From positions 69,393 to 133,392 of the forward strand of contig QCRN01000002.1 in NCBI GenBank assembly GCA_003211835.1: a stretch of DNA of 64,000 nucleotides, in the 5' to 3' direction. Source of the DNA: Pelagibacteraceae bacterium AG-461-B04 (GTDB taxonomy: Bacteria; Pseudomonadota; Alphaproteobacteria; Pelagibacterales; AG-422-B15). Under the pieces are notes generated by a model, which saw nothing but the letters and a program-made list of their open reading frames with translations, ran no database searches and had not been told where the DNA came from. Positions 1 through 64,000 of the stretch are shown piece by piece. The number at the start of each line of letters is the position of its first letter. Within the stretch, counting starts at the first letter, position 1. The translations under genes were made by a program, and so were the position numbers.

Positions 1-1361
1 TCACCTGGAAGCACTTTCGCCCAATCATAATCAGAATTCCTTTTTGGAGCTTTCATATTGTGTACAAAGTAGATGTTATCTTCTTTATCAGCATAAACTA
101 AGTTAAAGCTAGCAATCTGCTGCATTTTTAATGCACCAACCCACTCATCAAAATTCTTCGCCTTATTCATTTTGAACCACGCAGTAGAATGATTAATAGT
201 ATCCATGCCAACAAATCTTATTGCATAGGCTTTTTCACCATCTTTTAAAACAGGGCCATGCTCTGAATGATACATAGTGATTGGATAATTAATATATAAC
301 GGTCCAAATAACTTTACTCGAAAGACTTGATCTCTTTTTATAAAGTCAGTCCATTCGCCGTCCAATAAATATTGATCATTATTTTTTTGATTTATCGTAA
401 GCTTATATATATCAGATAAATCTGGTTGATTAACTGTAGCTCCCCAACCCAAGTGTTCGTTAAAGCCTTTATGAACAAATGGTGATCCAGGAAAAGTTCC
501 ACCCATAATATTAAGACCTTCATTACTTTTGAGATGAATTTCATACCAGGCAACTGGTCCAGTAAGAGGCTGGTGAGAGTTGATAATTAACATCGTTTCA
601 TTATCTTTTGATCTTCTTTTTGAAACAGCAAAAGCATTTGAACCTGAGGGTTTAAAATGTGACTTAATACTTGCAACTAAAGGGTTATTCGATAAATCAT
701 TTTTATTTATAGCTATAACTTGATTATCATCACTCATTAAATTTATAACTTCATTTATTGTATGATCAATGCCATAGAATAAAGGCAATTGAAAAGTCAT
801 CCCAACTAATAGATCTTTTGCTGTGGTTGGATAGAGAGATTGATCAACTAATGTTGGATTTATTGCTGCATAATAATTTAATCCATCAGAGTATCCAGTT
901 ATATAATCAAGTGTTTCCTTGGGAATTTCAGTAATTTTTTTCTCAACTGTATTTTTAGTATCAAAAAATTTAATCAAAAAATCTAATTCCACTCCTTCAA
1001 TGGCATCTATATTTTCCATTATATCACCATTTCCAGTTAAAAGTGCATACAGGGCTGAGATAGAATCAAAAGAGAAATTAAAGTCAGAAAGAGTTCCTCT
1101 AGACATTTTAATCATCATTTCTATATGCTCTAAATCGTCTTCAGCCTGAGCAATTGCAAATCCAAAAGCTGCATCTTTATCTTTTATGCCATGAACATGT
1201 GGAACGCCGTATGTATCTCGTTTTATTTGATAACTATAATTTTTTCCTATTTCTAAAAATTTTTTAGAATCAAAATTAATTGTATTTCGATAATTTTGAA
1301 TAATTAATAATAAAACAAAAATGACTGCGACGCCTAACAACGAAAATAGAAATTTTTTCAA
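1..1361 (-). CDS. Penicillin/cephalosporin/AHL acylase family protein (Ntn-hydrolase, peptidase S45), 3'-truncated by the window edge
   Basis: Absent from the ORF track; found by translating the minus strand myself. TTG start at 1361, 2 nt after the upstream stop, with an in-frame TAA 5 codons upstream that excludes a longer ORF. N-terminal signal/anchor KKFLFSLLGVAVIFVLLLII. Motifs RDTYGVPHVHG, AFGFAIAQAEDDLEHIE, and the beta-subunit nucleophile context KPSGSNAFAVS followed by INSHQP. The frame stays open to position 1. Confidence 0.75.
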   Translation of the reverse strand, partial: MKKFLFSLLGVAVIFVLLLIIQNYRNTINFDSKKFLEIGKNYSYQIKRDTYGVPHVHGIKDKDAAFGFAIAQAEDDLEHIEMMIKMSRGTLSDFNFSFDSISALYALLTGNGDIMENIDAIEGVELDFLIKFFDTKNTVEKKITEIPKETLDYITGYSDGLNYYAAINPTLVDQSLYPTTAKDLLVGMTFQLPLFYGIDHTINEVINLMSDDNQVIAINKNDLSNNPLVASIKSHFKPSGSNAFAVSKRRSKDNETMLIINSHQPLTGPVAWYEIHLKSNEGLNIMGGTFPGSPFVHKGFNEHLGWGATVNQPDLSDIYKLTINQKNNDQYLLDGEWTDFIKRDQVFRVKLFGPLYINYPITMYHSEHGPVLKDGEKAYAIRFVGMDTINHSTAWFKMNKAKNFDEWVGALKMQQIASFNLVYADKEDNIYFVHNMKAPKRNSDYDWAKVLPG

Positions 1362-1363
1362 AA

Positions 1364-3031
1364 CTATGCTGACTGTTTATATGACTGGGAAAGATCTAAT
1401 GCAGGTAAAAAATCATTACCTAAAATATGATCTGCTATTTTTTCAGCAATCATAATTGTTGGTGCATTTGTATTTCCACCAACTAAATTAGGCATGATAG
1501 AGGCGTCAACTACGCGAAGGTTTTCAACTCCTCGAACTCTCAATTTATCATCGACAACAGCATTTTCATCACTTCCCATTTTACACGTGCCAACGGGGTG
1601 ATAAATTGTTTCTGCTTTTTCTCGAATGAAATTTTCTATTTGTTCATCTGACTGAACTTCAATACCTGGTGATATCTCTTTTCCACGATATTCATCAAAT
1701 GCTTTTTGGTTTATAATATCTCGAGACATTTTAACCCCTTCTATCATTACATCCCTATCCTTCTGTTCAGCAAAGTAGTTCGGCTGAATTACAGGCGCGA
1801 CTCGGGGGTCAATAGATTTGAGAGCAATATATCCTCTGCTTTCTGGCCGTAGTTGACAAATATGATTACTAAAACAATGCGATTCTGGAAGTTTTGCTCC
1901 ATGATCTTGTAACAAAACGCTCAAAAAATGCATTTGAATATCTGGTAAATCTAGAGAGGCATCGGTCTTCAAGAAAGTGAGGACATTGAGGGGTATCATG
2001 CCACCTGGTCCTTTTCTAAGAGTTCCCCACATACCTAGTATCCATGCTTGTTTTAAGAAGCCAAATGGTCCCATTACATATTTAGCATCTGTAACAGGCT
2101 GGGTACATTCGTTATGCGTAAGAATATCTAAATGATCTTGCAAATTTTCTCCAACCCCAGGGAGGTCACTAATAACATTTAAATCCCATTTTTTTAAATA
2201 ATCAGCTTTTCCAATTCCTGATAGGAGAAGTATCTGAGGAGAGTTTATAGCTCCACCACATACCATAACTTCTCTATCAGCAAATACTCTCTCTAATTTA
2301 TTTTTTCTTAAGAATTCAACTCCAATGCATTTATTTTTATCGAACAAAATTTTTGAAGTAACTGAGTTGGTATAAATTGTGAGGTTTTTTCTATTCTTTA
2401 TGGGCTCAATAAATGAGTATGCCGTACTTGCTCTTCTTCCATTATCAATATTTTGAGATACAGGACCAACTCCCTCTTGGTCTTCTCCATTAAAATCAGG
2501 ATTATATTTATACCCTGCTTGTTGACCCGCTTCTATAAATGCATGGTGTAATGGATTGGTATCTAAATTTGGATTAGAAACTTTTAATTCTCCATTAGCT
2601 CCATGATATAAGTCAGAACCGTTTTCGTTATTTTCACTTTTCTTAAAATAAGGTAAAACTTCTTCATAAGACCAGCCAGCATTTCCAAGTTGTCTCCAGA
2701 TATCATAATCACGGGCGTGTCCTCTTATGTATAACATGCCATTTATATTACTTGAGCCACCAACTCCTTTTCCTCTAGGGAAGAAAAGCTTTCGATTATT
2801 TAAATGTGGCTGCCCTTCTGTATAATAAGCATAGTTATAGAGTTTTGCATCAAATGTTTCACCAGCCATAATCTTAGAAACACCTGATGGCATTTTAATG
2901 AATGGGTGCCAATCAGTTCCTCCAGCTTCTAGAAGTAGAACTTTGACGTCTGGATTTTTTGAAAGTCGATTAGCCAGTACGCATCCTGCTGAACCACCTC
3001 CTGCAATTATGTAGTCAAAATTCACTGACAT
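1364..3031 (-). CDS. GMC-family FAD oxidoreductase (choline/alcohol dehydrogenase-like)
   Basis: 555 aa. FAD fold DYIIAGGGSAGCVLANRLS, GGSSNINGMLYIRG, and C-terminal HPVGTCKMG and VVDASIMP. Confidence 0.85.
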   Translation of the reverse strand: MSVNFDYIIAGGGSAGCVLANRLSKNPDVKVLLLEAGGTDWHPFIKMPSGVSKIMAGETFDAKLYNYAYYTEGQPHLNNRKLFFPRGKGVGGSSNINGMLYIRGHARDYDIWRQLGNAGWSYEEVLPYFKKSENNENGSDLYHGANGELKVSNPNLDTNPLHHAFIEAGQQAGYKYNPDFNGEDQEGVGPVSQNIDNGRRASTAYSFIEPIKNRKNLTIYTNSVTSKILFDKNKCIGVEFLRKNKLERVFADREVMVCGGAINSPQILLLSGIGKADYLKKWDLNVISDLPGVGENLQDHLDILTHNECTQPVTDAKYVMGPFGFLKQAWILGMWGTLRKGPGGMIPLNVLTFLKTDASLDLPDIQMHFLSVLLQDHGAKLPESHCFSNHICQLRPESRGYIALKSIDPRVAPVIQPNYFAEQKDRDVMIEGVKMSRDIINQKAFDEYRGKEISPGIEVQSDEQIENFIREKAETIYHPVGTCKMGSDENAVVDDKLRVRGVENLRVVDASIMPNLVGGNTNAPTIMIAEKIADHILGNDFLPALDLSQSYKQSA

Positions 3032-3555
3032 TATTTCTCCTCTAACAAGTCTTTTTTATATCGTTTCATGTTTTCAACATAGTGCAAAGCGCTTAATTCA
3101 ATTATCTTTTTTTCCATATCTGTCAACTCTCGTTTTACTTTTGCGGGAGAACCAACAATTAGTGAATTATCTGGAAACTCTTTTCCTTCAGTAACTAAAG
3201 CATTCGCTCCCACGAGACAGTTATTTCCAATTTTTGCTTTATTTAGAACAGTCGACCCCATGCCAATTAGTGAGTTATCGCCTACAGTACAACTATGAAG
3301 AATAACTTTATGACCCACAGTTACATTATCGCCAATAGTAAGAGGCATGCCATCGTCTGTGTGGCAAACAGAATTATCTTGAATATTAGAATTTTCACCT
3401 AAAATAATTGGATCATTGTCACCTCTTAATACGCTTCCAAACCATACGCTTGCATTTTTCTTAAGGGATACGTCCCCAATTACCACTGCATTGGGTGCTA
3501 CCCAAAAATCCAAATTATCTTTATTTAATTGCTTATCGCCAAGTGAGTAAATCAT
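3031..3555 (-). CDS. Gamma-carbonic-anhydrase-like / hexapeptide-repeat (LbH) protein
   Basis: 174 aa. Left-handed beta-helix repeats (VIGDVSL, VWFGSVLRGD, IGENSNIQDNSVCH, IGDNVTVGH). The TAATG stop/start overlap with the downstream GMC gene implies translational coupling. Confidence 0.8.
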   Translation of the reverse strand: MIYSLGDKQLNKDNLDFWVAPNAVVIGDVSLKKNASVWFGSVLRGDNDPIILGENSNIQDNSVCHTDDGMPLTIGDNVTVGHKVILHSCTVGDNSLIGMGSTVLNKAKIGNNCLVGANALVTEGKEFPDNSLIVGSPAKVKRELTDMEKKIIELSALHYVENMKRYKKDLLEEK

Positions 3556-3623
3556 AGGTTTTTATTTAATAAAATATTGTTTAAATATATAGTATCTTTA
3601 TTAGACAAAAACTGAAGAGAATT

Positions 3624-4184
3624 ATGGTTGCATTAAAAACTCCTATTTGTGATTTTGGTTGGAACGCCCCTGACTTTGATTTACCTGGCACAGATGGTAA
3701 AAGTTATCAATTTGAGGATATTAAAGGTAACAACGGTACCTTAGTTATGTTCATTTGTAATCATTGTCCTTACGTGAAGTCAGTAATTGGAAGAATAGTT
3801 GAAGATTGCAATTTAATAAAAGATAAGGGTATTGGCATTATCGCTATCATGTCTAATGACGTCAATGATCCTAAATATGGAGCAGAAGATTCTTTTGAAA
3901 ATATGACACTTTTTGCTCAAAATAATAATTTCACTTTTCCATACGTTTATGACGAGACACAAAATACTGGCAGAACGTATGGTGCAGTCTGCACTCCTGA
4001 TTTTTTTGGTTTTAATGCTAAAAATGAATTACAGTATCGAGGTAGGCTTGAAGCTTCACAACAACAGTTAATACCTGATGCAAAAAAAGAACTTCTTGAG
4101 GCAATGTTGCAGATAGCTGAAACAGGAATAGGTCCAAAAGATCAAATACCAAGCATCGGTTGCTCTATAAAGTGGAAAGAATAG
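3624..4184 (+). CDS. Thioredoxin-fold thiol-disulfide oxidoreductase (AhpC/TSA-like)
   Basis: 186 aa. CxxC redox motif in MFICNHCPYV; the overall pattern resembles the thioredoxin family. Confidence 0.7.
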   Translation: MVALKTPICDFGWNAPDFDLPGTDGKSYQFEDIKGNNGTLVMFICNHCPYVKSVIGRIVEDCNLIKDKGIGIIAIMSNDVNDPKYGAEDSFENMTLFAQNNNFTFPYVYDETQNTGRTYGAVCTPDFFGFNAKNELQYRGRLEASQQQLIPDAKKELLEAMLQIAETGIGPKDQIPSIGCSIKWKE

Positions 4185-4194
4185 ACTTTAATCT

Positions 4195-5304
4195 GTGATT
4201 ATTATCACAACACAATGTTTTTTTCCTGAAATTGGGGGCATTGAATCCTTGATGACAGGCATGGCTGATGCCATGAGTGATGTAGGTAAGGATGTGTTGG
4301 TTTTAGCTGATGGAAAAGAAACTGCAAATGATGAGAATAAAAAATATAAAATAAAAAGGTTCTCTGGTTGGAAGCCATACAGAAGAAGACGTAAAGCGAT
4401 TTATTTAAAAAAATTTATAGCTAATAAGAATATCGAAGCTATTTATGCTGATTCATGGAAAAGTGTTGAATACCTAAACCTGGTAAATGTAAAAATAGTT
4501 GTACTAGCTCATGGCACTGAAATACCAAAAAAATATTTTGATAGCTTTTACGCATATTTAAATATTAAAAAAAGACGAATAATTAAATCTTATGCAAATT
4601 GTCAAAAAATTGCTGCTAATTCTGCTTATACCAGAGATCTTATGATAGCTTCATTAAAAATAAATTCTGATAAAATTAATATTATTCATCCAGGAATTGA
4701 TGTTTATGAGGATTTTATAAGTAATGAAGATAGGGAGAATGTAAAAAAAATTATTAAAGATGCATCTCCTATTATTACAACTCTTGCTAGAGTTGAAAAG
4801 AGAAAGGGCCATAAATTTGTAATTAACGCAATATCAGAATTAAAATCTAAATTTCCTAATATGCTCTATCTGGTTGCAGGTAAAGGGCCATACTTAAATG
4901 AAATTATAAAATATGTGCAAATGTTAGGTCTTGAAATGAATGTTATGTTTCTTGGTTGGATTACTGAACCTGAAAAGTCATTAGTCTTACAAAGCTCTGA
5001 CATATTTATAATGACCCCAAGTCAGGTTGGTGAATCTATTGAGGGATTTGGTATGGTATTTATTGATGCTGCCTTTCATGGAATTGCTAGTATTGGAACT
5101 CAAAGTGGAGGCATATCAGACGCAGTAATCGATAATAAAACGGGATTATTATGTGAAGAGGGTGATCAAGCTAGCATTACTAAAAATATTGATAAATTAC
5201 TTAGTAATAAAGCATTAAGAGTTGAATTAGGAAAAAATGGTAGAGAAAGAGCAAGAAGAGAATACTCTTGGAATTCAAAAGTTTCTGAATACCTAAATAT
5301 ATAA
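4195..5304 (+). CDS. Glycosyltransferase, family 4 (GT-B fold)
   Basis: 369 aa with a GTG start. C-terminal EX7E-type region GESIEGFGMVFIDAAFHGIASIGTQSGGISDAV. Confidence 0.75.
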   Translation: MIIITTQCFFPEIGGIESLMTGMADAMSDVGKDVLVLADGKETANDENKKYKIKRFSGWKPYRRRRKAIYLKKFIANKNIEAIYADSWKSVEYLNLVNVKIVVLAHGTEIPKKYFDSFYAYLNIKKRRIIKSYANCQKIAANSAYTRDLMIASLKINSDKINIIHPGIDVYEDFISNEDRENVKKIIKDASPIITTLARVEKRKGHKFVINAISELKSKFPNMLYLVAGKGPYLNEIIKYVQMLGLEMNVMFLGWITEPEKSLVLQSSDIFIMTPSQVGESIEGFGMVFIDAAFHGIASIGTQSGGISDAVIDNKTGLLCEEGDQASITKNIDKLLSNKALRVELGKNGRERARREYSWNSKVSEYLNI

Positions 5305-5326
5305 TAGATTCTCTAATTAATTGATT

Positions 5327-5403
5327 TGGTAGCGGGAGAGGGATTTGAACCCCCGACCTAAGGATTATGATTCCTCCGCTCTAACCAACTGAGCTACCCC
5401 GCC
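5327..5403 (-). tRNA. tRNA with CAT anticodon (elongator Met; an Ile2-lysidine identity cannot be excluded)
   Basis: Reverse complement folds by hand as a cloverleaf: GGCGGGG-TA-GCTCAGTTGGTTAGAGC-G-GAGGA-ATCATAA-TCCTT-AGGTC-GGGGG-TTCAAAT-CCCTC-TCCCGCT-ACCA. CCA is encoded. Confidence 0.85.
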
Positions 5404-5429
5404 AAAGTGTGCCATAATATACAAATTAA

Positions 5430-6542
5430 TTATTTTGTCGACTGGATCCATCCTCCGCCCAAGAGACGTATTCCGTATTCATCTTTAGAATAAAAAACAC
5501 ACGCTTGACCAGGTGAGACACTGCTTTCTGGTTTTGACAAATTAACTATAGCTTTATTATCTGATTGAATTTCAATTACTGATTTTAATAAGTTTCCAGT
5601 AGACCTTACTCTTACTAATATATTGAGATCAGATATATCCGTGAGAAGATTTAATCTATTGACTATTATAGTTGAAGATTTTACCTCCTCTTTTTCAGCT
5701 ACTATAACCCGATTTTGCTCTGAAATTATTTCTTTAACATACAAAGGATTTTTCTCTGAAACTCCTAACCCTCTTCTTTGCCCAACTGTAAAATTGTGAA
5801 TACCTTCATGTGAATTAAGAACTCTTCCTTCGGTATCAACAATATCTCCTTTTGAATTCTTAACACTCTCTTTAATAAAATCTTTATAATTGCCATCTGG
5901 AATAAAACAAATATCCTGACTATCTTTTTTATCATGTAAATGAAAATCCAGATTCTTTGCTATATTTCTTATTTCATCTTTCTTATGAAAGCCAAGAGGA
6001 AAATCTAGAAAATCGAGATCCTTCTTTTTCGTTGTAAATAAAAAATAAGATTGATCACGGTCAGTATCCTCTGGAATATACAATCTCCATTCATTGTTCA
6101 CCTTAATTTTTTTTATATAGTGACCAGTTACTAAACTCTTTGCATTTAAACTCTTTGCAAATTCAATAAGATCCAAAAATTTTACTTTTTCATTGCAATT
6201 AATACATGGAATAGGAGTACGACCCTTTTCATAGTCATTGATAAAAGGTTGTATTACATTTTTTTTGAATATTTCTTCATAGTCTAAAACATAATGTGGG
6301 ATAGTTATGTCGCTAGCAATCTTCTTAGCGTCTATAATGTCTGCACCAGAGCAACAAGATTTTGATTTAGAAATTTTCTTCTCATCATATAACCTTAATG
6401 TAACTCCAATGACATTTTCATTTTCTTTCTTCATTAAGGCTGCGGCAACAGAAGAGTCAACACCTCCTGACATCGCTACAACTGTCGGTTTTATATTTCT
6501 TATTTCAGATGTTGTACTTTGCATAATAGTTATTAAATTCAA
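5430..6542 (-). CDS. mnmA: tRNA 2-thiouridine(34) synthase MnmA
   Basis: 370 aa. PP-loop VAMSGGVDSSVAA, plus CCSGADI and the IPCINCN cysteines. Confidence 0.9.
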   Translation of the reverse strand: MNLITIMQSTTSEIRNIKPTVVAMSGGVDSSVAAALMKKENENVIGVTLRLYDEKKISKSKSCCSGADIIDAKKIASDITIPHYVLDYEEIFKKNVIQPFINDYEKGRTPIPCINCNEKVKFLDLIEFAKSLNAKSLVTGHYIKKIKVNNEWRLYIPEDTDRDQSYFLFTTKKKDLDFLDFPLGFHKKDEIRNIAKNLDFHLHDKKDSQDICFIPDGNYKDFIKESVKNSKGDIVDTEGRVLNSHEGIHNFTVGQRRGLGVSEKNPLYVKEIISEQNRVIVAEKEEVKSSTIIVNRLNLLTDISDLNILVRVRSTGNLLKSVIEIQSDNKAIVNLSKPESSVSPGQACVFYSKDEYGIRLLGGGWIQSTK

Positions 6543-6597
6543 CTGGTATGTATAATATATTTGTCATATTGTCTAATCTACAAAAACTAACTAGAAA

Positions 6598-7374
6598 ATG
6601 ATTATAGACGACGATAAATCCCAAAAATTAATTACATTGGTATTTAATGCGGGACAAGAAATTGTAAGAATTTACAATAAAAAAGTTACTAAAAAGCTTA
6701 AATCAGACAATAGTCCTGTGACCAACGCAGATTTAAAAGCAAACTCTATAATATGCAGAGGATTAAGAAAATATTTTCCAAAAGTTCCTATCGTTTCAGA
6801 AGAATTAGATAACAGTCGTATAAAAAATAAAAAAATATTTTGGCTTGTTGACCCACTAGATGGAACCAAAGAATTTCTTAGGGGTAATGGTGAATTTACA
6901 GTTAATATTGCTCTTATTATTAATAAAAGACCTATTTATGGTTTAATTTATATGCCAGCTAAGAATAAGTTTTATTATACAAAGAATAAAAAATCATATT
7001 TTGCCAAATTTGATCAAAAAGGGAATCTAAAGAGTATAAAAGTTATAAAGGTAAAAAAAAGAAAGAAAAATATTTTGGTGTTTAGTCGCTCTCATGGCCT
7101 TTCAAAAGAAAAGATATTAGAAGCTAAAAAAGCTGTATTTAAGAAATTTAATGCTAATAAGATTATAAGAACAGGTAGTTCAATTAAATTATGCTATATA
7201 GCTGATGGTACTGCGAATATATATCCAAGACATGGCAGGACGATGGAATGGGATATTGCTGCAGGGGATGCGATCTTAAGATATGCAGGTGGCCGCATAA
7301 AAACTTTAGATAAAAAAATAATGAAGTATGGTAAACCAAATTTTAAAAATACGTCATTTATCGCCAAAAGTTAA
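6598..7374 (+). CDS. cysQ: 3'(2'),5'-bisphosphate nucleotidase CysQ (inositol monophosphatase family)
   Basis: 258 aa. Motifs WLVDPLDGTKEF and WDIAAGDAIL. Confidence 0.8.
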   Translation: MIIDDDKSQKLITLVFNAGQEIVRIYNKKVTKKLKSDNSPVTNADLKANSIICRGLRKYFPKVPIVSEELDNSRIKNKKIFWLVDPLDGTKEFLRGNGEFTVNIALIINKRPIYGLIYMPAKNKFYYTKNKKSYFAKFDQKGNLKSIKVIKVKKRKKNILVFSRSHGLSKEKILEAKKAVFKKFNANKIIRTGSSIKLCYIADGTANIYPRHGRTMEWDIAAGDAILRYAGGRIKTLDKKIMKYGKPNFKNTSFIAKS

Positions 7375-8681
7375 TTAAACTCAATTGGCTTTCCATAAAC
7401 ATTTTTCACAATTTTATTATTCCAAAAAACTTTTTTGCCATTAACAATTGTACCAATAGGCCAACCCATTAATTTTTCTCCATGAAATGGTGACCAACCA
7501 CATTTACTTTTCATATCTTTATTAAGTACTTTCTTTACTTTATTTAAATCAACGATAGTAATATCTGCATCGTAACCAACTTTAATTAAACCTTTATTCT
7601 TAATTTTGAAAATTCTTCTTGGATTGAAGCTGGTCAATTTTACAACATCCGTAATAGAAATCACTTTTTTTGAAACTTCATTTAATAAAATAGGCAACAA
7701 TGTTTGTACACCTGGCATTCCTGAGGGACTATTTGGATAAAATTTATTTTTTTCAGATTTTAAATGAGGAGCATGATCTGATCCAATAACATCAATTTTA
7801 CCCTCTTTAAGAGTCTTTCTAAGATGTGCCCTATGCCTATTTCCTCTTATAGGTGGATTCATCTGAGCATACGTGCCAATTTTTTTGTAACAATTAGGTG
7901 ATGACAATACTAAGTGTTGGGGAGTAACCTCAAAAGTTACATATTTTCTATTTCTTAAAAGTAATTTTATTTCATCAGCAGTTGTAATATGTAAAATATG
8001 AATTTTCTTTTTTGTTAAATTTGCAGATTTAATAAGTTTTTTTGTCGATTTAATTGCAGTTTCAACATTTCTCCACACTTCATGTGACTTAGGTTGACTA
8101 TTTTTAATATATTTCTTTCTTATGTTCAAAAGATCTTCGTCTTCTGAATGGAACGAAATCATTTTCTTAGTATTTCTCATTATATTTTGTATGTCTTTAT
8201 GGTTTGATACTAATAAAGTACCTGTGGAAGATCCTACAAATACTTTTACACCACAGCATCCTTTGAGCTTTTCAACTTTTTTAATTTCAGCAATATTATC
8301 TTTCTCTGCACCAAAGTAAAAAGCGTAATTGCAAACCATTCTATTTTTTGCCATTCCTAATTTTTTTATAAATAATGACTTTGTTGTAATGCTTGGCTTA
8401 TTGTTGGGCATATCAAATACAGATGTAACACCCCCACAAACTGCTGCGTAGCTACCTGATTCTAAGTCTTCTTTTTTAGTATTTCCTGGCTCCCTAAAAT
8501 GTACTTGAGTATCAAATACACCTGGGAGAATATGGAGTCCTGAGGCGTTAAATCTTTCTTTTGACTTTTCTTTACATAAGTTTCCAATCTTGAATATTTT
8601 TCCATTTTTAATTGCAATATCAGTATTACTAACTTTATTGTGCGATACAACTTTTCCGTTTTCAATTATGAGATCAATCAT
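7371..8681 (-). CDS. pyrC: Dihydroorotase (amidohydrolase superfamily)
   Basis: 436 aa. Metal-binding DTQVHFREPG, a later GSDHAPH, and GVQT. Confidence 0.8.
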   Translation of the reverse strand: MIDLIIENGKVVSHNKVSNTDIAIKNGKIFKIGNLCKEKSKERFNASGLHILPGVFDTQVHFREPGNTKKEDLESGSYAAVCGGVTSVFDMPNNKPSITTKSLFIKKLGMAKNRMVCNYAFYFGAEKDNIAEIKKVEKLKGCCGVKVFVGSSTGTLLVSNHKDIQNIMRNTKKMISFHSEDEDLLNIRKKYIKNSQPKSHEVWRNVETAIKSTKKLIKSANLTKKKIHILHITTADEIKLLLRNRKYVTFEVTPQHLVLSSPNCYKKIGTYAQMNPPIRGNRHRAHLRKTLKEGKIDVIGSDHAPHLKSEKNKFYPNSPSGMPGVQTLLPILLNEVSKKVISITDVVKLTSFNPRRIFKIKNKGLIKVGYDADITIVDLNKVKKVLNKDMKSKCGWSPFHGEKLMGWPIGTIVNGKKVFWNNKIVKNVYGKPIEFN

Positions 8682-9565
8682 GCTATCTCTCTCTTAATTA
8701 TATTTAGAACTTTTTCAACTGATAAATTAAGAGGATCATCAATCGCTGGGTAATCATGTGATTTAATAATTTTGTGATCTCCCCATGGACCGTAAACAAT
8801 CTCATTTGTAGGCCCAAAAAGAGCGAAAGTTTTGCATTTTGCTGACGCAGCGAGATGCATAAGCCCACTGTCACTTCCTATAAAGAAATTACATTTTTTG
8901 AAAATAGGAATCATATGTCGTAAATTACCCCAATCAAATAAATTGACAATATTTAGTGTTGGATCGTTCATTAATTTATTAAATTTTTCTATGTTTGGAA
9001 TATCTTTAGATATTCCAGTAAATATTAAAGTGTAGTCCTTGAAGAATTCATCTTTAAATAATTCTAAATATTTTTCTATAGACCAGTCTTTCTGCTTCCA
9101 GTTTGAATACGGCGCTACAGCTATAAAAGGACCTTCAGTTTTTATCTTGTTGTTACTTTCAGCTTCATCTACAAAGTCAGACCAAATAAAAGGTGATATT
9201 TTTTTTGAAGTGTTGAGAAAATTTGTAAATTGAATAATTTTGTGAAAACTATCGTTGCCCTTAAAAATTTTCCTAGATTTTGCAAATAATAAATATGCTA
9301 TGATTGATGATCTTAAATCAACAACTAAATCCCATTTTTTAAATATGCAAGACTGCCAAATATTTAGCCAATGCACACCATATTTTTTTTTATTTATTAC
9401 AATGATTTTTTCAAGATTAGGCATTTTTTCATAAAGATCTTTTGAGAATAGACTTGTAACAACAGTGAATTTAGATTGATTATTTTGATCAATTAAAAAG
9501 TTTAAAATTGATGATGCTAAAATGGTATCTCCAATTCTTGATGGTCCAATAAATAAAATGTTCAT
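8678..9565 (-). CDS. Glycosyltransferase family 9 (LPS heptosyltransferase-like)
   Basis: 295 aa. N-terminal GPSRIGDTIL and C-terminal IGSDSGLMHLAAS. Confidence 0.75.
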   Translation of the reverse strand: MNILFIGPSRIGDTILASSILNFLIDQNNQSKFTVVTSLFSKDLYEKMPNLEKIIVINKKKYGVHWLNIWQSCIFKKWDLVVDLRSSIIAYLLFAKSRKIFKGNDSFHKIIQFTNFLNTSKKISPFIWSDFVDEAESNNKIKTEGPFIAVAPYSNWKQKDWSIEKYLELFKDEFFKDYTLIFTGISKDIPNIEKFNKLMNDPTLNIVNLFDWGNLRHMIPIFKKCNFFIGSDSGLMHLAASAKCKTFALFGPTNEIVYGPWGDHKIIKSHDYPAIDDPLNLSVEKVLNIIKREIA

Positions 9566-9597
9566 AATTTAGGTTTATTTATATCATATCCTTACTT

Positions 9598-9683
9598 TGG
9601 TGCCGTCGGAGAGACTCGAACTCTCACGAACTATGTTCACTGATCCCTCAAACCAGCCTGTCTACCAATTCCAGCACGACGGC
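9598..9683 (-). tRNA. tRNA-Leu (GAG), long variable arm
   Basis: Reverse complement: GCCGTCG-TG-CTG-GAATTGGTAGA-CAG-G-CTGGT-TTGAGGG-ATCAG, then the variable arm TGAACATAGTTCGTG, the T arm, and CGACGGC-ACCA. Anticodon GAG. Confidence 0.85.
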
Positions 9684-9773
9684 AAATTTCCCTATTTTTT
9701 AGGGATAAGTAGTATTGTTGAAATATATACATTTAACTATAATTGTAATAATAGATAATAAAAATAATAGTAT

Positions 9774-10793
9774 ATGTTAAGCGAAGAATTAAAATATCCC
9801 TCAAAATTTACTTCTGAAGTTCAAAATGCGACTTCTGAACTCTATAAAGGTGTAGAAAAAGTGATCCCAGCTGTTGAATGGCCATTTCATGCACCACTGA
9901 TTCATGAGATTAATAAACTTAAAAGAGAAAAAAATATTGCTATTCTTACCCACAACTATCAAACACCTGAAATATTTCATTGTGTTTCCGATATTGTAGG
10001 AGATTCATTAAAGCTTGCCTATGAAGCAAGAGATTCAAAAGCTGAAACAATAATCGTCTGTGGTGTCCATTTTATGGCTGAGACTGCAAAAATTTTAAGT
10101 CCAGACAAAAATGTTTTAATACCAGATATGAGAGCAGGATGTTCTCTTGCTGACTCAATTACGGCCAATGATATTAAATTATTAAAACAAAAATACCCTG
10201 GTGTTCCAGTGGTTACTTATGTCAATACATCTGCAGAAGTGAAAGCTGAAACAGATGTATGTTGTACATCGGGTAACGCAAAAAAGGTAGTAGAAGCATT
10301 AGGAACTGAGAGTGTAATATTTCTGCCTGATGAATTTTTAGCAAAAAATGTTGCTGCTGAAACAAAAGTAAAAATTATTTCATGGAAAGGACGATGTGAG
10401 GTGCATGAAAGATTCACTCCTCAAGAAATATTAGCCTATAAAGAACAGCATAAAGACATTGTTGTGCTCGCTCATCCTGAGTGCTCTCCAGAAGTAGTAG
10501 CAGTTAGTGATTTTGCAGGATCCACAGCTGGCATGAGCAATTATGTAAAAGACAATCAACCACAAAAAGTAATAATGGTCACTGAATGCTCTATGAGTGA
10601 TAATGTAGCCATTGATAATCCTGGTGTCGAGTTTGTAAGACCTTGTAATCTATGTCCACATATGAAAAGAATTTCTCTGAAAAAAATATACGATGCAATT
10701 CGTTTTAATCAATTTCAAATAGAAGTAGATAAAGATATTATTAACCGAGCTCGCTTATCAATAGATCGCATGTTGGAAATAGGAAGAAGCTAA
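9774..10793 (+). CDS. nadA: Quinolinate synthase NadA
   Basis: 339 aa. Motifs GCSLADS, VTYVNTSAEVKA, CCTSGNA, HPECSPEV and CPHMK. Confidence 0.9.
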   Translation: MLSEELKYPSKFTSEVQNATSELYKGVEKVIPAVEWPFHAPLIHEINKLKREKNIAILTHNYQTPEIFHCVSDIVGDSLKLAYEARDSKAETIIVCGVHFMAETAKILSPDKNVLIPDMRAGCSLADSITANDIKLLKQKYPGVPVVTYVNTSAEVKAETDVCCTSGNAKKVVEALGTESVIFLPDEFLAKNVAAETKVKIISWKGRCEVHERFTPQEILAYKEQHKDIVVLAHPECSPEVVAVSDFAGSTAGMSNYVKDNQPQKVIMVTECSMSDNVAIDNPGVEFVRPCNLCPHMKRISLKKIYDAIRFNQFQIEVDKDIINRARLSIDRMLEIGRS

Positions 10794-10795
10794 TT

Positions 10796-12409
10796 ATGGC
10801 TGACTCTATTTATAGACCAGATGTGGTTATTGTGGGTGGCGGTGTAGCTGGACTAACAGTAGCACTTAACCTAGCGCCACGAAAAGTCTGCATTATAACA
10901 AAAAGTACTTTAGGAATGAATACCTCTAGTATGTGGGCTCAAGGTGGCATTGCTGCAGCAGTGGGAATTAACGATAGTGTCGAAAGTCATGTTGAAGATA
11001 CTGTTTCAACTGCAAAAGGTCTAGCTGACAAGAGTGTCATTTTGAAAGTAGTCAGTGAAGCAGAAAATATTATAAATGATCTTGAGAACATCGGCGTAAA
11101 CTTTGATAAAAATATTGATGGATCTTTTGATTTAGGCCTAGAAGCTGCTCATAGTAGAAACCGAATAGTAAGATCAAAGGGTGATAGTTCTGGCATTGAA
11201 ATTATGGGAGGCTTAATAAAAAAAGTTATTGAGAGTGATCATATTACAGTTTTAGAAAACGTCTCAATTGATAGAATTATGTCAGAAAATAATACTATAC
11301 ATGGTGTTATTGGAAGATTGGTACAAGAAAATGTTCCAGATAATCATGTCGTTATTGAAAGTTCAAATGTCGTGCTTGCCACTGGGGGACTTGGAGGAAT
11401 ATTTGCAAATACAACTAACCCAAGAAGCTCTTATGGTGAGGGGATTGCTCTTGCTGCACAGGCAGGTGCAGTCTTGACTGATATGGAGTTTATTCAATTT
11501 CATCCAACAGGACTTGATTTTGGTTTGGACCCCACTCCACTTGCTACCGAAGCCATAAGAGGTGACGGCGCTTATCTAGTAAACCAAAATGAAGAAAGGT
11601 TCATGCTCGGAGTTCATCCAGAGAATGAGTTAGCGCCCAGAGACCTGGTTGCTCAAAACTTATTTAAGCAAACTGAGCAAGGTAACTCTGTCTTTCTTGA
11701 TTGTCGTAAAGTGAGTAGTGAATTTGAAACAAAATATCCACAAGTTGCATCATATTGTCGATCAGCAGGCCTTAATCCAAAAATAGATTTACTTCCAATA
11801 CTTCCAGTTGCACACTATCATATAGGAGGCGTAAAAACAGACTTGGATGGAAAAACTTCAGTGGAAGGGCTTTGGTGCTGCGGTGAAGTTGCAGCAACAG
11901 GCATACATGGCGCAAATCGTTTAGCTTCTAATTCACTACTCGAATCAATGGTATTTGGAAGAATTGTTGCAAAAAATATTAATAGCTTACCAATTAAAAA
12001 AATAAATAAAATTAATCCTGATTACATTAGAATGTATAAAGAAAAAACTAAGAATAAGATCAGAGCGAGGAAATATATTTGGCAACTTCGTTCTTCAATG
12101 ATGAGGAATGTTGGCATTGTAAGGAGTCATAACACAATTGTAAGAGGGCTTCATGATATTCTTAAGATTGAAAGAGAGTCGAAGGGTCTGTCTGCTAAAC
12201 TAAATGATATGATACTAGTAAGTAAGTTTATTGTTATTGGAGCTTATTTGAGGAAAGAAAGTAGAGGATGTCACTTAAGATCTGACTATCAAAATACGGA
12301 AGATAATTATGTTTTGCATTTTGATATGAAATACTCAGATTTAGATAGCAAAATAAACGAGATCTTAAATTTGGCGGATTACAATAATCATAAACAAATT
12401 GTTAACTAA
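10796..12409 (+). CDS. nadB: L-aspartate oxidase NadB
   Basis: 537 aa. Motifs DVVIVGGGVAGLTVAL, HYHIGGV and NRLASNSLLE. Confidence 0.9.
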   Translation: MADSIYRPDVVIVGGGVAGLTVALNLAPRKVCIITKSTLGMNTSSMWAQGGIAAAVGINDSVESHVEDTVSTAKGLADKSVILKVVSEAENIINDLENIGVNFDKNIDGSFDLGLEAAHSRNRIVRSKGDSSGIEIMGGLIKKVIESDHITVLENVSIDRIMSENNTIHGVIGRLVQENVPDNHVVIESSNVVLATGGLGGIFANTTNPRSSYGEGIALAAQAGAVLTDMEFIQFHPTGLDFGLDPTPLATEAIRGDGAYLVNQNEERFMLGVHPENELAPRDLVAQNLFKQTEQGNSVFLDCRKVSSEFETKYPQVASYCRSAGLNPKIDLLPILPVAHYHIGGVKTDLDGKTSVEGLWCCGEVAATGIHGANRLASNSLLESMVFGRIVAKNINSLPIKKINKINPDYIRMYKEKTKNKIRARKYIWQLRSSMMRNVGIVRSHNTIVRGLHDILKIERESKGLSAKLNDMILVSKFIVIGAYLRKESRGCHLRSDYQNTEDNYVLHFDMKYSDLDSKINEILNLADYNNHKQIVN

Positions 12410-13229
12410 AAAATATATAAATCAGCTAATAAACTCTGCTCTCTTTGAAGATATGGGAAAAGACGGTGATATAACATCAAAAGTATTAATTCCTAAATCC
12501 TCTCATTCAAAGGCAACTATTGTTGTCAAAGAAAAAGCTGTTATATGTGGCACCAAATTTGCCAAGCAAACTTTTGAAAAATTAGATAAGTCAGTAAAAA
12601 TTAGAATTCTGAAAAAAGATGGTGAACTGGCAAACAAGGGAGACAAAATAATTACAATTTCAGGAAAGACACAAAACATGTTAACCGCAGAAAGAACTGC
12701 ACTTAATTTTTTAGGCTTAATGTCTGGCATCGCTACCAAAGCAAAAAAATTTTCAAATATGGCTAAGCCATATGGCTCAAAAATCTATTCTACCCGTAAA
12801 ACTATTCCTGGCATTCGTAAACTGGAAAAATATGCACTAACAATTGGAGGAGCCTATATTAATAGAGAGACACTTGATGACTTCTTTTTCATTAAAGACA
12901 ATCATTTGAGTACAAATTCTAATATTAAAGAGTGTATAGATAAACTTAAGCAAATGAGCCCAAATAAAAAAATTACAGTTGAGGTAGAAAATCTCAATCA
13001 ACTTAGAGAAATAATTGACGAAAAAGTTGATATAGTTTTATTAGACAATATGACTCCTGCCCAGGTAAAGAGTTGTCTAAAAATAGTTGATGGTAAATTT
13101 GAATGTGAGGCATCGGGAAAAATAAATCTAAAAAATTTTTTGTCTTATGCAAAGACAAAAGTGAACCGCATCTCTATAGGCCAACTAACTCATAGCGTTA
13201 GTAATATCGATTTTGGATTAGATATCTAA
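12399..13229 (+). CDS. nadC: Nicotinate-nucleotide pyrophosphorylase (carboxylating) NadC
   Basis: 276 aa. Motifs AERTALNFL, TRKTIPGIRKLEKYA and LLDNM. Overlaps the end of nadB, giving a nadA-nadB-nadC operon. Confidence 0.85.
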   Translation: MLTKKYINQLINSALFEDMGKDGDITSKVLIPKSSHSKATIVVKEKAVICGTKFAKQTFEKLDKSVKIRILKKDGELANKGDKIITISGKTQNMLTAERTALNFLGLMSGIATKAKKFSNMAKPYGSKIYSTRKTIPGIRKLEKYALTIGGAYINRETLDDFFFIKDNHLSTNSNIKECIDKLKQMSPNKKITVEVENLNQLREIIDEKVDIVLLDNMTPAQVKSCLKIVDGKFECEASGKINLKNFLSYAKTKVNRISIGQLTHSVSNIDFGLDI

Positions 13230-13688
13230 ATGTATAGCAGGCCTATCATTCCTAATGAATTTAGTCCTCCAATTGAATACATAACTGAAAAATTTATTTT
13301 ACGTCCACTAACAATAGACTATGTCAATGAAGATTATGAAGTAGTAATGAGTAGCGTAAACCATCTTTATCAACTAATGGATAATAGTGAATGGCCAAAA
13401 GATCTAACTTTAGAGGAAAATTTAGTTGACGTCGGCTGGCATCAGAGAGAATTCACCTTGGGTCATTCTTTTGCATATACTGTTTTATCCCCAAAAAATA
13501 ATGAAATTATTGGCTGCTGTTATATTTATCCATCAGCGAATCCTCAGTATGAAGTTCAAGTATTTTACTGGATTAAAGAAAATCTTTTGAGATATGGACT
13601 TGAGCCTGAATTAGGCATTGCAATTAAAAGTTGGCTAGATGAATCTTGGCCTTTCAAAAGATTTGATTTTCCAGGCAGAAATATTTAA
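13230..13688 (+). CDS. Hypothetical protein, GNAT-acetyltransferase-like
   Basis: 152 aa. Begins 1 nt after the nadC stop. The assignment rests only on a weak RimJ/RimL-like pattern (FILRPLTIDY, IGCCYIY). Confidence 0.4.
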   Translation: MYSRPIIPNEFSPPIEYITEKFILRPLTIDYVNEDYEVVMSSVNHLYQLMDNSEWPKDLTLEENLVDVGWHQREFTLGHSFAYTVLSPKNNEIIGCCYIYPSANPQYEVQVFYWIKENLLRYGLEPELGIAIKSWLDESWPFKRFDFPGRNI

Positions 13689-15047
13689 TTATTCAAAAAT
13701 TTTTTGATACTTAGCTGTAAGTTCTTTTATTGAGACTCTTTTTTGTTGCATAGTATCGCGGTCTCTTACTGTTACAGTTTCGTCTTCCAAGGTTTCAAAA
13801 TCAACAGTTATACACATTGGAGTACCAATTTCATCATGTCTTCGATAGCTCTTGCCTATATTACCTGAATTTTCTAAAATTACTCGGCCCAATCCAAGTA
13901 TTTGTAAATCTTTTTTTATATTTCTCGCCTTATTAACGAGCTCTTCATTGTTTCTTTTAAGGGGAATAACAGCGGCCTTGATAGGAGATAAATGGGGTTT
14001 AAGTGCTAATACAATGCGCGTATTTTTATTTTCCAACTTTTCTTCACGGTAAGCTTCATTTAAAAGTGCTAAGACTCCCCTATCAACCCCTGCTGATGGC
14101 TCAATTACGTAAGGTATAAACCAATCTTTACTTTCAGAATTTTGAACAGCTAGTTTTGTAGTTGAATCTTTATTTTCCATAACTTCTGCAGAAATTTTAA
14201 AGTCTCTCTGATTTTTTGTATGTGAACCTAAATCAAAATCTGTTCTATTGGCTATTCCCTCTAATTCTTCCAACCCATGAGGGAATTCATACATCAAATC
14301 AACTGTTGCTTTTGAGTAATGAGATAAATCACTATTTTCAACATTTAATTTTTTTAGATTATTAGGATCAATTCCTTGATGAACCCACCAATCGTACCTT
14401 TGAGCAACCCAGTAGTCATGCCACGTTTCATCTTTTCCAGGTTCAACAAAAAATTCAAGCTCCATTTGCTCAAACTCTCGAACTCGAAAAATAAATTTCC
14501 CTGGGGTCACTTCGTTTCTGAATGCTTTACCTATCTGCGCAATACCAAAAGGTACTGCTTTATTCGTGGAATCTAAAATATTTTTGAAATTAGTGAATAT
14601 TTGTTGCGCAGTCTCAGGACGTAAGTATGCATAGTTGCTACCATCATCAACCGGTCCAACCGCAGTTTTAAACATTAAATTGAAAGGCCTTGGATCAGTT
14701 AAATCTATTGAACCACACTGAGGACATTTATTGTCATCATGTTGGTCAGCTCTAAATCTATAATTACAACTTTTACAATCAACTAATGGATCAGAAAATG
14801 TGTCTTCGTGTCCAGAATGTTTAAGAACTTGCTTTCCCGTTAGAATAGATGCATCCAATCCCTCGATATCATCCCTTTCATAAATCATAGATTTCCACCA
14901 GGACAATTTAAGGTTATTTTTTAATTCGACACCAAGTGGTCCGTAATCGTATACTCCCTGCAAACCTCCGTAAATTTCATTTGATTGAAATATAAACCCT
15001 CGCCTTTTGCATAAAGAAACAAGGTCTTCCATATTTTTAGAGACCAT
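13689..15047 (-). CDS. glyQS: Glycine--tRNA ligase, single-chain alpha2 (GlyQS) type
   Basis: 452 aa. Class II motifs [18 protein letters not shown] and [11 protein letters not shown]; Cys4 insertion [11 protein letters not shown]...CPQCGS; EPSAGVDRG. Confidence 0.9.
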
Positions 15048-15843
15048 AACGGCTCCAAAAAGAGTTTTCCTTAATTGATTGAATTAACTGATCAATTAGA
15101 TCATTGGAAACAGATCTGCTACTAAGTAAATTTTTTATAAATGATTTTTTTTCTTCAATATGTCTGATTTTAATATTCTTTCCATAGTGCTTTTCAAGAT
15201 AGATATTCAGATTTTCATTAGAGTCCACTAGTCCAATATTTTTTCCTTGTTCTCCTGTCCAGAATTCACCATTGAAAACCTGAGCGGGCTTTATCTTCTT
15301 TTTTCTACTCTTTAAGACTAAGTCTTTGAAATTTTCAAAAATACTATCTTGAACCTTTATTAATTTTGATACATCTTTTTTTGATACTTCCTCAAAAGGA
15401 TCTAAAAATGATTTACGATCTCCTTTAGTAAAAACTCTTCGTTTAATACCAACTTTATCAATAAGTTTTTTAAATCCAAAAGATGCACTAATAACTCCTA
15501 TTGACCCAACAATAGAACTTTTATTTGCAAGGAGAATATCACCTGCGCACATAAGCATATAGCCTCCTGAGGCGGCGACATCTTCAGCAATGGTGATCAC
15601 TTTTACTTTATTTTTGTTTGAAAGAGTTTTTATTCTTTCATAAATCAACTCCGATTGAACTGGAGAACCTCCAGGAGAATTGATTTTGATAACAACAACC
15701 TTTGGTTTTTTGTAAGTAAAAGTTTTATCAAGTATGTTTGAACAATTTTCAAGGGTTAGACCTTTTTGGAACCTGCCAAGGTCACCAATTACTCCTCTTA
15801 AGCCAACAATATTAATGCGAGTTTTAGTTGAAAAGATGCTCAT
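15037..15843 (-). CDS. sppA: Signal peptide peptidase SppA, 36K type (peptidase S49)
   Basis: 268 aa. Motifs INSPGGS and [14 protein letters not shown]. Confidence 0.8.
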
Positions 15844-15936
15844 ATTTGAAATTATTTTCCAGAAATCTATAACTTTTAATATTACGAGACTATATTATAA
15901 CTAGACCAAAATATAAAACAAAAACATTAGTTTTAA

Positions 15937-16917
15937 ATGAGTCATACTGTTCATACCCTTTCAAAAACCTTAAAGTCCTCTTTAAAAAGAGTTAATAGTG
16001 AAATCAAAGAAAATATTAAAGATGAGGAAAGACTCATAACTGCAACTGCAGGACACTTGTTCAATTCGGATGGAAAGAAAATTCGACCACTACTAACACT
16101 TCTTATTTCCAAAATGCTTAAATATAGAGGTAGCGCTGACGTGACACTAGCGGTATGTATTGAGTTTATTCATAACGCAACTTTAATGCACGATGACGTT
16201 ATAGACACTGGAAAAATTCGAAGAGGAAAAAAAAGTGCTAACGAAATTTGGGGCAATAAGGTTAGTGTCCTTGTAGGCGACTATCTTCTAAGTAAAGCAT
16301 TTAAACTCATGGTCAAGAATAAGTCTCTAAAGCTCTTAGAAATTTTATCACAAACCTCACTTGTACTAGCAAGAGGTCAAATACAAGACGTTGGCAATAT
16401 CCAAAATATAAAACTGAGTGAGAAAAAATACCTATCAATTATTAATGCTAAAACTGCAGAGCTGTTTAGAGTGTCTTGTTTTCTTCCAACCATAATTACA
16501 CATCAAAATAAAAAAATTCAAAAAATATTTAATGACTTTGGATATTATTTTGGAATGTCGTTCCAGTTATCAGATGATATTTTAGACTATTTTGGACACT
16601 CAAATAAAATGGGCAAATCAATTGGGAAGGATTTTTATGAAGGAAAAGTTACATATCCTGTGATCCGATGCTTTAGGGACTCTGATCAGAAATCAAAAGT
16701 AATTATTGCAAAACTATTCCTTAAGAAAAAAAGAAATAAGAAAGATCTTGCCGTTTTGTTAAAATTAATGAAAAAAACTGGTGCATATCAAAAGTCGATT
16801 GATTTTCTGCTTAAATATAATGAAAAAGCAAAGTCGAGTATTAATAAATTTGAAGATAATAGATATAAGGTGTATCTTACAAGTTTAGTAGATAACTTGG
16901 CAATAAGAGAAAAGTAA
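15937..16917 (+). CDS. ispB: Polyprenyl (octaprenyl) diphosphate synthase
   Basis: 326 aa. Two Asp-rich motifs, LMHDDVID and QLSDDILD. Confidence 0.8.
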   Translation: MSHTVHTLSKTLKSSLKRVNSEIKENIKDEERLITATAGHLFNSDGKKIRPLLTLLISKMLKYRGSADVTLAVCIEFIHNATLMHDDVIDTGKIRRGKKSANEIWGNKVSVLVGDYLLSKAFKLMVKNKSLKLLEILSQTSLVLARGQIQDVGNIQNIKLSEKKYLSIINAKTAELFRVSCFLPTIITHQNKKIQKIFNDFGYYFGMSFQLSDDILDYFGHSNKMGKSIGKDFYEGKVTYPVIRCFRDSDQKSKVIIAKLFLKKKRNKKDLAVLLKLMKKTGAYQKSIDFLLKYNEKAKSSINKFEDNRYKVYLTSLVDNLAIREK

Positions 16918-16920
16918 ACC

Positions 16921-18003
16921 ATGTCACATAATACATTTGGTAAATTGTTTCGTTTTACCACATGGGGGGAATCCCATGGTCCAGCTATAGGCTGTGTTGT
17001 AGACGGATGCCCTCCAATGATTCCTCTCAATGAGAAAGATATCCAAAAATATTTAGACATGAGAAAACCTGGAACTTCTCGTTTTGTAACTCAGAGAAAA
17101 GAAGATGATAAGATTTCTATTCTCTCTGGAGTTTTTGCGGGTAAAACAACTGGTACACCGATTCTACTCCTAATCTGGAACAAGGATCAAAAATCCAAAG
17201 ATTATACTGAAATAAGGAATAAATTTAGACCTGGCCATGGAGACATTACTTACTTTCTTAAATACGGAATAAGAGACTACCGCGGAGGCGGTCGCTCATC
17301 AGCTCGAGAGACAGCTAGTCGTGTTGCAGCAGGAGCGATAGCCAGAAAAGTTATCAGTCATCTTTCAAAGAAAAAGATATTAATACAAGGGGCAGTAACA
17401 CAAATTGGGAAGATGAGCATAAACCCTAGACATTTTAAATGGAATGAAGTTCGTAAAAATAGTTTCTTTTGTCCTGACAAAAAGATCATATCAACATGGG
17501 AAGATTATCTAGATGTAACACGTAAAAATGGAACTTCTTTAGGTGCAAGAATACTCATAAATGTAAAGAATGTTCCTTCAGGACTTGGTGAACCTATATA
17601 CGGCAAATTAGATGCTGAATTAGCATCTGCAATGATGAGCATTAACGCGATTAAAGGAGTTGAGATTGGGTTAGGAAATGAGTCTGTTGAAATCACTGGT
17701 GATGAAAATTCAGATGAGATACGAGCTAACGGTAAGAAAATTTCCTTTTCATCAAATAATTCTGGTGGCATTTTAGGAGGTATTTCAAGCGGTCAAGATA
17801 TCAATATAAATATTGCGGTGAAACCAACATCTTCAATCTTAAAAACAAAAAAAACGATTAATAATAGATTAAAGAATACAACCATATCCACAAAAGGAAG
17901 GCACGATCCATGTGTGGGTTTAAGGGCAGTTCCTATTGCTGAAGCAATGACAGCATGTGTTTTAGCTGACCATATCATGCGCAACAAAGCTCAGTGTGGC
18001 TAA
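16921..18003 (+). CDS. aroC: Chorismate synthase
   Basis: 360 aa. Motifs [33 protein letters not shown] and RHDPCV. Confidence 0.92.
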
Positions 18004-18818
18004 ACTTTAAGGTCTAATAAATATTCAATAAGTAAATAAGTTTTCTTATTTTTAAGATTTATTTTTTTGAAAATTGAAAAAATTTTTTGAGCAAGTTTTA
18101 ATTTGTAATTCTCAAGAAACTTTTTATTTTTTGCTAACATACGCGGAAAGTCTTCAAAATCATCATTTATTTGAAAAATTTCACCAATATACATTCCTAT
18201 ATCAGAAAGAGATTTTTCAATTTTTTTACTTTTTCCGGCACATATTGCTACTGCTTGACAACAAAATGACATTAACATTCCTGTTTTGAGTTGATTTAGC
18301 TCAATCCTTTCTTCTAATTTTGTATTTGAAGAGCTTAAATCAATATATTGTCCTAATAACAAACCTTTTTCCCCTGAAAATTCACTCAAAAGCTGTATCA
18401 ATTTTATTTTTTTACCTTCACTTAAATTAAATTTCTTACTAGCTATAGTTAAATAAGATTTTGTCAGAAGCCCACAACCAGCAAGAACCGCTGTAAATTC
18501 ATTATACTTGTAATGAGTTGTTTTCTTCCCCCTCCTATATTTATCATTGTCCATAGATGGCAAATCATCATGCACTAATGAATAGTTATGCATCATTTCA
18601 ATAGCAGAACCTAAATTAAAAATTATATTTTTTGACAATTGAAATTCTTTACCAAATACATAAACCAAATATGGTCTAAATCTTTTACCACCAGAATTTA
18701 TCGAATACTTTATTGATTGATTTAAGGTATTGTTATCTAGAATAAATTTTTTTTTAAGAAATGGATTAAATTCTTTACTAAAACTTCTCAAATCTTTTTT
18801 AATTGTCTGATGCCTCAT
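18000..18818 (-). CDS. ispA: Farnesyl/geranylgeranyl diphosphate synthase
   Basis: 272 aa. Motifs [17 protein letters not shown] and FQINDDFED. Lies downstream of xseB, as in the common xseB-ispA arrangement. Confidence 0.8.
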
Positions 18819-19052
18819 TCACTTTTTTTTTGAGATTTTTCCATCAGACAATACTTTAATTTCGTCGAGCTTAAGGACCGCCTCATCTAATTTACTCTGA
18901 CAATGAGATCTAAGATGCGACCCTCTAGTATAATACTCAATAGACTTTTCTAAATCTATATTCCCACTTTCAAGATTCTCTACAATTTCAGATAGTTCTT
19001 CCATTGCTTTTTCAAAAGATAGTTTATTTATTTCCTCAGGAATTTTACTCAT
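18819..19052 (-). CDS. xseB: Exodeoxyribonuclease VII small subunit
   Basis: 77 aa. Motif FEKAMEELSEIVENLESGNIDLEKSIEYYTRG. Confidence 0.8.
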   Translation of the reverse strand: MSKIPEEINKLSFEKAMEELSEIVENLESGNIDLEKSIEYYTRGSHLRSHCQSKLDEAVLKLDEIKVLSDGKISKKK

Positions 19053-19990
19053 TTTTGGAGCTCACTTAGATGCGTAATCATTGAATTTTCTAGCGCTTTT
19101 ATATCATAACCACCTTCAAGCATCGATATTATTTTTCCTCCGCAATATTTATTTGCAATTTCTATTAACTTTCTTGTAATAAGCCTAAAATCATTTTCTA
19201 CAAGATCCAGCGAGGCGAGAGGATCTTTTGTATGCGCGTCAAACCCTGCAGAAATTAGAAGGAAATCTGGCCTTTGCTCCTCTAATTTTTTTACAATTCT
19301 TTCATCAAATATCTGCTGATATTTAACTGAATTTGTTCCTGATGTGAGTGGAACATTAACAATATTACCTACTCCGATTTCATTTACATCACCTGTACCA
19401 GGATATAAGGGATACTGGTGCGTTGAGTAATAGGTAACTTTTGAATTATTATAGAATATATCTTGAGTACCATTACCATGATGAACATCAAAATCAATAA
19501 TGGCTATATTTTTAAACTTATACTTGTTGATTAAATAATGTGCGGCAATTGCAACATTGTTAAATACACAAAAACCCATTGATCGATCATAACATGCATG
19601 GTGACCAGGTGGCCTAACAATACAAAAAGCATTATGAATGTTATTACTCATTATAGCATCTACCGCATCTATTCCCGCTCCGGCAGCTCTTAAGGTTGCA
19701 TCCAGAGAACCTTTTGAAACTGGAGTTTCTTGATCTAAGAAAACTATTTGATCATCAGATGGAAATCTTGCAAGAGTTTCCCTAACAAATTTCTCTTCAT
19801 GGGCAGCAGAAATAAGTGATTGCTCTATTTTATTAGGTTGTTTAATTATTATATTTTTAAACTCTTCTTTATTTATTAGTTCAATGATATTTTGGACACG
19901 ATCGGAACACTCTGGATAATCCAAGGATTGAACGTGACCTTTAAAACAGTCGTCAAAATATACAAAAGTTTGTGTCATAGATGAATTCAA
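19049..19990 (-). CDS. Histone deacetylase-family amidohydrolase (acetoin utilization / acetylpolyamine deacetylase-like)
   Basis: Motifs RPPGHHA, DFDVHHGNGTQDIF and EGGY. The track start at 19990 is a TTG; the ATG at 19978 (MTQTF...) is the more likely start. Confidence 0.8.
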   Translation of the reverse strand: MNSSMTQTFVYFDDCFKGHVQSLDYPECSDRVQNIIELINKEEFKNIIIKQPNKIEQSLISAAHEEKFVRETLARFPSDDQIVFLDQETPVSKGSLDATLRAAGAGIDAVDAIMSNNIHNAFCIVRPPGHHACYDRSMGFCVFNNVAIAAHYLINKYKFKNIAIIDFDVHHGNGTQDIFYNNSKVTYYSTHQYPLYPGTGDVNEIGVGNIVNVPLTSGTNSVKYQQIFDERIVKKLEEQRPDFLLISAGFDAHTKDPLASLDLVENDFRLITRKLIEIANKYCGGKIISMLEGGYDIKALENSMITHLSELQK

Positions 19991-20619
19991 AAAAAGTAAT
20001 TAAAGCCAATATAAACTCTATTAAATTAGCTGCTAGAAGTCTACTGAATGGTAAAACAATAATTATACCAACAGATACCGTTTATGGTATTGCAGCAGAT
20101 GCAACTAACGAGAAAGGGGTTGAAAATATTTTTAAAATTAAGAAAAGACCAAGATCCTATCCACTTATTTTATTTGTAAAGTCCATAAAAGAAGCAAAAA
20201 AATACGCATATTTCAATGATATTGAGGAGTTCTTAGCAACACATTACTGGCCTGGACCCCTTACGCTTATACTTAGAAAAAAAAATAGAAATATCTATAA
20301 CGGTGATAAAAGACTTTCAAAAATAGGAATTCGCATTCCAAAAAATAAAGATGTTATGAACTTACTTAAGGTCGTTAATAAGCCGCTCGCAACTACCAGT
20401 GCAAATATACATCAAGAAAAAAATAGTAATAATATCAATGATCTTAGCCTACTTCATAATGATGATGTTACGCACGCGATAAGTAGTCACTACAGAATGA
20501 GCTTTGCAGAATCAACTTTGGTTGAAGTGAATAAAAACAAAATAAGCCTTTTAAGAAAAGGTTCTATTTCAAAAAAATCAATTGAAAATATTTTACAAAA
20601 AAATTTGTTGCTTGATTAA
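19981..20619 (+). CDS. tsaC: L-threonylcarbamoyladenylate synthase (YrdC/Sua5 family)
   Basis: 212 aa. YrdC-domain motifs IIIPTDTVYGIAADA, LTLIL and TSANIH. Confidence 0.8.
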   Translation: MNSKKVIKANINSIKLAARSLLNGKTIIIPTDTVYGIAADATNEKGVENIFKIKKRPRSYPLILFVKSIKEAKKYAYFNDIEEFLATHYWPGPLTLILRKKNRNIYNGDKRLSKIGIRIPKNKDVMNLLKVVNKPLATTSANIHQEKNSNNINDLSLLHNDDVTHAISSHYRMSFAESTLVEVNKNKISLLRKGSISKKSIENILQKNLLLD

Positions 20620-20622
20620 GAT

Positions 20623-21222
20623 TTATGCATCGACAAATGCATTAAAGGAAAAGCACCTTCTTTCACCATCTCCTCTAAAAGGGTGAACGTCATGCATAAG
20701 AAATGATGGAAATATATATAAATCACCCACTCTGGGCTTAAAAGTCTCTCTGTGTTTCACGAGCGGTGGGCTATTTCTTGGAAGAGACACTCGACCATCA
20801 AAGAAAGAAATTAAACCAGCTAAATCTTTTTCTTTATTACGTTTAATTGAACTTGGTATCTTTAAATACCCTACTCCACTAATGTTACCTCTATGTAAAT
20901 GAGGTGGATTAAAATCTCCAGCAAATTGACTGACGATCCAAGCCTTTTCGATCCTTATTTTTTTTACTTTAATATTAAGTGTTTTATCGTAATAATCTTT
21001 TACAGATTTAATAATTTGTTTTTCAATCCCAATTTTTAAGATTTTTGAGGGTATCCTAAATTGCTGCTTCATACTTCCTACTAATCTGTGGTCATAATCG
21101 TATCTTTTTGAAAGTCTTTTATTATTAGATACCTGTTCAGAAAATTTATTTAGGCGAGCAACTGCATTTAAAGTCAGTTTTGTTTTTCCGATTGTAGGTC
21201 CAAATGGTTTGTATATCTTCAT
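20623..21222 (-). CDS. Putative 2OG-Fe(II) oxygenase (TIGR02466 / 2OG-FeII_Oxy_5-like)
   Basis: 199 aa. Motif PPHLHRGNISGVGYL followed by FPSFLMHDVHPF. As I recall, this family is common in marine bacteria and cyanophage/pelagiphage genomes. Confidence 0.6.
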   Translation of the reverse strand: MKIYKPFGPTIGKTKLTLNAVARLNKFSEQVSNNKRLSKRYDYDHRLVGSMKQQFRIPSKILKIGIEKQIIKSVKDYYDKTLNIKVKKIRIEKAWIVSQFAGDFNPPHLHRGNISGVGYLKIPSSIKRNKEKDLAGLISFFDGRVSLPRNSPPLVKHRETFKPRVGDLYIFPSFLMHDVHPFRGDGERRCFSFNAFVDA

Positions 21223-21229
21223 ATTTTCT

Positions 21230-21306
21230 TGGTGCGCCCAGAAGGATTCGAACCCTCAACCCTCAGATCCGAAGTCTGATGCTCTATCCAGTTGAGCTAT
21301 GGACGC
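21230..21306 (-). tRNA. tRNA-Arg (TCG)
   Basis: Reverse complement: GCGTCCA-TA-GCTCAACTGGATAGAGC-A-TCAGA-CTTCGGA-TCTGA-GGGTT-GAGGG-TTCGAAT-CCTTC-TGGGCGC-ACCA. Confidence 0.85.
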
Positions 21307-21330
21307 ATCTATATTATTATTTCAAGTAAC

Positions 21331-21753
21331 ATGCTTTTACTTAAGATACTAGAAAAATTAGGTAGGAAAAAGGTTGTTATGGATAGAGGTCCATCACATC
21401 CTGAATATTGCTTGGCAAAGCCTTGGACAGCAAGATATTATCTCTTATTTAGAAAAAGGCCTCGTTGGTTTCCTTTTAATATATTAATACATCATATTCT
21501 AGATGATGATCATGGTGTAGGTCTTCATAATCATCCTTTTCCATATATAACAATTATTGTTAGTGGAGGGTACTGGGAAACAGATATAAATAAAAATAAA
21601 ACCTGGAGAGGAAAATTCTATGTTGGATTTAGAAGCGCCGATAATCTGCACAGAGTTGACTTAGAGCCTGGGATCAAACCAGTCACCATTTATATTGCCG
21701 GTCCATACGGACTAAGAAAAAAAGGAAGAAGCAATTATGGCATTTCAAATTAA
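21331..21753 (+). CDS. Hypothetical protein with a cupin-like HxH motif
   Basis: The track ORF starts at 21292, inside tRNA-Arg. I place the start at the internal Met (MLLLKILEKL, 21331). Motif DDDHGVGLHNHPFPYITIIVSGGYWE. No function is recognised. Confidence 0.4.
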   Translation: MLLLKILEKLGRKKVVMDRGPSHPEYCLAKPWTARYYLLFRKRPRWFPFNILIHHILDDDHGVGLHNHPFPYITIIVSGGYWETDINKNKTWRGKFYVGFRSADNLHRVDLEPGIKPVTIYIAGPYGLRKKGRSNYGISN

Positions 21754-21993
21754 TTTATTTCTTAGCTGAGATCTTAATTGTCTATCTTTTTTTAATTGTA
21801 CCTCTCTTTTCATTGCTTCTGATTTGGAGAATAACTCTTCTTGATATAACAATTTCCATTTAGATCCTCGTGTAAACTTTGCTCCTTTAGATTCATTATG
21901 TGCTTTAAGTCTTTTTTTAATATCATTGCTCCAGCCTACATATGTTCGTACTTTTGGGTATTTCGTTCCGATGACGTAGACGAAGAATCTCAT
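21745..21993 (-). CDS. GIY-YIG nuclease-domain protein (UPF0213/YhbQ-like)
   Basis: 82 aa. Motif FFVYVIG...TYVGWSNDIKKRLKAHN...GAKFTRG. Confidence 0.75.
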   Translation of the reverse strand: MRFFVYVIGTKYPKVRTYVGWSNDIKKRLKAHNESKGAKFTRGSKWKLLYQEELFSKSEAMKREVQLKKDRQLRSQLRNKLI

Positions 21994-22064
21994 ATTTCTT
22001 GATATATTAATTGTATTTGGTATTGAAATAAATATAGTATCTATGAATCAACAGGAGAATAAGC

Positions 22065-22181
22065 ATGCGTACTACTCTTACAGTTTTAGCTTTTAGTTTC
22101 ATGATTTCTGCTTGCACTACGTTACAAAGCATAAATGAGACAATTAAGGGCGATGGTGTTCCTTATATTCCAGGAATATAA
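22065..22181 (+). CDS. 38-aa putative lipoprotein (below the ORF-track size threshold)
   Basis: Product MRTTLTVLAFSFMISACTTLQSINETIKGDGVPYIPGI. The SD-like AGGAGA lies 6-7 nt upstream of the ATG. Signal peptide with a lipobox-like ISAC. Sits in the largest otherwise empty gap of the window. Confidence 0.45.
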   Translation: MRTTLTVLAFSFMISACTTLQSINETIKGDGVPYIPGI

Positions 22182-22279
22182 CGATATTTAACTGGCCTCA
22201 TTATGGGGTCAGTTATACCTTGTAATAATCAGTTAAAAAAGTTAATTGCCATAATCTGTTTCCATTAAGTATACTTATC

Positions 22280-23410
22280 TTGATGTTTAAAGTACAAATC
22301 TCGGGAACTGGACTATACACACCCAAAGAAAAAATTTCTAATGAAGAATTAGTTGACTCGTACAATAAGTATGTGGATGAATTTAATTTATCAAACTCTA
22401 ACGATATAAATAATGGAAGTGTAGAGCCACTTGAAAAATCTAGCTCAGAGTTTATTGAAAAAGCATCAGGTGTAAAATCTAGATATGTTCAAAATAAATC
22501 AGGAATTTTGGATACATCCTTTATGCGTCCAAGACTTATTGAAAGATCTGAGGATCAAATATCCAATCTTGCAGAAATGGGAGTAATTGCAGCAAAAGAA
22601 GCTATAAAAAATTCCCAAGTCGATATTAAAGATATAAATGCTGTAATTGTTGCGTGCTCAAATTTAGAACGTGCCTACCCTGCTATAGCTATTGAAATCC
22701 AAAATGAATTAGGTATAGAGGGATTTGCATTTGACATGAATGTTGCCTGTTCCTCAGCTACTTTTGGAATTCAAGCCATTTTTGACATGATAAAAAGTGG
22801 GAGTATTACATCAGCCTTAATGGTCAATCCAGAAATTTGTACAGGTCATTTAAATTTCAAAGATAGGGATTGTCATTTTATATTTGGTGACGTTGCAACA
22901 GCTGTAGTTTTAGAGAGAATGAATGGGGAAATTCATAAAAACAATTCTTATGAAATACTTGGGACAAAACTCCTTACAGAGTTTTCTAATAATATAAGAA
23001 ATAATTATGGATTTCTGAATAGTTCTTCTCCCGAAGGAATCGGTAAGGCAGATAAACTGTTCCATCAAAATGGAAGAAAAGTATTCAAAGAAGTCATCCC
23101 TAAAGTTTCTAATTTAATAAAGGATCATTTAGAAGAAAATAAACTTTCCGCCGAAGATTTAAAGGGAATGTATTTGCATCAAGCAAATGAAAATATGAAT
23201 GTTCTTATTTCTAAATATGTACTTGGCAAAGAGGCGTCTAAAGATCTAGCTCCCGTCGTTCTTGATGAATATGCTAATACAAGTTCCGCAGGTTCAATAA
23301 TTGCTTTTCATAAACATAACGACTCACTAAAAAAAGATGATCTTGCAATTATTTGCTCTTTTGGGGCAGGTTATTCTGTGGGGAATGTTATTGTGAGAAA
23401 GATTGCTTAA
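22280..23410 (+). CDS. Long FabH-like beta-ketoacyl synthase III (thiolase fold)
   Basis: 376 aa. Cys-His-Asn triad contexts NVACSSATFG, YLHQANENMN and EYANTSSAGS. From memory, the N-terminal region ISGTGLYTP...FIEKASGVKSRY resembles the P. aeruginosa PA3286 class. The ATG at 22283 is probably the true start, since the track start is a TTG. Confidence 0.8.
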   Translation: MMFKVQISGTGLYTPKEKISNEELVDSYNKYVDEFNLSNSNDINNGSVEPLEKSSSEFIEKASGVKSRYVQNKSGILDTSFMRPRLIERSEDQISNLAEMGVIAAKEAIKNSQVDIKDINAVIVACSNLERAYPAIAIEIQNELGIEGFAFDMNVACSSATFGIQAIFDMIKSGSITSALMVNPEICTGHLNFKDRDCHFIFGDVATAVVLERMNGEIHKNNSYEILGTKLLTEFSNNIRNNYGFLNSSSPEGIGKADKLFHQNGRKVFKEVIPKVSNLIKDHLEENKLSAEDLKGMYLHQANENMNVLISKYVLGKEASKDLAPVVLDEYANTSSAGSIIAFHKHNDSLKKDDLAIICSFGAGYSVGNVIVRKIA

Positions 23411-23958
23411 AAATTTGGCTCCTTAGAGAAAAGCTTTCTTACTTTTGGTTCAAAGTATTCAAGAGAATAGGATTCATAATCTGGATCAAATGACTTTTGA
23501 TCCCACTTTTCACAAAAATCCACTGCATCTTGATAGTAAGGATGATCTTTGAATTTTTCTCTAGCATGTCGATCCCTTCCTATGTGATGAGCATAGTAAT
23601 ATTCTTGAAAAATCCCGTGATGAAGCATAATCCAATATACTTTTTCAGAGACATAGGGCCTTAAAACTGAGGCAACAAGTTGACTATGATTATATGGGGC
23701 AAGATTATCTCCAATATCATGTACAAGAGTTGCCACTACCATTTCTTCATCTGCGCCATCTTTTTCAGCTCGAGTTGCTGATTGAAGTGAATGCTCTAAC
23801 CTTGTTATTTGATAGCCATCAACTGAACTATCTAAATTTCTCAAAGCGTCTAATATTCTATCAGGAAGATCTTTTGAAAACTTTTCTTCATACTTACTTA
23901 AAAGATCATAATCTTCTTTTGTGCCGTCTTTCATCTGAGTAAATTTTACTTTTTCCAT
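23407..23958 (-). CDS. HD-domain protein, PhnZ/TmpB-like putative diiron oxygenase
   Basis: 183 aa. His/Asp ligand candidates LEHSLQSA (H56), LVHDIGD (H80-D81), YNHSQ (H91) and MLHHG (H113/114). The start codon directly abuts the stop of the upstream BBOX-like oxygenase (TAAATG). Confidence 0.6.
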   Translation of the reverse strand: MEKVKFTQMKDGTKEDYDLLSKYEEKFSKDLPDRILDALRNLDSSVDGYQITRLEHSLQSATRAEKDGADEEMVVATLVHDIGDNLAPYNHSQLVASVLRPYVSEKVYWIMLHHGIFQEYYYAHHIGRDRHAREKFKDHPYYQDAVDFCEKWDQKSFDPDYESYSLEYFEPKVRKLFSKEPNF

Positions 23959-25050
23959 TTATATTTCCTCTGATAATAATTTAAACTTACTTTCTGCGGA
24001 GTCATGGTCTATATATAATCCCTGCAGCCATCTATTGCCTTCAGCTGTATTATAACTTGTTCTGCCGTGAAGGGTTCGATAATTATTCATAATAATCAAA
24101 TCTCCCGGTTCTAAGCGAAACTTAAATATATATTTAGAAGAATTTATCATTTTATGCATTACTCTTTTTGACGCATAAAATTCATCAAGCTTTTTAGGGT
24201 CTTGATAAAAAACAAAATCCAGTCTGTTGCTATACTTTATTTGCTTTATCTCCCCTCGTTCACTTAACTTTATGATCTTGCCTGTTTTTTCCAGTATGGC
24301 ATCTTTGTCTTTAAATTTAAAATTGATAAGAGTATTCGTAAGAGTATTAAACGCATTTGGATTTTCATTTTTTAAGTCTTCTGCAACCTTAAACCCATCA
24401 ACAATTGTTGAGTCGCCTCCTTGGCAACTATTATGAATACAAAAAAGAAATTGAATAGAAGGTACTGGTTTTCGATATGGATTATCTGTATGAGACTCTA
24501 ATTCAATGGATGTATATGCTAAATCGTTTGGTTGTTTTTGAGACTTAACATTAAACAATTTTCCAAAATTAGTTTCTCTTATATATCCAATTTTTTTTGC
24601 AAAATTTATAATCTCACCATCTTCGGGTTTGAGTTTGCTGACAATTGCAAATCCGTATTTATGATAATATTCTAATATCTCATAAATTTGTTTATTTTCA
24701 TTTGCATTATAATCAAATTTAAGCTTTCTAAGTGATATACTGTCTTTATTCCAAAAAACTTTATCAGGAAGTCCTTTTGCTCTCTTTATTTCTTTAATTA
24801 AGTTTTTTATGCAATACTTAGCTACATGATTATCTGAGAATTTAATTAATAGTTTATCTTCGTCTAACTTATTTACTTCTTTGATTTCTAAATTTTCAAT
24901 GATTTTCTCTGGGTCATATAGTCGTTGTAGTGAATTTTGATCGACTGCTCCTTCTTCTAATGACCGTTCTCTCATCCATAAAGGATGAAGCTTATATTGC
25001 TCATCGCCAATAGAAAACCTTATTTCTTTTGAGTCATAATTAAAATCCAT
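23959..25050 (-). CDS. Gamma-butyrobetaine-hydroxylase-like Fe(II)/2OG oxygenase (TmpA-like candidate)
   Basis: 363 aa. N-terminal DUF971-like segment (LHPLWMRERS). TauD-fold facial triad ESHTDNPY (HxD) and RTLHGR. DLAYT, FLFCIHNSCQGGDSTIVDG and LQGLYID parallel the BBOX family. Confidence 0.65.
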   Translation of the reverse strand: MDFNYDSKEIRFSIGDEQYKLHPLWMRERSLEEGAVDQNSLQRLYDPEKIIENLEIKEVNKLDEDKLLIKFSDNHVAKYCIKNLIKEIKRAKGLPDKVFWNKDSISLRKLKFDYNANENKQIYEILEYYHKYGFAIVSKLKPEDGEIINFAKKIGYIRETNFGKLFNVKSQKQPNDLAYTSIELESHTDNPYRKPVPSIQFLFCIHNSCQGGDSTIVDGFKVAEDLKNENPNAFNTLTNTLINFKFKDKDAILEKTGKIIKLSERGEIKQIKYSNRLDFVFYQDPKKLDEFYASKRVMHKMINSSKYIFKFRLEPGDLIIMNNYRTLHGRTSYNTAEGNRWLQGLYIDHDSAESKFKLLSEEI

Positions 25051-25064
25051 AAAAAAATATAAAA

Positions 25065-27011
25065 CTAATTTTTTAATTCTTCAATATTTTCATATTCCGA
25101 TAAACAAGTAGGATTGGCTAAAGCCTCTAAATTCTTTATATTCATGCCATTGATTATATCTCTCACAGTAATTTCTGCTATTTTACCACTTCTTGTTCTA
25201 GGTATATCACTTACTTTAATAATTTTTGCGGGAACATGTCTTATAGAATTAGAAGATCTAATATTATATTTAATTCTATCAATAATAACTTGATCAAGTT
25301 CAATATCTTTTTGAAGTTTCACAAATAAAATAATTCTTGTGTCATTGTTCCAAGACTGGCCAACTACAATAGACTCAACAATTTCATCTATTTGCTCGAC
25401 AGACCTATATATTTCGGCAGTTCCAATTCTAATTCCACCAGGATTTAATGTTGAGTCTGACCGTCCGTAAATGACTATTCCATTATTTTGAGATATTTTA
25501 GCGTAATCACCTTGTGTCCATACATTCTTAAATTTTGAAAAGTATGATTTAATATATTTCTCTTTATTTAAGTCATCCCAAAATCCAATCGGCATAGATG
25601 GAAGTGGTGATTTACATACCAGCTCACCTTTTTGAAGCGTGCCCTGACCTTTTTCATCAAGAACATCTACATCTACCCCAAGACACTTACTTTGTATTTC
25701 GCCAGAGTAAACTGGCAACATTGGATTGCCGCCAACAAAGCAAGAAACGATGTCTGTCCCTCCACTAATGGACGCTAGATGTAAATCTTTTTTAATGAAT
25801 CCATACACATACTCAAAACTCTCACTTATAAGTGGCGACCCTGTGCTTAATATTGATTGAAGTTTACCTAAATTATATTTTTCTAGAATATTTACCTTAT
25901 CATTTCTTAAAGCATCAATAAATTTTGCACTTGTTCCAAAGCACGTTATTTCTTCTTCTTCAGCAATTTTAAAAAGGGTTTCTTTCTCTGGATAAAATGG
26001 GGATCCATCATAAAGTACTAATGAAACTCCTGACGCTAAACCTGTAATAAGCCAATTCCACATCATCCATCCACAGGTTGTATAATAAAATAATTTGTCA
26101 CCTATTTTAAGATCACAGTGAAGCTGTTGCTCCTTTGCATGTTGTAGAAGTGGTCCACCAGTATTATGAACTATGCATTTAGGTTTACCAGTTGTTCCAC
26201 TAGAATAAAGAATATACATTGGGTCATTAAATGAGTTTTCTTCGAAAATAATTTTTTCTTGATAAGTTTCTTTTTGAAAAATTGAATTTAAACTTATTTC
26301 ATCTATTCCTTTATCCAGTTTCTTGTCTGGATAATTAATACAAATGGTATGTTCGAGTGTTTTGATATTATTAATTACATTTTTTATTTTCTTTTCAATA
26401 TCAAATTTTTTTCCACCATATAAATAAATTTTAGAATATAACAATATTTTCGGTTTTATTTGGTTAAAACGATCTAAAATAGCTGCCTCGCCAAAATCTG
26501 GTGAGCAAGATGACCAGATCGCCCCAATAGAGTTCACCGCTAAAAATGCAATTAGTGTCTCAGCACTGTTTACCGCAACAGCCGTAATCCGATCTCCTTT
26601 TTTAACCCCTATAGATCTAAAATAGTTAGCTAATTTTGACGTTTTTGATACTAAATCTTCCTTATAATAACTTTTCTTGAAACCAAGTTCATTGATAAAG
26701 GTAATCGGGCATGAGTTAAGATTAGATAAAATATTTTCGGCATAATTAACTTTAATATTTTTAAAAAATTCTTGATTGTATATAAATTTATCCTTTTCAA
26801 TAACTGGGCTAGAGCTTCCTTTGTACTGTATGCCTAAATAATCTATTAAGCTTAACCAAAATTCAGCGGGATAACTAATGCTCCAGGACCAGATTTTACT
26901 ATAATCAAAACTAAATTGAATTTTGGTTTTTTCTTCTAAGAAAAGAAAATAATTATATAGGTTTGTTTTTTTTACTCTTTCCTTAGATGGGCTCCAAAGC
27001 AACCTTGGCAT
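25065..27011 (-). CDS. Acetoacetate--CoA ligase (acetoacetyl-CoA synthetase)
   Basis: 648 aa. Characteristic N-terminus LLWSPSKERVKKTNLYNYF...YSKIWSWSISYPAEFW. AMP-binding motifs YSSGTTGKPKC and YGRSDSTLNPGGIRIGTAEIY. Confidence 0.8.
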   Translation of the reverse strand: MPRLLWSPSKERVKKTNLYNYFLFLEEKTKIQFSFDYSKIWSWSISYPAEFWLSLIDYLGIQYKGSSSPVIEKDKFIYNQEFFKNIKVNYAENILSNLNSCPITFINELGFKKSYYKEDLVSKTSKLANYFRSIGVKKGDRITAVAVNSAETLIAFLAVNSIGAIWSSCSPDFGEAAILDRFNQIKPKILLYSKIYLYGGKKFDIEKKIKNVINNIKTLEHTICINYPDKKLDKGIDEISLNSIFQKETYQEKIIFEENSFNDPMYILYSSGTTGKPKCIVHNTGGPLLQHAKEQQLHCDLKIGDKLFYYTTCGWMMWNWLITGLASGVSLVLYDGSPFYPEKETLFKIAEEEEITCFGTSAKFIDALRNDKVNILEKYNLGKLQSILSTGSPLISESFEYVYGFIKKDLHLASISGGTDIVSCFVGGNPMLPVYSGEIQSKCLGVDVDVLDEKGQGTLQKGELVCKSPLPSMPIGFWDDLNKEKYIKSYFSKFKNVWTQGDYAKISQNNGIVIYGRSDSTLNPGGIRIGTAEIYRSVEQIDEIVESIVVGQSWNNDTRIILFVKLQKDIELDQVIIDRIKYNIRSSNSIRHVPAKIIKVSDIPRTRSGKIAEITVRDIINGMNIKNLEALANPTCLSEYENIEELKN

Positions 27012-27032
27012 ATCATAAAATTTTATTATTTC

Positions 27033-28457
27033 TTAAGCAATGTGAAGTGCTTTAGTTTCAAGGTAATCTTCTAGCCCCATGTCTCCACCTTCTCGGCCAT
27101 TACCAGATTCTTTATATCCTCCAAAAGGTGAACCATAATTATAACCACCGCCATTAACATGAACACCGCCTGCTCTTAATTGCCTTGAGACACGTTCAGC
27201 TCTTTCTTTATCTCCCGTTTGCAGATAGGCAGCAAGACCATAAGGAGTATCATTTGCTATTCTGATTGCCTCATCCTCATCATCAAAAGGGATTATCACT
27301 AGTACTGGACCAAATATTTCTTCTTGAGCAACTCTCATATTATTATTTACATCAGAAAAAATTGTTGGCTTTACAAACCATCCTTTTTCATGACCATCAG
27401 GCTTTCCAAGGCCCCCAGCTAGTAATTTTGCCCCCTCATCAATACCAACTTGAATCATATTTTGAACCCGATCAAATTGTATCTGATCAAAGAGTGGTCC
27501 GAGATGATCACCATCTAGTGTTGGATCACCTACCATAATTTCTTCAGCGGTTTTTTTTGCAATATCAACTACCTCATCGTAGCATTTTTTTTCTACCAGT
27601 AACCTTGTAGGAGCATCACAAGATTGTCCTGTATTAAACATACATTCATTTACTGAAGCTTTTACTTTTTCCTCTAAGTCACAATCCGCAAATACAATAT
27701 TTGGTGATTTGCCACCTAATTCTAATGTTACTTTTTTTACAGTCTCAGCTGACTCAATAGTAACTGACTTACCTCCTCTTTTTGAGCCAGTAAATGACAT
27801 CATTTCTATATCTGGATGCCGAGACATCGACACTCCTACTCCTTCTCCATCTCCATGTACTAAATTAAATACGCCATCAGGAACTCCAGCCTCATCAAGA
27901 ATTTCAGCGTAAATCATCGCTGATAAAGGTGTATGCTCAGATGGCTTTAAGATACATGTGCATCCTGTCGCAATAACTGGAAGGACTTTCAATGTTATTT
28001 GATTAATGGGCCAGTTCCAAGGAGTAATTAAACCACAAACTCCTATTGGCTCTTTTAATAGTACATCCGAATTGGAAAGAACAATTTTTTCTTCATGCTT
28101 CTTTAACGCATCAATAAAACCATCTAAATGTCCTATAGCAGCATCTGCCTGTGCATCTCGAGCCATTCTATGAGGAGCTCCCATTTCTGATGTCATCGCA
28201 TTAGCAAGATCTTCAAATCTTTTTTCAGAGATCAGCCGAATTTTATTTAGTAATTCTAAACGATCATTCTTTGTAGTTTTAGAAAAGGTATTAAATGCAT
28301 TTTTTGCAGCACTTACAGCCATATCTACATCTGTGGAATTACCAAGAATTATCTCACCTATCAAATCTTCGGTTGCTGGGTTGAGAACCGCCATTGTTTT
28401 AGTTGAATTGGGTTTTACCCATTTACCGTTAATATAAAATTTTTGAAGATTTTCCAT
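27033..28457 (-). CDS. NAD(P)-dependent aldehyde dehydrogenase
   Basis: 474 aa. Motifs ITPWNWP, FTGS, catalytic Glu in LELGGKSP, catalytic Cys in [12 protein letters not shown], and EEIFGPV. Substrate is not assignable from sequence alone. Confidence 0.85.
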
Positions 28458-28526
28458 TTTGTTTTTTATTACATACTATACTATTCAAATTGTAAATTCT
28501 TTTTAATATTGTACCTTCATTATCTT

Positions 28527-29411
28527 ATGAATAAAAATGTTATAATTTCTTGTGCAGTTACCGGATCAGGGGACTCTGTTGGAAAGCATCCTAATATTCC
28601 TGTTACTCCTCAACAAATAGCTGATGCATCTATTGAGGCTGCTAATGCTGGAGCTGCTATAGCCCATATTCATGTTAGAAATCCTGAAACTGGAAAGGGA
28701 TCTCGAGATAATGAGCTTTACAAAGAAGTAGTTAGCCGAATTAGAGATAGCGGGACTAATATCATAATTAATCTCACAAGTGGAATGGGAGGAGATATAG
28801 AAATTGGTCCAGAAGATGATTTATTAAACTTTGGTTCTAATACAGATTTTGTAAATGCACTTGAAAGATTGAGTCATGTTGAAGAACTACTTCCTGATAT
28901 ATGCTCCTTAGATTGTGGTACTCTAAATTTTGGTGATGGAAATATGATCTATGTTGGAACCCCTGAACAACTAAGAATAGGTGCTAAGAGAATTCAAGAA
29001 TTAGGAGTTAAACCAGAACTTGAAGTCTTTGATACAGGTCATTTATGGTTTGCAAATCAGATGTTAAAAGAAGGCTTACTAGATCAGCCATCATTGTTTC
29101 AAATTTGTCTAGGTATACCCTACGGTGCGCCTGCAACAACTGGGTCAATGAAAAATATGGTTGATATGATACCTAAAGGAAGTAACTGGGGCGCATTTGG
29201 AATCGGAATTAATCAAATGCCGATGGTAGCACAAGCAGTTTTATTAGGAGGCAATGTTAGAGTTGGACTTGAAGATAATCTTTATTTAGAAAAAGGTGTT
29301 TATGCTACGAATGGATCACTTGTTGAAAAAGCCACTACAATAATTAATAATTTAGGCTCAAATGTAATGGGTCCTGATGAAGCAAGAATACATCTTGGAT
29401 TAAAAAGTTGA
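28527..29411 (+). CDS. BKACE-family (DUF849) beta-keto acid cleavage enzyme, dehydrocarnitine-cleaving type by context
   Basis: Start moved to the internal Met ([13 protein letters not shown]). Motifs [11 protein letters not shown] and VRVGLEDN. Directly upstream of, and overlapping, the carnitine dehydrogenase gene. Confidence 0.8.
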
Positions 29412-30379
29412 AAAAAAAAATTGTTTCGATTATTGGAACAGGTGTAATTGGTGCTGGATGGGCGGCACGATTTCTTGCTAAAGGCTATATTGTTAAAGCT
29501 TATGACCAAAATATTGACTCACTTGAGAAATTAAAAAAAAATATTCGTTTTGCATTTAAAAGTCTTAAAAAGGTAGGTTTAAATAAAAATGCTTCATTGA
29601 AGAAACTTAAAGTTTTTACTAATCTGAATGACGCTTTACATGAAACAACCTTTGTTCAAGAAAACACACCTGAAAATGAAAAAATTAAAAAAAATATTCT
29701 AAAAAAAATTGATAATATCATTCCAAAAAATATTATAATTGCATCCAGTTCCTCTGGATTACTGCCATCAAAAATTCAATCTACATGTAAATTTCCAGAA
29801 AGGGTATTAATTGGACATCCATTTAATCCAGTATACTTGCTACCACTTGTTGAGATTGTAGCTGGTAAAAAGACTAGTCATACAAATGTAAAGAAATTAA
29901 AAAAAATATATGAATATATTGGAATGCGGCCCCTTGTTGTTCGAAAAGAGATAGAAGGATACATTTCAGATAGACTTCAAGAAGCTTTATGGCGTGAGGC
30001 CTTGCATATAATAAATGATGGCGTAGCATCAACTGAAGAAGTTGATGACGCTATTGTGTACGGGCCTGGATTAAGATGGGCTTTTATGGGAGTATGTTTA
30101 ACATTTCATTTAGCTGGTGGAGAAACGGGAATGAAACATATGCTAGAGCAGTTTGGTCCTGCTCTAAAGCTGCCTTGGACTAAATTGAAAGCACCTGAAT
30201 TATCAAGTAAACTAAAAAAATCAATGATTTCTGGCACGAAAAAACAGGCTGGGAAATTTAGTATCAAAGAGCTTGAGAAGCAAAGAGATTTATTTTTGAT
30301 TGAAATTATGAAAACTTTAAATAAAAATCAAAAGAATAAGTTTCCAAATTGGGACAAAAAATATAACAAATTTAAATAA
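29408..30379 (+). CDS. lcdH: L-carnitine 3-dehydrogenase
   Basis: 323 aa. Rossmann motif [15 protein letters not shown]. Motifs [32 protein letters not shown] and [18 protein letters not shown] match my memory of Pseudomonas carnitine dehydrogenase. No C-terminal thioesterase extension. Confidence 0.85.
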
Positions 30380-30382
30380 GCA

Positions 30383-31525
30383 ATGAGTCAAAATCCATCT
30401 ATATTATCATTGAAACGTAATGGAAAATCAATACTAGTTGATTGGAGCGATGGTGAACAAAGTAAATTTAATTTTTTATGGCTGAGAGATAATTGTCCAT
30501 CAGAAGTTCATCCAACCGCAAGAGAGAGAACTTTCAACCTTTTAACGGTTACAGATGATATTCACCCAAAGTCTTATAAAATAAATGATAAAGGGGCGCT
30601 TGAGATTGAATGGAGTGAAGGTGATCATACAAGCTACTATGATAGCGATTGGCTAAGACATAATTGCTACACACTCAAAAGTAAAAAAACATATATTTCG
30701 CCTTATTTTCTATGGGATCATAGTATAGAAACTAATTTTGAGGACATTCAAATAGATTATAAAGAAATTATTAGTGGAGATGATGGAATTAAAAAGTGGC
30801 TTGAGCAGCTTCACTACAAAGGTATTTCTATTGTTAAGAATGCACCTACGGATAAGGAATCTGGTTTTGATGTAATTGCTAATATTAGTCACCATAGAGA
30901 AACATTTTTTAAAACACCTTTTGAAGTTATTGATATTCCTAATCCTAACAATTCTGCTTACACCGCAGCTGCATTAAGGAACCATTTAGATCTTCCATAC
31001 TATGAAATAGCACCAGGATATCAATTCTTGCATTGCTTGATCAATAATGCTTCTGGAGGCGAATCGGTTGCGGTAGATGGGTTCAAAGTTGCTAGTTACA
31101 TGAAAGAAAATTATACAGAATATTTTGAAACTCTCTTAGAGACGCCTGTAAAATTTGTAAATAGAGATTATACTTCAAATGCTATAAGGGTAATGCATAA
31201 ACCTCTATTTTCTTTAGATCATAATAATGATTTTAACGATATAAGGTTTAGTGTTGCTTATATGGGAGTTATGGACTGTAACCCCAACCAAATGGATAAG
31301 TTTTACGAAGCTTACCGAAAACTAATCGCTTTACTTCACGATCCTATATTTGAAATAAATTTCAGACTTAAAGCTGGGGATATATTCAGCTTTAATAATA
31401 GACGAGTACTTCACGGTCGAAAAGAATACGATGCCAATTCTGGTGAGAGACACTTACAGGGATATTATATCGATAGAGATGAAATAATAGGAAGACTAAA
31501 TTATTTGAATAATTTAAATCCTTAA
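30383..31525 (+). CDS. Gamma-butyrobetaine dioxygenase (BBOX-type Fe(II)/2OG oxygenase)
   Basis: 380 aa. N-terminal FNFLWLRDNCPSEVH (DUF971). Motifs NSAYTAAALRNHLDLPYYE (HxD), PGYQFLHC, RVLHGR and LQGYYIDRDE. Confidence 0.75.
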   Translation: MSQNPSILSLKRNGKSILVDWSDGEQSKFNFLWLRDNCPSEVHPTARERTFNLLTVTDDIHPKSYKINDKGALEIEWSEGDHTSYYDSDWLRHNCYTLKSKKTYISPYFLWDHSIETNFEDIQIDYKEIISGDDGIKKWLEQLHYKGISIVKNAPTDKESGFDVIANISHHRETFFKTPFEVIDIPNPNNSAYTAAALRNHLDLPYYEIAPGYQFLHCLINNASGGESVAVDGFKVASYMKENYTEYFETLLETPVKFVNRDYTSNAIRVMHKPLFSLDHNNDFNDIRFSVAYMGVMDCNPNQMDKFYEAYRKLIALLHDPIFEINFRLKAGDIFSFNNRRVLHGRKEYDANSGERHLQGYYIDRDEIIGRLNYLNNLNP

Positions 31526-32595
31526 TTTTTAAGAATATCGGCAACATTATTTCTTGAGATTAGGCCTACGAATTTATTCTTATCATCAAATACATTTAAT
31601 TCATGCTCGCTTTCAAGTATTTTTGGCAAACAGCTTTCTATATTGTCATCTAGTTTTACAAAAGCATCAGAATTATTCTGTACTCCTGAAAAATTCATAA
31701 TTGATTTTATTTTTAAAACTTTAGCTCTATTAACGTCTTTTACAAAGTTTTTGACGTACTCATCAGCTGGACTCATTAATATTTCCTCAGCAGTGCCATC
31801 TTGAACAAGTTTACCGCCGTTAAGTATTGAAATACGATCACCTAATTTTAATGCCTCATCAAGATCATGGGTTATAAACATAATAGTTTTTTTTAAATTT
31901 TTTTGTAACTCTAATAGCTGGTCTTGCATATCAGTTCTGATTAGTGGATCAAGAGCACTAAAAGCCTCATCCATCAGCAGAATATCTGGATCAGTTGCAA
32001 GAGCTCTTGCTAAGCCGACCCTTTGTTGCATTCCTCCTGATAACTGATTAGGAAACTTATATTCAAAACCATTTAAGCCCACTTTATCAATCCAGAACTT
32101 TGCTTTGTGATTTGACTCTGCTTTTTCTATATTTTTTATACTGAGACCAAATTTAACATTATCAATAATATTCTGATGAGGAAAAAGAGCAAACCTCTGA
32201 AAGACCATACCAGTTCGATTTCTTCTGAATTCAAGTAATTCAGAGTTATTCAGTTTTGTAATATCTTGTTCATCAATTAATACACTTCCCTCTGTTGGTT
32301 CAATCAATCTGTTTATATGTCTAATTAATGTTGACTTGCCTGACCCAGATAAACCCATGACTACCTGTATAGATTGTTCAGCAACATTCAAATTGATGTC
32401 ATCTAAACCTAATACATGATTATATTTAGTAAGTAGTTCATCTTTTGACATACCATTACTTACTTTTGGAATATATTTTTTAGAGTTATTCCCAAAAATT
32501 TTATAAAGGTTAGATATTTTGATCTTCGTCTTATTCACGAGAACCTGACCTATGTTGTTGTAATCTTTTTCCAAAAGATTGAGAAACTCGATCAA
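31522..32595 (-). CDS. proV: Glycine betaine/quaternary amine ABC transporter, ATP-binding protein with C-terminal CBS region
   Basis: Walker A GLSGSGKST, signature LSGGMQQRV, Walker B ILLMDEAFS. The track start overlaps proW by 65 nt. A GTG at 32538 (VNKTKIKISNLYKIFG) overlaps the proW stop as GTGAATAA and is the more likely start. Confidence 0.85.
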   Translation of the reverse strand: MIEFLNLLEKDYNNIGQVLVNKTKIKISNLYKIFGNNSKKYIPKVSNGMSKDELLTKYNHVLGLDDINLNVAEQSIQVVMGLSGSGKSTLIRHINRLIEPTEGSVLIDEQDITKLNNSELLEFRRNRTGMVFQRFALFPHQNIIDNVKFGLSIKNIEKAESNHKAKFWIDKVGLNGFEYKFPNQLSGGMQQRVGLARALATDPDILLMDEAFSALDPLIRTDMQDQLLELQKNLKKTIMFITHDLDEALKLGDRISILNGGKLVQDGTAEEILMSPADEYVKNFVKDVNRAKVLKIKSIMNFSGVQNNSDAFVKLDDNIESCLPKILESEHELNVFDDKNKFVGLISRNNVADILKN

Positions 32596-33427
32596 ATATT
32601 ATTGCTAATGCGACAATAGCAAGTCCATTAAGCAATCCCATAGTAAAATACTGGTTGGTAATTGCCTTTAATACTGGCTGACCAAGACCCTTAACTCCAA
32701 TCATCGAAGCTATAACAACCATTGCTAGTGCCATCATTATAGTTTGGTTAATTCCTGCAAATATAGTAGGTAAAGCAAGTGGCAATTGAACTCTAAATAA
32801 CTTTTGCCTCTTATTTGCGCCAAAAGCATCTGCCGCTTCAAGAACTTCCTTATCAACTTCTCTAATTCCTAAGTCAGTTAGTCTAATAATTGGGGGGATG
32901 GCATAAATAATAACTGCGAGTAAACCTGGGATTTTTCCAATTCCTAAAAGCATTACGACTGGAATCAAATACACAAATGAAGGCATAGTTTGCATCACAT
33001 CAAGAATAGGGGTAATGGCGGCTCGAGCTCGGTCAGAGTTTGACATTGCAATGCCAATTGGTATTCCAAGACCTATAGACATGAAAGTACATACGCCAAT
33101 GATACTGACAGTTGACATTGTATCTTCCCACATACCAAAGTAGCCTATAAGAAGTAGTGCAAATAATGATCCAATTGTTAGATAGATACTTCTGCTGCCC
33201 AAATAAACTAGTATAAGTATTACTAAAATTACTAATGGCCAAGGTGAGTTTTGTAATAGTTTTTCAAACCAAACTAAAAAATATAATACAGGATCAAATA
33301 CAGCTTCAATTGCATCGCCATATTCTCTTGAGAAGTTCCTATAAGCCCCATCTATGGACTTTTTAAATATCCGAAGACTTTCCTTACTCATTTCAGGAAA
33401 AGTGATAAATAATTCTGATAAATTCAT
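32531..33427 (-). CDS. proW: Glycine betaine/quaternary amine ABC transporter permease
   Basis: 298 aa, multi-TM. EAA-loop EAADAFGANKRQKLFRVQLPLA. Confidence 0.85.
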   Translation of the reverse strand: MNLSELFITFPEMSKESLRIFKKSIDGAYRNFSREYGDAIEAVFDPVLYFLVWFEKLLQNSPWPLVILVILILVYLGSRSIYLTIGSLFALLLIGYFGMWEDTMSTVSIIGVCTFMSIGLGIPIGIAMSNSDRARAAITPILDVMQTMPSFVYLIPVVMLLGIGKIPGLLAVIIYAIPPIIRLTDLGIREVDKEVLEAADAFGANKRQKLFRVQLPLALPTIFAGINQTIMMALAMVVIASMIGVKGLGQPVLKAITNQYFTMGLLNGLAIVALAIIFDRVSQSFGKRLQQHRSGSRE

Positions 33428-33437
33428 TGAATGTAAT

Positions 33438-33458
33438 GCGGGCTAATTATTAGCCCGC
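33438..33458 (-). promoter_or_regulatory. Intercistronic stem-loop between proX and proW
   Basis: GCGGGCTAA-TTA-TTAGCCCGC is a perfect 9-bp GC-rich stem, exceptional in this AT-rich DNA. It lies 12 nt after the proX stop and 10 nt before the proW start. Confidence 0.5.
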
Positions 33459-33470
33459 AATATTATTTTT

Positions 33471-34478
33471 TTATAAAGCTGCTTCTACTTTTGAACGTGC
33501 ACTACTGTCTACCCAGTCATGCCATTCAGTGTAATTTTCTAAGAAGTAAATTGCAGTGTCTTCACCAGTTGCCTGATTATCATCTTTCCAAGCAAGCAAG
33601 GCATTTACAGTTGAGTTAGGAAGTGCTCGTTTTGAGATATATTCCATACCCGTTGCTGACTCATTTTTGAAGTTGTCAGTCACAACTGTATATACTTCAG
33701 ATACAACCCATGCGTTAGGTTTTGGATTTGCACATCCGTCTTGAGAAGTACAATTGTCCCACTCTTCTTTACTGTGTTCTACTCCAAAGCTAAGTTTTTT
33801 CATTGGGTATTTTCCCAATACAGCTGTTGGTGCCCAGTAATATCCAAGCCATCCCTCGCCTTTGTTATAAGCTTCAGCAATTGCTCCAGCAAGAGCGCCA
33901 CCAGAACCGGGATCTACAAGCCTAAAACCTTTGGCTTCCATTCCATATGCATTAAACAAATTACCAGTACTTATTTGACAATTCCAACCTGAGGGACAAG
34001 TATAAATTGCACCATTTCCTCCTTCAGGATGAGGAAATAATTCAGGACGTTCTAGTACATCATATACAGTTTGAATGTTGGGGTTAGCATCGGCCATATA
34101 TTGCGGTATCCACCAGCCTTCTTCACCAGTGTCAGATAAAACTTCAGCTGCGTAATGTAATCTTCCTTCGCTCGTTGCTGCATCAAGTGCAACTCTAACA
34201 GCATTTATCCATAATTCAGGAGCTACATCTGGCTCACCTTTTTCCATCATAGATGTCGCGGTTGGCATTGTATCACCTGGAACAAGCTCTACATCACAAC
34301 CATAACCATTTTCAAGAATCATCTTATCGACGTGCGCAAACATTTCAGCAGATGCCCAGTTCATTTCAGCAACTGTTATTGTACCGCATGCATTGGCTGT
34401 CGAACTAAGAGATCCGAAACTTACTGCAAAGACAGCAGCAAAAAAAATTCTCTTAAAAAAATTCATTATTTTCTCCAA
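33471..34478 (-). CDS. proX: Glycine betaine/quaternary amine ABC transporter substrate-binding protein
   Basis: 335 aa. Signal peptide ending SSTANA-C. Trp/Tyr-rich (WWIPQY, GYYWAP), as expected for an aromatic-cage betaine binder. First gene of proX-proW-proV. GC content is visibly higher than in the neighbours. Confidence 0.8.
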   Translation of the reverse strand: MEKIMNFFKRIFFAAVFAVSFGSLSSTANACGTITVAEMNWASAEMFAHVDKMILENGYGCDVELVPGDTMPTATSMMEKGEPDVAPELWINAVRVALDAATSEGRLHYAAEVLSDTGEEGWWIPQYMADANPNIQTVYDVLERPELFPHPEGGNGAIYTCPSGWNCQISTGNLFNAYGMEAKGFRLVDPGSGGALAGAIAEAYNKGEGWLGYYWAPTAVLGKYPMKKLSFGVEHSKEEWDNCTSQDGCANPKPNAWVVSEVYTVVTDNFKNESATGMEYISKRALPNSTVNALLAWKDDNQATGEDTAIYFLENYTEWHDWVDSSARSKVEAAL

Positions 34479-34565
34479 TTTGTTTTATTAGTAATCGATT
34501 GAAACATATAACTAGGTCTCTATCTAGGTAAAAAAAGTATAATTTTTTTTAAATATTCAAAAACG

Positions 34566-35462
34566 CTAAACTACTGATTTATATAATTTATTTCCAGCAT
34601 AAATTTCAATCAATGGAGCGCTCATAACAAATACCGCGCCAATAAATTCTCTCATCGTAATAATTTCGTTGGCTAAAAGATATGCAGATATAATGCCAAT
34701 AACAACTTCGAACATAAGTAAAATTCCAGCTCTACCTGGATCTACTTGATCTTGGCCGAAAGTGATAAGCCAGTATCCAGGCAGCAACCAAATGAAAGCA
34801 AAAATGAGAATGATTATGTAAGTATTATATATTATTTCAGTATTGAAACCCGCAAGTACTTGTCCATTAGGTAAAAGTGTCGCAATAATAACAAATAAAC
34901 CACCAATGAGAATAAAGATTGAAGTTCCAAAGTTAACGTCCAATTCCTTATTAATTCTTATGATAGTTGCACAAACTGACCACAAAAAACCTGAGGCGAT
35001 GCCAAATATATCAGCAAGAGTGCTTGGCAAAATATTACCTTTATCTAACCCTGTTATAATAAAAAGACCCGTGAAACCTGCTGCTATGGAAAAAGCCCTA
35101 TATATAGTTAAAGGAGTTCTTAAAAATACAATCTCAATAATTGTACTCCAAACAGCTGTAAGGTAAAAAAATATTAAAATCCTTGCAACGTTACCGCGTA
35201 ACAGTCCCTCATTATATAGGCACATTGCCGCTGCACCAGCAGTCGCTGCAATTATTGTAAGAATTATATTTTTTTTAGTAAGTAAATGTAGGTTCCGCAG
35301 TGAAAAACTTAGAAGAAAAAAACCAGCAAGCATAAAGCTTAATGTTAGAGGAATTGCATTATTGCTTGCATACTCATTTAACAAACGAAGAGGATACCAC
35401 CATGTTCCCCAAAGCAGGGTAGATAATACTATTGCCAAACTTGGATTTAAGTTTTTTAACAT
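34566..35462 (-). CDS. EamA/DMT-family transporter (10 TM)
   Basis: 298 aa, highly hydrophobic, with two internally repeated 5-TM halves. Confidence 0.7.
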   Translation of the reverse strand: MLKNLNPSLAIVLSTLLWGTWWYPLRLLNEYASNNAIPLTLSFMLAGFFLLSFSLRNLHLLTKKNIILTIIAATAGAAAMCLYNEGLLRGNVARILIFFYLTAVWSTIIEIVFLRTPLTIYRAFSIAAGFTGLFIITGLDKGNILPSTLADIFGIASGFLWSVCATIIRINKELDVNFGTSIFILIGGLFVIIATLLPNGQVLAGFNTEIIYNTYIIILIFAFIWLLPGYWLITFGQDQVDPGRAGILLMFEVVIGIISAYLLANEIITMREFIGAVFVMSAPLIEIYAGNKLYKSVV

Positions 35463-35507
35463 TATCTAATGTTGTACTATAAATATAATGTTTGATAAAA
35501 TCATTTC

Positions 35508-37100
35508 ATGAAATTAAATAACTTTGATTATATTATAATTGGAGCTGGTAGCGCTGGTTGTGTGCTAGCTAATCGCCTTTCATCAAATACCTCTATTAAT
35601 ATCCTACTTATAGAATCGGGACCTTCAGACAAGACTTGGAAAACTGCAATGCCTGCAGCACTGCTTTATACAATGCACGATCCAAAATATAACTATCTTT
35701 ATGAATCAGAGCCAGAACCATTTATGCATAATAGGACTATGTTCTGCCCAAGAGGTAAGATGTTGGGAGGAAGTTCCTCGCACAATGGAATGGTTCATGT
35801 TAGAGGCAATGCAAAAGATTTTGATAACTGGGGCCAATTAGGTTTAACAGATTGGACTTACGATAAAGTTTTACCCTATTTTAAAAAATCTGAGTCAGTT
35901 GAGGGCTTGGACTCAAATTTTCGGGGAGACTCAGGACCTTTGAAACTGTCAAGATCCACAAATGGTAATATTCTTAGTCAAGTTTATTTAAATGCCGCGC
36001 AACAAGCTGGGTATCAAATAAATAATGATATGAATGGCAAAAAACAAGAAGGTTTTGGTTTAATGGATACAACCATTTTTAATGGAAAGAGACAAAGTAC
36101 GAGCGTTACGTATCTTCATCCAATAAAACACAGATCTAACTTGGAAATATTAACGAACGTAACTGTAAATAAGATACTATTTGAAAATAAAAAAGCTGTT
36201 GGAGTTGAATGCAAAGCGAATGGTAAAAATAAAAAGTATTTTTCAACTAGAGAGGTCCTTCTTTCCGCTGGGGCTATAAATTCGCCTCATTTACTCATGC
36301 TTTCTGGAATTGGTCCAGAAAATGAATTATCAAAACATAGTATTGAGCCAGTAGAGTGTTTGGAGGGAGTTGGTAAAAACTTACAAGATCATCTTGAAAC
36401 CTATGTTCAATATAAATGTAAAAAACCTGTAACACTGCACAGTGCTCAGAATCCATTAAAAATGGCATTGATAGGTGCCGAGTGGTTTTTGTTTAAAACA
36501 GGTGTTGCTGCACACTCTAATCTAGAAACAGGTGGCTTTGTGAGTAGCAATGAAATGTCTGATTATCCAAATATACAATTCCATTTTTTTCCATCTTTAG
36601 TTTTAGATCATGGTAGAAAGAGTTCTACCTGCCATGCTTTTCAAGCCCATGTTGGACCGATGCGACCTACTAGCAGAGGATCAGTAAAATTAAAATCAAA
36701 TAATCCAAATGATGCACCTTCAATCCAGTTCAATTATATGCAAACCGAACATGATCTTAGAGAAATGCGGGAAGGAATAAAAATTGCAAGGGAAATATTT
36801 AATCAAAAAGAATTCGATGAATATAGAGGGGATGAAATCTCACCAGGAAGCAATATAAATAATGATGAAGATCTTAATAATTTTATAAGAGATAAAGGAG
36901 ATACTGCATACCACCCATCATGTACGTGTAAAATGGGAAAAGATGATCTATCAGTGGTAGACGAGGAACTCAAAGTATATGGAATAGATAGTTTAAGGGT
37001 CGTAGATGCATCAATTATGCCTAATATCATTACTGGTAATTTAAACGCATCAACAGTAATGATTGCTGAAAAAGCGTCTGATATAATTGTAAATAATTAA
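35508..37100 (+). CDS. GMC-family FAD oxidoreductase, choline dehydrogenase-like
   Basis: 530 aa. Motifs DYIIIGAGSAGCVLANRLS, GGSSSHNGMVHVRG, YHPSCTCKMG and VVDASIMP. Context next to the betaine transporter. Confidence 0.8.
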   Translation: MKLNNFDYIIIGAGSAGCVLANRLSSNTSINILLIESGPSDKTWKTAMPAALLYTMHDPKYNYLYESEPEPFMHNRTMFCPRGKMLGGSSSHNGMVHVRGNAKDFDNWGQLGLTDWTYDKVLPYFKKSESVEGLDSNFRGDSGPLKLSRSTNGNILSQVYLNAAQQAGYQINNDMNGKKQEGFGLMDTTIFNGKRQSTSVTYLHPIKHRSNLEILTNVTVNKILFENKKAVGVECKANGKNKKYFSTREVLLSAGAINSPHLLMLSGIGPENELSKHSIEPVECLEGVGKNLQDHLETYVQYKCKKPVTLHSAQNPLKMALIGAEWFLFKTGVAAHSNLETGGFVSSNEMSDYPNIQFHFFPSLVLDHGRKSSTCHAFQAHVGPMRPTSRGSVKLKSNNPNDAPSIQFNYMQTEHDLREMREGIKIAREIFNQKEFDEYRGDEISPGSNINNDEDLNNFIRDKGDTAYHPSCTCKMGKDDLSVVDEELKVYGIDSLRVVDASIMPNIITGNLNASTVMIAEKASDIIVNN

Positions 37101-37369
37101 TTAATTTCAGTGATAATCTGGTTTTTCTTAGAGTCGTAAATATATACTGGACCATCAAAACATTTGAGCAATATTTTTTGATCTTCAAGTTTAATGACAT
37201 CTTCAATGCCTGAAGTTCCACATGTGCTATGAAATTCAGTCTCATTGGTGTTTTCGAAAAAATCAACATTTTTGGATCTTTCGATTACAGTTGTGATAAC
37301 AACAGTTGTACCAACAATAATTAAAAATCCTAAAAAGATAACTATGAATAGTAAAATTCTCTGGTTCAT
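37097..37369 (-). CDS. Small membrane-anchored hypothetical protein
   Basis: 90 aa. One N-terminal TM helix (ILLFIVIFLGFLIIVGTTVVITTVI). No recognised motif. Fills the otherwise empty gap. Confidence 0.4.
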   Translation of the reverse strand: MNQRILLFIVIFLGFLIIVGTTVVITTVIERSKNVDFFENTNETEFHSTCGTSGIEDVIKLEDQKILLKCFDGPVYIYDSKKNQIITEIN

Positions 37370-37383
37370 TTAAAATATTATTA

Positions 37384-38355
37384 ATGATCTATGAATATAA
37401 AGTCAATGATATCAAGTATAGCGGGCTAAGACTTGATAAATATATTTCATTAGAACTCACTCATCTTAGTCGATCAAAAATTAAGCTTTTAATTAATAAT
37501 AAAATGGTACTTGTGAATGGTAAAAGGCAAGATCCAGATTATAAAATTTCTTTTAAGGATAAAATTAAAGTTACAGAAGAAATTAAAAATGAGACTTCTT
37601 TAAAAAGTGAAAAAATAGATCTTAATATTATTTTTGAAGATGAAGATTTAATTGTAATTGATAAACCTGCTGGAATTGTAATGCACCCAGGTGCTGGCAA
37701 TAAATCGGGTACAATTGTAAATGCTTTAATTAATCATTGTGGTAACAGTTTAAAATTTGTAGGAGACTCGCAAAGACCTGGGATAGTTCATCGAATAGAT
37801 AAAGATACAAGCGGATTAGTTGTTGTGGCAAAAAATGATTTCAGTCATCAACACCTTTCACTTCAATTTGCTGATCATTCTATTAGAAGGGAATACTTTG
37901 CTGTCTGTTGGGGAATAATAAAACCGACAAATGGAAAAATATCATCTTTTATTTCAAGAAGTAATAAGAATAGAACAAAAATGATGAGCTCTAAGATAAA
38001 AGGTAAAGAAGCAATTACTAATTATAAAACAATTGAAAACATAAAAACCAGTAAAGGAAATATAATTGCAAGCGTAATTGAATGTAAGCTTCATACAGGT
38101 AGAACTCATCAAATTAGAGTGCATATGACTGATAAGGGACATCCTCTTATAGGGGATAAGACGTATGGGAGATCGCCTCAAGGAAAACTAAAACAACTAT
38201 CTAGTAGAGCAATTTCTGCAATTAATGGACTACCAGGACAAGCTCTTCATGCAAAAAGTCTTGGTTTCATTCACCCAAAAACAGAAAAAGTTCAAATATT
38301 TCAGTCTGTTATCCCAGATTACTTGAGCAATCTAATAAATTCTATTAAAAGCTGA
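37384..38355 (+). CDS. rluD: 23S rRNA pseudouridine synthase, RluD family
   Basis: 323 aa. S4 domain (RLDKYIS), catalytic HRIDKDTSGLVVVAK, and GRTHQIRVH. Confidence 0.85.
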   Translation: MIYEYKVNDIKYSGLRLDKYISLELTHLSRSKIKLLINNKMVLVNGKRQDPDYKISFKDKIKVTEEIKNETSLKSEKIDLNIIFEDEDLIVIDKPAGIVMHPGAGNKSGTIVNALINHCGNSLKFVGDSQRPGIVHRIDKDTSGLVVVAKNDFSHQHLSLQFADHSIRREYFAVCWGIIKPTNGKISSFISRSNKNRTKMMSSKIKGKEAITNYKTIENIKTSKGNIIASVIECKLHTGRTHQIRVHMTDKGHPLIGDKTYGRSPQGKLKQLSSRAISAINGLPGQALHAKSLGFIHPKTEKVQIFQSVIPDYLSNLINSIKS

Positions 38356-38392
38356 GCATTGAAAATAAGCATATAACAACCATATTTAATGT

Positions 38393-40566
<2,174 letters not shown>

Positions 40567-40578
40567 TTATCCTAGATA

Positions 40579-41913
40579 TTAAGAAAAATATTTAGTAACG
40601 TTTTTTGTTAATTCATCAATTTTGTTCTGACTTTTACACTCTATCATAACTCTCAAAAGTGGTTCAGTACCAGACATTCTAACAACGATTCTACCTTCAC
40701 CTGCAACTTCTTCCTCACACTTTTTAATAAAATTCTTAGTCTCATCATTTTCCAAAATATTCTTGGTTTTAACTTCAAAATTAATAAGGTTTTGAGGATG
40801 CGGAGTAAATAAGTTAAAAATTTCACTAGTCTGTTTTTTGTTTTGCATGATGATTGCAAGTACTTGTAGGGCAACAATAATACCATCACCAGAGGATGTG
40901 TAATCCCTCATGATGATATGACCTGATTGCTCTCCACCTAAATTTAGATTTTCATGGATCATTTTTTCTTTGACATATCTATCGCCAACATTTGCTCTAA
41001 CTAATTCAATATTATTCTCATTGAGTAGATTTTCTAATCCTATATTGGCCATTGAAGTCCCCACAACTTTATTTTTTTGAAGTAAGTTTTTTTTGCTCAT
41101 ATGTAATGCTAATAACGCAAGGATCTGATCGCCATTAATGACATTTCCTTTTTCATCGACTATTGCTAGCCGGTCCCCATCTCCATCTAATGCAATGCCT
41201 ATATCAGCTTTTTTCTCTATTACAGTTTTTGCTAATAAATCAGTATTAGTGGAGCCGCATTTATCATTAATATTTATTCCATTTGGGTGAGTTCCAATTT
41301 GAGTTACCTCTGCTCCTAACTCCCATAAGATAAGAGGAGCTGATATATATGAAGCACCATGAGCGCAATCAACAACTATTTTTAGTCCATCAAGGCGTTG
41401 GGTCTTTGGAAATGTGTTTTTCAAATATTCTATGTACCTTCCATTTGCATCTTCTAATCTTTGAGCTCTTCCTATGTTTTCAGGCTTGACTAGAGACTCT
41501 TCAAGTTTACTTTCCATCAGATTTTCTATCTCTAGTTCTGTCTCATCAGAGAGCTTATTACCAAGTCTATCAAATATCTTTAAGCCATTATCTTGATATT
41601 GATTATGAGAGGCTGTAATCATAATTCCAAGGTCAGCTCGCATTGACCTTGTTAGCATTGAGACTGCAGGAGTAGGAATCGGGCCAAATAAAAAAACATC
41701 CATCCCCATTGAAAGTAAGCCAGATGTTAAAGCCTGTTCGATCATGTAACCAGAAAGCCTAGTATCTTTTCCAATAACAACCTTATGCCTGTGATCTCCT
41801 TTGGTAAAATATTTTCCAAGTGCCATCCCTAGATTAATTAGGGTAGGTCCATTTAATTTATCGCTGTTTGAGCTTGCTCGAATACCATCTGTTCCAAAAT
41901 ATTTTTTTTTCAT
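40579..41913 (-). CDS. glmM: Phosphoglucosamine mutase
   Basis: 444 aa. Motifs FGTDGIR, the phosphoserine loop ITASHNQYQDNGLK, and DGDGDR. Confidence 0.9.
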   Translation of the reverse strand: MKKKYFGTDGIRASSNSDKLNGPTLINLGMALGKYFTKGDHRHKVVIGKDTRLSGYMIEQALTSGLLSMGMDVFLFGPIPTPAVSMLTRSMRADLGIMITASHNQYQDNGLKIFDRLGNKLSDETELEIENLMESKLEESLVKPENIGRAQRLEDANGRYIEYLKNTFPKTQRLDGLKIVVDCAHGASYISAPLILWELGAEVTQIGTHPNGININDKCGSTNTDLLAKTVIEKKADIGIALDGDGDRLAIVDEKGNVINGDQILALLALHMSKKNLLQKNKVVGTSMANIGLENLLNENNIELVRANVGDRYVKEKMIHENLNLGGEQSGHIIMRDYTSSGDGIIVALQVLAIIMQNKKQTSEIFNLFTPHPQNLINFEVKTKNILENDETKNFIKKCEEEVAGEGRIVVRMSGTEPLLRVMIECKSQNKIDELTKNVTKYFS

Positions 41914-42965
41914 ATTAATTTCGAATAGACTTTTATTGCTTGGTTTGTCTCATATACATCATGCACTCTAAATATTTGAATACCTTGAGACAGACCGTAT
42001 AAAACTGATGCTATCGATCCCCCTTTACGATCATCGTATAATTCATTTTTTTGTATCTTTCCAATAAAACTTTTTCGAGAACTGCCTAACATTACAGGTA
42101 GACCGAGCGAGTGAAGTAAACTAATCTTTTTTATAAGTGTCAAATTTTGTTTCAAAGTCTTACCAAAGCCAATGCCAGGATCGATTATAATTTTATTTTC
42201 AGATATGCCTTTTGATTTACATTTTTTTATTTGTTTTTCTAAAAAATCATAAACATCAAGCAAAACATCTTTATAATTAATTGATTTTTGCATCTTCGCA
42301 GGATTAGAGATTGAATGCATTATAATAAAAGGAATTTTAGATTTATTTAAGAAACTAATAGCTTTACTATCATACCTTAATCCCGAGACATCATTAATAA
42401 AATCGATATTATATTTCATTACAGCTTTCATTACTGTAGATTTTCTTGTATCAACTGATACTAAAGTATTTTTTGTACTGCTTTTAATTTGATCAATAAC
42501 TGGCATTAATCTTTGAAGTTCTTTTTTAGCTGGAACTGTCTTTGAACCTGGTCGTGTAGACTCACCTCCAATATCAACTATTGCAGCGCCCTCTTTCTTT
42601 AACTTTTTATATTGTGCAAATGCATCATCAACTGATAAAAATTCTCCTCCATCAGAAAAGCTATCTGGAGTGACGTTTAGTATTCCCATTATTAAAGGTT
42701 TATTAAAATTTAAATTTTTGATTTTCTTTCTAGTTTTTGTTATTTTTTTTAGTTGAATATTGATGATCTTACTAATGTCTCTTGACAGTCCATTGATCTC
42801 TTTTAAATGAAGATATTTTGAGGAAATATTTGTACCATCTCTTTTTATTAATTCAATTCTATCAAAATAAAGTTTAGAAGAGCCAAGATTTAGAGAGTCT
42901 TTATTTTTACTATTATTTAATATAGGTCTGACGTAATACTTAACAAGTTTACGCGTACCAGTCAT
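41910..42965 (-). CDS. folP: Dihydropteroate synthase with an N-terminal extension of about 90 aa
   Basis: 351 aa. The pterin-binding domain starts at MGILNVTPDSFSDGG, followed by DIGGESTRPG. The preceding 90 or so residues match nothing I recognise. Confidence 0.85.
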   Translation of the reverse strand: MTGTRKLVKYYVRPILNNSKNKDSLNLGSSKLYFDRIELIKRDGTNISSKYLHLKEINGLSRDISKIINIQLKKITKTRKKIKNLNFNKPLIMGILNVTPDSFSDGGEFLSVDDAFAQYKKLKKEGAAIVDIGGESTRPGSKTVPAKKELQRLMPVIDQIKSSTKNTLVSVDTRKSTVMKAVMKYNIDFINDVSGLRYDSKAISFLNKSKIPFIIMHSISNPAKMQKSINYKDVLLDVYDFLEKQIKKCKSKGISENKIIIDPGIGFGKTLKQNLTLIKKISLLHSLGLPVMLGSSRKSFIGKIQKNELYDDRKGGSIASVLYGLSQGIQIFRVHDVYETNQAIKVYSKLI

Positions 42966-42977
42966 ATTTAATTGATT

Positions 42978-44888
42978 TTAACTAGTCTGCGGTTTGGGCT
43001 TGAAACTAGGAACAACTGTTGATGGTTTTCCACTTTTAGGTACGGATGGACCAGCATTGCTAATTTCTTCTTCTGGGTTTGGTCTGTCAATTTTTCCATC
43101 CTTAAGTAGCGATAATATTTCGTCTCCATTCAAAGTTTCGTATTCAATTAAGCCTTTTGCAAGAGCATGAAGATCGCTAATTTTATCAGTAAGGATCTTC
43201 CTTGCAAGATCATAGCACGTATCAACAATTATTCTAATCTCAGAGTCAATCAATCTCGCTGTATCTTCTGACACATTTTGATGTTTTTGAACTGATCTAC
43301 CTAAGAAAACTTCTTCCTCGTTTTCACTATACTGAAGTGGTCCCAGTTTTTCACTCATTCCGTATTTGGTGACCATATTTCTTGCCATCTTGGTTGCCAT
43401 TTCTATATCAGAGGATGCGCCTGATGTTACTTTGTCGTCACCAAAAATTATTTCTTCTGCAACTCTTCCTCCCATGGCAACAGTGATATCAGCAAGCATT
43501 TTTTCTCTCGCCATTGACAACTGATCTCGCTCAGGCAATCTCATAACCATTCCTAGGGCTCTACCACGTGGTATGATTGTAGCCTTATGAATTGGATCTG
43601 ATGCAGGTTGGTTTAAAGCAACAATAGCGTGACCACCTTCGTGATAAGCTGTTAATTCTTTTTCTTCTTGACTCATTACAAGAGATCTTCTCTCTGATCC
43701 CATCATGACTTTATCTTTTGCTTCTTCGAAATCTACCATCGTCACAATTTTTTTATTTTTTCTAGCAGCAAGTAATGCAGATTCATTGACAATATTAGCT
43801 AAATCAGCTCCCGAGAAACCAGGAGTTCCCCTTGCGATTGTTCTAATATCTACATCAGGCGCAACTGATATTTTTTTAATATGAACTCTTAGAATTGCTT
43901 CTCTACCCATAATATCTGGATTTGGAACTACCACTTGTCTATCAAACCTGCCAGGTCTTAATAAGGCTGGGTCTAATACATCTGGTCTGTTTGTTGCAGC
44001 GACCAATATAATGCCTTCTTGAGTATCAAAACCATCCATTTCTACAAGAATTTGATTTAACGTTTGCTCTCTTTCATCATTGCCACCACCAAGACCTGCA
44101 CCACGACTTCTTCCAACAGCATCAATCTCATCAATAAATATTATACATGGAGAATTTCTTCTTCCTTGCTCAAACATGTCTCTAACTCTTGAAGCGCCCA
44201 CGCCAACAAACATTTCTACAAAGTCAGAACCCGAAATTGTAAAAAATGGAACACCAGCTTCACCCGCAACAGCTCTTGCTAAAAGCGTTTTACCTGTTCC
44301 AGGAGGGCCTATTAACAATGCTCCTTTTGGAATTCTTCCGCCAAGCTTTTGAAATTTTCTTGGATCCTTTAAAAAGTCTACAATCTCTACGAGTTCTTCC
44401 TTAGCTTCATCTATTCCTGCTACATCATTAAAAGTTACTTTATTTTTGTTTTCAGTTAAAAGTTTTGCTTTCGATCTACCAAAACCCATTGCTCCACCTC
44501 TACCACCTTGCATTTGTCTCATGAAGAAAATCCATACACCTATAAGCAATAGCATAGGAAACCATGAAATAAGTACTCCCAGAAGTGAAGGATAGCCATC
44601 GTCAAGAGGAGCAGCAGAGATATTCACACCTCTTTCATTTAACCTGTCTACAAGAGTAGGGTCGTTTGCAGCATAGGTCTTAAAAGAACGGCCGTCATCT
44701 AATGCACCATTAATATTGCTACCTCTTATAACTACATCTTTGACTGACCCAGCTTCTACTTCATCAAGAAATTGAGAATATGTAAGATCAATGACATTTC
44801 TCTCCCCGCTGGTGTTGCTGAAAAGATTAAATAGACCAAAAACGATAAGGGCAATAAATACCCATAGTGTAATATTTCTGAAATTCAT
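42978..44888 (-). CDS. ftsH: ATP-dependent zinc metalloprotease FtsH
   Basis: 636 aa. Walker [12 protein letters not shown], Walker [32 protein letters not shown], zinc site HEGGHA. Confidence 0.95.
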
Positions 44889-44980
44889 TTTTATTTTCCA
44901 TTATATTAAATAATTACTATTTTGCTTCATGCAAGAAAAGAAAGGTATAAATTTTAACAATATATATCAATTGCTTAACA

Positions 44981-46072
44981 CTAATAATGCTCGATTAATT
45001 TTGGCCAATTCTTATTTTTAAAAATTACTTTCAAATTCTGTCCAAAAAGTGGGCTACTTTTTTTTTCTTTTGAGATTAAGATTTCGTCATTTTTAGCAGT
45101 AAATATACATCCATTTAAAGTATGACTTTTAAAATTTCTGGTGTTAATTTTATCAATAAGGCTTTTTAGAGACCTGGATCTGGGCACTTTATCCTTATTG
45201 CCTACAAGACGACAAAGTTTATTGATAATACGATATTGTATTTCAACTGGCGCTTTTTTAAATTTTTTATTATTAAACTTTAAAGTGTTATTTCTACTCA
45301 GTGAAATACATTTTTTTAAATAATTATTAACTGACACAGTAATTGCTTCATCTGCTTTTTTTAAATTTTGTATAACTTCTAAAATTCTTTTTTTATCCAA
45401 CCCCTCATTAATTAAATTTTCAGCAATCGCTCTTATACGAGACCTATCGTACTTCATATCTTGATTTGTGTTATCATAAATATAAGGTTGCTTCATTTTT
45501 GCTAAATATTTAATCAAACATTTCTTTGAATATTTTAATAAAGGTCTAACAATGCTTATCTCTCCTCCTTTATACTTAGATACTGGCTTTAAAGATGATA
45601 AGCCCTTTATTCCGCTTCCTCTTACCAACCTCATTAAAAATGTTTCAATCTCATCGTCTAAATGATGAGCAGTCAATAAATATTTAAACTTATTTGTTTT
45701 ACAAACATCTGTTAATAGTTCATACCGATGTTTCCTGGCTGTTGAAAGTGTATTAGAGCTACTTATTTTTTTAATAACTTTTTTTGAAACAAAGCTTACT
45801 TTTTCTTTTTTCATAAGCTTCTTTATCCATTCAATTTCTTTAGGCGAGTCTTCACGCAACCTATGGTCTATTGAAATAGCTATAAGCTTTAAATTATTTT
45901 TTTTTACAAAATTTTTAGCCAGGTATAAAAGTGCTAAGCTATCTGGACCACCTGAAAGAGCAACGGCAAAGTTTGTATTTATACCAACAAGCTTGAGTTC
46001 TTTTTCAAAATCTTCATCTGTGATCTTATCTATATTTTGATAATTAATTGGCTTAACTAATTTCACAGCCAT
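44981..46072 (-). CDS. tilS: tRNA(Ile)-lysidine synthase
   Basis: 363 aa. PP-loop ALSGGPDSLAL, then TAHHLDDEIETFLMR. Confidence 0.8.
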   Translation of the reverse strand: MAVKLVKPINYQNIDKITDEDFEKELKLVGINTNFAVALSGGPDSLALLYLAKNFVKKNNLKLIAISIDHRLREDSPKEIEWIKKLMKKEKVSFVSKKVIKKISSSNTLSTARKHRYELLTDVCKTNKFKYLLTAHHLDDEIETFLMRLVRGSGIKGLSSLKPVSKYKGGEISIVRPLLKYSKKCLIKYLAKMKQPYIYDNTNQDMKYDRSRIRAIAENLINEGLDKKRILEVIQNLKKADEAITVSVNNYLKKCISLSRNNTLKFNNKKFKKAPVEIQYRIINKLCRLVGNKDKVPRSRSLKSLIDKINTRNFKSHTLNGCIFTAKNDEILISKEKKSSPLFGQNLKVIFKNKNWPKLIEHY

Positions 46073-47090
46073 TTCTTTTTATTTCTAAGTTGCTTCTATC
46101 AATAATTGAAGGATTAGCTTCAGGGTATGACTCTTGCAGTTGCATAAATGTTATACATCCCTGTTCTTTCTGTTGCATGTTTATTAATGAAATTCCTAAT
46201 TTCAATAGAGCATCTGGTGCCTTGTTTGCACTTGGAAAAGTTTGATAGAGACTTAAATAATTCTTAGCAGCATCCTTATAGTTTTCTCTGACATAATAAG
46301 TCTCAGCTAGCCAAAAATGTGAATTGCTTAAATAATTTTTATCATCTCCAATGGTAATAAATTCTGTAAACGCTTTTTCTGCTGTTTCATAGTCACCTTG
46401 CTTAAGTAAATTAATAGCATATTCATACTGACTTTTTTCATCACTCTCCGGCAGTATTGATAAAAGCGTTGGTTGCTCCCCAAGGGACACAATATTATCT
46501 TGCGATATTGTATTAATAATTTGTTGTTCCTCACCTTCATTATTAATTTTTACTTCAAAAGGTGACTTTTCTTCTTTAGGTAAGCTTAACATATTTATAG
46601 TTCCAAGTGATTTTGGTTCTAAATCTAATTTATCTTCATTTGCTATAAACATTTCACTTTGCATTACACTCAAAGTATTAGGTTGGGCATTATTTTGAAC
46701 TTTTTCTATATTCTCAGCTTTAGTGTTTAAATCTGTAAATCTATACTCTGCATCTTCTTTAAATGTGTTAAAATTGTTAACAGTAGATTGCATTGTAAAA
46801 ATCATTTCTTCAATTTGGGCTGTTAGAGATTGAATTTCATTTTGAAGTTCTGCTATTTGAATAGATTGTTTTGCAATAATTGATTGATAATCATCGAGGC
46901 TTAGATTATTTGCTTGGCCAGAAGTTGTATTGTTAAAAGTAGCTTTTTCAAGAACCTTGATTCTACTTTCGATTGTTTCTAACTTTTGAAAAAGTTGATC
47001 TAATGGGATGTCTTCTGCATAGAGATATGAATTAAATGTTATAAGCGCTATCAAAGTAACACAAGTATATAGACAAATCTTATTGATCAT
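46053..47090 (-). CDS. cpoB: Tol-Pal system protein CpoB/YbgF (coiled coil plus TPR)
   Basis: 345 aa. Signal peptide, N-terminal coiled coil, and C-terminal TPR region (YEYAINLLKQGDYETAEKAF, FWLAETYY, APDALLKLGISL). Positioned after pal. Confidence 0.7.
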   Translation of the reverse strand: MINKICLYTCVTLIALITFNSYLYAEDIPLDQLFQKLETIESRIKVLEKATFNNTTSGQANNLSLDDYQSIIAKQSIQIAELQNEIQSLTAQIEEMIFTMQSTVNNFNTFKEDAEYRFTDLNTKAENIEKVQNNAQPNTLSVMQSEMFIANEDKLDLEPKSLGTINMLSLPKEEKSPFEVKINNEGEEQQIINTISQDNIVSLGEQPTLLSILPESDEKSQYEYAINLLKQGDYETAEKAFTEFITIGDDKNYLSNSHFWLAETYYVRENYKDAAKNYLSLYQTFPSANKAPDALLKLGISLINMQQKEQGCITFMQLQESYPEANPSIIDRSNLEIKRNGCEIS

Positions 47091-47162
47091 AAAAATAAAT
47101 ATTTTTTATAAGCCTAGACTTATCTTTTGTCTAAATAAAGGCGTGAATAATTAAATATCTAT

Positions 47163-47705
47163 TTAATTTGTTCTTACAGTTACCGATCTTCTGTTTTGTG
47201 CCCAGGCCTTTTTGTTTGAGCCGCTATTCACGGGTCTTTCCTTACCAAAGCTGATAGTGGTAACCCTGCTAGAACTAATCCCTTGTGTCATTAAATAATC
47301 TTTAGCAGCGTTAGCTCTGCGATCTCCGAGTGCTAAGTTATATTCTCTAGTTCCTCTTTCATCAGCATGACCTTCAATCGCTATTGTAGCTGATCCATTA
47401 GCTTTTAACCATTTCGCCTGTTTTTCTAATGTATTTTGCGCAGCTTTAGTAAGTGAGTAGCTGTCGTATGCAAAAAATATTCTATCAGGAACATCGACCG
47501 CTAACATTTCAACAGTATCTGATCCAACATAAACACCATCTACAATTTCTACAGCTGCGGTTGATGTTGATGTAGTTGAAGTTGCGGATTCTTTCGGCAC
47601 AGTTTCACAAGCTGCCAAAAACAAAGCACATAATATAATTACCAAATATCTGGTATAATTCTGAAAGGTTGAAACCATTTTAATAAACTCCCGTAATATT
47701 TTCAA
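47163..47705 (-). CDS. pal: Peptidoglycan-associated lipoprotein Pal (OmpA-like)
   Basis: Lipobox LFLAAC. OmpA-like domain IEGHADERGTREYNLALGDRRANA and NRRSV. The true start may be the internal Met (MVSTFQ). Confidence 0.85.
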   Translation of the reverse strand: MKILREFIKMVSTFQNYTRYLVIILCALFLAACETVPKESATSTTSTSTAAVEIVDGVYVGSDTVEMLAVDVPDRIFFAYDSYSLTKAAQNTLEKQAKWLKANGSATIAIEGHADERGTREYNLALGDRRANAAKDYLMTQGISSSRVTTISFGKERPVNSGSNKKAWAQNRRSVTVRTN

Positions 47706-47800
47706 AGCCGTTAGTACTCTATTAACTTAACTTGCACAAGTCTAGGATAAAGTTATTACATATTCCTTAAAATATCTCTAATTTCCAGGCAAAATTGATC

Positions 47801-49123
47801 TTATTGTATTAATTTTGACCAAGATGGGTCAGATGCGTCAACCGGTGTAATAATTTTTCTCTCGTTAAACCCAGTCAGATCAATAGACCAAATGGATGAA
47901 GAGTGGCCGTCCCCTGCATCATTTGCTTTTGTTTCACGATAAAATATTAATACCCTTCCATTAGATGACCATGATGGCGCTTCTTGATACCAGTTTTCAG
48001 TTAGCAATCTTTCACCACTTCCATCAGTTCTCATAACTCCAATAAAATATTGACCCTGATAAAACTTAGTAAAAGCAATAAGATCGCCTCTTGGGGACCA
48101 AACAGGAGTTGCGTAGTTCCCTCCTTGTTTCGAAATTCTTTTTTGATTTCTTCCATTGCTGTCCATTACATAAATTTGTTGGGAACCACCTCTATCCGAA
48201 TTAAATGTAATTCTTTTACCGTCAGGTGAATAACTTGGGGATGTATCGATTGCTGGACTATCAGTTAGTCTTTCAACAACGCGAGTTGTTAAATCCATGA
48301 CATACAAGTCAGAGTTACCCTCTCTTGCTAAGCTCATAATAATTTTTTCTCCATCTGGAGAAAATCGAGGTGCAAAAGTCATACCCGGAAAATCGCCAAC
48401 AACTTCTTGTATTCCTGTTTGTATATTTAATAAGTAAACTCTAGGCAGATTTTTAAAATATGAGAGATATGTAATCTCTTGTCTTACAGGATTAAACCTA
48501 GGAGTTAATACTAATTCTTTTCCACTCGTTAAAAATTTATGGTTAGCGCCATCTTGATCCATAATTGCCAGTTTTTTTATTCTTTTGTTTTTTGGACCTT
48601 CTTCAGCGACATAAACTATCCTTGTATCAAAATAACCTTCCTCACCTGTAAGTCTCTCATATATTTTATCTGCAATCATATGACTAATTCTTCTCCAATT
48701 ATCAATTGTTGTAATAAGAACTAATCCCTCTATTTCTTTTTCTGCAAATGTATCCCATAAACGAAACTCTACTCTTAGCCTATCCTCTTCAATGGCAAGT
48801 TCACCTGTAAGCAACCCTTGAGCTTTTATTAATCTCCAATCCGCAAATCTTGGTTTTAAATGCATGGCACGATTATTTTGAATAAATGCCTTATTATCTA
48901 CTGATGAGAACAATCCACTTCTTTCAAGGTCATCAGAAATTACTGTTCTAATATTTTCTGTTATTTTTTTATCTATAATTTCAGGGCTATTATCGTGAAA
49001 GAACTCACTTATAGCAAGAGGAAGAGGTTCTCGATTACCCTCGGTGATATCAATTTCAATTAACGCATATGAAATATTAGTAAATAATATTAAAGGAACT
49101 AAGTATAGTAATAATTTTCTCAT
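47801..49123 (-). CDS. tolB: Tol-Pal system beta-propeller protein TolB
   Basis: 440 aa. Repeated propeller blades ([44 protein letters not shown]). Confidence 0.9.
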
Positions 49124-49125
49124 AA

Positions 49126-49938
49126 TTAACCTCTTAGTATCTCTCTTGGATCAAAATTCAACTGTAAATTTTTCCAATTATCATAGCGCTCGGCTTCTGG
49201 CGCTTTAATTGGATCACATCGTCTGACTGCCCTAAGAGCACTCTCTGCGAGTGTTCTAAAATATTTTTCACCCGGCTTATTCATCCGTTCGTGTTGAACA
49301 ACTTCTGGTGGCTTTAAAAGTGATCCATCTGTATTTAAAAATATTTTAATTTTTACAATCATAGTTTCATCATATGGGATTCCAAGCGGTATGCTCCAAC
49401 ATTGCATAAATTGTGCTCTAATTGCATCTTCCTCACTTAGAGTTAGTCGTTTATCTAGACTCGGCGTTGAATCAAGAGCTTCATAATCCTTTTCAACAAT
49501 ATCTTCTGGATTTGCTTGCTTTGTGTCTTTTTGCTTATCAATTAACTCAGCTAGCTTTAGAGGATCAAATTTATCTTTCTTTTTTATTTCTGGCTTCTTA
49601 ACTGGCATATTTTGCATCATTTTTTCCTCAATCTTTATAGTTTCAAGTTTTTCTTCTGTAGATGGATCTTTCACTTTTTCATTTGATTTTTCTTCTTTTG
49701 GCTTTTGAATTGGTTGATTTAATTTTTGTTCCTCTTTTTTATTTTCTTTTTCCGGTTTTTCATCCTCTTTCTTTTTACTAATTTGAGGCACATTTGTTTT
49801 TTCTGCGATTTCTATCAGTTCAACTTGAATGATAGGTGGCATCTCAAGTTCGTTATTATTAAATAAGGGAAGTGAAACTATTGTAAAAAAAAGGATGAAT
49901 GAGTGAAGTAATACTGATCCTACAACTGAAATTCTCAT
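49126..49938 (-). CDS. tolA: TolA-like protein
   Basis: 270 aa. N-terminal TM helix, a long Lys/Glu/Pro-rich linker, and a small C-terminal domain. Positioned between tolR and tolB. Confidence 0.65.
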
Positions 49939-49954
49939 ATTTGAGTCCCATTAA

Positions 49955-50359
49955 TTAATCACTTACAGGTTTTGTAATTAAAGAAACTTTTGAAAAGCCT
50001 GATCCAGATAACTCCCCAAGTACTCTCATCACTTTTCCGTAATCAATTGCTTCATCTCCTCTGACATATATCTTTGTATCTAATCTATTATCAGTGATTG
50101 CCTTTATTTTAGGAATTAATTCACCCAGTGCTATTTCTGTTTCTTGAATATAGATTGTACCAGCCTCATTGATTGTTACTTCCATTGGCTCATCATCAGA
50201 CTGAAGTGAGTCAGCATTACTCTCAGGAAGATCTACTTGCACACCTACTGTTAATAATGGAGCAGTAACCATAAAAATTATCAGCAGAACTAACATTACA
50301 TCAACAAAAGGTGTAACATTTATATCGCTAAAAGGTTTTGAATGAGTGTTTCTGGTCAC
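49955..50359 (-). CDS. tolR: TolR (ExbD/TolR family)
   Basis: 134 aa. Motif INVTPFVDVMLVLLIIFMV. Confidence 0.85.
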   Translation of the reverse strand: MTRNTHSKPFSDINVTPFVDVMLVLLIIFMVTAPLLTVGVQVDLPESNADSLQSDDEPMEVTINEAGTIYIQETEIALGELIPKIKAITDNRLDTKIYVRGDEAIDYGKVMRVLGELSGSGFSKVSLITKPVSD

Positions 50360-50375
50360 CTAAAAAATCTTGTGT

Positions 50376-51080
50376 CTATTTTGCATTAAGTCCTCTTGAA
50401 AAAATGACATTAAAATGCTCTTTAAATCTATACATTCTGGCGTTCTCATCATTCACCTGACTTGTGAAAATATTATAGGCAATTACAGCTGGTATTGCCG
50501 CTAAGAGTCCTAGAGCTGTTGCAAAAAGAGCTTCTGCTATTCCTGGCGCTACTACTGCTAAGGATGTATTTCTTGATATTGCAATTGACTGAAAAGAATT
50601 CATTATTCCCCAAACGGTACCAAAAAGGCCAATAAAAGGTGTGGTTGCGCCTATAGTTGCAAGATAGCTAAAGTGTAGTGAGAGTTTTTCATTTTGATAA
50701 TCAATTGCAGCTTCCATTATTCTATTAATTCTATCAATAATGCTTTCAATATTTTTTTTGCCATCTTTATTAGACTTTTCAATTTCATCTACTGCCTCGA
50801 GAAAAACATACTTTATAGGACTCTCTGAAAGATGGTGTGTAGTAGATGCAATTTCTTTAATGGAACGTCCTGACCAAAATTCTTCCTCAAATTGTTTACT
50901 GATTTTTTTTAAAGATCTAAAAAGCCTTATTTTGTGAATAATAATTGTCCATGAAAATATTGATGCAGCGAATAATATTAAAATTACTAATTTCACTACT
51001 AAATCTGCTCTAAAGAAAAGAGACATTAAAGTGAACTCATCATTAATTTGACTTGTACTTATTAAAGCTTCATTTTCCAT
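50376..51080 (-). CDS. tolQ: TolQ (MotA/TolQ/ExbB proton channel)
   Basis: 234 aa. Motifs [19 protein letters not shown] and [13 protein letters not shown]. Confidence 0.88.
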
Positions 51081-51119
51081 GGTATCAATTTAAAAGTAAA
51101 AATTGTCTTAAATAGGGCA

Positions 51120-51503
51120 TCATGTATCAGTCTTCTTACTTTCAAGAAATATTTTATATAGTTCTATAAAGTCATTTAATCTTAAAACACACAATGAATT
51201 ACCAGTTGTTTCCCTATTTCTTCTAGTAATTACCACGGGAAATGAGTCTGATTTAGACGTTTCAATATTTTCTTCGACTTGCTTAACAGACTCATGGATT
51301 TTAAATTTTTCAGTTCTCTTTGCCTCAACATAAATATAAGGAGTGTTTTTTAAATCGCTTCCTCCTGAAGATTTTATTGCTCCACCACCAGACAGCGGCA
51401 TTCTTTGTACGAGATCATCTCCATCAAAAACTTTTTCGTTAAAATATTTAGCTAACTCTCTTTCATATCCATCACCTTTTCTTTTTGGAGAGCTACCTGG
51501 CAT
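51120..51503 (-). CDS. Archaeal-Hjc-like PD-(D/E)XK nuclease, putative Holliday junction resolvase
   Basis: 127 aa. KRKGDGYERELAKYF ... VQRMPLSGGG ... SDL ... YVEAKR reproduces the Hjc pattern KRKG-x2-3-ER / V-x-R-x-P-x-SG / D / (I,V)ExK. Occupies the ruvC slot between yebC and tolQ. Confidence 0.55.
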   Translation of the reverse strand: MPGSSPKRKGDGYERELAKYFNEKVFDGDDLVQRMPLSGGGAIKSSGGSDLKNTPYIYVEAKRTEKFKIHESVKQVEENIETSKSDSFPVVITRRNRETTGNSLCVLRLNDFIELYKIFLESKKTDT

Positions 51504-51571
51504 AAAAACGAATCAAATTTATCAATTCATTAAAGACTAATTAATATATTAAGATTTTAAAAGTTAATTAA

Positions 51572-52315
51572 TCAAGCAATTCTGCTTAATTCTTCATCGT
51601 TAGCCTCAAAATTTGAAAATATATGCTGAACATCTTCGTCACTATCAAGCTCGTTTATAAGATTTATAAGTGATTTCAACCTATCACCTTCAACTTTAAC
51701 TAATATATTTGGTCTCCACTGAAAACCAGATGAGACTGGCTCACCATATTTAGAAGCTAACAAGTCGTAAAACTTTGACAATGCATCAGGTAAGCATACC
51801 GTTTCATATTCATCCTCTTCTAAGAAACAATCTTCCGCGCCATTTTCAATTGAAAAGTTAAAAAACTCATCCTCAGTCGTAATATCCTTGTTGAATTTCA
51901 GAAAACCATAATGTTTAAATGCATGAGAAACCGAACCTGTTTCACCCAATGATCCGCCAAACTTTTGAAACGTTGATCTGACATTAGATGCTGTTCTGTT
52001 TCTATTATCAGTCAGTGCCTCAACAATTATAGATGTACCTGCTGGGCCAAATCCTTCATATCTCATCTGGTCATAATTAATAGTATCTTTCTCTAAAGAC
52101 TTTTTTATAGCACGATCAATATTCTCTTTTGGAAAACTCGATGCCTTTGCAAGTTGAATGGCCGATCTCAATCTAGCATTTTGATTAGGATCTGGTGAAC
52201 CTAACTTTGCTGCAACAGTTATTTCTTTGGATAACTTAGAAAATAGTCCTGCTCTTTTTTTGTCTTGCGCTCCTTTTCGGTATTGAATATTTTTAAACTT
52301 AGAGTGACCCGCCAT
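51572..52315 (-). CDS. yebC: YebC/PmpR-family DNA-binding regulator
   Basis: 247 aa. N-terminus MAGHSKFKNIQYRKGAQDKKR. Confidence 0.9.
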   Translation of the reverse strand: MAGHSKFKNIQYRKGAQDKKRAGLFSKLSKEITVAAKLGSPDPNQNARLRSAIQLAKASSFPKENIDRAIKKSLEKDTINYDQMRYEGFGPAGTSIIVEALTDNRNRTASNVRSTFQKFGGSLGETGSVSHAFKHYGFLKFNKDITTEDEFFNFSIENGAEDCFLEEDEYETVCLPDALSKFYDLLASKYGEPVSSGFQWRPNILVKVEGDRLKSLINLINELDSDEDVQHIFSNFEANDEELSRIA

Positions 52316-53116
52316 TTAGTTTCCTATTTTTCCCCCAATACGAATTGATTGAATATTTTTAGCAAGTAAATTGTCATGCTGCGACTCTATGATTACTCCA
52401 CATAATGTGCCTACCCCATCGGCAGGTGGTACTCTTTTTCTTTCAGTGTCTTGTGTTGCAAATTTTCTCACAAATTCTTGTTTTTTCGTTCCTATTACAG
52501 AGTCGTAATCACCACACATACCTGCATCTGTTTGATAAGCCGTCCCATGTTCCATAATAGTAGCATCAGCTGTTGGAACGTGAGTATGCGTCCCTACTAC
52601 CGCGGTGACACGTCCATCAAGATGATGACCCATGGCCATCTTCTCACTCGATGCTTCAGCATGAAAATCTACAAATATGAATGATAAATCTTTTACATCA
52701 ATTTTTTGCAATACCTCCTCGATTTTAAAAAAAGCATTGTCACAGGAGCGCATAAATAAGTTGCCCATTATATTAATAACTGCAATTTTTTCCTTATTGT
52801 CCAGCTCATAAATATTAAAGCCTAGCCCAGGAGATCCTTCCGCAAAATTATAAGGTTTTAATAGATTTCGATCCTTGTCGATGTAATTAGTGATTTCTTT
52901 TTGATCCCATAAATGATTTCCTGTGGTAATGACATTTACACCGTAAGAATACAATTCATTACATATACTTTCTGTAATACCGAAACCACCTGCAGCGTTT
53001 TCACCATTTGCTATTACGAAATCAATATTATTATCAATAATCGCTTGTGGCAGATGATCTCTTAAGGAATGCCTACCAGATCTACCCATTACATCCCCTA
53101 GGAATAAAATTTTCAT
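52316..53116 (-). CDS. YmdB-like metallophosphoesterase (TIGR00282 family)
   Basis: 266 aa. Motifs KILFLGDVMGRSGR, ANGENAAGG, DFHAEASSEK and GTHTHVPTAD. Confidence 0.8.
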   Translation of the reverse strand: MKILFLGDVMGRSGRHSLRDHLPQAIIDNNIDFVIANGENAAGGFGITESICNELYSYGVNVITTGNHLWDQKEITNYIDKDRNLLKPYNFAEGSPGLGFNIYELDNKEKIAVINIMGNLFMRSCDNAFFKIEEVLQKIDVKDLSFIFVDFHAEASSEKMAMGHHLDGRVTAVVGTHTHVPTADATIMEHGTAYQTDAGMCGDYDSVIGTKKQEFVRKFATQDTERKRVPPADGVGTLCGVIIESQHDNLLAKNIQSIRIGGKIGN

Positions 53117-53688
53117 ATTACTTTATATAAATAACTTTCTGTTAAAATCCAATCAAGTTTTTGATCATGACCTTCAATTGGAATTTTATAAACATTTTGA
53201 AAAGAAAATCCTAATCCTACTTTAATAATTTCTTTTTCTTCTTGGAAAGAAAAATATTTATCATAAAAACCTCCACCATATCCTAGTCTAAAACCACTTT
53301 CATTAAATGCTAGTAAAGGCACTAAGACTAGTTTTGGAAAAATAATTTCATTAGTTATCTCAGGTTCTAAAATATTATATTTATTTTTAATTAATTTGGT
53401 TCCAGTACTATATTTAAAAAAATTAATTTCATTAGTTTGATAATCAATTTTAGGTAAGCAAATATTTAAATTTTTTTCAATCAAGTATTTATGTATAGCA
53501 TTAGTACTTAATTCAGAATTATAATCGATATATGAACCTACATAATCACTATTCATATTATTTAATAATGGACGTAAATGAACGTGAGACATATTTTTTT
53601 CTTCATAATCTCTTGATAGGTGCTTTCTTCTATTGATTAAAAATTTGCGTAATATTTTTTTTTCTAGATGATGCTCTGTATTAATCAT
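53113..53688 (-). CDS. 5-formyltetrahydrofolate cyclo-ligase
   Basis: 191 aa. Motif VPLLAFNESGFRLGYGGGFYDKYF. Lies downstream of zapA, as in E. coli zapA-ssrS-ygfA. Confidence 0.75.
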   Translation of the reverse strand: MINTEHHLEKKILRKFLINRRKHLSRDYEEKNMSHVHLRPLLNNMNSDYVGSYIDYNSELSTNAIHKYLIEKNLNICLPKIDYQTNEINFFKYSTGTKLIKNKYNILEPEITNEIIFPKLVLVPLLAFNESGFRLGYGGGFYDKYFSFQEEKEIIKVGLGFSFQNVYKIPIEGHDQKLDWILTESYLYKVI

Positions 53689-53711
53689 TAATATTAATGA
53701 TTAGAAATTTT

Positions 53712-54077
53712 TTAACTTGCCTGTGAAAGCTTAGATAGTAAATCTGTTAATTTTTCATTATTAGTTTCAATGTATTTTTGACTTTCCATTTGTTGTTGGT
53801 CTAAAATTTTTTCTTTTGAATTAATACTTGTTTGAAGCTCTTCAATCTTAGTCAAATTTGAACTTAGTTTTTGATTAAGGTCGTGTATCTCATCAGCAAT
53901 CAGCAACGAAGCCATTACCATGAGCCTTGTTTCACCTATTTTTCCAAATCTTTTGGTCAATTCTCTGACTTTAAAGTCAATTCGCGAACTAAGTTGCTTT
54001 AGGTGATTTTCTTCACCAGGATCGCAAACTATCGCATAATCTTGATCATTAATATTTACAACTATTTCAGGCATCAA
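53712..54077 (-). CDS. zapA: Cell division protein ZapA
   Basis: 121 aa. N-terminal VNINDQDYAIVCDPGEENHL, then RLMVMASLLIADE and a C-terminal coiled coil. Confidence 0.75.
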   Translation of the reverse strand: MMPEIVVNINDQDYAIVCDPGEENHLKQLSSRIDFKVRELTKRFGKIGETRLMVMASLLIADEIHDLNQKLSSNLTKIEELQTSINSKEKILDQQQMESQKYIETNNEKLTDLLSKLSQAS

Positions 54078-54341
54078 TTATGAATCCAATATGTCTTTAA
54101 TTGTATAAATGTTTTCATCAAGCTGAGATGAGATATTTCCGGCAATATTTTTGAGCTCTAGAAAATCAGATTTTAAGATTTTAATTTCGTTTTCAAGGTG
54201 GTTATTTTCACTCAGAAGTTTTGCATTTTCATTTTCTAGAGACGAGACTTTTTTTGCTTCTTGTGACAATTTTTCAATCTCTCTGCCAAGGTTAGCAATG
54301 GTATTACTGAATTGATCTTTAGTATCTTGATATGTTGACAT
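54078..54341 (-). CDS. Small coiled-coil protein (DUF4164/ZauP-like by position upstream of zapA)
   Basis: 87 aa with heptad-rich sequence. Abuts zapA with zero spacing. The call rests on context only. Confidence 0.4.
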   Translation of the reverse strand: MSTYQDTKDQFSNTIANLGREIEKLSQEAKKVSSLENENAKLLSENNHLENEIKILKSDFLELKNIAGNISSQLDENIYTIKDILDS

Positions 54342-54404
54342 CTCGCACCCTTAATCTTTATGGGGAGTTTAACTGTCTTTTTTATTCCCAGTCAACTTTT
54401 AAAA

Positions 54405-54433
54405 TCACAAAAAAAATTAAATTTTTTTTGTGA
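54405..54433. repeat. Perfect 12-bp inverted repeat TCACAAAAAAAA-TTAAA-TTTTTTTTGTGA
   Basis: Read directly from the sequence. Lies in the 164-bp divergent region between the zapA operon and tkt. Confidence 0.6.
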
Positions 54434-54505
54434 ATAAGATATTATAATCTAAGACTCTTTCTACTTTATTGCTTATATTAGGCTCATTGTTGGTATAATA
54501 AATAA

Positions 54506-56503
54506 ATGTCTCAAAACTTAAATTCATCTTCTATCCCTCACGAGAATATGGCAAATGCCATAAGATTCTTATCGATTGACGCAGTGGAGAAAGCTAAGAG
54601 CGGACACCCTGGATTGCCAATGGGAATGGCTGATGTTGCCACTATTCTTTTCACTAAATTTCTGAAATTTAATTCTGCTGCCCCCAAGTGGCATGATAGA
54701 GATAGATTTGTATTATCTGCAGGTCACGGCTCGATGCTTCTGTATTCACTTCTGTATCTCACTGGTTACCGTGATATGACCATAAAGGATATCAAAAGAT
54801 TTAGACAACTTAATAGTAAATGTGCAGGTCATCCAGAATATGGACATGCTCAAGGTATTGAAACAACTACTGGCCCTCTAGGTCAGGGAATAGGAAATGC
54901 TGTAGGAATGGCATTAGCTGAAAAAATACTGAACAGCCAATTTGGAGATAAGACTGTCGATCACTATACTTACGTAATAGCCAGTGATGGTGACTTGATG
55001 GAAGGCATATCTCATGAGGTCGCTTCATTTGCGGGTCATTTGAAGTTAAATAAGCTAATTGTTTTTTTTGATGATAATGGAATTTCAATTGACGGACCTG
55101 TTAAACTCTCGAATTCTGAAAATACAATTGACCGCTTTAAGGCCTATGGATGGAACACAATAAAAATTAATGGGCATAATAAAGATGAAATTATAAAAGC
55201 GATAACAAAAGCTAAAAAATCAAAAAAACCTACTCTAATTTCTTGTAAAACAAAAATTGGATTCGGCTCACCTAACAAGCAAGGTAAATCATCCTCTCAT
55301 GGTAGTCCACTTGGGGAAGAAGAAGTAAGCTTGACTAGATCCAAACTAAAGTGGCCCCATAAGCCCTTTGCGGTTCCAACAGATGTATTAAATGAATGGA
55401 AAAAGTCTGGCAAGAGATCAACTGATGCATATAAAAAATGGAAAATAGATTTTGAAAAACTGTCCAAAAAGAAAAAAGATGAATTTGAAAGGAGAATTAG
55501 TGGAAATACTCCAAAAAAAGTTAATCTGCTTTTAGGCAAATTTAAAAAAAACTCAATAAAAAAACCAATTGATATAGCAACACGGCAAGCCTCTGAGATG
55601 GTGATTAACCAAATTGCACCCATCATGCCAGAATTAGTTGGTGGATCTGCAGATCTTACCGGTTCAAACAATACCAAAGGTAACAAAGTGGATGTTATTA
55701 ATTCAAAAAATTACCGAGGTAATTATATCTATTATGGAATAAGAGAGCATGGAATGGCAGCCATTATGAATGGCTTATCATTACATAGGGGCATAATACC
55801 ATTTGGAGGAACATTTTTAATATTTTTAGATTACTGTAAGCCTTCTCTTAGACTTGCGGCTCTTATGAAACAGAGGGCTATTTATATTTTAACACATGAC
55901 TCAATTGGCTTGGGTGAAGATGGCCCTACTCATCAACCAATTGAACAGCTGGCATCTCTAAGGGCAACACCAAATGTAAAAGTATTCCGGCCTGCTGATA
56001 TTATTGAAACAGCTGAAGCTTGGGAATTGGCTTTATCAAATCAAAAAGGTCCATCTGTTATTGCCTTAACTAGACAAAAGCTGCCTATGCTTAGAAAGAA
56101 ATATTACACAAAAAATATTAGTTCTCAGGGCGCATATGAAATTAAAAGTAACTCTAAAAATCCAGATGTTTCAATCTATGCCTCAGGTTCTGAGGTAGAA
56201 ATAGGTATACAGCTAATGAGTCTACTAGAAAAAAAGAAAAAAAATGTAAGAGTGATTTCAGTGCCCTGCATGGAGCTATTTAAAATTCAAAATAAGACAT
56301 ATCAAAAAAAGATCAGAGGGAATTCTAAGTTAAATATATCAATTGAAGCAGGGTCAAGTTTTGGATGGAGTGACATCTCTGGAGGAAATACTGTGAATAT
56401 ATGCATGAAAGATTTTGGAGCCAGCGCTCCCTATCAAAAACTTTACGATTACTATGGCTTCACAGCAAAAAAAATATTAAAGCAAGTAATTAAAAAAATA
56501 TAG
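54506..56503 (+). CDS. tkt: Transketolase
   Basis: 665 aa. Motifs SGHPGLPMGMADV, SDGDLMEGISHE and HDSIGLGEDGPTHQPIE. Confidence 0.92.
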   Translation: MSQNLNSSSIPHENMANAIRFLSIDAVEKAKSGHPGLPMGMADVATILFTKFLKFNSAAPKWHDRDRFVLSAGHGSMLLYSLLYLTGYRDMTIKDIKRFRQLNSKCAGHPEYGHAQGIETTTGPLGQGIGNAVGMALAEKILNSQFGDKTVDHYTYVIASDGDLMEGISHEVASFAGHLKLNKLIVFFDDNGISIDGPVKLSNSENTIDRFKAYGWNTIKINGHNKDEIIKAITKAKKSKKPTLISCKTKIGFGSPNKQGKSSSHGSPLGEEEVSLTRSKLKWPHKPFAVPTDVLNEWKKSGKRSTDAYKKWKIDFEKLSKKKKDEFERRISGNTPKKVNLLLGKFKKNSIKKPIDIATRQASEMVINQIAPIMPELVGGSADLTGSNNTKGNKVDVINSKNYRGNYIYYGIREHGMAAIMNGLSLHRGIIPFGGTFLIFLDYCKPSLRLAALMKQRAIYILTHDSIGLGEDGPTHQPIEQLASLRATPNVKVFRPADIIETAEAWELALSNQKGPSVIALTRQKLPMLRKKYYTKNISSQGAYEIKSNSKNPDVSIYASGSEVEIGIQLMSLLEKKKKNVRVISVPCMELFKIQNKTYQKKIRGNSKLNISIEAGSSFGWSDISGGNTVNICMKDFGASAPYQKLYDYYGFTAKKILKQVIKKI

Positions 56504-56514
56504 GAGTTATCAAA

Positions 56515-57525
56515 ATGGCAGTAAATGTTGCAATTAGTGGGTTTGGAAGGATTGGTAGATTAGTTCTCAGATCAATTATAGAGAGTAAACGTAAGGATAT
56601 TAATGTTGTTGCAATAAATGACTTAGCGCCTGTTGATACAAACGCATTCTTACTAGCGAATGATACGGTGCATGGACCTTTAAACGAAAAAATTTCTGTA
56701 AAGAAAAATAAAATGACCATTGGAAGGAAAACTATTTTAGTGCTTAATGAAAGAGATCCACAAAAACTTCCATGGAAAAAAATGAAAATTGACGTAGCAC
56801 TTGAATGTACTGGTTTATTTACCTCAAAAGAAAAAGCATCTATGCATATCAAAGCGGGAGCAAAAAAAGTTCTTGTCTCTGCCCCTTGCTCTGAAGCTGA
56901 TAAAACAATAGTATATGGAGTAAACGAACAAGAAATAACTCGCAATGATTTAGTTGTTTCGAATGCATCTTGCACTACGAACTGTTTGGCACCAGTAGTT
57001 AAAGTTCTTCACGAAAAATTTGGAATTGTTCATGGATATATGACTACCATTCATGCATTTACAGGTGACCAAAGTGTTTTGGATACATTTCATCCTGATT
57101 TAAGAAGAGCTAGAGCTGCTTCAATGTCAATGATACCTACATCAACAGGTGCCGCCAAAGCAGTTGGGTTAGTGATGCCAGAATTATCAGGAAAACTGGA
57201 TGGAACGGCAATTAGAGTACCAACACCCAATGTATCACTTATCGATTTTAAATTTGTATCAAAAAAAATAATGAAAGTTGATAGCGTAAATAAAGCCATG
57301 ACCGCTGCGTCACGATCCAATAAATTAAAAGGCATACTTAACGTTAATTCAGAGCCACTGGTTTCATCAGATTTTAATCATAATCCTGCTTCATCAAATT
57401 TTGACCTGACTCAAACACAAGTCATTGATGGAAAATTTGGAAGAGTTTTAAGTTGGTATGATAATGAGTGGGGTTTCTCAAATAGAATGTGTGATACTGC
57501 AGTAGCAATGAAAAGATCAAAATAG
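56515..57525 (+). CDS. gap: Glyceraldehyde-3-phosphate dehydrogenase
   Basis: 336 aa. Motifs ISGFGRIGR, catalytic SNASCTTNCLAP, and WYDNEWGFS. Confidence 0.92.
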   Translation: MAVNVAISGFGRIGRLVLRSIIESKRKDINVVAINDLAPVDTNAFLLANDTVHGPLNEKISVKKNKMTIGRKTILVLNERDPQKLPWKKMKIDVALECTGLFTSKEKASMHIKAGAKKVLVSAPCSEADKTIVYGVNEQEITRNDLVVSNASCTTNCLAPVVKVLHEKFGIVHGYMTTIHAFTGDQSVLDTFHPDLRRARAASMSMIPTSTGAAKAVGLVMPELSGKLDGTAIRVPTPNVSLIDFKFVSKKIMKVDSVNKAMTAASRSNKLKGILNVNSEPLVSSDFNHNPASSNFDLTQTQVIDGKFGRVLSWYDNEWGFSNRMCDTAVAMKRSK

Positions 57526-57527
57526 TA

Positions 57528-58724
57528 ATGCTAGATGTCTCTAATCTAAAAAAGATTACTGAGAAAAATAAAACTGTATTAATAAGATTTGATCTTAACG
57601 TTCCACTAAATTCTATTGATGAATATATTAGTGATAGAATAATCAGAATTAAAAAACCTATTTTAAATCTGTTGCATGAAAATCATAAAGTCATTATTTT
57701 ATCTCACTTGGGTAGACCAAAAGGAGAAATAAAGAATGAACTATCATTGCAACAAGTAGTTCCTCAGCTAGAAAAAGTTCTTGAAAAAAAAGTAAATTTC
57801 TTACCAGATTGTATCGGAAACGAAATAAAAGATAAAATTAATTCCCTTGAATATGGAACAGTTATTTTATTAGAAAACTGTAGATTCTATAAAGAAGAGG
57901 AAGAGAATGATCATGACTTTGCAAAAAAATTATCTGAGTTAGCTGATGTTTACATAAATGATGCATTTGCCTGTGCGCACCGCGCACATGCATCAATTGA
58001 GGCAATATCGCATTTCATGCCTTCATATTGTGGCGATCTTCTTGAAGAAGAAATAATTAACTTGCAAGAAGTGATACATGAACCTCTTAGTCCTGCTCTC
58101 ACAATAATAGGAGGTTCTAAAATATCCACAAAAATTACTATTCTTAAAAATTTATCAAAAAGAATGGATACCATTGTCATAGCTGGCGGTATGGCAAATA
58201 ACTTTTTGAAATACCATGGATATAATATCCAAAAATCATTGCATGAGGAAAATGTCGATCACTTAATTACAGAAATATTGGATTTTTCATCAAAAAATAA
58301 TTGTAGGTTAGTTTTGCCAATTGATGTGGTCACAGCACATAAAATTTCAGACAAGGCAGACTCTAAAGAGTCTAAAATTGATAATATTGAAGAACAAAAT
58401 ATGATTCTGGATATAGGCAAAAATACATTGAAGTTAATAAAAAATGAAATTAGTAAATCTAAAACTGTATTCTGGAATGGTCCACTTGGAGTATTTGAAA
58501 CTTATCCGTTTGACAAAGGCACTGTAGAAATTGCAAATTTTATTGGCACTCTAACTGAAAATAATAAAATTAGGTCATTTGCTGGTGGAGGTGATACAAT
58601 TTCTGCATTGGACTTAGCCCGTGTGAAAGATAAATTTTCTTATGTTTCTACTGGCGGTGGTGCATTACTTGAGCTAATAGAAGGTAAGAAATTACCAGGC
58701 CTGGTCGCATTAGGAATATTATAA
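57528..58724 (+). CDS. pgk: Phosphoglycerate kinase
   Basis: 398 aa. Motifs RFDLNVP, SHLGRPKG, WNGPLGVFE and GGGDT. Confidence 0.92.
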   Translation: MLDVSNLKKITEKNKTVLIRFDLNVPLNSIDEYISDRIIRIKKPILNLLHENHKVIILSHLGRPKGEIKNELSLQQVVPQLEKVLEKKVNFLPDCIGNEIKDKINSLEYGTVILLENCRFYKEEEENDHDFAKKLSELADVYINDAFACAHRAHASIEAISHFMPSYCGDLLEEEIINLQEVIHEPLSPALTIIGGSKISTKITILKNLSKRMDTIVIAGGMANNFLKYHGYNIQKSLHEENVDHLITEILDFSSKNNCRLVLPIDVVTAHKISDKADSKESKIDNIEEQNMILDIGKNTLKLIKNEISKSKTVFWNGPLGVFETYPFDKGTVEIANFIGTLTENNKIRSFAGGGDTISALDLARVKDKFSYVSTGGGALLELIEGKKLPGLVALGIL

Positions 58725-58730
58725 TAGGAG

Positions 58731-59750
58731 ATGAAAATGATACCAAAAACTTTAGAAGATATTGCAAGCTATATTGTAAAGGACGGCAAAGGAATACTAG
58801 CAGCTGACGAAAGCACTGGAACAATAGAAAAAAGATTTAAGTCAATTGACGTGGAGTCAACTGAAGATAACAGAAGAAAATATAGAGAAATGCTATTTAG
58901 ATCTCCCGCTATGGCAAAGGCTATCGGTGGGGTAATTTTATTTGATGAGACTCTAAGACAAAAAGCAAAAGATGGATCATTTTTAAGAGATGTAATTTTA
59001 AATCATGGGTCACTTCCTGGAATTAAGGTAGACCAAGGAGTAAAAGAACTGGAAGATAATTCTAATGAAAAAATCACAACTGGATTAGATGGCCTAAATG
59101 AACGTTGTAGAGAATATGATGCATTGGGTGCTAAATTTACTAAATGGAGAGCGGTAATCAATATTAGCGATGGCATGCCATCTACAAAATGTATCAATGA
59201 AAATATGTTAGCTTTATCAAAGTACGCCCTTATAGCTCAAGAAAATAATATGGTACCAATAGTAGAACCTGAAGTCATTATGGATGGCCCGCATACAATA
59301 GATCAATGCTATGACGTTACTAAGAATACATTATCTGTACTTTTTGAAATGCTAGATAAAAAAAATATAAATATTAAGGGCACCCTTTTAAAACCTAACA
59401 TGGTAGTTTCGGGAATAGAAAATAGTCATCAAGCAAATTATAGGGAAGTTGCAGAAAAAACTCTTGATTGCCTAAATTCCTCTGTGCCTGACGAGTTACC
59501 AGGCATTGTTTTTCTTTCTGGTGGTCAATCTGATATTGATGCAACGGCACACTTAGATGAGATGAATAAAATTGGTGGTTTTAAATGGAAACTAAGCTTC
59601 TCTTATGGAAGAGCATTGCAGCAAGCAGCATTGAAAGCTTGGTCAGGTAATGACAGTAATCTAGAGCATGCACAAAAAGCATTTGGCCATCGTGCAATCA
59701 TGAATATGAAAGCTTCTTTAGGTGAATGGAGCGAATCACTTGAGACTTAA
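58731..59750 (+). CDS. fba: Fructose-bisphosphate aldolase, class I
   Basis: 339 aa. Motifs GILAADESTGTIEKRF, the Schiff-base Lys context LLKPNMV, and LSGGQS. Confidence 0.88.
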   Translation: MKMIPKTLEDIASYIVKDGKGILAADESTGTIEKRFKSIDVESTEDNRRKYREMLFRSPAMAKAIGGVILFDETLRQKAKDGSFLRDVILNHGSLPGIKVDQGVKELEDNSNEKITTGLDGLNERCREYDALGAKFTKWRAVINISDGMPSTKCINENMLALSKYALIAQENNMVPIVEPEVIMDGPHTIDQCYDVTKNTLSVLFEMLDKKNINIKGTLLKPNMVVSGIENSHQANYREVAEKTLDCLNSSVPDELPGIVFLSGGQSDIDATAHLDEMNKIGGFKWKLSFSYGRALQQAALKAWSGNDSNLEHAQKAFGHRAIMNMKASLGEWSESLET

Positions 59751-59754
59751 TTGA

Positions 59755-60318
59755 ATGAAAATTAATGGTAATTCTGTAAAACCTGGCATGATTTTAGAGC
59801 ATAAGGGTGAGTTGTGGACTGTTGCCAAATCGCAATCAGTAAAACCAGGCAAGGGTGGAGCATTCAACCAGGTTGAAATGAAAAATATTAAAACTGGATC
59901 AAAACTAAATGAGAGGTTCAGAGCCTCTGAGGAGGTAGAACGTGTTCGGGTAGATGAAGAAAAGTACCAATATTTATATAAACAAGATGATAAACTAGTA
60001 TTTATGAATACAGACTCATACGAACAAATAGAACTGGACTCAGAAATTGCTGGAGATCGAATGGTCTTAATGAGTGAAAATGATGAAGTTATAATTGAGA
60101 TGTACAATGACAAAGCCATAGGAATACAACTTCCAAAAACTCTCTCCTTTATTGTTAGTGAAACGGAGGCGGTTGTTAAGGGTCAAACAGCTGCATCTTC
60201 AAATAAACCTGCAATATTAGAGAATGGCATAAGAGTAATGGTGCCACCTTTTATTGAACAAGGTGAGAAAATTGAAATCAATACAGAGGACTTAACTTAT
60301 TCTAAAAGAGTTGACTGA
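59755..60318 (+). CDS. efp: Elongation factor P
   Basis: 187 aa. Motif VKPGKGGAFNQVEMKNIKTG. Confidence 0.92.
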   Translation: MKINGNSVKPGMILEHKGELWTVAKSQSVKPGKGGAFNQVEMKNIKTGSKLNERFRASEEVERVRVDEEKYQYLYKQDDKLVFMNTDSYEQIELDSEIAGDRMVLMSENDEVIIEMYNDKAIGIQLPKTLSFIVSETEAVVKGQTAASSNKPAILENGIRVMVPPFIEQGEKIEINTEDLTYSKRVD

Positions 60319-61100
60319 TGAGTTACTCTGACCCTTATATAAATGCAATATTCCTTGCTTCAAGAAAAGTAAGTAAAAATCTCATACGAGACTTTGGAGA
60401 AGTTGAAAAATTACAGGTATCTTTAAAGGGAGTTTCTGATTTTGTTTCTTTAGCAGATACCCGAGCAGAGAAGCAAATAATAAAAGAACTTACTTATTCA
60501 TATCCTAAAATAAATATACTTGCTGAAGAAAATGGAACAATAAAAAACTCAGACGATAATATGAGATGGATAATCGATCCTCTTGATGGAACGAGTAATT
60601 TTGTTTTTAGTATCCCTCATTTTGCGATTTCAATTGCTTTAGAAAAAGACAATGAAATTATTGTAGGTGGAGTTTATCAGCCGCTGACAGATGAATTTTT
60701 TTGGGCTGTAAAAGGTAGGGGCGCTTTTTGCAATAACCTAAGGCTAAGAGTTTCATCAAGGGAAAACTTAGAAGACTGTATGATTGGAACAGGCATTCCT
60801 CACAAAGGAATGAAAGGGCACGAAGAGTATCTGCCTGGACTTAAAACAGTTATGGAAAATGTATGTGGTATTAGAAGATTGGGCGCTGCGTCTTTGGATC
60901 TAGCATATGTTGCTGCTGGCAAGTATGACGGTTATTGGGAAAAAAACTTAAAGCTAGTTGATATCGCTGCAGGATCATTAATTGTAAAAGAGGCAGGCGG
61001 AAAAGTAACTGACTTTGAAGGAAGAGAGGAATATCTCAATTCGGGGCGAATTCTTGCAACTAACTTTAGAATTCATGATCAACTTCAAAAAATAATTTAA
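60318..61100 (+). CDS. suhB: Inositol monophosphatase family protein (SuhB-like)
   Basis: 260 aa. Motifs AEENG, WIIDPLDGTSNF and VDIAAGSLIVKEAGG. TGATG overlap with efp. Confidence 0.85.
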   Translation: MSYSDPYINAIFLASRKVSKNLIRDFGEVEKLQVSLKGVSDFVSLADTRAEKQIIKELTYSYPKINILAEENGTIKNSDDNMRWIIDPLDGTSNFVFSIPHFAISIALEKDNEIIVGGVYQPLTDEFFWAVKGRGAFCNNLRLRVSSRENLEDCMIGTGIPHKGMKGHEEYLPGLKTVMENVCGIRRLGAASLDLAYVAAGKYDGYWEKNLKLVDIAAGSLIVKEAGGKVTDFEGREEYLNSGRILATNFRIHDQLQKII

Positions 61101-61403
61101 TTATATTTTTATACCAAATCTATTTAAAATTTTCTTTTCAAATTTCCAAAAATATTGGAGTTGTCCAAAAGGAATGGCAATTACTAATAATAATATTTGG
61201 TATATAAAAAATAAAAGAATAATTCTAATTGGCCAAAATATAATTGGATTAAAGTTTTCCTCTTTTAAGCCGATGATTTCAAGAAATTCGACTGTTATAT
61301 AAAGTGATAAAGATCCCGTGATTGCAAATACTACCATTATCAACGTAAACTGCCAAAAACTGATAATATTAAGTCTTTTCATCATTGCATTAACTATTCT
61401 CAT
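61101..61403 (-). CDS. Small integral membrane protein, unknown function
   Basis: 100 aa with about 3 hydrophobic helices. No recognised motif. Confidence 0.35.
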   Translation of the reverse strand: MRIVNAMMKRLNIISFWQFTLIMVVFAITGSLSLYITVEFLEIIGLKEENFNPIIFWPIRIILLFFIYQILLLVIAIPFGQLQYFWKFEKKILNRFGIKI

Positions 61404-61474
61404 AGAAATTCACTAAATAAATATTGATCAGAATTATTATATAGGTTAATTAACCTCAAAATTAACTAAATAAA

Positions 61475-61693
61475 ATGAAAAAAGATAAACATCCAAATTA
61501 TCATACAATTAACGTTGTAATGACAGATGGTACGAAGTTTGAAACGAAGTCCACATGGGGAAAAGAAGGAGATACAATGTCTCTTGATATAGATCCTTTA
61601 TCTCATCCTGCATGGACCGGTGGGCAGCAAAAAATTCAAGATAAAGGTCAAGTCAGCAGATTTAAGAAGAGATTTAGCAATCTTAAAACTTAA
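61475..61693 (+). CDS. rpmE: 50S ribosomal protein L31 (Cys-less form)
   Basis: 72 aa. Motif [10 protein letters not shown]...THPAWTGG. No CxxC motif. Confidence 0.9.
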
Positions 61694-61702
61694 ACTTTGA
61701 AC

Positions 61703-61730
61703 CTTGAAATCAAGATAATCATCACAATAT
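61703..61730 (+). promoter_or_regulatory. Candidate sigma-32 promoter for the hsp20 gene
   Basis: CTTGAAA (61703-61709), then a 14-nt spacer after the CTTGAA hexamer, then CACAATAT (61723-61730). The E. coli sigma-32 consensus is CTTGAA-N13-17-CCCCATNT. Located about 95 nt upstream of the small heat-shock gene. Confidence 0.4.
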
Positions 61731-61822
61731 GTGTTTTGTTGGTGGCAATAATGCATCAGCAAAAATTGCCTAGCTTAATTTAAGTAGGCTAAAACTTTTA
61801 ATCGCTTAAGGAGGATTAAACT

Positions 61823-62251
61823 ATGACTACATTTGACTTATCACCATTACTGCGCTCAAGCGTAGGTTATGACGCATTTGACAATATTTTTGACTCTGTC
61901 TTTAATATGAATGAGACTGGAAGTGCTTACCCGCCTTACAATATTGTGAAATCAGATAATAATTACACCATTACACTTGCAGTAGCTGGTTTTTCAATGT
62001 CTGACTTAGACATTTCTGTACAAGAAAATGAGCTAATAATCAGTGGTAAGACCAATGACTCTGAAAATAAAGTTGAGTTCTTGCATAAAGGTATTGCTGG
62101 GAGAAGCTTTGAAAGAAAATTTCGACTAGCTGACACTATCAAAGTATCTGATGCAAACTATGAGAATGGTTTATTGCATGTATTTCTTGAAAGGGAAATT
62201 CCAGAACATCAAAAACCAAGAAAAATAGAAATTAATAATAAAATTAATTAA
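61823..62251 (+). CDS. ibpA: Small heat-shock protein (Hsp20/alpha-crystallin, IbpA-like)
   Basis: 142 aa. Motifs YPPYNIVK, AVAGFSMSDLDISVQENELIISG and GIAGRSFERKFRLAD. Strong SD AAGGAGG. Confidence 0.88.
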   Translation: MTTFDLSPLLRSSVGYDAFDNIFDSVFNMNETGSAYPPYNIVKSDNNYTITLAVAGFSMSDLDISVQENELIISGKTNDSENKVEFLHKGIAGRSFERKFRLADTIKVSDANYENGLLHVFLEREIPEHQKPRKIEINNKIN

Positions 62252-62259
62252 TTTTAATA

Positions 62260-62289
62260 AGGAGCTGCTAATAAAATTTAGCAGCTCCT
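62260..62289 (+). terminator. Rho-independent terminator of the hsp20 gene
   Basis: Perfect 11-bp stem AGGAGCTGCTA / TAGCAGCTCCT with the 8-nt loop ATAAAATT, followed by CTATATTTTT. Begins 9 nt after the hsp20 stop. Confidence 0.65.
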
Positions 62290-62299
62290 CTATATTTTT

Positions 62300-63277
62300 A
62301 TGAAAGCAATTACTTTTGATAAATTTGGAGGTCCTGAAGTCCTATATGTATCTGATAACATAGAGACACCAGTAGTTAGTGATGAAGAAGTATTAATCAA
62401 AGTTCATGCAGCAGGGATAAATAGACCTGACATATTGCAACGCATGGGGCAATATCCACCTCCTAGAGGTGCTTCGGAGATACTTGGGCTAGAGGTTTCA
62501 GGATGTATAGTGGATTGTGGTAAAGGTATTGATAAAGAATTTCTAAACAAAAATGTTTGTGCTCTAGTAACAGGTGGTGGATATGCGGAATATGTGAAAT
62601 GTCATAAATCAACAATACTACCTATCCCCAAAGGCATTTCGCTTAGTGATGCTTGCACTATCCCTGAAACTTTTTTTACAGTATGGACAAATTTATTTGA
62701 CCTTGCGAAACTTAAAAAGGATGAAACCCTGCTTATTCATGGCGGCGCTAGCGGTATTGGTTTAACTGCTGTTTCGATGGCAATAGCCTTTGGGGTGAAA
62801 TGCATTGTTACAGTAGGATCTGATGAAAAAGAAAATTATTTAAATTCTCTAAATATAGAACGAGTAATTAATTACAAGACTGATGATTTTGAAAAAATAA
62901 TTCTCGACGAATATAAAGGTATTGATGTAATTCTGGATATGGTAGGAGGAAATTACTTCCAAAAAAATCTAAATATAATGAATCGTTTTGGAAGACTAAT
63001 TAATATTGCTTATCTTCAGGGCTCAAAGATTGAAGCTAATCTTCTTCCTATTATGCTAAAGAGATTAATCATTTCGGGATCTACTTTAAGAACAAGGGCA
63101 AATAAAGAAAAGGCAGAAATAGCTGAAAATCTTAAAAAGAATATTTGGCCTTTGATAGAAAATAACAATATTAAACTTCATATTGATAAAAAATTTGATA
63201 TGAGTGATGTCTCAAAAGCACACCAATACATGGAAAATAATAAAAATATTGGCAAATTACTGCTAAATTTTGAGTAA
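62300..63277 (+). CDS. NAD(P)H:quinone oxidoreductase (zeta-crystallin/PIG3-type MDR)
   Basis: 325 aa. Motifs AAGINRPDILQRMGQYPPP, IHGGASGIG and GKLLL. Confidence 0.8.
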   Translation: MKAITFDKFGGPEVLYVSDNIETPVVSDEEVLIKVHAAGINRPDILQRMGQYPPPRGASEILGLEVSGCIVDCGKGIDKEFLNKNVCALVTGGGYAEYVKCHKSTILPIPKGISLSDACTIPETFFTVWTNLFDLAKLKKDETLLIHGGASGIGLTAVSMAIAFGVKCIVTVGSDEKENYLNSLNIERVINYKTDDFEKIILDEYKGIDVILDMVGGNYFQKNLNIMNRFGRLINIAYLQGSKIEANLLPIMLKRLIISGSTLRTRANKEKAEIAENLKKNIWPLIENNNIKLHIDKKFDMSDVSKAHQYMENNKNIGKLLLNFE

Positions 63278-63329
63278 AGCTTTGAAAAAATGATAAACTA
63301 ACATATAAGGATTTTTTTAATTACATATT

Positions 63330-63971
63330 ATGAAAACAGTAAAATTACCACTTATGCCAAAGGCTACTGCAATTTGGCTTGTAGATAACACTTCCCTCTC
63401 TTTCAGGCAGATAGGAGATTTCTGTGGCATGCACGAACTGGAAATCAAAGGTATAGCTGACGGCGAAGTGGGTACAGGAATAAAAGGATTAAATCCGATT
63501 ACTAGTGGCCAATTAACTAAAGAAGAAATTGATAGATGTGTTGCATCCGAAGAAGAAGAGCTTCAAATCATTGAAAATGAAATCTCTGAAAAAACAGAAC
63601 AATCAAAGAAAAAAAAGAAATATACACCCCTATCTAAAAGACAAGATCGACCAGATGCTGTTTATTGGTTGATTAGAAATCATCCTGAATTAAAAGACTC
63701 TCAGGTAGCTCGTTTAGTTGGAAGTACAAAAAATACTATAGACGGAATAAGAAAGAGAACTCATTGGAACATGGCAAACATCAGACCTCAAGACCCAATC
63801 GGTCTTGGTCTATGTAGGCAAATAGAATTAGATGAAGCTCTTGAAAAAGCTGAGCGCTCAATCAAGCGTGCTGAAAAGAAAAAAGCAAAAGAAGAAAAGC
63901 TAAAATTAGAGGAAATGAATATTCAAAATGAAGAAAATCTCTCCTCTACAAATACAACTATAGACGAATAA
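63330..63971 (+). CDS. DUF1013-domain protein (alphaproteobacteria-specific)
   Basis: 213 aa. Motif LPLMPKATAIWLVDNTSLSFRQIGDFCGMHELEIKGIADGEV. Lys/Glu-rich C-terminus. Confidence 0.7.
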   Translation: MKTVKLPLMPKATAIWLVDNTSLSFRQIGDFCGMHELEIKGIADGEVGTGIKGLNPITSGQLTKEEIDRCVASEEEELQIIENEISEKTEQSKKKKKYTPLSKRQDRPDAVYWLIRNHPELKDSQVARLVGSTKNTIDGIRKRTHWNMANIRPQDPIGLGLCRQIELDEALEKAERSIKRAEKKKAKEEKLKLEEMNIQNEENLSSTNTTIDE

Positions 63972-64000
63972 GTTTTATTGATGAAAAGTTTGCCACTCGT

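What the first reader, a model, noticed from the sequence alone, without database searches (positions are those of the whole stretch)
22280..37100. Quaternary-ammonium island in which four predicted routes converge on glycine betaine, served by one ABC importer and no regulator
About 15 kb holds the following genes:
- Minus-strand operon: ALDH, acetoacetyl-CoA synthetase, a BBOX-like oxygenase and an HD-domain oxygenase.
- Divergent plus-strand operon: BKACE, L-carnitine dehydrogenase and a BBOX-type gamma-butyrobetaine hydroxylase.
- Convergent proX-proW-proV.
- An EamA transporter.
- A divergent choline-dehydrogenase-like GMC oxidoreductase.

By established enzymology of these families, the routes would be:
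- gamma-butyrobetaine to carnitine to 3-dehydrocarnitine to betainyl-CoA plus acetoacetate (BBOX, LcdH, BKACE);
- acetoacetate to acetoacetyl-CoA (AACS);
- choline to betaine aldehyde to glycine betaine (GMC plus ALDH);
- trimethylaminoethylphosphonate to glycine betaine plus phosphate (TmpA/TmpB type).

This assembles several scavenging routes to a single product in a genome that otherwise looks minimal. SAR11-type cells are known to use glycine betaine to meet their glycine requirement. I do not know of this combined architecture being described as a unit. No transcription factor gene lies in or beside the island.
Basis: partly seen in the sequence, partly recalled or inferred. Interest (0 to 1): 0.8.

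Follow-up and report, generated by a model that had tools for sequence, protein, structure and literature searches.

The report
SAR11 quaternary-amine island with unassigned oxygenase pair
A conserved gene island in the ocean's most abundant bacteria (SAR11) appears to turn carnitine-type and choline-type compounds into glycine betaine, and it also carries a two-oxygenase module that was read as a phosphonate pathway but belongs to an uncharacterised enzyme family whose substrate is unknown.

Summary
An unmentioned FabH-like gene fills 22280-23410. The organism is a Pelagibacteraceae bacterium.

**Conservation.** The BBOX-LcdH-BKACE / (ALDH)-AACS-TmpA-like-HD block recurs in the same order in all 32 related species-level genomes with enough flanking sequence. 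It is modular:
- AACS-TmpA-like-HD is the constant core.
- ALDH, the carnitine genes and proXWV are separable.

**The four routes.** They are only partly supported.
- AACS passes its curated threshold.
- The GMC enzyme passes the choline-dehydrogenase subfamily model.
- LcdH and the BBOX-type enzyme are best hits but fall below their thresholds.
- The ALDH is not a recognisable betaine-aldehyde dehydrogenase.
- No betainyl-CoA thioesterase is present.

**The TMAEP route is the weakest.**
- The HD protein keeps the six diiron ligands and the PhnZ/TmpB fold, at 20-25% identity.
- It scores 38 bits against a TmpB cut-off of 300.
- It has lost the YxxE loop and the substrate-contacting His62.
- Its hydroxylase partner has Asp where TmpA and BBOX have a ligand-binding Asn.
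- The HD family sits beside quaternary-amine genes in other bacteria and is fused to TauD-type domains in eukaryotes. It was never seen beside phosphonate genes.

**Prior work.** A related Arctic SAR11 glycine-betaine island was published in 2025. I rate this a new variant of a known kind, with one unresolved enzyme module.

The parts
22280..23410 (+). FabH-like beta-ketoacyl-ACP synthase III. It is conserved flank, convergent with the HD gene and overlapping it by 4 bp.
   Evidence: NCBIfam PRK07515 scores 598 bits against a cut-off of 304. Pfam ACP_syn_III. Present next to HD in all loci of tiers 1-3.
23407..23958 (-). HD-domain protein of 183 aa. It is a predicted diiron oxygenase from an uncharacterised family related to PhnZ/TmpB/MIOX.
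   Evidence: No Pfam hit. TmpB model scores 38 against 300; Phn-HD scores 42 against 215. Family-wide H56, H80, D81, H91, H114 and D153 are nearly invariant. A family profile matches PhnZ and TmpB at E of about 1e-14. AF2 pLDDT is 97.5. Foldseek top hits are PhnZ, TmpB and then MIOX, with TM 0.63-0.69 and 20-25% identity. Y49, D84 and E150 replace PhnZ E27, H62 and R158 in all 81 SAR11 copies.
23959..25050 (-). TmpA/BBOX-like Fe(II)/2-oxoglutarate dioxygenase of 363 aa. It is the predicted hydroxylase partner of the HD protein and abuts it with a 0-bp gap.
   Evidence: Pfam TauD, 1e-40. TmpA model scores 339 against 400; BBOX scores 293 against 415. The best PDB match is TmpA 6npb at 197 bits. 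The signature F162, F166, D176, Y179, H187, D189, S274-N275-R276, H328 is conserved in 44 of 44 orthologues.
25065..27011 (-). Acetoacetate-CoA ligase (AACS). It is always co-oriented immediately upstream of the TmpA-like/HD pair.
   Evidence: TIGR01217 equivalog scores 748 against a cut-off of 521; PRK03584 scores 841 against 639. The tier-3 orthologue scores 756. Adjacency holds in every tier 1-3 locus that extends far enough upstream.
27033..28457 (-). Aldehyde dehydrogenase of an unassigned subfamily. It is the first gene of the minus-strand operon and is dispensable in some variants.
   Evidence: Pfam Aldedh, 524 bits. No equivalog passes; BADH scores 429 against 669. The closest structures are unassigned ALDHs 3i44, 6x9l and 3ty7. 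Absent in L036, L038, L040, L041, L043 and L044-46.
28527..29411 (+). BKACE, the predicted dehydrocarnitine cleavage enzyme. The listed ORF starts at TTG 28443, but ATG 28527 is the likely start.
   Evidence: Pfam BKACE, 318 bits, aligned from residue 33. The best PDB match is 3c6c at 335 bits. It is 85-98% conserved next to LcdH in tiers 1-2b.
29408..30379 (+). L-carnitine dehydrogenase-like enzyme, the short 323-aa form without a C-terminal extension.
   Evidence: NF005471 scores 372 against 414. NF005716 matches only profile positions 6-312 of 495. Pfam 3HCDH_N and 3HCDH.
30383..31525 (+). Gamma-butyrobetaine-hydroxylase-like dioxygenase of 380 aa.
   Evidence: TIGR02409 scores 305 against 415. 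Pfam GBBH-like_N and TauD. It keeps Asn at the hBBOX N191 position, an aromatic cage and the Fe ligands, but has S-V-A at positions 292-294.
31522..34478 (-). proX (33471-34478), proW (32531-33427) and proV (31522-32595): a glycine-betaine-type ABC importer.
   Evidence: Pfam OpuAC, BPD_transp_1 and ABC_tran. The binding protein matches PDB 7yle at 238 bits. A hairpin at 33437-33459 lies between proX and proW.
34566..35462 (-). EamA/DMT-family transporter.
   Evidence: Pfam EamA, two repeats. Also present next to proX in L036, L040 and L043.
35508..37100 (+). GMC oxidoreductase, choline-dehydrogenase-like.
   Evidence: PRK02106 subfamily scores 769 against 605. The betA equivalog scores 700 against 732.

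Best explanation
This is a modular catabolic island for quaternary-ammonium osmolytes in Pelagibacteraceae. It is not four fully specified routes.

**Module A (BKACE, LcdH-like, BBOX-like).**
- It most likely hydroxylates gamma-butyrobetaine to carnitine and oxidises carnitine to 3-dehydrocarnitine.
- It then cleaves 3-dehydrocarnitine with acetyl-CoA into betainyl-CoA plus acetoacetate.
- AACS recovers the acetoacetate as acetoacetyl-CoA.
- All of this is inferred from family enzymology and conserved context.
- The final release of glycine betaine needs a thioesterase that is not in the island.

**Module B (TmpA-like dioxygenase plus HD-domain diiron oxygenase).**
- It is always co-transcribed with AACS and sometimes with ALDH. 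It is the constant core of the island.
- The dioxygenase keeps a trimethylammonium-type aromatic cage. It most likely hydroxylates the carbon beta to the charged head group.
- The HD enzyme then most likely cleaves the bond next to that carbinol by four-electron oxidation, leaving glycine betaine.
- Its active-site signature differs from TmpA/TmpB. I therefore think the substrate is a quaternary-ammonium (or sulfonium) compound other than TMAEP, most probably one in which a C-C bond is cut.

**Module C (ProXWV, EamA, choline-dehydrogenase-like GMC enzyme).**
- It supplies uptake and probably choline oxidation.

**Downstream use and regulation.**
- Glycine betaine would then feed the known SAR11 demethylation route to glycine. 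This last point rests on my own knowledge.
- Expression appears to be constitutive or globally controlled, since no regulator or riboswitch is present.
For: **Gene identities.**

**Operon structure.** Gaps of 0-21 bp or 4-bp overlaps within each operon.

**Conservation and modularity.**
- 11 tier-1 and 17 tier-2 loci carry BBOX-LcdH-BKACE-ALDH-AACS-TmpAl-HD.
- 4 loci lack ALDH.
- 3 tier-3 loci carry only AACS-TmpAl-HD, behind their own OpuAC-type ABC transporter.

**HD enzyme.**
- Six diiron ligands are nearly invariant.
- Profile hits to PhnZ and TmpB.
- A confident model whose best structural matches are PhnZ, TmpB and MIOX.

**Functional coupling of hydroxylase and HD.**
- The two genes abut.
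- Homologues are fused into single TauD-HD proteins.

**Trimethylammonium cage and Fe/2OG ligands.** Conserved in the hydroxylase (residues from PMC13257696 and PMC9296572).

**Departure from TmpA/TmpB.**
- D176 replaces TmpA N187.
- Y49, D84 and E150 replace PhnZ E27, H62 and R158.
- These hold in 44 of 44 hydroxylase copies and 81 of 81 HD copies (residue roles from PMC7916636 and PMC8177086).

**Other genomic contexts of the HD family.**
- They are quaternary-amine or CoA-type: a Rieske CntA/GbcA-like oxygenase, BKACE, 3HCDH, OpuAC, a sulfatase, a DAO, ALDH, ECH and CoA ligases.
- None contained phn, pst or pho genes.

**Precedent for C-C cleavage.** SmaO/SmaX, a 2OG hydroxylase plus HD oxygenase (PMC12186529).
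Against: - No experiment exists. Every substrate is inferred.
- LcdH, the BBOX-type enzyme, TmpA, betA and BADH all fall below NCBIfam equivalog cut-offs.
- No betainyl-CoA thioesterase was found in or beside the island.
- AACS stays with the TmpA-like/HD pair even where BKACE is absent (L044-46). Its canonical role therefore may not be the whole story.
- Two of the three TmpA phosphonate ligands (Asn and Arg288) are retained, so TMAEP cannot be excluded.
- Many members of the HD family stand alone without a hydroxylase. One example is a 66-67% paralogue in 35 SAR11 genomes. The family's chemistry may therefore not need prior hydroxylation.
Confidence: 0.6

Rival explanations
1. Four defined routes converge on glycine betaine, including TMAEP to glycine betaine plus phosphate through a TmpA/TmpB-type pair. 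The island would then also serve phosphorus scavenging.
For: - TmpA is the best NCBIfam hit (339 bits) and the best PDB hit (197 bits) for the 363-aa dioxygenase.
- It retains the TmpA-specific Arg288 equivalent and the Asn287 equivalent.
- The HD partner has the diiron motif and the PhnZ/TmpB fold.
Against: - The TmpA score is below its cut-off of 400. The TmpB score is 38 against 300.
- TmpA N187 is Asp in 44 of 44 orthologues.
- The YxxE loop, His62 and Arg158 of PhnZ/TmpB are replaced in 81 of 81 copies.
- No phosphonate or phosphate genes appear in any context of this HD family. CoA ligases, ECH, ALDH, BKACE, Rieske oxygenases and OpuAC appear instead.
Confidence: 0.15
2. One linear pathway rather than converging routes. 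The TmpA-like/HD pair, with or without ALDH, makes gamma-butyrobetaine or carnitine from a longer trimethylammonium compound such as a trimethyl-amino acid, in analogy to eukaryotic carnitine biosynthesis. That product then feeds BBOX, LcdH, BKACE and AACS.
For: - All seven genes form one divergent pair of operons and are co-conserved in 28 loci.
- Asp at the BBOX N191 position would suit a substrate carrying an ammonium group. From my own memory, unverified here, trimethyllysine hydroxylase has Asp at this position.
- BBOX-type-HD fusions exist in eukaryotes.
Against: - The TMLD model scores lowest of the three related models (186 bits).
- The aromatic-cage geometry matches TmpA/BBOX, which hydroxylate the carbon beta to the nitrogen.
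- Tier-3 genomes keep AACS-TmpAl-HD with a dedicated transporter but no BBOX, LcdH or BKACE nearby.
Confidence: 0.1
3. A mosaic with no shared product. The modules sit together only because this is a recombination-prone flexible region next to the betaine transporter. The ALDH, GMC enzyme and HD protein act on unrelated substrates.
For: - Modules are gained and lost independently: ALDH, proVWX and the carnitine genes.
- proV identity among otherwise nearly identical loci is bimodal (74-76% against 93-98%), which suggests a recombination breakpoint.
- The Arctic island is reported as horizontally transferred (PMC12421898).
- The ALDH subfamily is unassigned.
Against: - Every module independently points to trimethylammonium compounds: aromatic cages, OpuAC, LcdH/BKACE and a choline-dehydrogenase-like GMC enzyme.
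- The HD family recurs with the same gene families in unrelated alphaproteobacteria.
Confidence: 0.1
4. The island works mainly for osmoprotection, or runs partly in reverse. It would take up glycine betaine and interconvert it with carnitine or choline as compatible solutes, rather than degrade them to supply glycine.
For: - The Arctic SAR11 island was interpreted as an aid to survival through glycine betaine (PMC12421898).
- Field isotope tracing showed label moving from glycine betaine into carnitine and gamma-butyrobetaine, and reversal of CDH/BKACE was proposed (PMC9321204).
Against: - The two O2-dependent oxygenase steps and the ATP-dependent AACS are irreversible and catabolic in direction. 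This is an inference from family chemistry.
- No glycine-betaine synthesis methyltransferases are present in the island.
Confidence: 0.05

Closest known systems
Arctic SAR11 (subclade Ia.1) glycine-betaine genomic island (mBio 2025, PMC12421898)
   Same: Both are Pelagibacter islands next to the betaine ABC transporter. Both hold ALDH, carnitine dehydrogenase, BKACE, two BBOX-type dioxygenases, choline dehydrogenase and a DMT/EamA transporter. Both are interpreted as glycine-betaine supply.
   Different: The Arctic island has 17-20 genes in another order. It includes HADH, a glyoxalase, a GPDP, an ADH, a class II aldolase, an acyl-CoA thioesterase and an SMR transporter. No AACS or HD gene is listed for it. 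It is enriched at polar latitudes. The island studied here occurs in AG-series single-cell genomes and MAGs, and its constant core is AACS-TmpA-like-HD.
TmpA/TmpB of Leisingera caerulea (TMAEP to glycine betaine plus phosphate) and PhnY*/PhnZ
   Same: An adjacent Fe/2OG hydroxylase plus an HD-domain protein with the H..HD..H..H..D diiron motif and the same fold. The hydroxylase has a trimethylammonium cage. TmpA is the best-scoring characterised relative.
   Different: The HD protein is only 20-25% identical. It lacks the YxxE loop, His62 and Arg158. The hydroxylase has Asp for Asn187. Both fall below the curated thresholds. The context is CoA ligase and ALDH rather than phosphorus acquisition.
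SmaO/SmaX (2OG hydroxylase plus HD oxygenase that cleaves a C-C bond in an alpha-hydroxy acid; PMC12186529)
   Same: The same two-step logic applied to a carboxylate rather than a phosphonate. Fusions of the two enzymes occur in both systems.
   Different: SmaX binds a single Fe through two His and one Asn and acts on peptide-bound hydroxy-aspartate. The SAR11 protein keeps all six diiron ligands and is paired with a BBOX/TmpA-type enzyme.
Bacterial carnitine catabolism (L-carnitine dehydrogenase plus BKACE dehydrocarnitine cleavage enzyme, cdh/bco-type clusters)
   Same: LcdH-like and BKACE genes are adjacent. An AACS is available to take the acetoacetate. A betaine-type binding protein is nearby.
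   Different: The short LcdH form lacks the C-terminal extension of the 495-aa model. No thioesterase and no CdhR-type regulator are present. A BBOX-type gene sits in the same operon.

Membership tests
TmpA (2-trimethylaminoethylphosphonate dioxygenase, NF049936) | Whole-protein score above the curated equivalog cut-off (400 bits) | tested here: not met
   339 bits. The tier-3 orthologue scores 336.
TmpA (2-trimethylaminoethylphosphonate dioxygenase, NF049936) | Fe ligands HxD...H, the 2OG-binding Arg and an aromatic cage for the trimethylammonium group | tested here: met
   H187, D189, H328, the Arg, and F162/F166/Y179/Tyr are aligned with the hBBOX and TmpA residues. They are conserved in 44 of 44 copies.
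TmpA (2-trimethylaminoethylphosphonate dioxygenase, NF049936) | Phosphonate ligands N187, N287 and R288 (PMC9296572) | tested here: not met
   D176 replaces N187. N275 and R276 are retained.
TmpB / PhnZ (C-P-cleaving HD mixed-valent diiron oxygenases) | H...HD...H...H...D diiron ligand set and the PhnZ-like fold | tested here: met
   H56, H80, D81, H91, H114 and D153 are nearly invariant and aligned to PhnZ H34, H58, D59, H80, H104 and D161. Foldseek gives PhnZ and TmpB at TM 0.63-0.69.
TmpB / PhnZ (C-P-cleaving HD mixed-valent diiron oxygenases) | Curated equivalog score (TmpB 300; Phn-HD 214.6) | tested here: not met
   38.0 and 42.3 bits, matching only about 40 residues around the first His and the HD dyad.
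TmpB / PhnZ (C-P-cleaving HD mixed-valent diiron oxygenases) | YxxE substrate-gating loop and the His62 contact to the substrate hydroxyl (PMC8177086, PMC7916636) | tested here: not met
   V/L46 and Y49 sit at the Y24 and E27 positions. D84 sits at H62 and E150 at R158, in 81 of 81 SAR11 copies.
TmpB / PhnZ (C-P-cleaving HD mixed-valent diiron oxygenases) | Mixed-valent Fe(II)/Fe(III) cofactor and O2-dependent C-P cleavage activity | not testable with these tools
   Needs EPR or Moessbauer spectroscopy and enzyme assays.
Gamma-butyrobetaine dioxygenase (TIGR02409), the 380-aa protein | Equivalog cut-off of 414.75 bits, with Asn191 and Asn292/293 as carboxylate contacts | tested here: inconclusive
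   304.9 bits, which is the best hit but below the cut-off. The Asn191 equivalent and the cage are kept, but positions 292-294 read S-V-A.
L-carnitine dehydrogenase (NF005471) | Equivalog cut-off of 414 bits | tested here: inconclusive
   371.7 bits. This is the best hit and well above the next unrelated model, 3-hydroxyacyl-CoA DH at 231. Adjacency to BKACE is conserved.
Carnitine-to-glycine-betaine pathway (LcdH, BKACE, thioesterase) | A betainyl-CoA thioesterase to release glycine betaine | tested here: not met
   No thioesterase domain appears in any ORF of 19-41 kb. LcdH matches only positions 6-312 of the 495-position long-form model.
Acetoacetate-CoA ligase (TIGR01217) | Equivalog cut-off of 520.9 bits | tested here: met
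   748.2 bits. The tier-3 orthologue scores 756.2.
Choline dehydrogenase BetA | PRK02106 subfamily cut-off of 605; TIGR01810 equivalog cut-off of 732.1 | tested here: inconclusive
   769.4 passes the subfamily model. 700.1 is just below the equivalog cut-off.
Betaine-aldehyde dehydrogenase (TIGR01804 / PRK13252) | Equivalog cut-offs of 668.6 and 593 | tested here: not met
   428.9 and 406.4 bits. HpaE-type scores higher (448). The closest structures are unassigned ALDHs.
Arctic SAR11 glycine-betaine island (PMC12421898) | The 17-gene set, including ACOT, class II aldolase, GPDP, LGL and SMR, in a preserved order | tested here: not met
   None of those genes occurs in 19-41 kb. AACS and HD are present here but are not listed for the Arctic island.

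The most novel reading that the evidence does not exclude
The TmpA-like dioxygenase and its HD partner form a new, very abundant marine two-oxygenase system. It would hydroxylate a non-phosphonate trimethylammonium (or dimethylsulfonium) compound and then cleave a C-C bond oxidatively to release glycine betaine. Candidate substrates are beta-alanine betaine or another carboxylate betaine. This would be a new reaction for canonical diiron HD oxygenases and an unrecognised sink for a marine osmolyte. The same family is paired with Rieske oxygenases in other alphaproteobacteria, fused to TauD-type domains in eukaryotes, and present as a stand-alone paralogue in many SAR11 genomes. It may also have inflated marine 'phnZ' counts.
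Probability: 0.4. Interest if true: 0.8.

Novelty: new variant of a known kind. Interest (0 to 1): 0.55.

Why it matters
**Ecological importance.** SAR11 cells depend on external glycine or glycine betaine, and they dominate the turnover of dissolved osmolytes. An island that widens the set of compounds convertible to glycine betaine bears on marine carbon, nitrogen and methyl-group cycling. Field tracer work has already flagged carnitine and gamma-butyrobetaine as unexplained parts of that cycle (PMC9321204).

**Practical consequences of this evaluation.**
- Annotation-based claims of TMAEP or PhnZ-type phosphonate use in SAR11 should not rest on this gene pair. Published phnZ abundance estimates in surface oceans differ by orders of magnitude (PMC10574752). 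By my inference, this abundant look-alike family could be one cause.
- The pair is a well-defined target for enzymology. It is small, has a confident structural model, is strictly conserved, and comes with a clear list of candidate substrates.

Tried and rejected
**Searches that failed or were uninformative.**
The single-protein scan that worked returned only Pelagibacteraceae. The wider distribution had to be pieced together from individual look-ups.
- The first homology search was swamped by 93-98% identical SAR11 copies. It gave only the taxon and a sense of abundance.
- The original TmpA/TmpB and PhnZ papers are not held. Residue roles were taken from secondary sources (PMC9296572, PMC7916636, PMC8177086, PMC13257696).

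**Ideas tested and dropped.**
- I looked for a hidden betainyl-CoA thioesterase in the small unassigned ORFs at 21292-21753 and 37097-37369. There were no family or PDB hits, and the first has a cupin-like HxH motif rather than a hotdog fold.
- I looked for a riboswitch or regulator and found none. The promoter scan was no better than shuffled sequence (61 sites against 69.7 expected).
- I considered that AACS might indicate acetoacetate as a product of the HD reaction. I found no plausible natural substrate. I did not adopt the idea, but the AACS linkage in tier 3 remains unexplained.
- I considered trimethyllysine-type chemistry. I kept it only as a low-probability rival because the TMLD model scores lowest.

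Full report
**1. What is there**

- Minus-strand operon: ALDH (27033-28457), AACS (25065-27011), a TauD/GBBH-like dioxygenase (23959-25050) and a 183-aa HD protein (23407-23958). The gaps are 21, 14 and 0 bp.
- Divergent plus-strand operon: BKACE (ORF from 28443; the Pfam match begins at residue 33, so ATG 28527 is the likely start), an LcdH-like dehydrogenase (29408-30379) and a BBOX-like dioxygenase (30383-31525). The junctions overlap by 4 bp or are 3 bp apart.
- Convergent proV-proW-proX (31522-34478), then EamA (34566-35462), then a divergent GMC oxidoreductase (35508-37100).
- The flanks hold an HDAC-like gene, a Sua5/YciO gene, a small 2OG oxygenase, an unassigned 153-aa ORF, a GIY-YIG ORF and a tRNA on one side.
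- On the other side they hold RluD, a sigma-70-family gene, purA and glmM.
- No HTH regulator and no Rfam riboswitch were found.
- The organism is a Pelagibacteraceae bacterium.

**2. How firm the individual assignments are**

| Gene | Model | Score | Cut-off | Result |
|---|---|---|---|---|
| AACS | equivalog | 748 | 521 | passes |
| GMC | choline-dehydrogenase subfamily | 769 | 605 | passes |
| GMC | betA equivalog | 700 | 732 | just below |
| LcdH-like | L-carnitine dehydrogenase | 372 | 414 | best hit, below |
| 380-aa dioxygenase | BBOX | 305 | 415 | best hit, below |
| 363-aa dioxygenase | TmpA | 339 | 400 | best hit, below |
| 363-aa dioxygenase | BBOX | 293 | 415 | below |
| ALDH | BADH | 429 | 669 | fails |

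- LcdH matches the long carnitine-3-dehydrogenase model only over positions 6-312 of 495.
- The ALDH matches no specific model. Its closest solved structures are unassigned ALDHs.
- The HD protein has no Pfam hit. It scores 38 bits on the TmpB model (cut-off 300) and 42 on the Phn-HD model (cut-off 215). Both matches cover only about 40 residues.
- No thioesterase is present anywhere in 19-41 kb. The step from betainyl-CoA to glycine betaine therefore has no candidate here. The related Arctic island does carry an acyl-CoA thioesterase.

**3. The HD protein**

A full scan of 1.84 billion representatives found 2284 family clusters at E up to 0.001.
- In an alignment of 44 diverse members, H56, H80, D81, H91, H114 and D153 are nearly invariant.
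- A profile of that alignment matches PhnZ and TmpB at E of about 1e-14. Those residues align with the PhnZ diiron ligands H34, H58, D59, H80, H104 and D161.
- The AlphaFold model is confident (pLDDT 97.5).
- Its only significant structural neighbours are PhnZ and TmpB, followed by MIOX. TM scores are 0.63-0.69 at 20-25% identity.
- It therefore belongs to the HD diiron-oxygenase fold class.

The residues that position the substrate in PhnZ/TmpB are replaced, and this holds in all 81 SAR11 copies examined.
- Y24 and E27 of the YxxE loop (PMC8177086) correspond to V/L46 and Y49.
- His62, which contacts the substrate hydroxyl (PMC7916636), corresponds to D84.
- R158 corresponds to E150.

**4. 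The hydroxylase partner**

I aligned the 363-aa dioxygenase with TmpA and human BBOX, using the residues printed.
- It keeps the Fe ligands, the 2OG-binding Arg and an aromatic cage of F162, F166, Y179 and a Tyr. In BBOX the cage is Y177, W181, Y194 and Y366 (PMC13257696).
- It keeps the equivalents of TmpA N287 and R288.
- It has Asp176 where TmpA has the phosphonate ligand N187 and BBOX has the carboxylate ligand N191 (ligand roles from PMC9296572).
- This F-F-D-Y...S-N-R signature is identical in 44 of 44 SAR11 orthologues.

An acidic side chain at a position that normally donates a hydrogen bond to the substrate's anion argues against a simple phosphonate or carboxylate fit at that site. 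What it does bind is unknown.

**5. Coupling of the two enzymes**
- The genes abut.
- Homologues of this HD family are fused to TauD-type domains in single proteins of 596-701 aa. Named members come from Saprolegnia, Dracoamoeba and Chromera. Others lie on eukaryote-like marine contigs.
- The fused TauD domains come in two flavours. Some carry the Asp/SxR signature and score best on TmpA. Others carry the Asn/NNA signature and score best on BBOX.

**6. Conservation and modularity**

A scan of one genome per species found 338 genomes with a relative of the HD protein. The best 80 are all Pelagibacteraceae. I mapped the window's proteins onto them.

| Tier | HD identity | Loci | Content |
|---|---|---|---|
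| 1 | 93-99% | L002-L014 | The 11 loci with enough flank have the window's exact order |
| 2 | 76-80% | 17 with enough flank | BBOX-LcdH-BKACE-ALDH-AACS-TmpAl-HD-FabH |
| 2b | 77-79% | L036, L038, L040, L043 | EamA (in L036, L040 and L043)-proX-proW-proV-BBOX-LcdH-BKACE-AACS-TmpAl-HD, without ALDH |
| 3 | 74% | L044-L046 | Only AACS-TmpAl-HD, directly behind a different OpuAC-type ABC transporter, with an Fe-ADH and an EamA gene nearby |
| 4 | 66-67% | 35 loci | A paralogue with no hydroxylase, between cvpA-purF and DUF255-gshA-gshB |

- In most tier-2 loci an M24 peptidase replaces proV next to BBOX.
- The cluster is therefore real and conserved, but it is modular. Its invariant core is AACS-TmpAl-HD, not the carnitine genes.

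**7. Wider context of the HD family**
- In alphaproteobacterial contigs the HD gene is followed by a Rieske/Ring_hydroxyl_A oxygenase under a LysR regulator. Nearby lie either BKACE, 3HCDH and SDR genes, or GCV_T, two CoA ligases, an ECH and an ALDH.
- In another lineage it lies near OpuAC plus a permease, a TMADH-like flavoprotein, a DAO and a sulfatase.
- Other copies sit next to an ECH or an ALDH, or next to TctC, LysR and hydantoinase genes in Cupriavidus.
- No context contained phn, pst or pho genes.

This guilt by association points to quaternary-amine and CoA-linked catabolism, not to phosphonate use.

**8. Interpretation**

The carnitine module (BBOX-type, LcdH, BKACE, with AACS taking the acetoacetate) is the best-supported route. 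It rests on family enzymology plus tight, conserved linkage. It lacks a thioesterase, and two of its enzymes are sub-threshold.

The choline route is plausible for the GMC enzyme and weak for the ALDH.
- The ALDH sits in the other operon.
- It is not BADH-like.
- It is dispensable in some variants.

The TMAEP route is the least supported. I think the pair works like TmpA/TmpB, by hydroxylation and then four-electron oxidative cleavage that leaves glycine betaine. I think it acts on a different substrate, most likely cutting a C-C bond. SmaO/SmaX is a recent precedent for that chemistry (PMC12186529). Which substrate is not determined.

It is unexplained why AACS always travels with this pair, even where BKACE is absent.

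**9. Comparison with the literature**

A 17-20-gene island in Arctic SAR11 Ia.1 genomes was published in 2025.
- It holds a betaine ABC transporter, choline dehydrogenase, ALDH, carnitine dehydrogenase, BKACE, two BBOX genes, an acyl-CoA thioesterase and others.
- It was interpreted as glycine-betaine acquisition (PMC12421898).
- The idea of a SAR11 island converging on glycine betaine is therefore no longer new.
- The present arrangement differs in content and order. It includes AACS and the HD gene, which are not listed there.

I found no paper in the held library on this HD family or on a TmpA-like/HD pair in SAR11.

**10. Verdict**
- The island is a new variant of a known kind.
- Its most interesting content is the uncharacterised, highly conserved and abundant two-oxygenase module, whose annotation as a phosphonate pathway would be premature.

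Noticed in passing
L047-L081 (e.g. L048:9998-10558): 35 Pelagibacteraceae species genomes carry a 66-67% identical paralogue of the HD protein. It has all diiron ligands but no hydroxylase partner. It sits in a housekeeping context: MMPL, cvpA, purF, HD, DUF255/thioredoxin-like, gshA-like, gshB, EamA. Its function is unknown.
   Followed up: partly
L089:8001-9829 and L090:1440-3268: In alphaproteobacterial contigs a 45% identical HD homologue is followed directly by a Rieske/Ring_hydroxyl_A oxygenase under a divergent LysR gene. Nearby lie BKACE, 3HCDH and SDR genes, or GCV_T, two CoA ligases, ECH and ALDH. This may be a second kind of hydroxylase partner for the same HD family.
   Followed up: partly
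P0141, P0144, P0173, P0197, P0200, P0210, P0340; loci L086-L088: TauD/BBOX-like-HD fusion proteins of 596-701 aa occur in eukaryotes: Saprolegnia, Dracoamoeba, Chromera and eukaryote-like marine contigs. Their active-site signatures come in two flavours, Asp/SxR and Asn/NNA.
   Followed up: partly
L091:8001-8561, L092:4563-5123: An HD homologue (P0324, seen on 51 contigs up to 208 kb) lies in a dense, same-strand array of mostly unannotated genes. The array includes two 2OG-FeII_Oxy_5 genes, an HNH gene and a Polbeta-like gene, and it looks viral. The window itself has a 2OG-FeII_Oxy_5 gene at 20623-21222 in the conserved flank.
   Followed up: no
window 33437-33459: A perfect 10-bp-stem, GC-rich hairpin (TGCGGGCTAAT TAT TAGCCCGCA) sits in the 43-bp gap between proX and proW. 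It may set the ratio of binding protein to permease and ATPase.
   Followed up: no
L003-L014 against window 31522-33427: Among loci that are otherwise 90-99% identical to the window, proV falls into two classes (74-76% or 93-98%) and so does proW (87-89% or 99-100%). This suggests a recombination breakpoint at the BBOX/proV junction.
   Followed up: no
window 21233-21993: A tRNA gene (21233-21306, minus strand) and an 82-aa GIY-YIG-domain ORF (21745-21993) lie between the core flank and the FabH-like gene, close to the island border. Whether they mark an insertion site was not tested.
   Followed up: no
window 21292-21753: A 153-aa ORF with no family or PDB match is conserved at 72-99% in all tiers. 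It contains an HxH...H motif that looks cupin-like. Its listed start overlaps the tRNA, and M14 is a likelier start.
   Followed up: partly
L044:250-6871: Tier-3 genomes replace the carnitine genes with a second OpuA-type transporter: an ATPase, a fused double permease of 706 aa and an OpuAC binding protein. An Fe-dependent alcohol dehydrogenase and an EamA gene lie alongside. Most tier-2 loci have an M24 peptidase where the window has proV (L016:1055-2425).
   Followed up: partly
literature (PMC10574752): Published estimates of phnZ abundance in surface oceans range from under 1% to about 20% of bacteria. The very abundant SAR11 HD family described here, annotated by some sources as 'predicted HD phosphohydrolase', could contribute to the high estimates. 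This is an inference and was not tested.
   Followed up: no

Follow-up and report, generated by a model that had tools for sequence, protein, structure and literature searches.

The locus described here, part of a 64,000-nucleotide stretch of SAR11 DNA (the window), carries an Fe(II)/2-oxoglutarate (2OG) oxygenase gene (OX1) followed directly by a gene for an HD-domain protein, and raises the question of which compound such a pair acts upon. A preliminary description of this DNA had offered two answers, a TmpA/TmpB pair cleaving 2-trimethylaminoethylphosphonate (TMAEP) or a variant with a new substrate, and it is the second that the evidence favours. As judged from their sequences, OX1 and the HD protein form a separate, widespread sister family of TmpA/TmpB and are not their orthologues. 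With some reserve, we regard it as probable that the pair acts on a trimethylammonium compound other than TMAEP, first hydroxylating it and then cleaving it oxidatively, to yield glycine betaine. The genes concerned are the following:

23407..23958, minus strand: HD-domain protein, 183 aa; predicted diiron oxygenase of a PhnZ/TmpB sister family
23959..25050, minus strand: Fe(II)/2-oxoglutarate oxygenase OX1, 363 aa; TmpA/BBOX-like, Pfam TauD
25065..27011, minus strand: acetoacetate-CoA ligase (AACS); PRK03584 841.5 bits (above 639), TIGR01217 748 bits (above 520.9)
27033..28457, minus strand: aldehyde dehydrogenase (ALDH), operon gene 1; Pfam Aldedh 524 bits
28524..29411, plus strand: BKACE-family protein, candidate 3-dehydrocarnitine cleavage enzyme; Pfam BKACE 318.6 bits
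29408..30379, plus strand: L-carnitine dehydrogenase-like protein (CDH) of the 3-hydroxyacyl-CoA dehydrogenase family; NCBIfam 371.7 bits (below 414)
30383..31525, plus strand: OX2, GBBH-like 2OG oxygenase, 380 aa; GBBH-like_N 55.3 bits, TauD 127 bits
31522..34478, minus strand: ProV, ProW and OpuAC-type ProX of a betaine/choline ABC transporter; proV 350.6, ProW 263.7, OpuAC 182.7 bits
34566..35462, minus strand: EamA-family transporter; Pfam EamA
35508..37100, plus strand: choline dehydrogenase BetA; NCBIfam PRK02106 769.4 bits (cut-off 605)

Both open reading frames of the pair are genuine genes and not chance ORFs. The junction reported for them is correct: the TAA stop of OX1 (23961-23959) abuts the ATG start of the HD gene (23958-23956), and about 7 nt 5' of that start, within the OX1 gene, there is a GAGGA Shine-Dalgarno-like motif. 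Because the gaps upstream of OX1 are only 14 nt (AACS to OX1) and 21 nt (ALDH to AACS), ALDH, AACS, OX1 and the HD gene plausibly constitute a four-gene operon. A word-indexed search recovered at least 7,977 relatives of the HD protein and a full scan 2,284 clusters at 50% identity (E <= 0.001), while complete synteny of the locus was found in eight further SAR11 contigs.

No Pfam match was found for the HD protein, and the PhnZ and TmpB models align with its residues ca. 47-87 only, at 42.3 and 38 bits (curated cut-offs of 214.6 bits for PhnZ TIGR03276 and 300 bits for TmpB NF049941). When searched against the whole PDB, a profile of the HD family was significant for PhnZ and TmpB only (E 2.5e-14 and 9.4e-14). 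Foldseek comparison of an AF2 model (pLDDT 97.5) ranked PhnZ (TM 0.68), TmpB (TM 0.66) and then MIOX (E 0.055), these three occupying ranks 1-11 and the best hydrolases having E > 0.3. The His/Asp candidates listed in the preliminary description hold, with two amendments: the conserved fourth His is H114 rather than H113, and the missing sixth ligand is D153, in a WDQ motif. Each of the six positions (H56, H80, D81, H91, H114 and D153) is at least 90% conserved in 44 diverse family members, and they align one to one with H34, H58, D59, H80, H104 and D161 of PhnZ. Since all six diiron ligands are present and the model matches only PhnZ, TmpB and MIOX, the prediction of a diiron oxygenase of this class is well supported, in agreement with the earlier proposal of a dinuclear-iron enzyme rather than a simple phosphohydrolase.

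The lining of the predicted active site is a different matter. Y49, D84, Q118, E150 and Q154 stand where PhnZ/TmpB have E27, H62, K108, R158 and E162, residues whose roles have been described for PhnZ (PMC7916636, PMC8177086); D84 (Glu in eukaryotic fusions) and Q118 are conserved in nearly all family members examined. The substrate-gating loop of TmpB/PhnZ is a YxxE motif ten residues before the first His (PMC8177086); here V46 occupies the Tyr position and Y49 that of the Glu, so that the YxxE glutamate is missing. A conserved Y49-x-x-(T/S/D)52, three residues nearer H56, may represent a shifted analogue. In addition, HDxGH has become HDxGD, the stretch from the HD dyad to the third His is shortened by an 11-residue deletion, and the family has a conserved Arg of its own, R63, joined in bacteria by R53; these could stand in for the lost cationic residues. 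The family splits from TmpB and PhnZ with 81% support. Given the scores above and the replacement of the YxxE glutamate, H62 and K108, assignment as a TmpB or PhnZ orthologue was rejected.

OX1 matches Pfam TauD (139.7 bits) and carries the triad H187-x-D189...H328, the 2OG arginine R340 and LQGLYID at 342-348. Of the BBOX architecture attributed to it previously, the HTD...H triad and the LQGLYID tail stand, whereas the DUF971-like N-terminus is marginal only (GBBH-like_N, 21.3 bits for a cut-off of 22.8). Its NCBIfam scores are 339 bits for TmpA (NF049936, cut-off 400), 293.4 for BBOX (TIGR02409, 414.75) and 186.3 for trimethyllysine dioxygenase (TIGR02410, 268.3), and with the TmpA model its orthologues that have a member of this HD family as partner reach 316-346 bits. 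The top PDB match is TmpA (6npb, 197.5 bits), with BBOX at 157.7 bits. F162, F166 and Y179 coincide with BBOX positions 177, 181 and 194, the aromatic cage for trimethylammonium (PMC4497603). D176 and S274 replace BBOX N191 and N292, which bind the substrate carboxylate (PMC4497603), and both Asn were kept in all TmpA sequences examined. The Asp occurs in 80/80 of the best metagenome relatives, a count covering position 191 alone, as the Ser column (BBOX 292) fell in a gap of that alignment; the genome-locus oxygenases and four fusions show both Asp and Ser. At the BBOX-191 position, trimethyllysine hydroxylase (TMLH) has Asp231, thought to bind the substrate alpha-ammonium (PMC7764450). R193 (in HTDNPYR) and R276 are common to OX1 and TmpA and absent from BBOX, and the full OX1 signature reads D176, S274, R276-L-D278 and HTDNPYR.

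In a neighbour-joining (NJ) tree (346 columns, 100 bootstraps), OX1 falls in its own clade and TmpA in another, each with 100% bootstrap, and what defines the OX1 clade is that its members pair with, or are fused to, the new HD family. Three assignments were rejected for OX1: TmpA orthologue, on score, on its separate clade and on the Asp and Ser in place of the Asn pair; BBOX, on score and on the same replacement of the carboxylate-binding Asn; and trimethyllysine dioxygenase, on score, the only shared feature being the Asp at BBOX-191. A better BBOX candidate lies 5 kb away. OX2 is only 29% identical to OX1, scores higher with the BBOX than with the TmpA model (304.9 vs 268.9 bits) and groups weakly with human BBOX in the NJ tree, making it a candidate gamma-butyrobetaine hydroxylase.

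The order hydroxylase then HD, with gaps of 1-10 nt, recurs in 13 genome loci (Marinomonas, Alteromonas, Halomonas, Onishia, Hellea and others), and the HD gene lies directly 3' of the oxygenase in 46/71 metagenome contigs with room downstream. Natural fusions of TauD/GBBH_N with the HD domain were also found; four carry the OX1-type signature, and the two with a traceable source are eukaryotic, neither being of the Asp/Ser type. More broadly, hydroxylases of three families (TauD/GBBH, PhyH and fatty-acid hydroxylase) occur as pairing or fusion partners of the HD family. One-to-one coupling is not universal, because in SAR11 the HD family is mostly represented by an unpaired core gene between purF and gshA, and in 18 SAR11-like contigs no HD gene adjoins the oxygenase.

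The genes around the pair make up a conserved SAR11 quaternary-amine island, comprising a BBOX-like oxygenase, CDH, BKACE, AACS, ALDH, ProVWX and BetA. AACS and ALDH had been considered unusual operon partners, a view that the island dispels. AACS serves the divergently transcribed carnitine operon by consuming the acetoacetate that the BKACE reaction frees from 3-dehydrocarnitine, a step of an established pathway (PMC9321204). The CDH-like protein of that operon lacks a thioesterase domain. ALDH, at 428.9 bits with the BADH model (cut-off 668.6), is a candidate betaine-aldehyde or 4-trimethylaminobutyraldehyde dehydrogenase, and oxidation of either aldehyde fits the island. Elsewhere, betB-betA-like genes stand immediately 5' of the pair in four contigs (L113, L119, L122, L125), BKACE or CDH adjoins it in four others (L108, L138, L141, L143), an EamA gene follows it in the SAR11-like contigs L159 and L165, and its context includes a BCCT transporter in Marinomonas and Hellea, the latter also with an MttB-family methyltransferase. 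In Marinomonas and Alteromonas, a LysR regulator is the only companion of the pair. Near the SAR11 pair, no phosphonate, Pho or phosphate genes were found, a context that does not support the C-P-lyase-independent phosphorus route suggested earlier. Phosphonate genes do accompany the pair in other hosts. Halomonas urmiana (L018) carries a TmpA (563 bits, above 400) and a TmpB (263 bits) directly after its OX1/HD-type pair, together with an aminophosphonate oxidoreductase (750.9 bits) and the AEP ABC permease PhnU2 (798.5 bits). A TmpA-signature pair adjoins the OX1/HD-type pair in two soil contigs (L094, L097), and TmpA/TmpB-like pairs with a PhnR-like GntR regulator lie nearby in L094-L098.

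Taken together, the abutting genes, the ligand set and the fold support a BBOX/TmpA-like 2OG hydroxylase coupled to a diiron HD oxygenase. From these features we infer a two-step reaction. OX1 would bind a trimethylammonium compound in its conserved aromatic cage and hydroxylate a carbon near the ammonium, probably the second from N, as BBOX and TmpA do. The HD protein would then bind that hydroxyl on one iron of the six-ligand site and, with O2, perform a four-electron cleavage of the bond beside the carbinol carbon, which would become a carboxylate. The product would most likely be glycine betaine itself or a different betaine from which the island makes it; this fits an island that imports quaternary amines and channels gamma-butyrobetaine, carnitine and choline towards glycine betaine. 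The substrate is probably a non-phosphonate compound, implying C-C cleavage; a phosphonate of any kind, TMAEP included, is rather unlikely, TMAEP itself is improbable, and something else slightly more so. More tentatively, the HD protein may stand for a very large third branch among the diiron HD oxygenases, cleaving C-C instead of C-P bonds beside the hydroxylated carbon of a trimethylammonium metabolite, with N+-CH2-CH(OH)-X compounds of the carnitine type, alpha-hydroxy betaines or 3-hydroxy-trimethyllysine as candidates and glycine betaine or gamma-butyrobetaine as product. This branch counts more than 2,000 clusters at 50% identity, includes a core gene of most SAR11 and has hydroxylase fusions in protists.

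Two alternatives involve phosphonate substrates. In NCBIfam as in the PDB, OX1 matches TmpA best and shares with it the HTDNPYR motif and R276, the only PDB relatives of the HD protein are PhnZ and TmpB, and glycine betaine as product would suit the island, all of which would agree with a far-diverged but isofunctional pair releasing glycine betaine and phosphate from TMAEP. We give this reading little credence: both proteins fall short of the curated cut-offs (the HD protein far short), OX1 forms a clade apart from TmpA with Asp and Ser for N191 and N292, the HD protein has lost the YxxE glutamate, H62, K108 and R158, and SAR11 lacks a phosphate-scavenging context. The coexistence with a bona fide TmpA/TmpB in one locus and with TmpA-signature pairs in others argues against redundancy. 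Alternatively, the pair could complement TmpA/TmpB, in organisms carrying both, by C-P cleavage of another phosphonate, such as a differently N-substituted or longer aminoalkylphosphonate, which we consider unlikely, if less so than TMAEP. The Halomonas urmiana cluster and contigs L094-L098, with TmpA/TmpB-like pairs and a PhnR-like regulator, speak for this reading, and the characterised relatives of the HD protein all cleave C-P bonds (PMC10574752); yet most contexts hold betaine, choline and carnitine genes without phosphonate genes, residues that contact the hydroxyl or line the active site in PhnZ/TmpB have become acidic or neutral, and the family is a SAR11 core gene. The favoured reading nevertheless has observations against it: the characterised close relatives (PhnZ, TmpB, PhnZ1 and PhoF) share C-P chemistry, R193 and R276 of OX1 could bind a phosphonate, R63 and R53 of the HD family could make up for its lost cationic residues, the one-to-one coupling is not universal, and the TmpA/TmpB-like pairs, aminophosphonate oxidoreductase, AEP permease and PhnR-like regulator recur nearby.

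Two readings without phosphonates were also weighed. In a short cut resembling carnitine biosynthesis, OX1 would hydroxylate an amino-acid betaine of the trimethyllysine type and the HD protein would cleave the beta-hydroxy-alpha-amino acid to gamma-butyrobetaine or an aldehyde, which ALDH, OX2, CDH, BKACE and AACS would carry to glycine betaine, thereby using every gene of both divergent operons. Asp176 at the TMLH Asp231 position, the acidic D84 and E150 and basic R63 of the HD protein, which suit an amino-acid moiety, the strict synteny of seven genes in SAR11 and the existence of SmaX, an HD enzyme performing C-C cleavage in a beta-hydroxy amino acid (PMC12186529), are in its favour. It nonetheless appears a long shot, being an argument from parsimony: of the three models, that of TMLH gives OX1 its lowest score, and the Marinomonas and Alteromonas pairs have no such neighbours. 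Moreover, neither BCCT nor ProVWX transporters are known to carry alpha-amino acids. Finally, the public annotation "predicted HD phosphohydrolase", the predominance of hydrolases among HD-domain proteins (PMC8177086) and the many SAR11 copies without an oxygenase neighbour would accord with an ordinary metal-dependent phosphohydrolase, or a function unrelated to OX1, the adjacency being incidental. This is highly improbable in view of the complete diiron motif, of three known oxygenases as the only significant sequence and structure relatives, and of repeated pairing or fusion with three hydroxylase families.

Few HD-domain oxygenases have been characterised (MIOX, PhnZ, PhnZ1, TmpB, PhoF and SmaX). 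The present family would enlarge this group by a widespread member whose predicted active-site lining differs and whose substrate is probably new. Two forms of it exist in SAR11, the most abundant marine heterotrophs: an island-borne pair and an unpaired core copy. Because SAR11 depends for its glycine and methyl groups on compounds such as glycine betaine, an additional O2-dependent route into glycine betaine would matter for carbon and nitrogen cycling in the sea. If C-C cleavage is correct, marine quaternary-amine cycling would gain such a route, and many marine "phnZ" counts assigned to Pelagibacterales would not report phosphonate use. A survey using KEGG, TIGRfam and/or COG gene databases assigned 45% of marine phnZ to Pelagibacterales (PMC9381506), while another, in which PhnZ was divided into subclades, reported that true AEP-PhnZ is rare (PMC8316502); should the counted SAR11 proteins belong to the HD family, the marine potential for phosphonate oxidation would have been overestimated.

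Among known systems, TmpA/TmpB of Leisingera caerulea (PDB 6NPB-D, 6NPA) is the nearest. Gene order, tight coupling, a LysR regulator adjacent in many loci and the likely product are alike, as are the GBBH-like N-terminus, TauD fold, triad, cage positions, HTDNPYR and the Arg at BBOX 294 in OX1, and the ligands and fold in the HD protein. In contrast, both scores are below the TmpA/TmpB cut-offs, the clades are separate, OX1 has Asn to Asp and Asn to Ser changes at two anion-binding positions, the HD protein differs in its gating loop, H62, K108 and the deletion before the third His, and the two types coexist in one locus. PhnY*/PhnZ, acting on 2-aminoethylphosphonate (PhnZ1 acts on hydroxymethylphosphonate), likewise combines a hydroxylase with a diiron HD oxygenase, and PhnZ (PDB 4MLM, 4MLN, 4N71) is the best structural match, with one-to-one ligands. 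However, PhnY* belongs to another, PhyH-like hydroxylase family, HD identity is 23-25% over the structural alignment, the substrate-contact residues are replaced and the SAR11 pair lacks phosphonate gene context. BBOX (PDB 3O2G) and TMLH resemble OX1 in the triad, the aromatic cage, the 2OG arginine and the GBBH-like N-terminus; its cage has the Phe/Phe/Tyr composition of Pseudomonas BBOX, and the Asp at BBOX-191 is that of TMLH, but OX1 is under both cut-offs, neither carboxylate-binding Asn is kept and neither enzyme is known to partner an HD oxygenase. MIOX acts without a partner hydroxylase, and its structure matches far less well. SmaX (PMC12186529), which together with SmaO turns an aspartate of a RiPP into aminomalonate, contains one iron only, with half of the ligands missing, unlike the complete set found here; it also follows a 2OG hydroxylase, and both SmaX and MIOX provide precedents for C-C cleavage by an HD-domain oxygenase next to a hydroxylated carbon.

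The TmpA/BBOX-like Fe(II)/2OG oxygenase OX1 and the neighbouring HD protein close a row of four ORFs lying head to tail on the minus strand of the window, with intergenic gaps of 21, 14 and 0 nt. Three further genes diverge from the first of these ORFs, an aldehyde dehydrogenase (ALDH), on the plus strand:

23407-23958, minus strand, HD protein, 183 aa
23959-25050, minus strand, OX1 oxygenase, 363 aa
25065-27011, minus strand, acetoacetate-CoA ligase
27033-28457, minus strand, ALDH
28524-29411, plus strand, BKACE
29408-30379, plus strand, L-carnitine-dehydrogenase-like gene, 323 aa
30383-31525, plus strand, OX2, a second and more BBOX-like oxygenase

The TAAATG junction reported in the preliminary description was confirmed, the OX1 stop codon TAA directly abutting the HD start codon ATG, with a GAGGA motif about 7 nt upstream. 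The G+C content of the window is 33%, the OX1-HD pair is unremarkable in composition, and near-identical proteins come from Pelagibacteraceae, which identifies a SAR11 genome. A promoter and terminator scan of the 22-32 kb region returned a site count not above that of shuffled sequence and was thus uninformative on operon limits. A FabH-like KAS III gene (22280-23410, plus strand; PRK07515, 597.9 bits) converges on the HD gene, the two stop codons overlapping by 4 nt, and this layout is kept in all syntenic contigs. Between the quaternary-amine island and the core genes is a small unrelated gene set (19049-21993), comprising a histone-deacetylase-family protein, Sua5/YciO, a 2OG-FeII_Oxy_5 oxygenase (20623-21222), an unannotated 153-aa ORF and a GIY-YIG protein.

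Oxygenases that share the Asp/Ser-x-Arg-Leu-Asp signature of OX1 are coupled to the HD protein. Using an alignment of 11 closer HD sequences, as a 44-sequence version was too diverse, the locus search found an oxygenase immediately upstream on the same strand, at a gap of 1-10 nt, in 13 of the 80 genome loci holding an HD relative, including those of Marinomonas, Alteromonas, Halomonas, Onishia and Hellea. A metagenome scan with OX1 recovered the Asp signature in all 80 best oxygenase relatives; the HD gene directly followed the oxygenase in 46 of the 71 contigs with room downstream, and lay 2 kb upstream of it in about six more. Among the long proteins examined within the HD relatives, eight of ten were TauD/GBBH_N + HD fusions. 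These GBBH-like oxygenase fusions include P0200, P0273 (Saprolegnia), P0141 (Dracoamoeba), P0144, P0197, P0210 and P0230. The two that could be traced to a source, from Saprolegnia and Dracoamoeba, are eukaryotic and of the BBOX-like Asn type, and four others carry the OX1 signature. Their identity with PhoF, the fungal fused PhnY-PhnZ, was rejected, since they combine TauD/GBBH-type domains with the new HD family (PMC10574752). The Saprolegnia fusion is annotated 'gamma-butyrobetaine dioxygenase' and retains the BBOX-type Asn pair, which hints at carnitine-like products as possible substrates of the HD domain.

Pfam gave no match to the HD protein, and the PhnZ and TmpB models covered only residues 47-87, at about 40 bits (cut-offs 214.6-300). 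A scan of 1.84 billion representative proteins yielded 2,284 clusters with E <= 0.001. Across 44 aligned, diverse family members, conservation is 90% or higher at each of H56, H80, D81, H91, H114 and D153, and these residues align onto PhnZ H34, H58, D59, H80, H104 and D161. PhnZ and TmpB were the only significant matches of the family profile in the PDB (E ~1e-14). The AlphaFold model (pLDDT 97.5) was structurally closest to PhnZ (TM 0.68) and TmpB (0.66), followed by MIOX, with HD hydrolases far behind. The assignment to the dinuclear-iron HD oxygenases made in the preliminary description is therefore upheld by the six conserved ligands and the closest folds, and the protein matches the descriptor published for HD-domain oxygenases (PMC8177086). 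The predicted lining of the active site differs from that of PhnZ and TmpB. PhnZ uses E27 to bind the substrate amine and H62 to bind the hydroxyl (PMC7916636). The positions corresponding to the YxxE loop of PhnZ/TmpB are V46 and Y49 in the HD protein, and HDxGH is replaced by HDxGD (D84), with Glu there in the eukaryotic fusions. Moreover, K108 is replaced by Q118, R158 by E150 (His or Asp in some members) and E162 by Q154, and eleven residues between the HD dyad and the third His are missing. The family has its own conserved R63, together with R53 in bacterial members.

OX1 is an Fe/2OG enzyme of the TauD fold, and its match to the GBBH-like N-terminal domain is marginal. Three NCBIfam equivalog models matched it and none reached its cut-off: TmpA (339 bits, cut-off 400), BBOX (293 bits, cut-off 415) and TMLD (186 bits, cut-off 268). 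TmpA is also the closest solved structure (197.5 bits; human BBOX, 157.7 bits). Alignment placed the triad at H187/D189/H328 and the 2OG arginine at R340, with F162, F166 and Y179 as aromatic-cage residues at BBOX positions 177, 181 and 194. In BBOX, the trimethylammonium group is held at these positions and the carboxylate is bound by N191 and N292 (PMC4497603). Both of these Asn residues are retained in TmpA; in OX1 they are replaced by D176 and S274, and R276-L-D278 comes next. D176, at the BBOX-191 position, has a counterpart in TMLH Asp231, a residue proposed to bind the alpha-ammonium (PMC7764450).

The preliminary description had found an acetoacetyl-CoA synthetase and an ALDH to be unusual partners for the pair; these are explained by the carnitine genes on the opposite strand. 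Carnitine dehydrogenase and BKACE form an established pathway converting carnitine to betainyl-CoA and acetoacetate (PMC9321204), and this acetoacetate would be activated by the acetoacetate-CoA ligase. With OX2, a candidate gamma-butyrobetaine hydroxylase, these genes make up what looks like a complete route by which gamma-butyrobetaine and carnitine would yield glycine betaine. No betainyl-CoA thioesterase was visible in the carnitine route of the window (28524-31525 and 25065-27011); the 323-aa dehydrogenase lacks the thioesterase domain present in the 495-aa form (PRK07531), and a 4HBT thioesterase is present in related loci L024 and L037. Beyond OX2 are ProV, ProW, OpuAC, an EamA transporter and the choline dehydrogenase BetA, and the whole block is syntenic in eight further SAR11 contigs. 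An Arctic SAR11 island (PMC12421898) was rejected as a match, its BBOX(1) N-terminus resembling OX2 and not OX1 and no HD gene being listed; it is a related but different island.

Elsewhere, the common theme of the pair neighbourhoods is quaternary-ammonium catabolism toward glycine betaine. BCCT transporters adjoin the pair in Marinomonas and Hellea, the latter also having an MttB-family methyltransferase nearby, and betB-betA-like genes (L113, L119, L122, L125) or BKACE or CDH (L108, L138, L141, L143) lie beside it at other loci. The Halomonas gemina pair has a GMC oxidoreductase, an ALDH and an enolase-superfamily gene nearby. ALDHs also co-occur at other loci but are only 31-41% identical to that of the window, too low a level to show orthology.

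The HD family extends beyond the pair. In SAR11, its relatives (56-66% identical) are mostly core genes without a paired oxygenase, and the gene order around them is dnaB, RND-type transporter, cvpA, purF, HD, gshA, gshB (L004, L008, L013, L023, L077 and about 25 more loci, around 8001-8543); they have the active-site residues of the window protein. At a second SAR11-like site, next to an inositol-monophosphatase-family gene and ppc, a signature oxygenase 40-46% identical to OX1 occurs without an HD gene in eighteen AT-rich marine contigs. HD and EamA genes are present there in some contigs (oxygenase, HD and EamA in L159 and L165) and absent from others (oxygenase-only contigs include L148, L149, L160, L163, L164, L169 and L171). 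In the SAR324 contig L047 (7209-9387), a class II aldolase, an HD-family gene and a PhyH-family 2OG oxygenase stand in a row, the latter two overlapping by 8 nt, so that the PhyH family provides a third kind of hydroxylase partner. In a Mantoniella-related fusion, the HD domain is combined with a fatty-acid hydroxylase domain. Based on the unpaired copies, the PhyH neighbour and this fusion, the family seems to partner hydroxylases in general, or substrates already bearing a hydroxyl. Estimates of marine phnZ abundance in the literature disagree by orders of magnitude (PMC9381506 vs PMC8316502), and one survey, with databases built from KEGG, TIGRfam and/or COG annotations, attributed 45% of marine phnZ to Pelagibacterales (PMC9381506). 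Those counts may refer to the SAR11 HD family, which JGI records name 'predicted HD phosphohydrolase'.

Homology and pairing make a class-level mechanism quite probable, in which OX1 would hydroxylate the substrate and the diiron site of the HD protein would then carry out an O2-dependent four-electron cleavage. From the conserved cage and the transporters, we infer a trimethylammonium substrate. The Asp at the BBOX-191 position and the changed HD-protein residues suggest that the group beyond the hydroxylated carbon would be bound otherwise than in BBOX or TmpA. One candidate is a carboxylate betaine, such as beta-alanine betaine or another homologue, which would undergo alpha-hydroxylation and oxidative decarboxylation, as in the SmaO/SmaX precedent (PMC12186529). 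Other candidates are a carnitine-type N+-CH2-CH(OH)-X compound, an amino-acid betaine of the trimethyllysine type, and a phosphonate other than 2-trimethylaminoethylphosphonate (TMAEP), the substrate of TmpA/TmpB.

In Halomonas urmiana (L018), a pair of the OX1-HD kind (6858-8588) is followed by TmpA (563 bits), TmpB (263.5 bits), an aminophosphonate oxidoreductase and an AEP-type ABC permease, the whole cluster spanning 6858-15692, and both kinds of pair also occur in contigs L094 and L097. Standing side by side, they argue for different substrates and against redundancy with TmpA/TmpB; the same arrangement keeps a phosphonate in play for the new pair. In an NJ tree, signature oxygenases paired or fused with the HD family, OX1 included, formed one clade with 100% bootstrap support, apart from a 100% TmpA clade comprising 6NPB, two alphaproteobacterial plasmid orthologues (Labrenzia, Aliiroseovarius) and the second Halomonas gene; the split of the HD family from TmpB and PhnZ had 81% support. 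With model scores below cut-off, separate clades and both pairs together in L018, the TmpA/TmpB identity proposed initially as one of two options is not supported. NCBIfam (June 2026) holds no model for OX1 or the HD protein, and no characterisation of the HD family was found in literature on COG4341, on HD-domain oxygenases since 2020 or on betaine-linked HD oxygenases. The only HD oxygenases named in the searchable literature are MIOX, PhnZ, PhnZ1, TmpB, PhoF and SmaX, and OX1 and the HD protein would represent a third hydroxylase/HD-oxygenase family.

Follow-up and report, generated by a model that had tools for sequence, protein, structure and literature searches.

At the yebC–tolQ locus of a SAR11 bacterium, a single short gene lies where several other alphaproteobacteria carry ruvC, ruvA, ruvB and ybgC. 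This raises the question of what the gene encodes, where it came from and whether its product has taken over the resolution of Holliday junctions. Few organisms on Earth are as abundant as SAR11 bacteria, which are known for very high homologous recombination; a full-text literature search found no study of Ruv genes or Holliday junction resolution in SAR11 or Pelagibacter. The locus was analyzed here in a Pelagibacteraceae (SAR11) sequence of 64 kb, referred to as the window, together with related loci from genomes, metagenomes and viral contigs.

Results

A Single Gene between yebC and tolQ

The interval between yebC and tolQ measures 491 bp and contains a single open reading frame of plausible coding quality. 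This gene has a length of 384 bp and encodes a protein of 14 kDa with a pI of 8.6, the sequence of which begins MPGSSPKRKGDGYERELAKYFNEKVFDGDDLVQRMPLSGGGAIKSSGGSDLKNTPYIYVEAKRTEKF; the NCBI annotation of the protein is hypothetical. The gene and its surroundings comprise the following features.

42978..54341, minus strand: same-strand string of an 87-aa ORF, zapA, fthc, ymdB, yebC, the nuclease gene, tolQ, tolR, a tolA-like gene, tolB, pal, cpoB, tilS and ftsH
51572..52315, minus strand: yebC (TACO1/YebC family), borders the slot upstream; 37% identical to YebC of E. coli and 50% to that of S. meliloti, Pfam labels from locus L001
51504..51571, minus strand: spacer of 68 bp separating yebC from the nuclease gene, free of promoter-like and terminator-like sites and too short for ruv remnants
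51120..51503, minus strand: 127-aa Hjc-like PD-(D/E)XK nuclease gene (Pfam PDDEXK_15), candidate Holliday junction resolvase; ORF with ATG start
51474..51485, minus strand: N-terminal basic arm K7-R8-K9-G10, presumed DNA contact, aligned with KRKG of Hjc
51318..51464, minus strand: catalytic core codons E14 (51462–51464), S49-D50 (51354–51359) and E60-A61-K62 (51318–51326), from conservation and alignment with Hjc
51081..51119, minus strand: spacer of 39 bp separating the nuclease gene from tolQ, with no terminator-like site
50376..51080, minus strand: tolQ, borders the slot downstream; 47% identical to TolQ of S. meliloti, PF01618 in L001

The flanking genes were identified by tblastn and from the Pfam labels of L001, a near-identical locus, and both flanks of the slot are as a sequence-only reading of this DNA had described them. 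The same reading had named the 127-aa ORF as the sole gene between yebC and tolQ, which is exact, and had pointed to a series of motifs, all of which are present (K7-R8-K9-G10, E14/E16, VQRMPLSGGG at residues 32–41, D50 and E60-A61-K62). On the upstream side, the slot is preceded by yebC, ymdB, a 5-FTHF cyclo-ligase gene and zapA, and the nuclease gene is probably cotranscribed with yebC and tolQ. An Rfam search of the window returned two tRNAs only and no rRNA, and PLSDB has no SAR11 record.

The Gene Occupies the Position of ruvC, ruvA, ruvB and ybgC

A search with the YebC of the most divergent locus (L051) yielded outgroup alphaproteobacteria, in which the ancestral arrangement of the slot is preserved. 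In three outgroups (L265, L273/274 and L275/276) the order is zapA-fthc-ymdB-yebC-RuvC-RuvA-RuvB-YbgC-tolQ-tolR-tolA-tolB-pal, and the yebC–tolQ slot spans 2746–3136 bp. Sinorhizobium meliloti (L180) has the same order, with ruvC, ruvA and ruvB contiguous and a few genes inserted. In all four, ruvC-ruvA-ruvB thus lies in the orthologous locus where SAR11 has the nuclease gene, as expected for displacement in situ: at an otherwise identical locus, ruvCAB-ybgC has been replaced by the nuclease gene.

The gene order given for alphaproteobacteria in the sequence-only reading, yebC-ruvC-ruvA-ruvB-ybgC-tolQ, is therefore real in the three outgroups and in S. meliloti; as a universal order in Alphaproteobacteria it was rejected, Paracoccus being without it.

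Relationship of the Encoded Protein to Hjc-Type Endonucleases

The protein belongs to Pfam PF24608 (PDDEXK_15, phage putative PD-(D/E)XK endonuclease), which it matches over residues 7–117 with 29.1 bits against a gathering cutoff of 27 (E = 1.1e-6), as do 62 of 67 diverse relatives. It also matches PHROG 244 (2.2e-20), and 249 homologues were collected in all. The Pfam profile for archaeal Hjc (PF01870) is a weak second match, scoring 15.0 bits where the cutoff is 21.1 (E = 0.024), and only 4 of the 67 relatives match it at E ≤ 0.01. A comparison with Pfam Hjc and PD-(D/E)XK families, as had been proposed for this gene, was thus positive for PF24608 and negative at the gathering score of PF01870, which indicates that the nuclease represents a related family rather than a member of PF01870.

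More sensitive comparisons nevertheless point to Hjc, in agreement with the earlier prediction of an Hjc/PD-(D/E)XK nuclease; the complete lack of profile similarity to Hjc that could have helped to overturn this prediction does not apply. In an hmmsearch of PDB sequences with profile A2, the top seven matches are all Holliday junction resolvases (Hjc, Hje and the phage enzyme Hjc_15-6), led by 4tkd (E = 5.5e-5), 1hh1 (3.9e-4) and 4tkk (1.6e-3) and followed by Hjc_15-6 (7bgs, E = 0.012), ST1444, Pyrococcus furiosus Hjc and Hje. In the alignment of profile A2 with 4tkd, the catalytic E, D and E-x-K are in register. Against residues 1–79 of Sulfolobus Hjc, hhalign gave probabilities of 91.9% and 94.2%, with E14, D50, E60 and K62 aligned in register with Hjc E12, D42, E55 and K57 (numbers counted on the aligned Hjc sequence). 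The N-terminal K7-R8-K9-G10 aligns with “KKRKG” of Hjc, and this arm is presumed to contact DNA.

Comparisons of the predicted structure point, less firmly, in the same direction. An AlphaFold2 model (pLDDT 84.6) shows an alpha-beta-beta-beta-alpha-beta core, with low confidence at residues 39–44. In a Foldseek search of the PDB, Hje or Hjc structures take the first 12 places and RecU comes next, although the similarity is weak (Hjc E 0.02–0.2, TM 0.44–0.47). Matches in BFVD reach E = 8.6e-10 with TM scores of 0.74–0.78, and several of these are annotated as Holliday junction resolvases. On this evidence, the encoded protein appears to be a minimal PD-(D/E)XK endonuclease of the Hjc type, with junction cleavage as its predicted activity.

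Other resolvase families were considered and rejected. RuvC (PF02075) gave no Pfam match at E ≤ 10, compared with 152 bits for the outgroup gene of the same slot. RecU (PF03838) gave no Pfam match either, and RecU structures first appear at Foldseek rank 13 (E = 0.2). RusA (PF05866) gave no match at E ≤ 10; its only link to the protein is the PHROG 244 label “RusA-like”. Similarity to Pfam RusA being absent, this label is a misnomer. Pfam for its part describes the PF24608 family only as “putative” endonucleases, and we know of no member that has been assayed.

Conservation and Phage Affinity of the Gene

The PD-(D/E)XK signature is conserved: in alignments A1 and A2, D50, E60 and K62 do not vary, and at least 90% of the sequences have E14. 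Invariant in alignment A1 are K7, K9, G10, R34, S38, G39–41, D50, E60, A61, K62 and R63. The order zapA-fthc-ymdB-yebC-X-tolQRAB-pal-cpoB was found in 47 of 47 SAR11 loci, which represent species-level genomes recovered through the presence of the nuclease gene itself. Across these genomes, intact copies of 123–127 aa remain at least 75% identical, while YebC has diverged to 64%. The median pairwise dN/dS of the nuclease is 0.060, against 0.046–0.075 for tolQ, tolR, yebC and ymdB, and the GC content of the gene (0.328; GC3 0.195) is the same as that of its neighbors.

The ORF is thus far more than a chance ORF. A small protein that is hypothetical at NCBI and has its relatives in phages might be taken for the decaying remnant of a prophage, or for an ORF that arose by chance, without cellular function. 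The dN/dS and the conservation in 47 genomes effectively refute this explanation. The catalytic residues are also invariant or nearly so, the base composition has fully adjusted to that of the host and phage genes are missing from the neighborhood. The last observation likewise led us to reject a prophage remnant at the locus, and the match in composition to the neighboring genes led us to reject recent horizontal transfer.

The affinities of the gene outside SAR11 lie with phages. Its nearest non-SAR11 relatives, at 45–59% identity, are phage and prophage genes, with 179 viral contigs in IMG/VR carrying relatives in this range. Gp22 of Roseobacter phage CRP-810, 47.5% identical to the nuclease, lies in a replication module. 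Two of the six non-SAR11 genomic copies had their flanks examined (L056 and L057), and both lie in prophages, beside terminase, portal and integrase genes. Set against 80 IMG/VR copies and the 6 genomic copies, the SAR11 sequences are monophyletic (46 of 46). Together with the phage and prophage location of the nearest relatives, this looks like one old capture from phage to host. As regards the suggestion that an archaeal or phage-type resolvase had taken the ruv slot, the slot is confirmed by the ruvCAB-ybgC genes of the outgroups, and “phage-type” appears to describe the nuclease better than “archaeal”, judging by its sequence relatives.

A Candidate Replacement for RuvC

These observations are best accommodated by a model in which an ancestor of the SAR11 lineage captured the nuclease gene once, long ago, from a phage, and in which its product is now the Holliday junction resolvase of the cell, replacing RuvC; we assign this model a probability of roughly 0.7. 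We infer that the protein dimerizes, cleaves junctions specifically and acts as a resolvase in vivo, in cells that have lost RuvAB from their genome. By homology with archaeal Hjc and Hjc_15-6, the KRKG arm at the N terminus and the R34/S38-GGG loop would be the parts with which a homodimer binds the four-way junction. E14, D50 and E60 would hold Mg2+ and K62 would complete each active site, and the two sites would nick two opposing strands symmetrically, leaving nicked duplexes that could be sealed by ligase. Since enzymes of the Hjc type cut according to structure and not sequence, RuvAB would not be required to bring the junction to a RuvC consensus site. This would account for how a single gene of 384 bp was able, in a streamlined genome, to take the place of the ruvC-ruvA-ruvB block and ybgC.

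Alternatively, the protein could be a functional Hjc-type enzyme that serves as an accessory or back-up resolvase, with canonical ruvAB, and perhaps ruvC, relocated rather than lost, so that it works with RuvAB or alongside RuvC. RecU acting with RuvAB in Firmicutes and prophage RusA in E. coli are precedents for such an arrangement. A survey of recombination genes in SAR11 Ic and IIa.A lists RecBCD, RecF and MutSL as lost and does not mention Ruv (PMC12374537); if the present lineage is among those surveyed, this silence might indicate that Ruv genes were found there. We nonetheless regard relocation as unlikely. The genes ruvC, ruvA and ruvB lie side by side, at the position of the nuclease gene, in the three outgroups and in S. 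meliloti, and none of them is left at the SAR11 locus, so that retention elsewhere requires extra relocation events. With E. coli, S. meliloti and outgroup queries, tblastn found no RuvA, RuvB or RuvC in the 64-kb window or in 57 related loci (with 6–10 kb of flank on either side), the FtsH AAA domain being all that was matched. A metagenome scan with an AT-rich DNA pattern for the RuvB Walker-A motif returned at least 120 loci, and none of the 117 with RuvB among the matches listed has SAR11-like neighbors or groups with the alphaproteobacterial reference, which is a weak argument in the same direction. As to the reach of these searches, the FtsH homologues recovered were all at least 93% identical and uninformative on other SAR11 subclades, and the YebC search from L051 gave no sequence attributable to subclade Ia.

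That YebC search also uncovered a second AT-rich marine alphaproteobacterial lineage, which we guess to be HIMB59/AEGEAN-169-like, with a different PDDEXK_15 gene directly after yebC. The product of this gene scores 80 bits against PF24608 and is only ~21% identical to the SAR11 nuclease. The same block is thus replaced in a second lineage, a further argument against an accessory role. We consider the chances about even that the SAR11 lineage discarded the whole of RuvABC, its near-universal RuvAB motor for branch migration included, and came to rely on a single phage-derived, structure-specific resolvase of 14 kDa and the Hjc type, and that the second lineage, with a genome of ~1.47 Mb, independently did likewise with its own PDDEXK_15 gene.

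The second lineage also bears on the possibility that a domesticated phage nuclease with another role merely landed where ruvCAB had been deleted. PD-(D/E)XK nucleases are known in many other roles, the fold serves many functions, and Pfam describes the family only as a “putative PDDEXK endonuclease”. On this view the protein might, for example, process damaged DNA or other branched structures, cut at mismatches or nicks in compensation for missing MutSL, or serve in anti-phage defense. Phage resolvases are, moreover, described in PMC3864405 as often promiscuous on branched DNA. However, the affinity of the protein is to Hjc, Hje and Hjc_15-6 and not to restriction, Cas4, RecB or NucS nucleases, and its neighbors are yebC and tolQ rather than defense partner genes. 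In addition, two different family members are found at the precise position of RuvC in two lineages, which would be difficult to account for unless they were functionally equivalent to it. Another role is accordingly improbable, and a resolvase replacing RuvC remains the preferred model.

Discussion

The yebC–tolQ locus provides a clean example of a four-gene DNA-repair module of 2.7–3.1 kb replaced in place by a 384-bp phage gene. The ancestral state of the slot survives in outgroups, and a second streamlined lineage offers a parallel. Were RuvAB really missing from the genome, this free-living bacterium would be doing without the canonical branch-migration motor. If both lineages have indeed given up RuvABC, its replacement by a phage resolvase could be a route that genome streamlining has taken repeatedly. 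Such a replacement, alongside the losses of MutSL and RecBCD that have been reported, may also influence recombination in these organisms, which is unusually promiscuous. The 127-aa protein is also a candidate for a minimal mesophilic Hjc-type resolvase, and a provisional name becomes possible for the “hypothetical protein” entries of this family in Pelagibacteraceae at NCBI.

Among solved structures, archaeal Hjc and Hje (PF01870; 1hh1, 4tkd, 1gef, 2wcw, 1ob8) are the best matches of the nuclease by both sequence profile and fold. They share with it about the same size, the PD-(D/E)XK core, the N-terminal helix with KRKG...E-R, the R-x-P-x-SG loop, and the D and E-x-K on consecutive strands, all of which are aligned. 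Identity is low, at 13–16% in Foldseek alignments and 29–32% over 69–78 hhalign columns covering Hjc residues 1–79, and the loop reads SGGG...GGS in the nuclease and SGSKRKDPIP in Hjc. Whereas Hjc and Hje are archaeal, the nuclease family is bacterial and phage-borne. The known partners of Hjc, PCNA and Hjm/Hel308, have no evident counterpart for the SAR11 nuclease.

A phage-borne counterpart is Hjc_15-6 from Thermus thermophilus phage Tth15-6, described as an “archaeal-like” resolvase that cuts X-shaped DNA (PMC8805305). Its motif E10-SD39/40-EVK53-55 (7bgs/7bnx) corresponds to E14-SD49/50-EAK60-62 in the nuclease. However, it is a distant match (E = 0.012), has 163 aa, comes from a thermophilic phage and is possibly a tetramer; it is also a phage gene, whereas the SAR11 nuclease gene appears as a domesticated core gene of the chromosome. 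The phage proteins of PF24608/PHROG 244, such as CRP-810 gp22, belong to the same family as the SAR11 nuclease. Many of these phage copies carry 10–70 extra C-terminal residues, often acidic, and lie in replication or packaging modules, whereas the SAR11 copies have 123–127 aa and lie between yebC and tolQ.

RecU of Firmicutes and Mollicutes is the textbook case of RuvC displaced by an Hjc-related PD-(D/E)XK resolvase. RecU differs in its larger size, its stalk region and its cooperation with RuvAB; at the SAR11 locus, ruvAB is gone as well. RusA, from a cryptic prophage of E. coli, is likewise phage-derived and can substitute for RuvABC function, but it has an unrelated fold, is sequence-selective and is normally silent in its defective prophage, in contrast to the SAR11 nuclease gene, which is a fixed and constrained core gene.

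A single gene in place of ruvC-ruvA-ruvB-ybgC

The ORF proposed in the sequence-only reading is real: it encodes 127 aa from an ATG start and is the sole credible gene in the interval between yebC and tolQ.

Features of the window
5330-5403 and 21233-21306, minus strand: two tRNA genes (Rfam)
50376-51080, minus strand: tolQ, downstream flank of the slot
51120-51503, minus strand: 127-aa resolvase candidate, ATG start, predicted pI 8.6
51572-52315, minus strand: yebC, upstream flank of the slot
53113-53688, minus strand: 5-formyltetrahydrofolate cyclo-ligase gene (fthc)
54078-54341, minus strand: 87-aa coiled-coil ORF, upstream of zapA

Starting from the SAR11 locus that diverges most, a search with YebC reached three outgroup alphaproteobacterial contigs (L265, L273/274 and L275/276; 47-64% GC) with the order DUF4164-zapA-fthc-ymdB-yebC-RuvC-RuvA-RuvB-YbgC-tolQ-tolR-tolA-tolB-pal. 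For L265, Pfam confirmed which genes encode the Ruv proteins and the thioesterase; for L273-L276, these identities come from precomputed Pfam labels. The flanks equal those of the window gene for gene. Between the stop of yebC and the start of tolQ lie 2746-3136 bp in the outgroups, against 491 bp in the window. The same order occurs in a gammaproteobacterial metagenome contig (L135) and, with a few inserted genes, in Sinorhizobium meliloti. The yebC-ruvCAB-ybgC-tolQ arrangement given for many alphaproteobacteria in the sequence-only reading thus held in the three outgroups and S. meliloti but not in Paracoccus, which lacks the yebC-ruvCAB-tolQ order; it is common, not universal. Because the outgroup slot carries ruvC-ruvA-ruvB-ybgC in an otherwise identical locus, these four genes have been replaced in situ by one in this SAR11 lineage, in line with the proposed displacement of RuvC at a core-genome locus by a phage-type Hjc-like gene. 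The case is notable because ruvC-ruvA-ruvB(-ybgC) has been so cleanly exchanged in place in a bacterium of global abundance, with a parallel in a second streamlined lineage.

PLSDB lists the S. meliloti and Paracoccus records (CP090106.1 and CP038202.1) as plasmids, but with a size of 1.5-3.7 Mb and core genes of the chromosome on board (ruvAB, yebC, tolQR, tRNA ligases) they are misfiled chromosomes or chromids.

Spacers of 68 bp (yebC side) and 39 bp (tolQ side) flank the nuclease gene, and neither contains promoter-like or terminator-like sites on the coding strand. Since one strand carries every gene from the 87-aa ORF (54341) down to ftsH (42978), co-transcription of the nuclease gene with yebC and tolQ is plausible. 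The 87-aa ORF is the positional counterpart of the DUF4164 (PF13747) protein in L265 and L273, and no Pfam match was recorded for its SAR11 versions. The fthc gene has very low GC (0.227; GC3 0.099). Its identity from one SAR11 lineage to another is just 43-54%, versus 80-88% for adjoining genes, and so it evolves much faster than its neighbors. Apart from the two tRNAs, Rfam matched nothing in the window, which contains no rRNA.

Conservation in SAR11 and probable phage origin

In a scan that sampled one genome per species, 47 SAR11 genomes, single-cell or metagenome-assembled, had the gene, and all 47 share the order zapA, 5-FTHF cyclo-ligase, ymdB, yebC, nuclease gene, tolQ, tolR, tolA-like, tolB, pal, cpoB; complete contigs of 1.37-1.39 Mb have identical gene order. 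The protein is 75-97% identical across these genomes (YebC down to 64%, TolQ down to 66%). Its median pairwise dN/dS is 0.060, compared with 0.046-0.075 for tolQ, tolR, yebC and ymdB, values that are approximate because dS is near saturation. In GC and GC3 the gene matches its neighbors; the window comes from a Pelagibacteraceae (SAR11) genome of 33% GC. Taken together, these properties mark it as a core gene that this lineage has long held under constraint and passed on vertically, and they reject both a recent insertion and a remnant. In two close relatives, a MAG and a long-read assembly, yebC is split in two or represented by its C-terminal part only (L002 9193-9936; L003 9715-9936); frameshifts introduced in assembly are a more probable cause than true pseudogenization.

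The closest relatives outside SAR11 (45-59% identical) lie on 179 IMG/VR viral contigs of 38-53% GC; in Roseobacter phage CRP-810 a relative adjoins the primase-polymerase gene. Of six non-SAR11 genomic copies, the two whose flanks were examined are in prophages of Rhodospirillales and Bermanella genomes, beside terminase, portal, primase and integrase genes. In a neighbor-joining tree, 46 SAR11 copies form one clade, which points to one capture from phage. Many phage copies bear C-terminal extensions, whereas the SAR11 proteins lack them.

A phage-centered family of Hjc-like nucleases

The protein scored 29.1 bits (cutoff 27) for PF24608 (PDDEXK_15, "phage putative PDDEXK endonuclease"). A match to the archaeal Hjc family PF01870 did appear, second in rank, but at E = 0.024 it falls short of Pfam's own threshold, which rules out membership. 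RusA, RuvC and RecU Pfam models gave no match even at E <= 10, and NCBIfam gave none. The protein also matched PHROG 244 (2e-20), labeled "RusA-like Holliday junction resolvase". The members seen here are PD-(D/E)XK/Hjc-like and lack Pfam RusA similarity, so the label is misleading and could misdirect annotation. The JGI pipeline names the protein "Holliday junction resolvase"; NCBI calls it hypothetical.

When PDB sequences were searched with a profile built from 54 close homologues, Sulfolobus Hjc (4tkd) already came out on top, but at E = 0.21. An exhaustive HMMER search yielded 1413 family clusters at 50% identity, and for a broader profile built from 67 representatives the best seven matches were all Holliday junction resolvases: 4tkd (5.5e-5), 1hh1 (3.9e-4) and 4tkk (1.6e-3), followed by Thermus phage Hjc_15-6 (7bgs), ST1444, Pyrococcus furiosus Hjc and Hje. 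Comparison with Hjc residues 1-79 in hhalign gave a probability of 92-94%.

The AlphaFold2 model (pLDDT 84.6, pTM 0.77) has an alpha-beta-beta-beta-alpha-beta nuclease core. Among PDB structures, Foldseek gave Hje or Hjc in each of the first 12 ranks and RecU next, with weak statistics (E = 0.02-0.2, TM 0.44-0.47); predicted viral structures, several annotated as Holliday junction resolvases, matched strongly (E down to 8.6e-10, TM 0.74-0.78).

Pfam PF24608, the broader profile and hhalign thus agree with the Hjc-like PD-(D/E)XK assignment of the sequence-only reading. The term "archaeal" fared less well: the protein is Hjc-like, but "phage-type Hjc-like" is more accurate, its closest relatives outside SAR11 being phage and prophage genes. 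As judged from family and profile matches, it is an Hjc-like PD-(D/E)XK nuclease of a phage-centered sister family.

A second lineage with a different PDDEXK_15 gene

The same YebC search found another AT-rich lineage (L266-L270; 31-32% GC), labeled "Rhodobiaceae", "Alphaproteobacteria" or "Pseudomonadota" bacterium at NCBI, with a longest contig of 1.465 Mb and a genome of about 1.47 Mb; our guess, from genome size and GC, is that it is HIMB59/AEGEAN-169-like. Its order is zapA-fthc-ymdB-yebC, a 169-aa PDDEXK_15 protein, ybgC, tilS, ftsH. The slot lacks ruvCAB and retains ybgC, and tolQRAB-pal-cpoB is missing there as an entire block.

The 169-aa PDDEXK_15 gene, directly after yebC
L266: 7423-7932
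L267: 1920-2429
L269: 1929-2438
L270: 1009-1518

The 169-aa protein matches PF24608 at 80 bits and is ~21% identical to the window protein, whose subfamily phmmer barely detects from it. Its relatives on IMG/VR viral contigs (65% and 47% identity) lack yebC or ybgC neighbors. That two distinct members of the family sit precisely where outgroups encode RuvC is best accounted for if they are functionally equivalent to RuvC, the genes having been acquired twice or exchanged by xenologous replacement.

Ruv genes beyond the slot

Neither the 64-kb window nor any of 57 related loci contains a Ruv gene. Elsewhere in these genomes ruvAB may be retained, as with RecU in Firmicutes; subclade Ia strains are presumably annotated with ruvABC. 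A metagenome scan with GGWCCWCCWGGWYTWGGWAAAACWACW, a degenerate 27-nt pattern for the RuvB Walker A motif in AT-rich codons, recovered a RuvB gene in at least 117 of at least 120 loci (L060-L179), and none of the matches listed was recognizably alphaproteobacterial or SAR11, a result of little weight. No Ia-type YebC was among the matches of the YebC search that led to the outgroups. Our literature search found no paper on Ruv genes or resolvase replacement in SAR11; a survey reporting SAR11 Ic and IIa.A to be without RecBCD, RecF and MutSL leaves Ruv unmentioned (PMC12374537).

Active site and proposed mechanism

All motifs listed in the sequence-only reading are present: K7-R8-K9-G10, E14, E16, VQRMPLSGGG (32-41), D50 and E60-A61-K62. 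In all profile alignments and hhalign, E14, D50, E60 and K62 are aligned to Hjc E12, D42, E55 and K57, and the KRKG arm and R-x-P-x-SG loop also align with Hjc.

Based on this homology, a homodimer would bind the four-way junction, and E14, D50 and E60 with Mg2+, plus K62, would introduce symmetrical nicks into two opposing strands. Enzymes of the Hjc type are specific for structure, not for sequence, whereas RuvC depends on RuvAB to bring its cognate sequence. This difference would provide a rationale for loss of the RuvAB motor along with RuvC in a streamlined genome. The analysis itself establishes the protein family, conservation of the active-site residues, selective constraint and the history of the locus.

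A relative that has been assayed, Hjc_15-6, cuts X-shaped DNA, and its authors proposed the motif E-SD-EVK (PMC8805305). The window protein has E14, S49-D50, with the serine directly preceding D50, and E60-A-K62 in the corresponding places.
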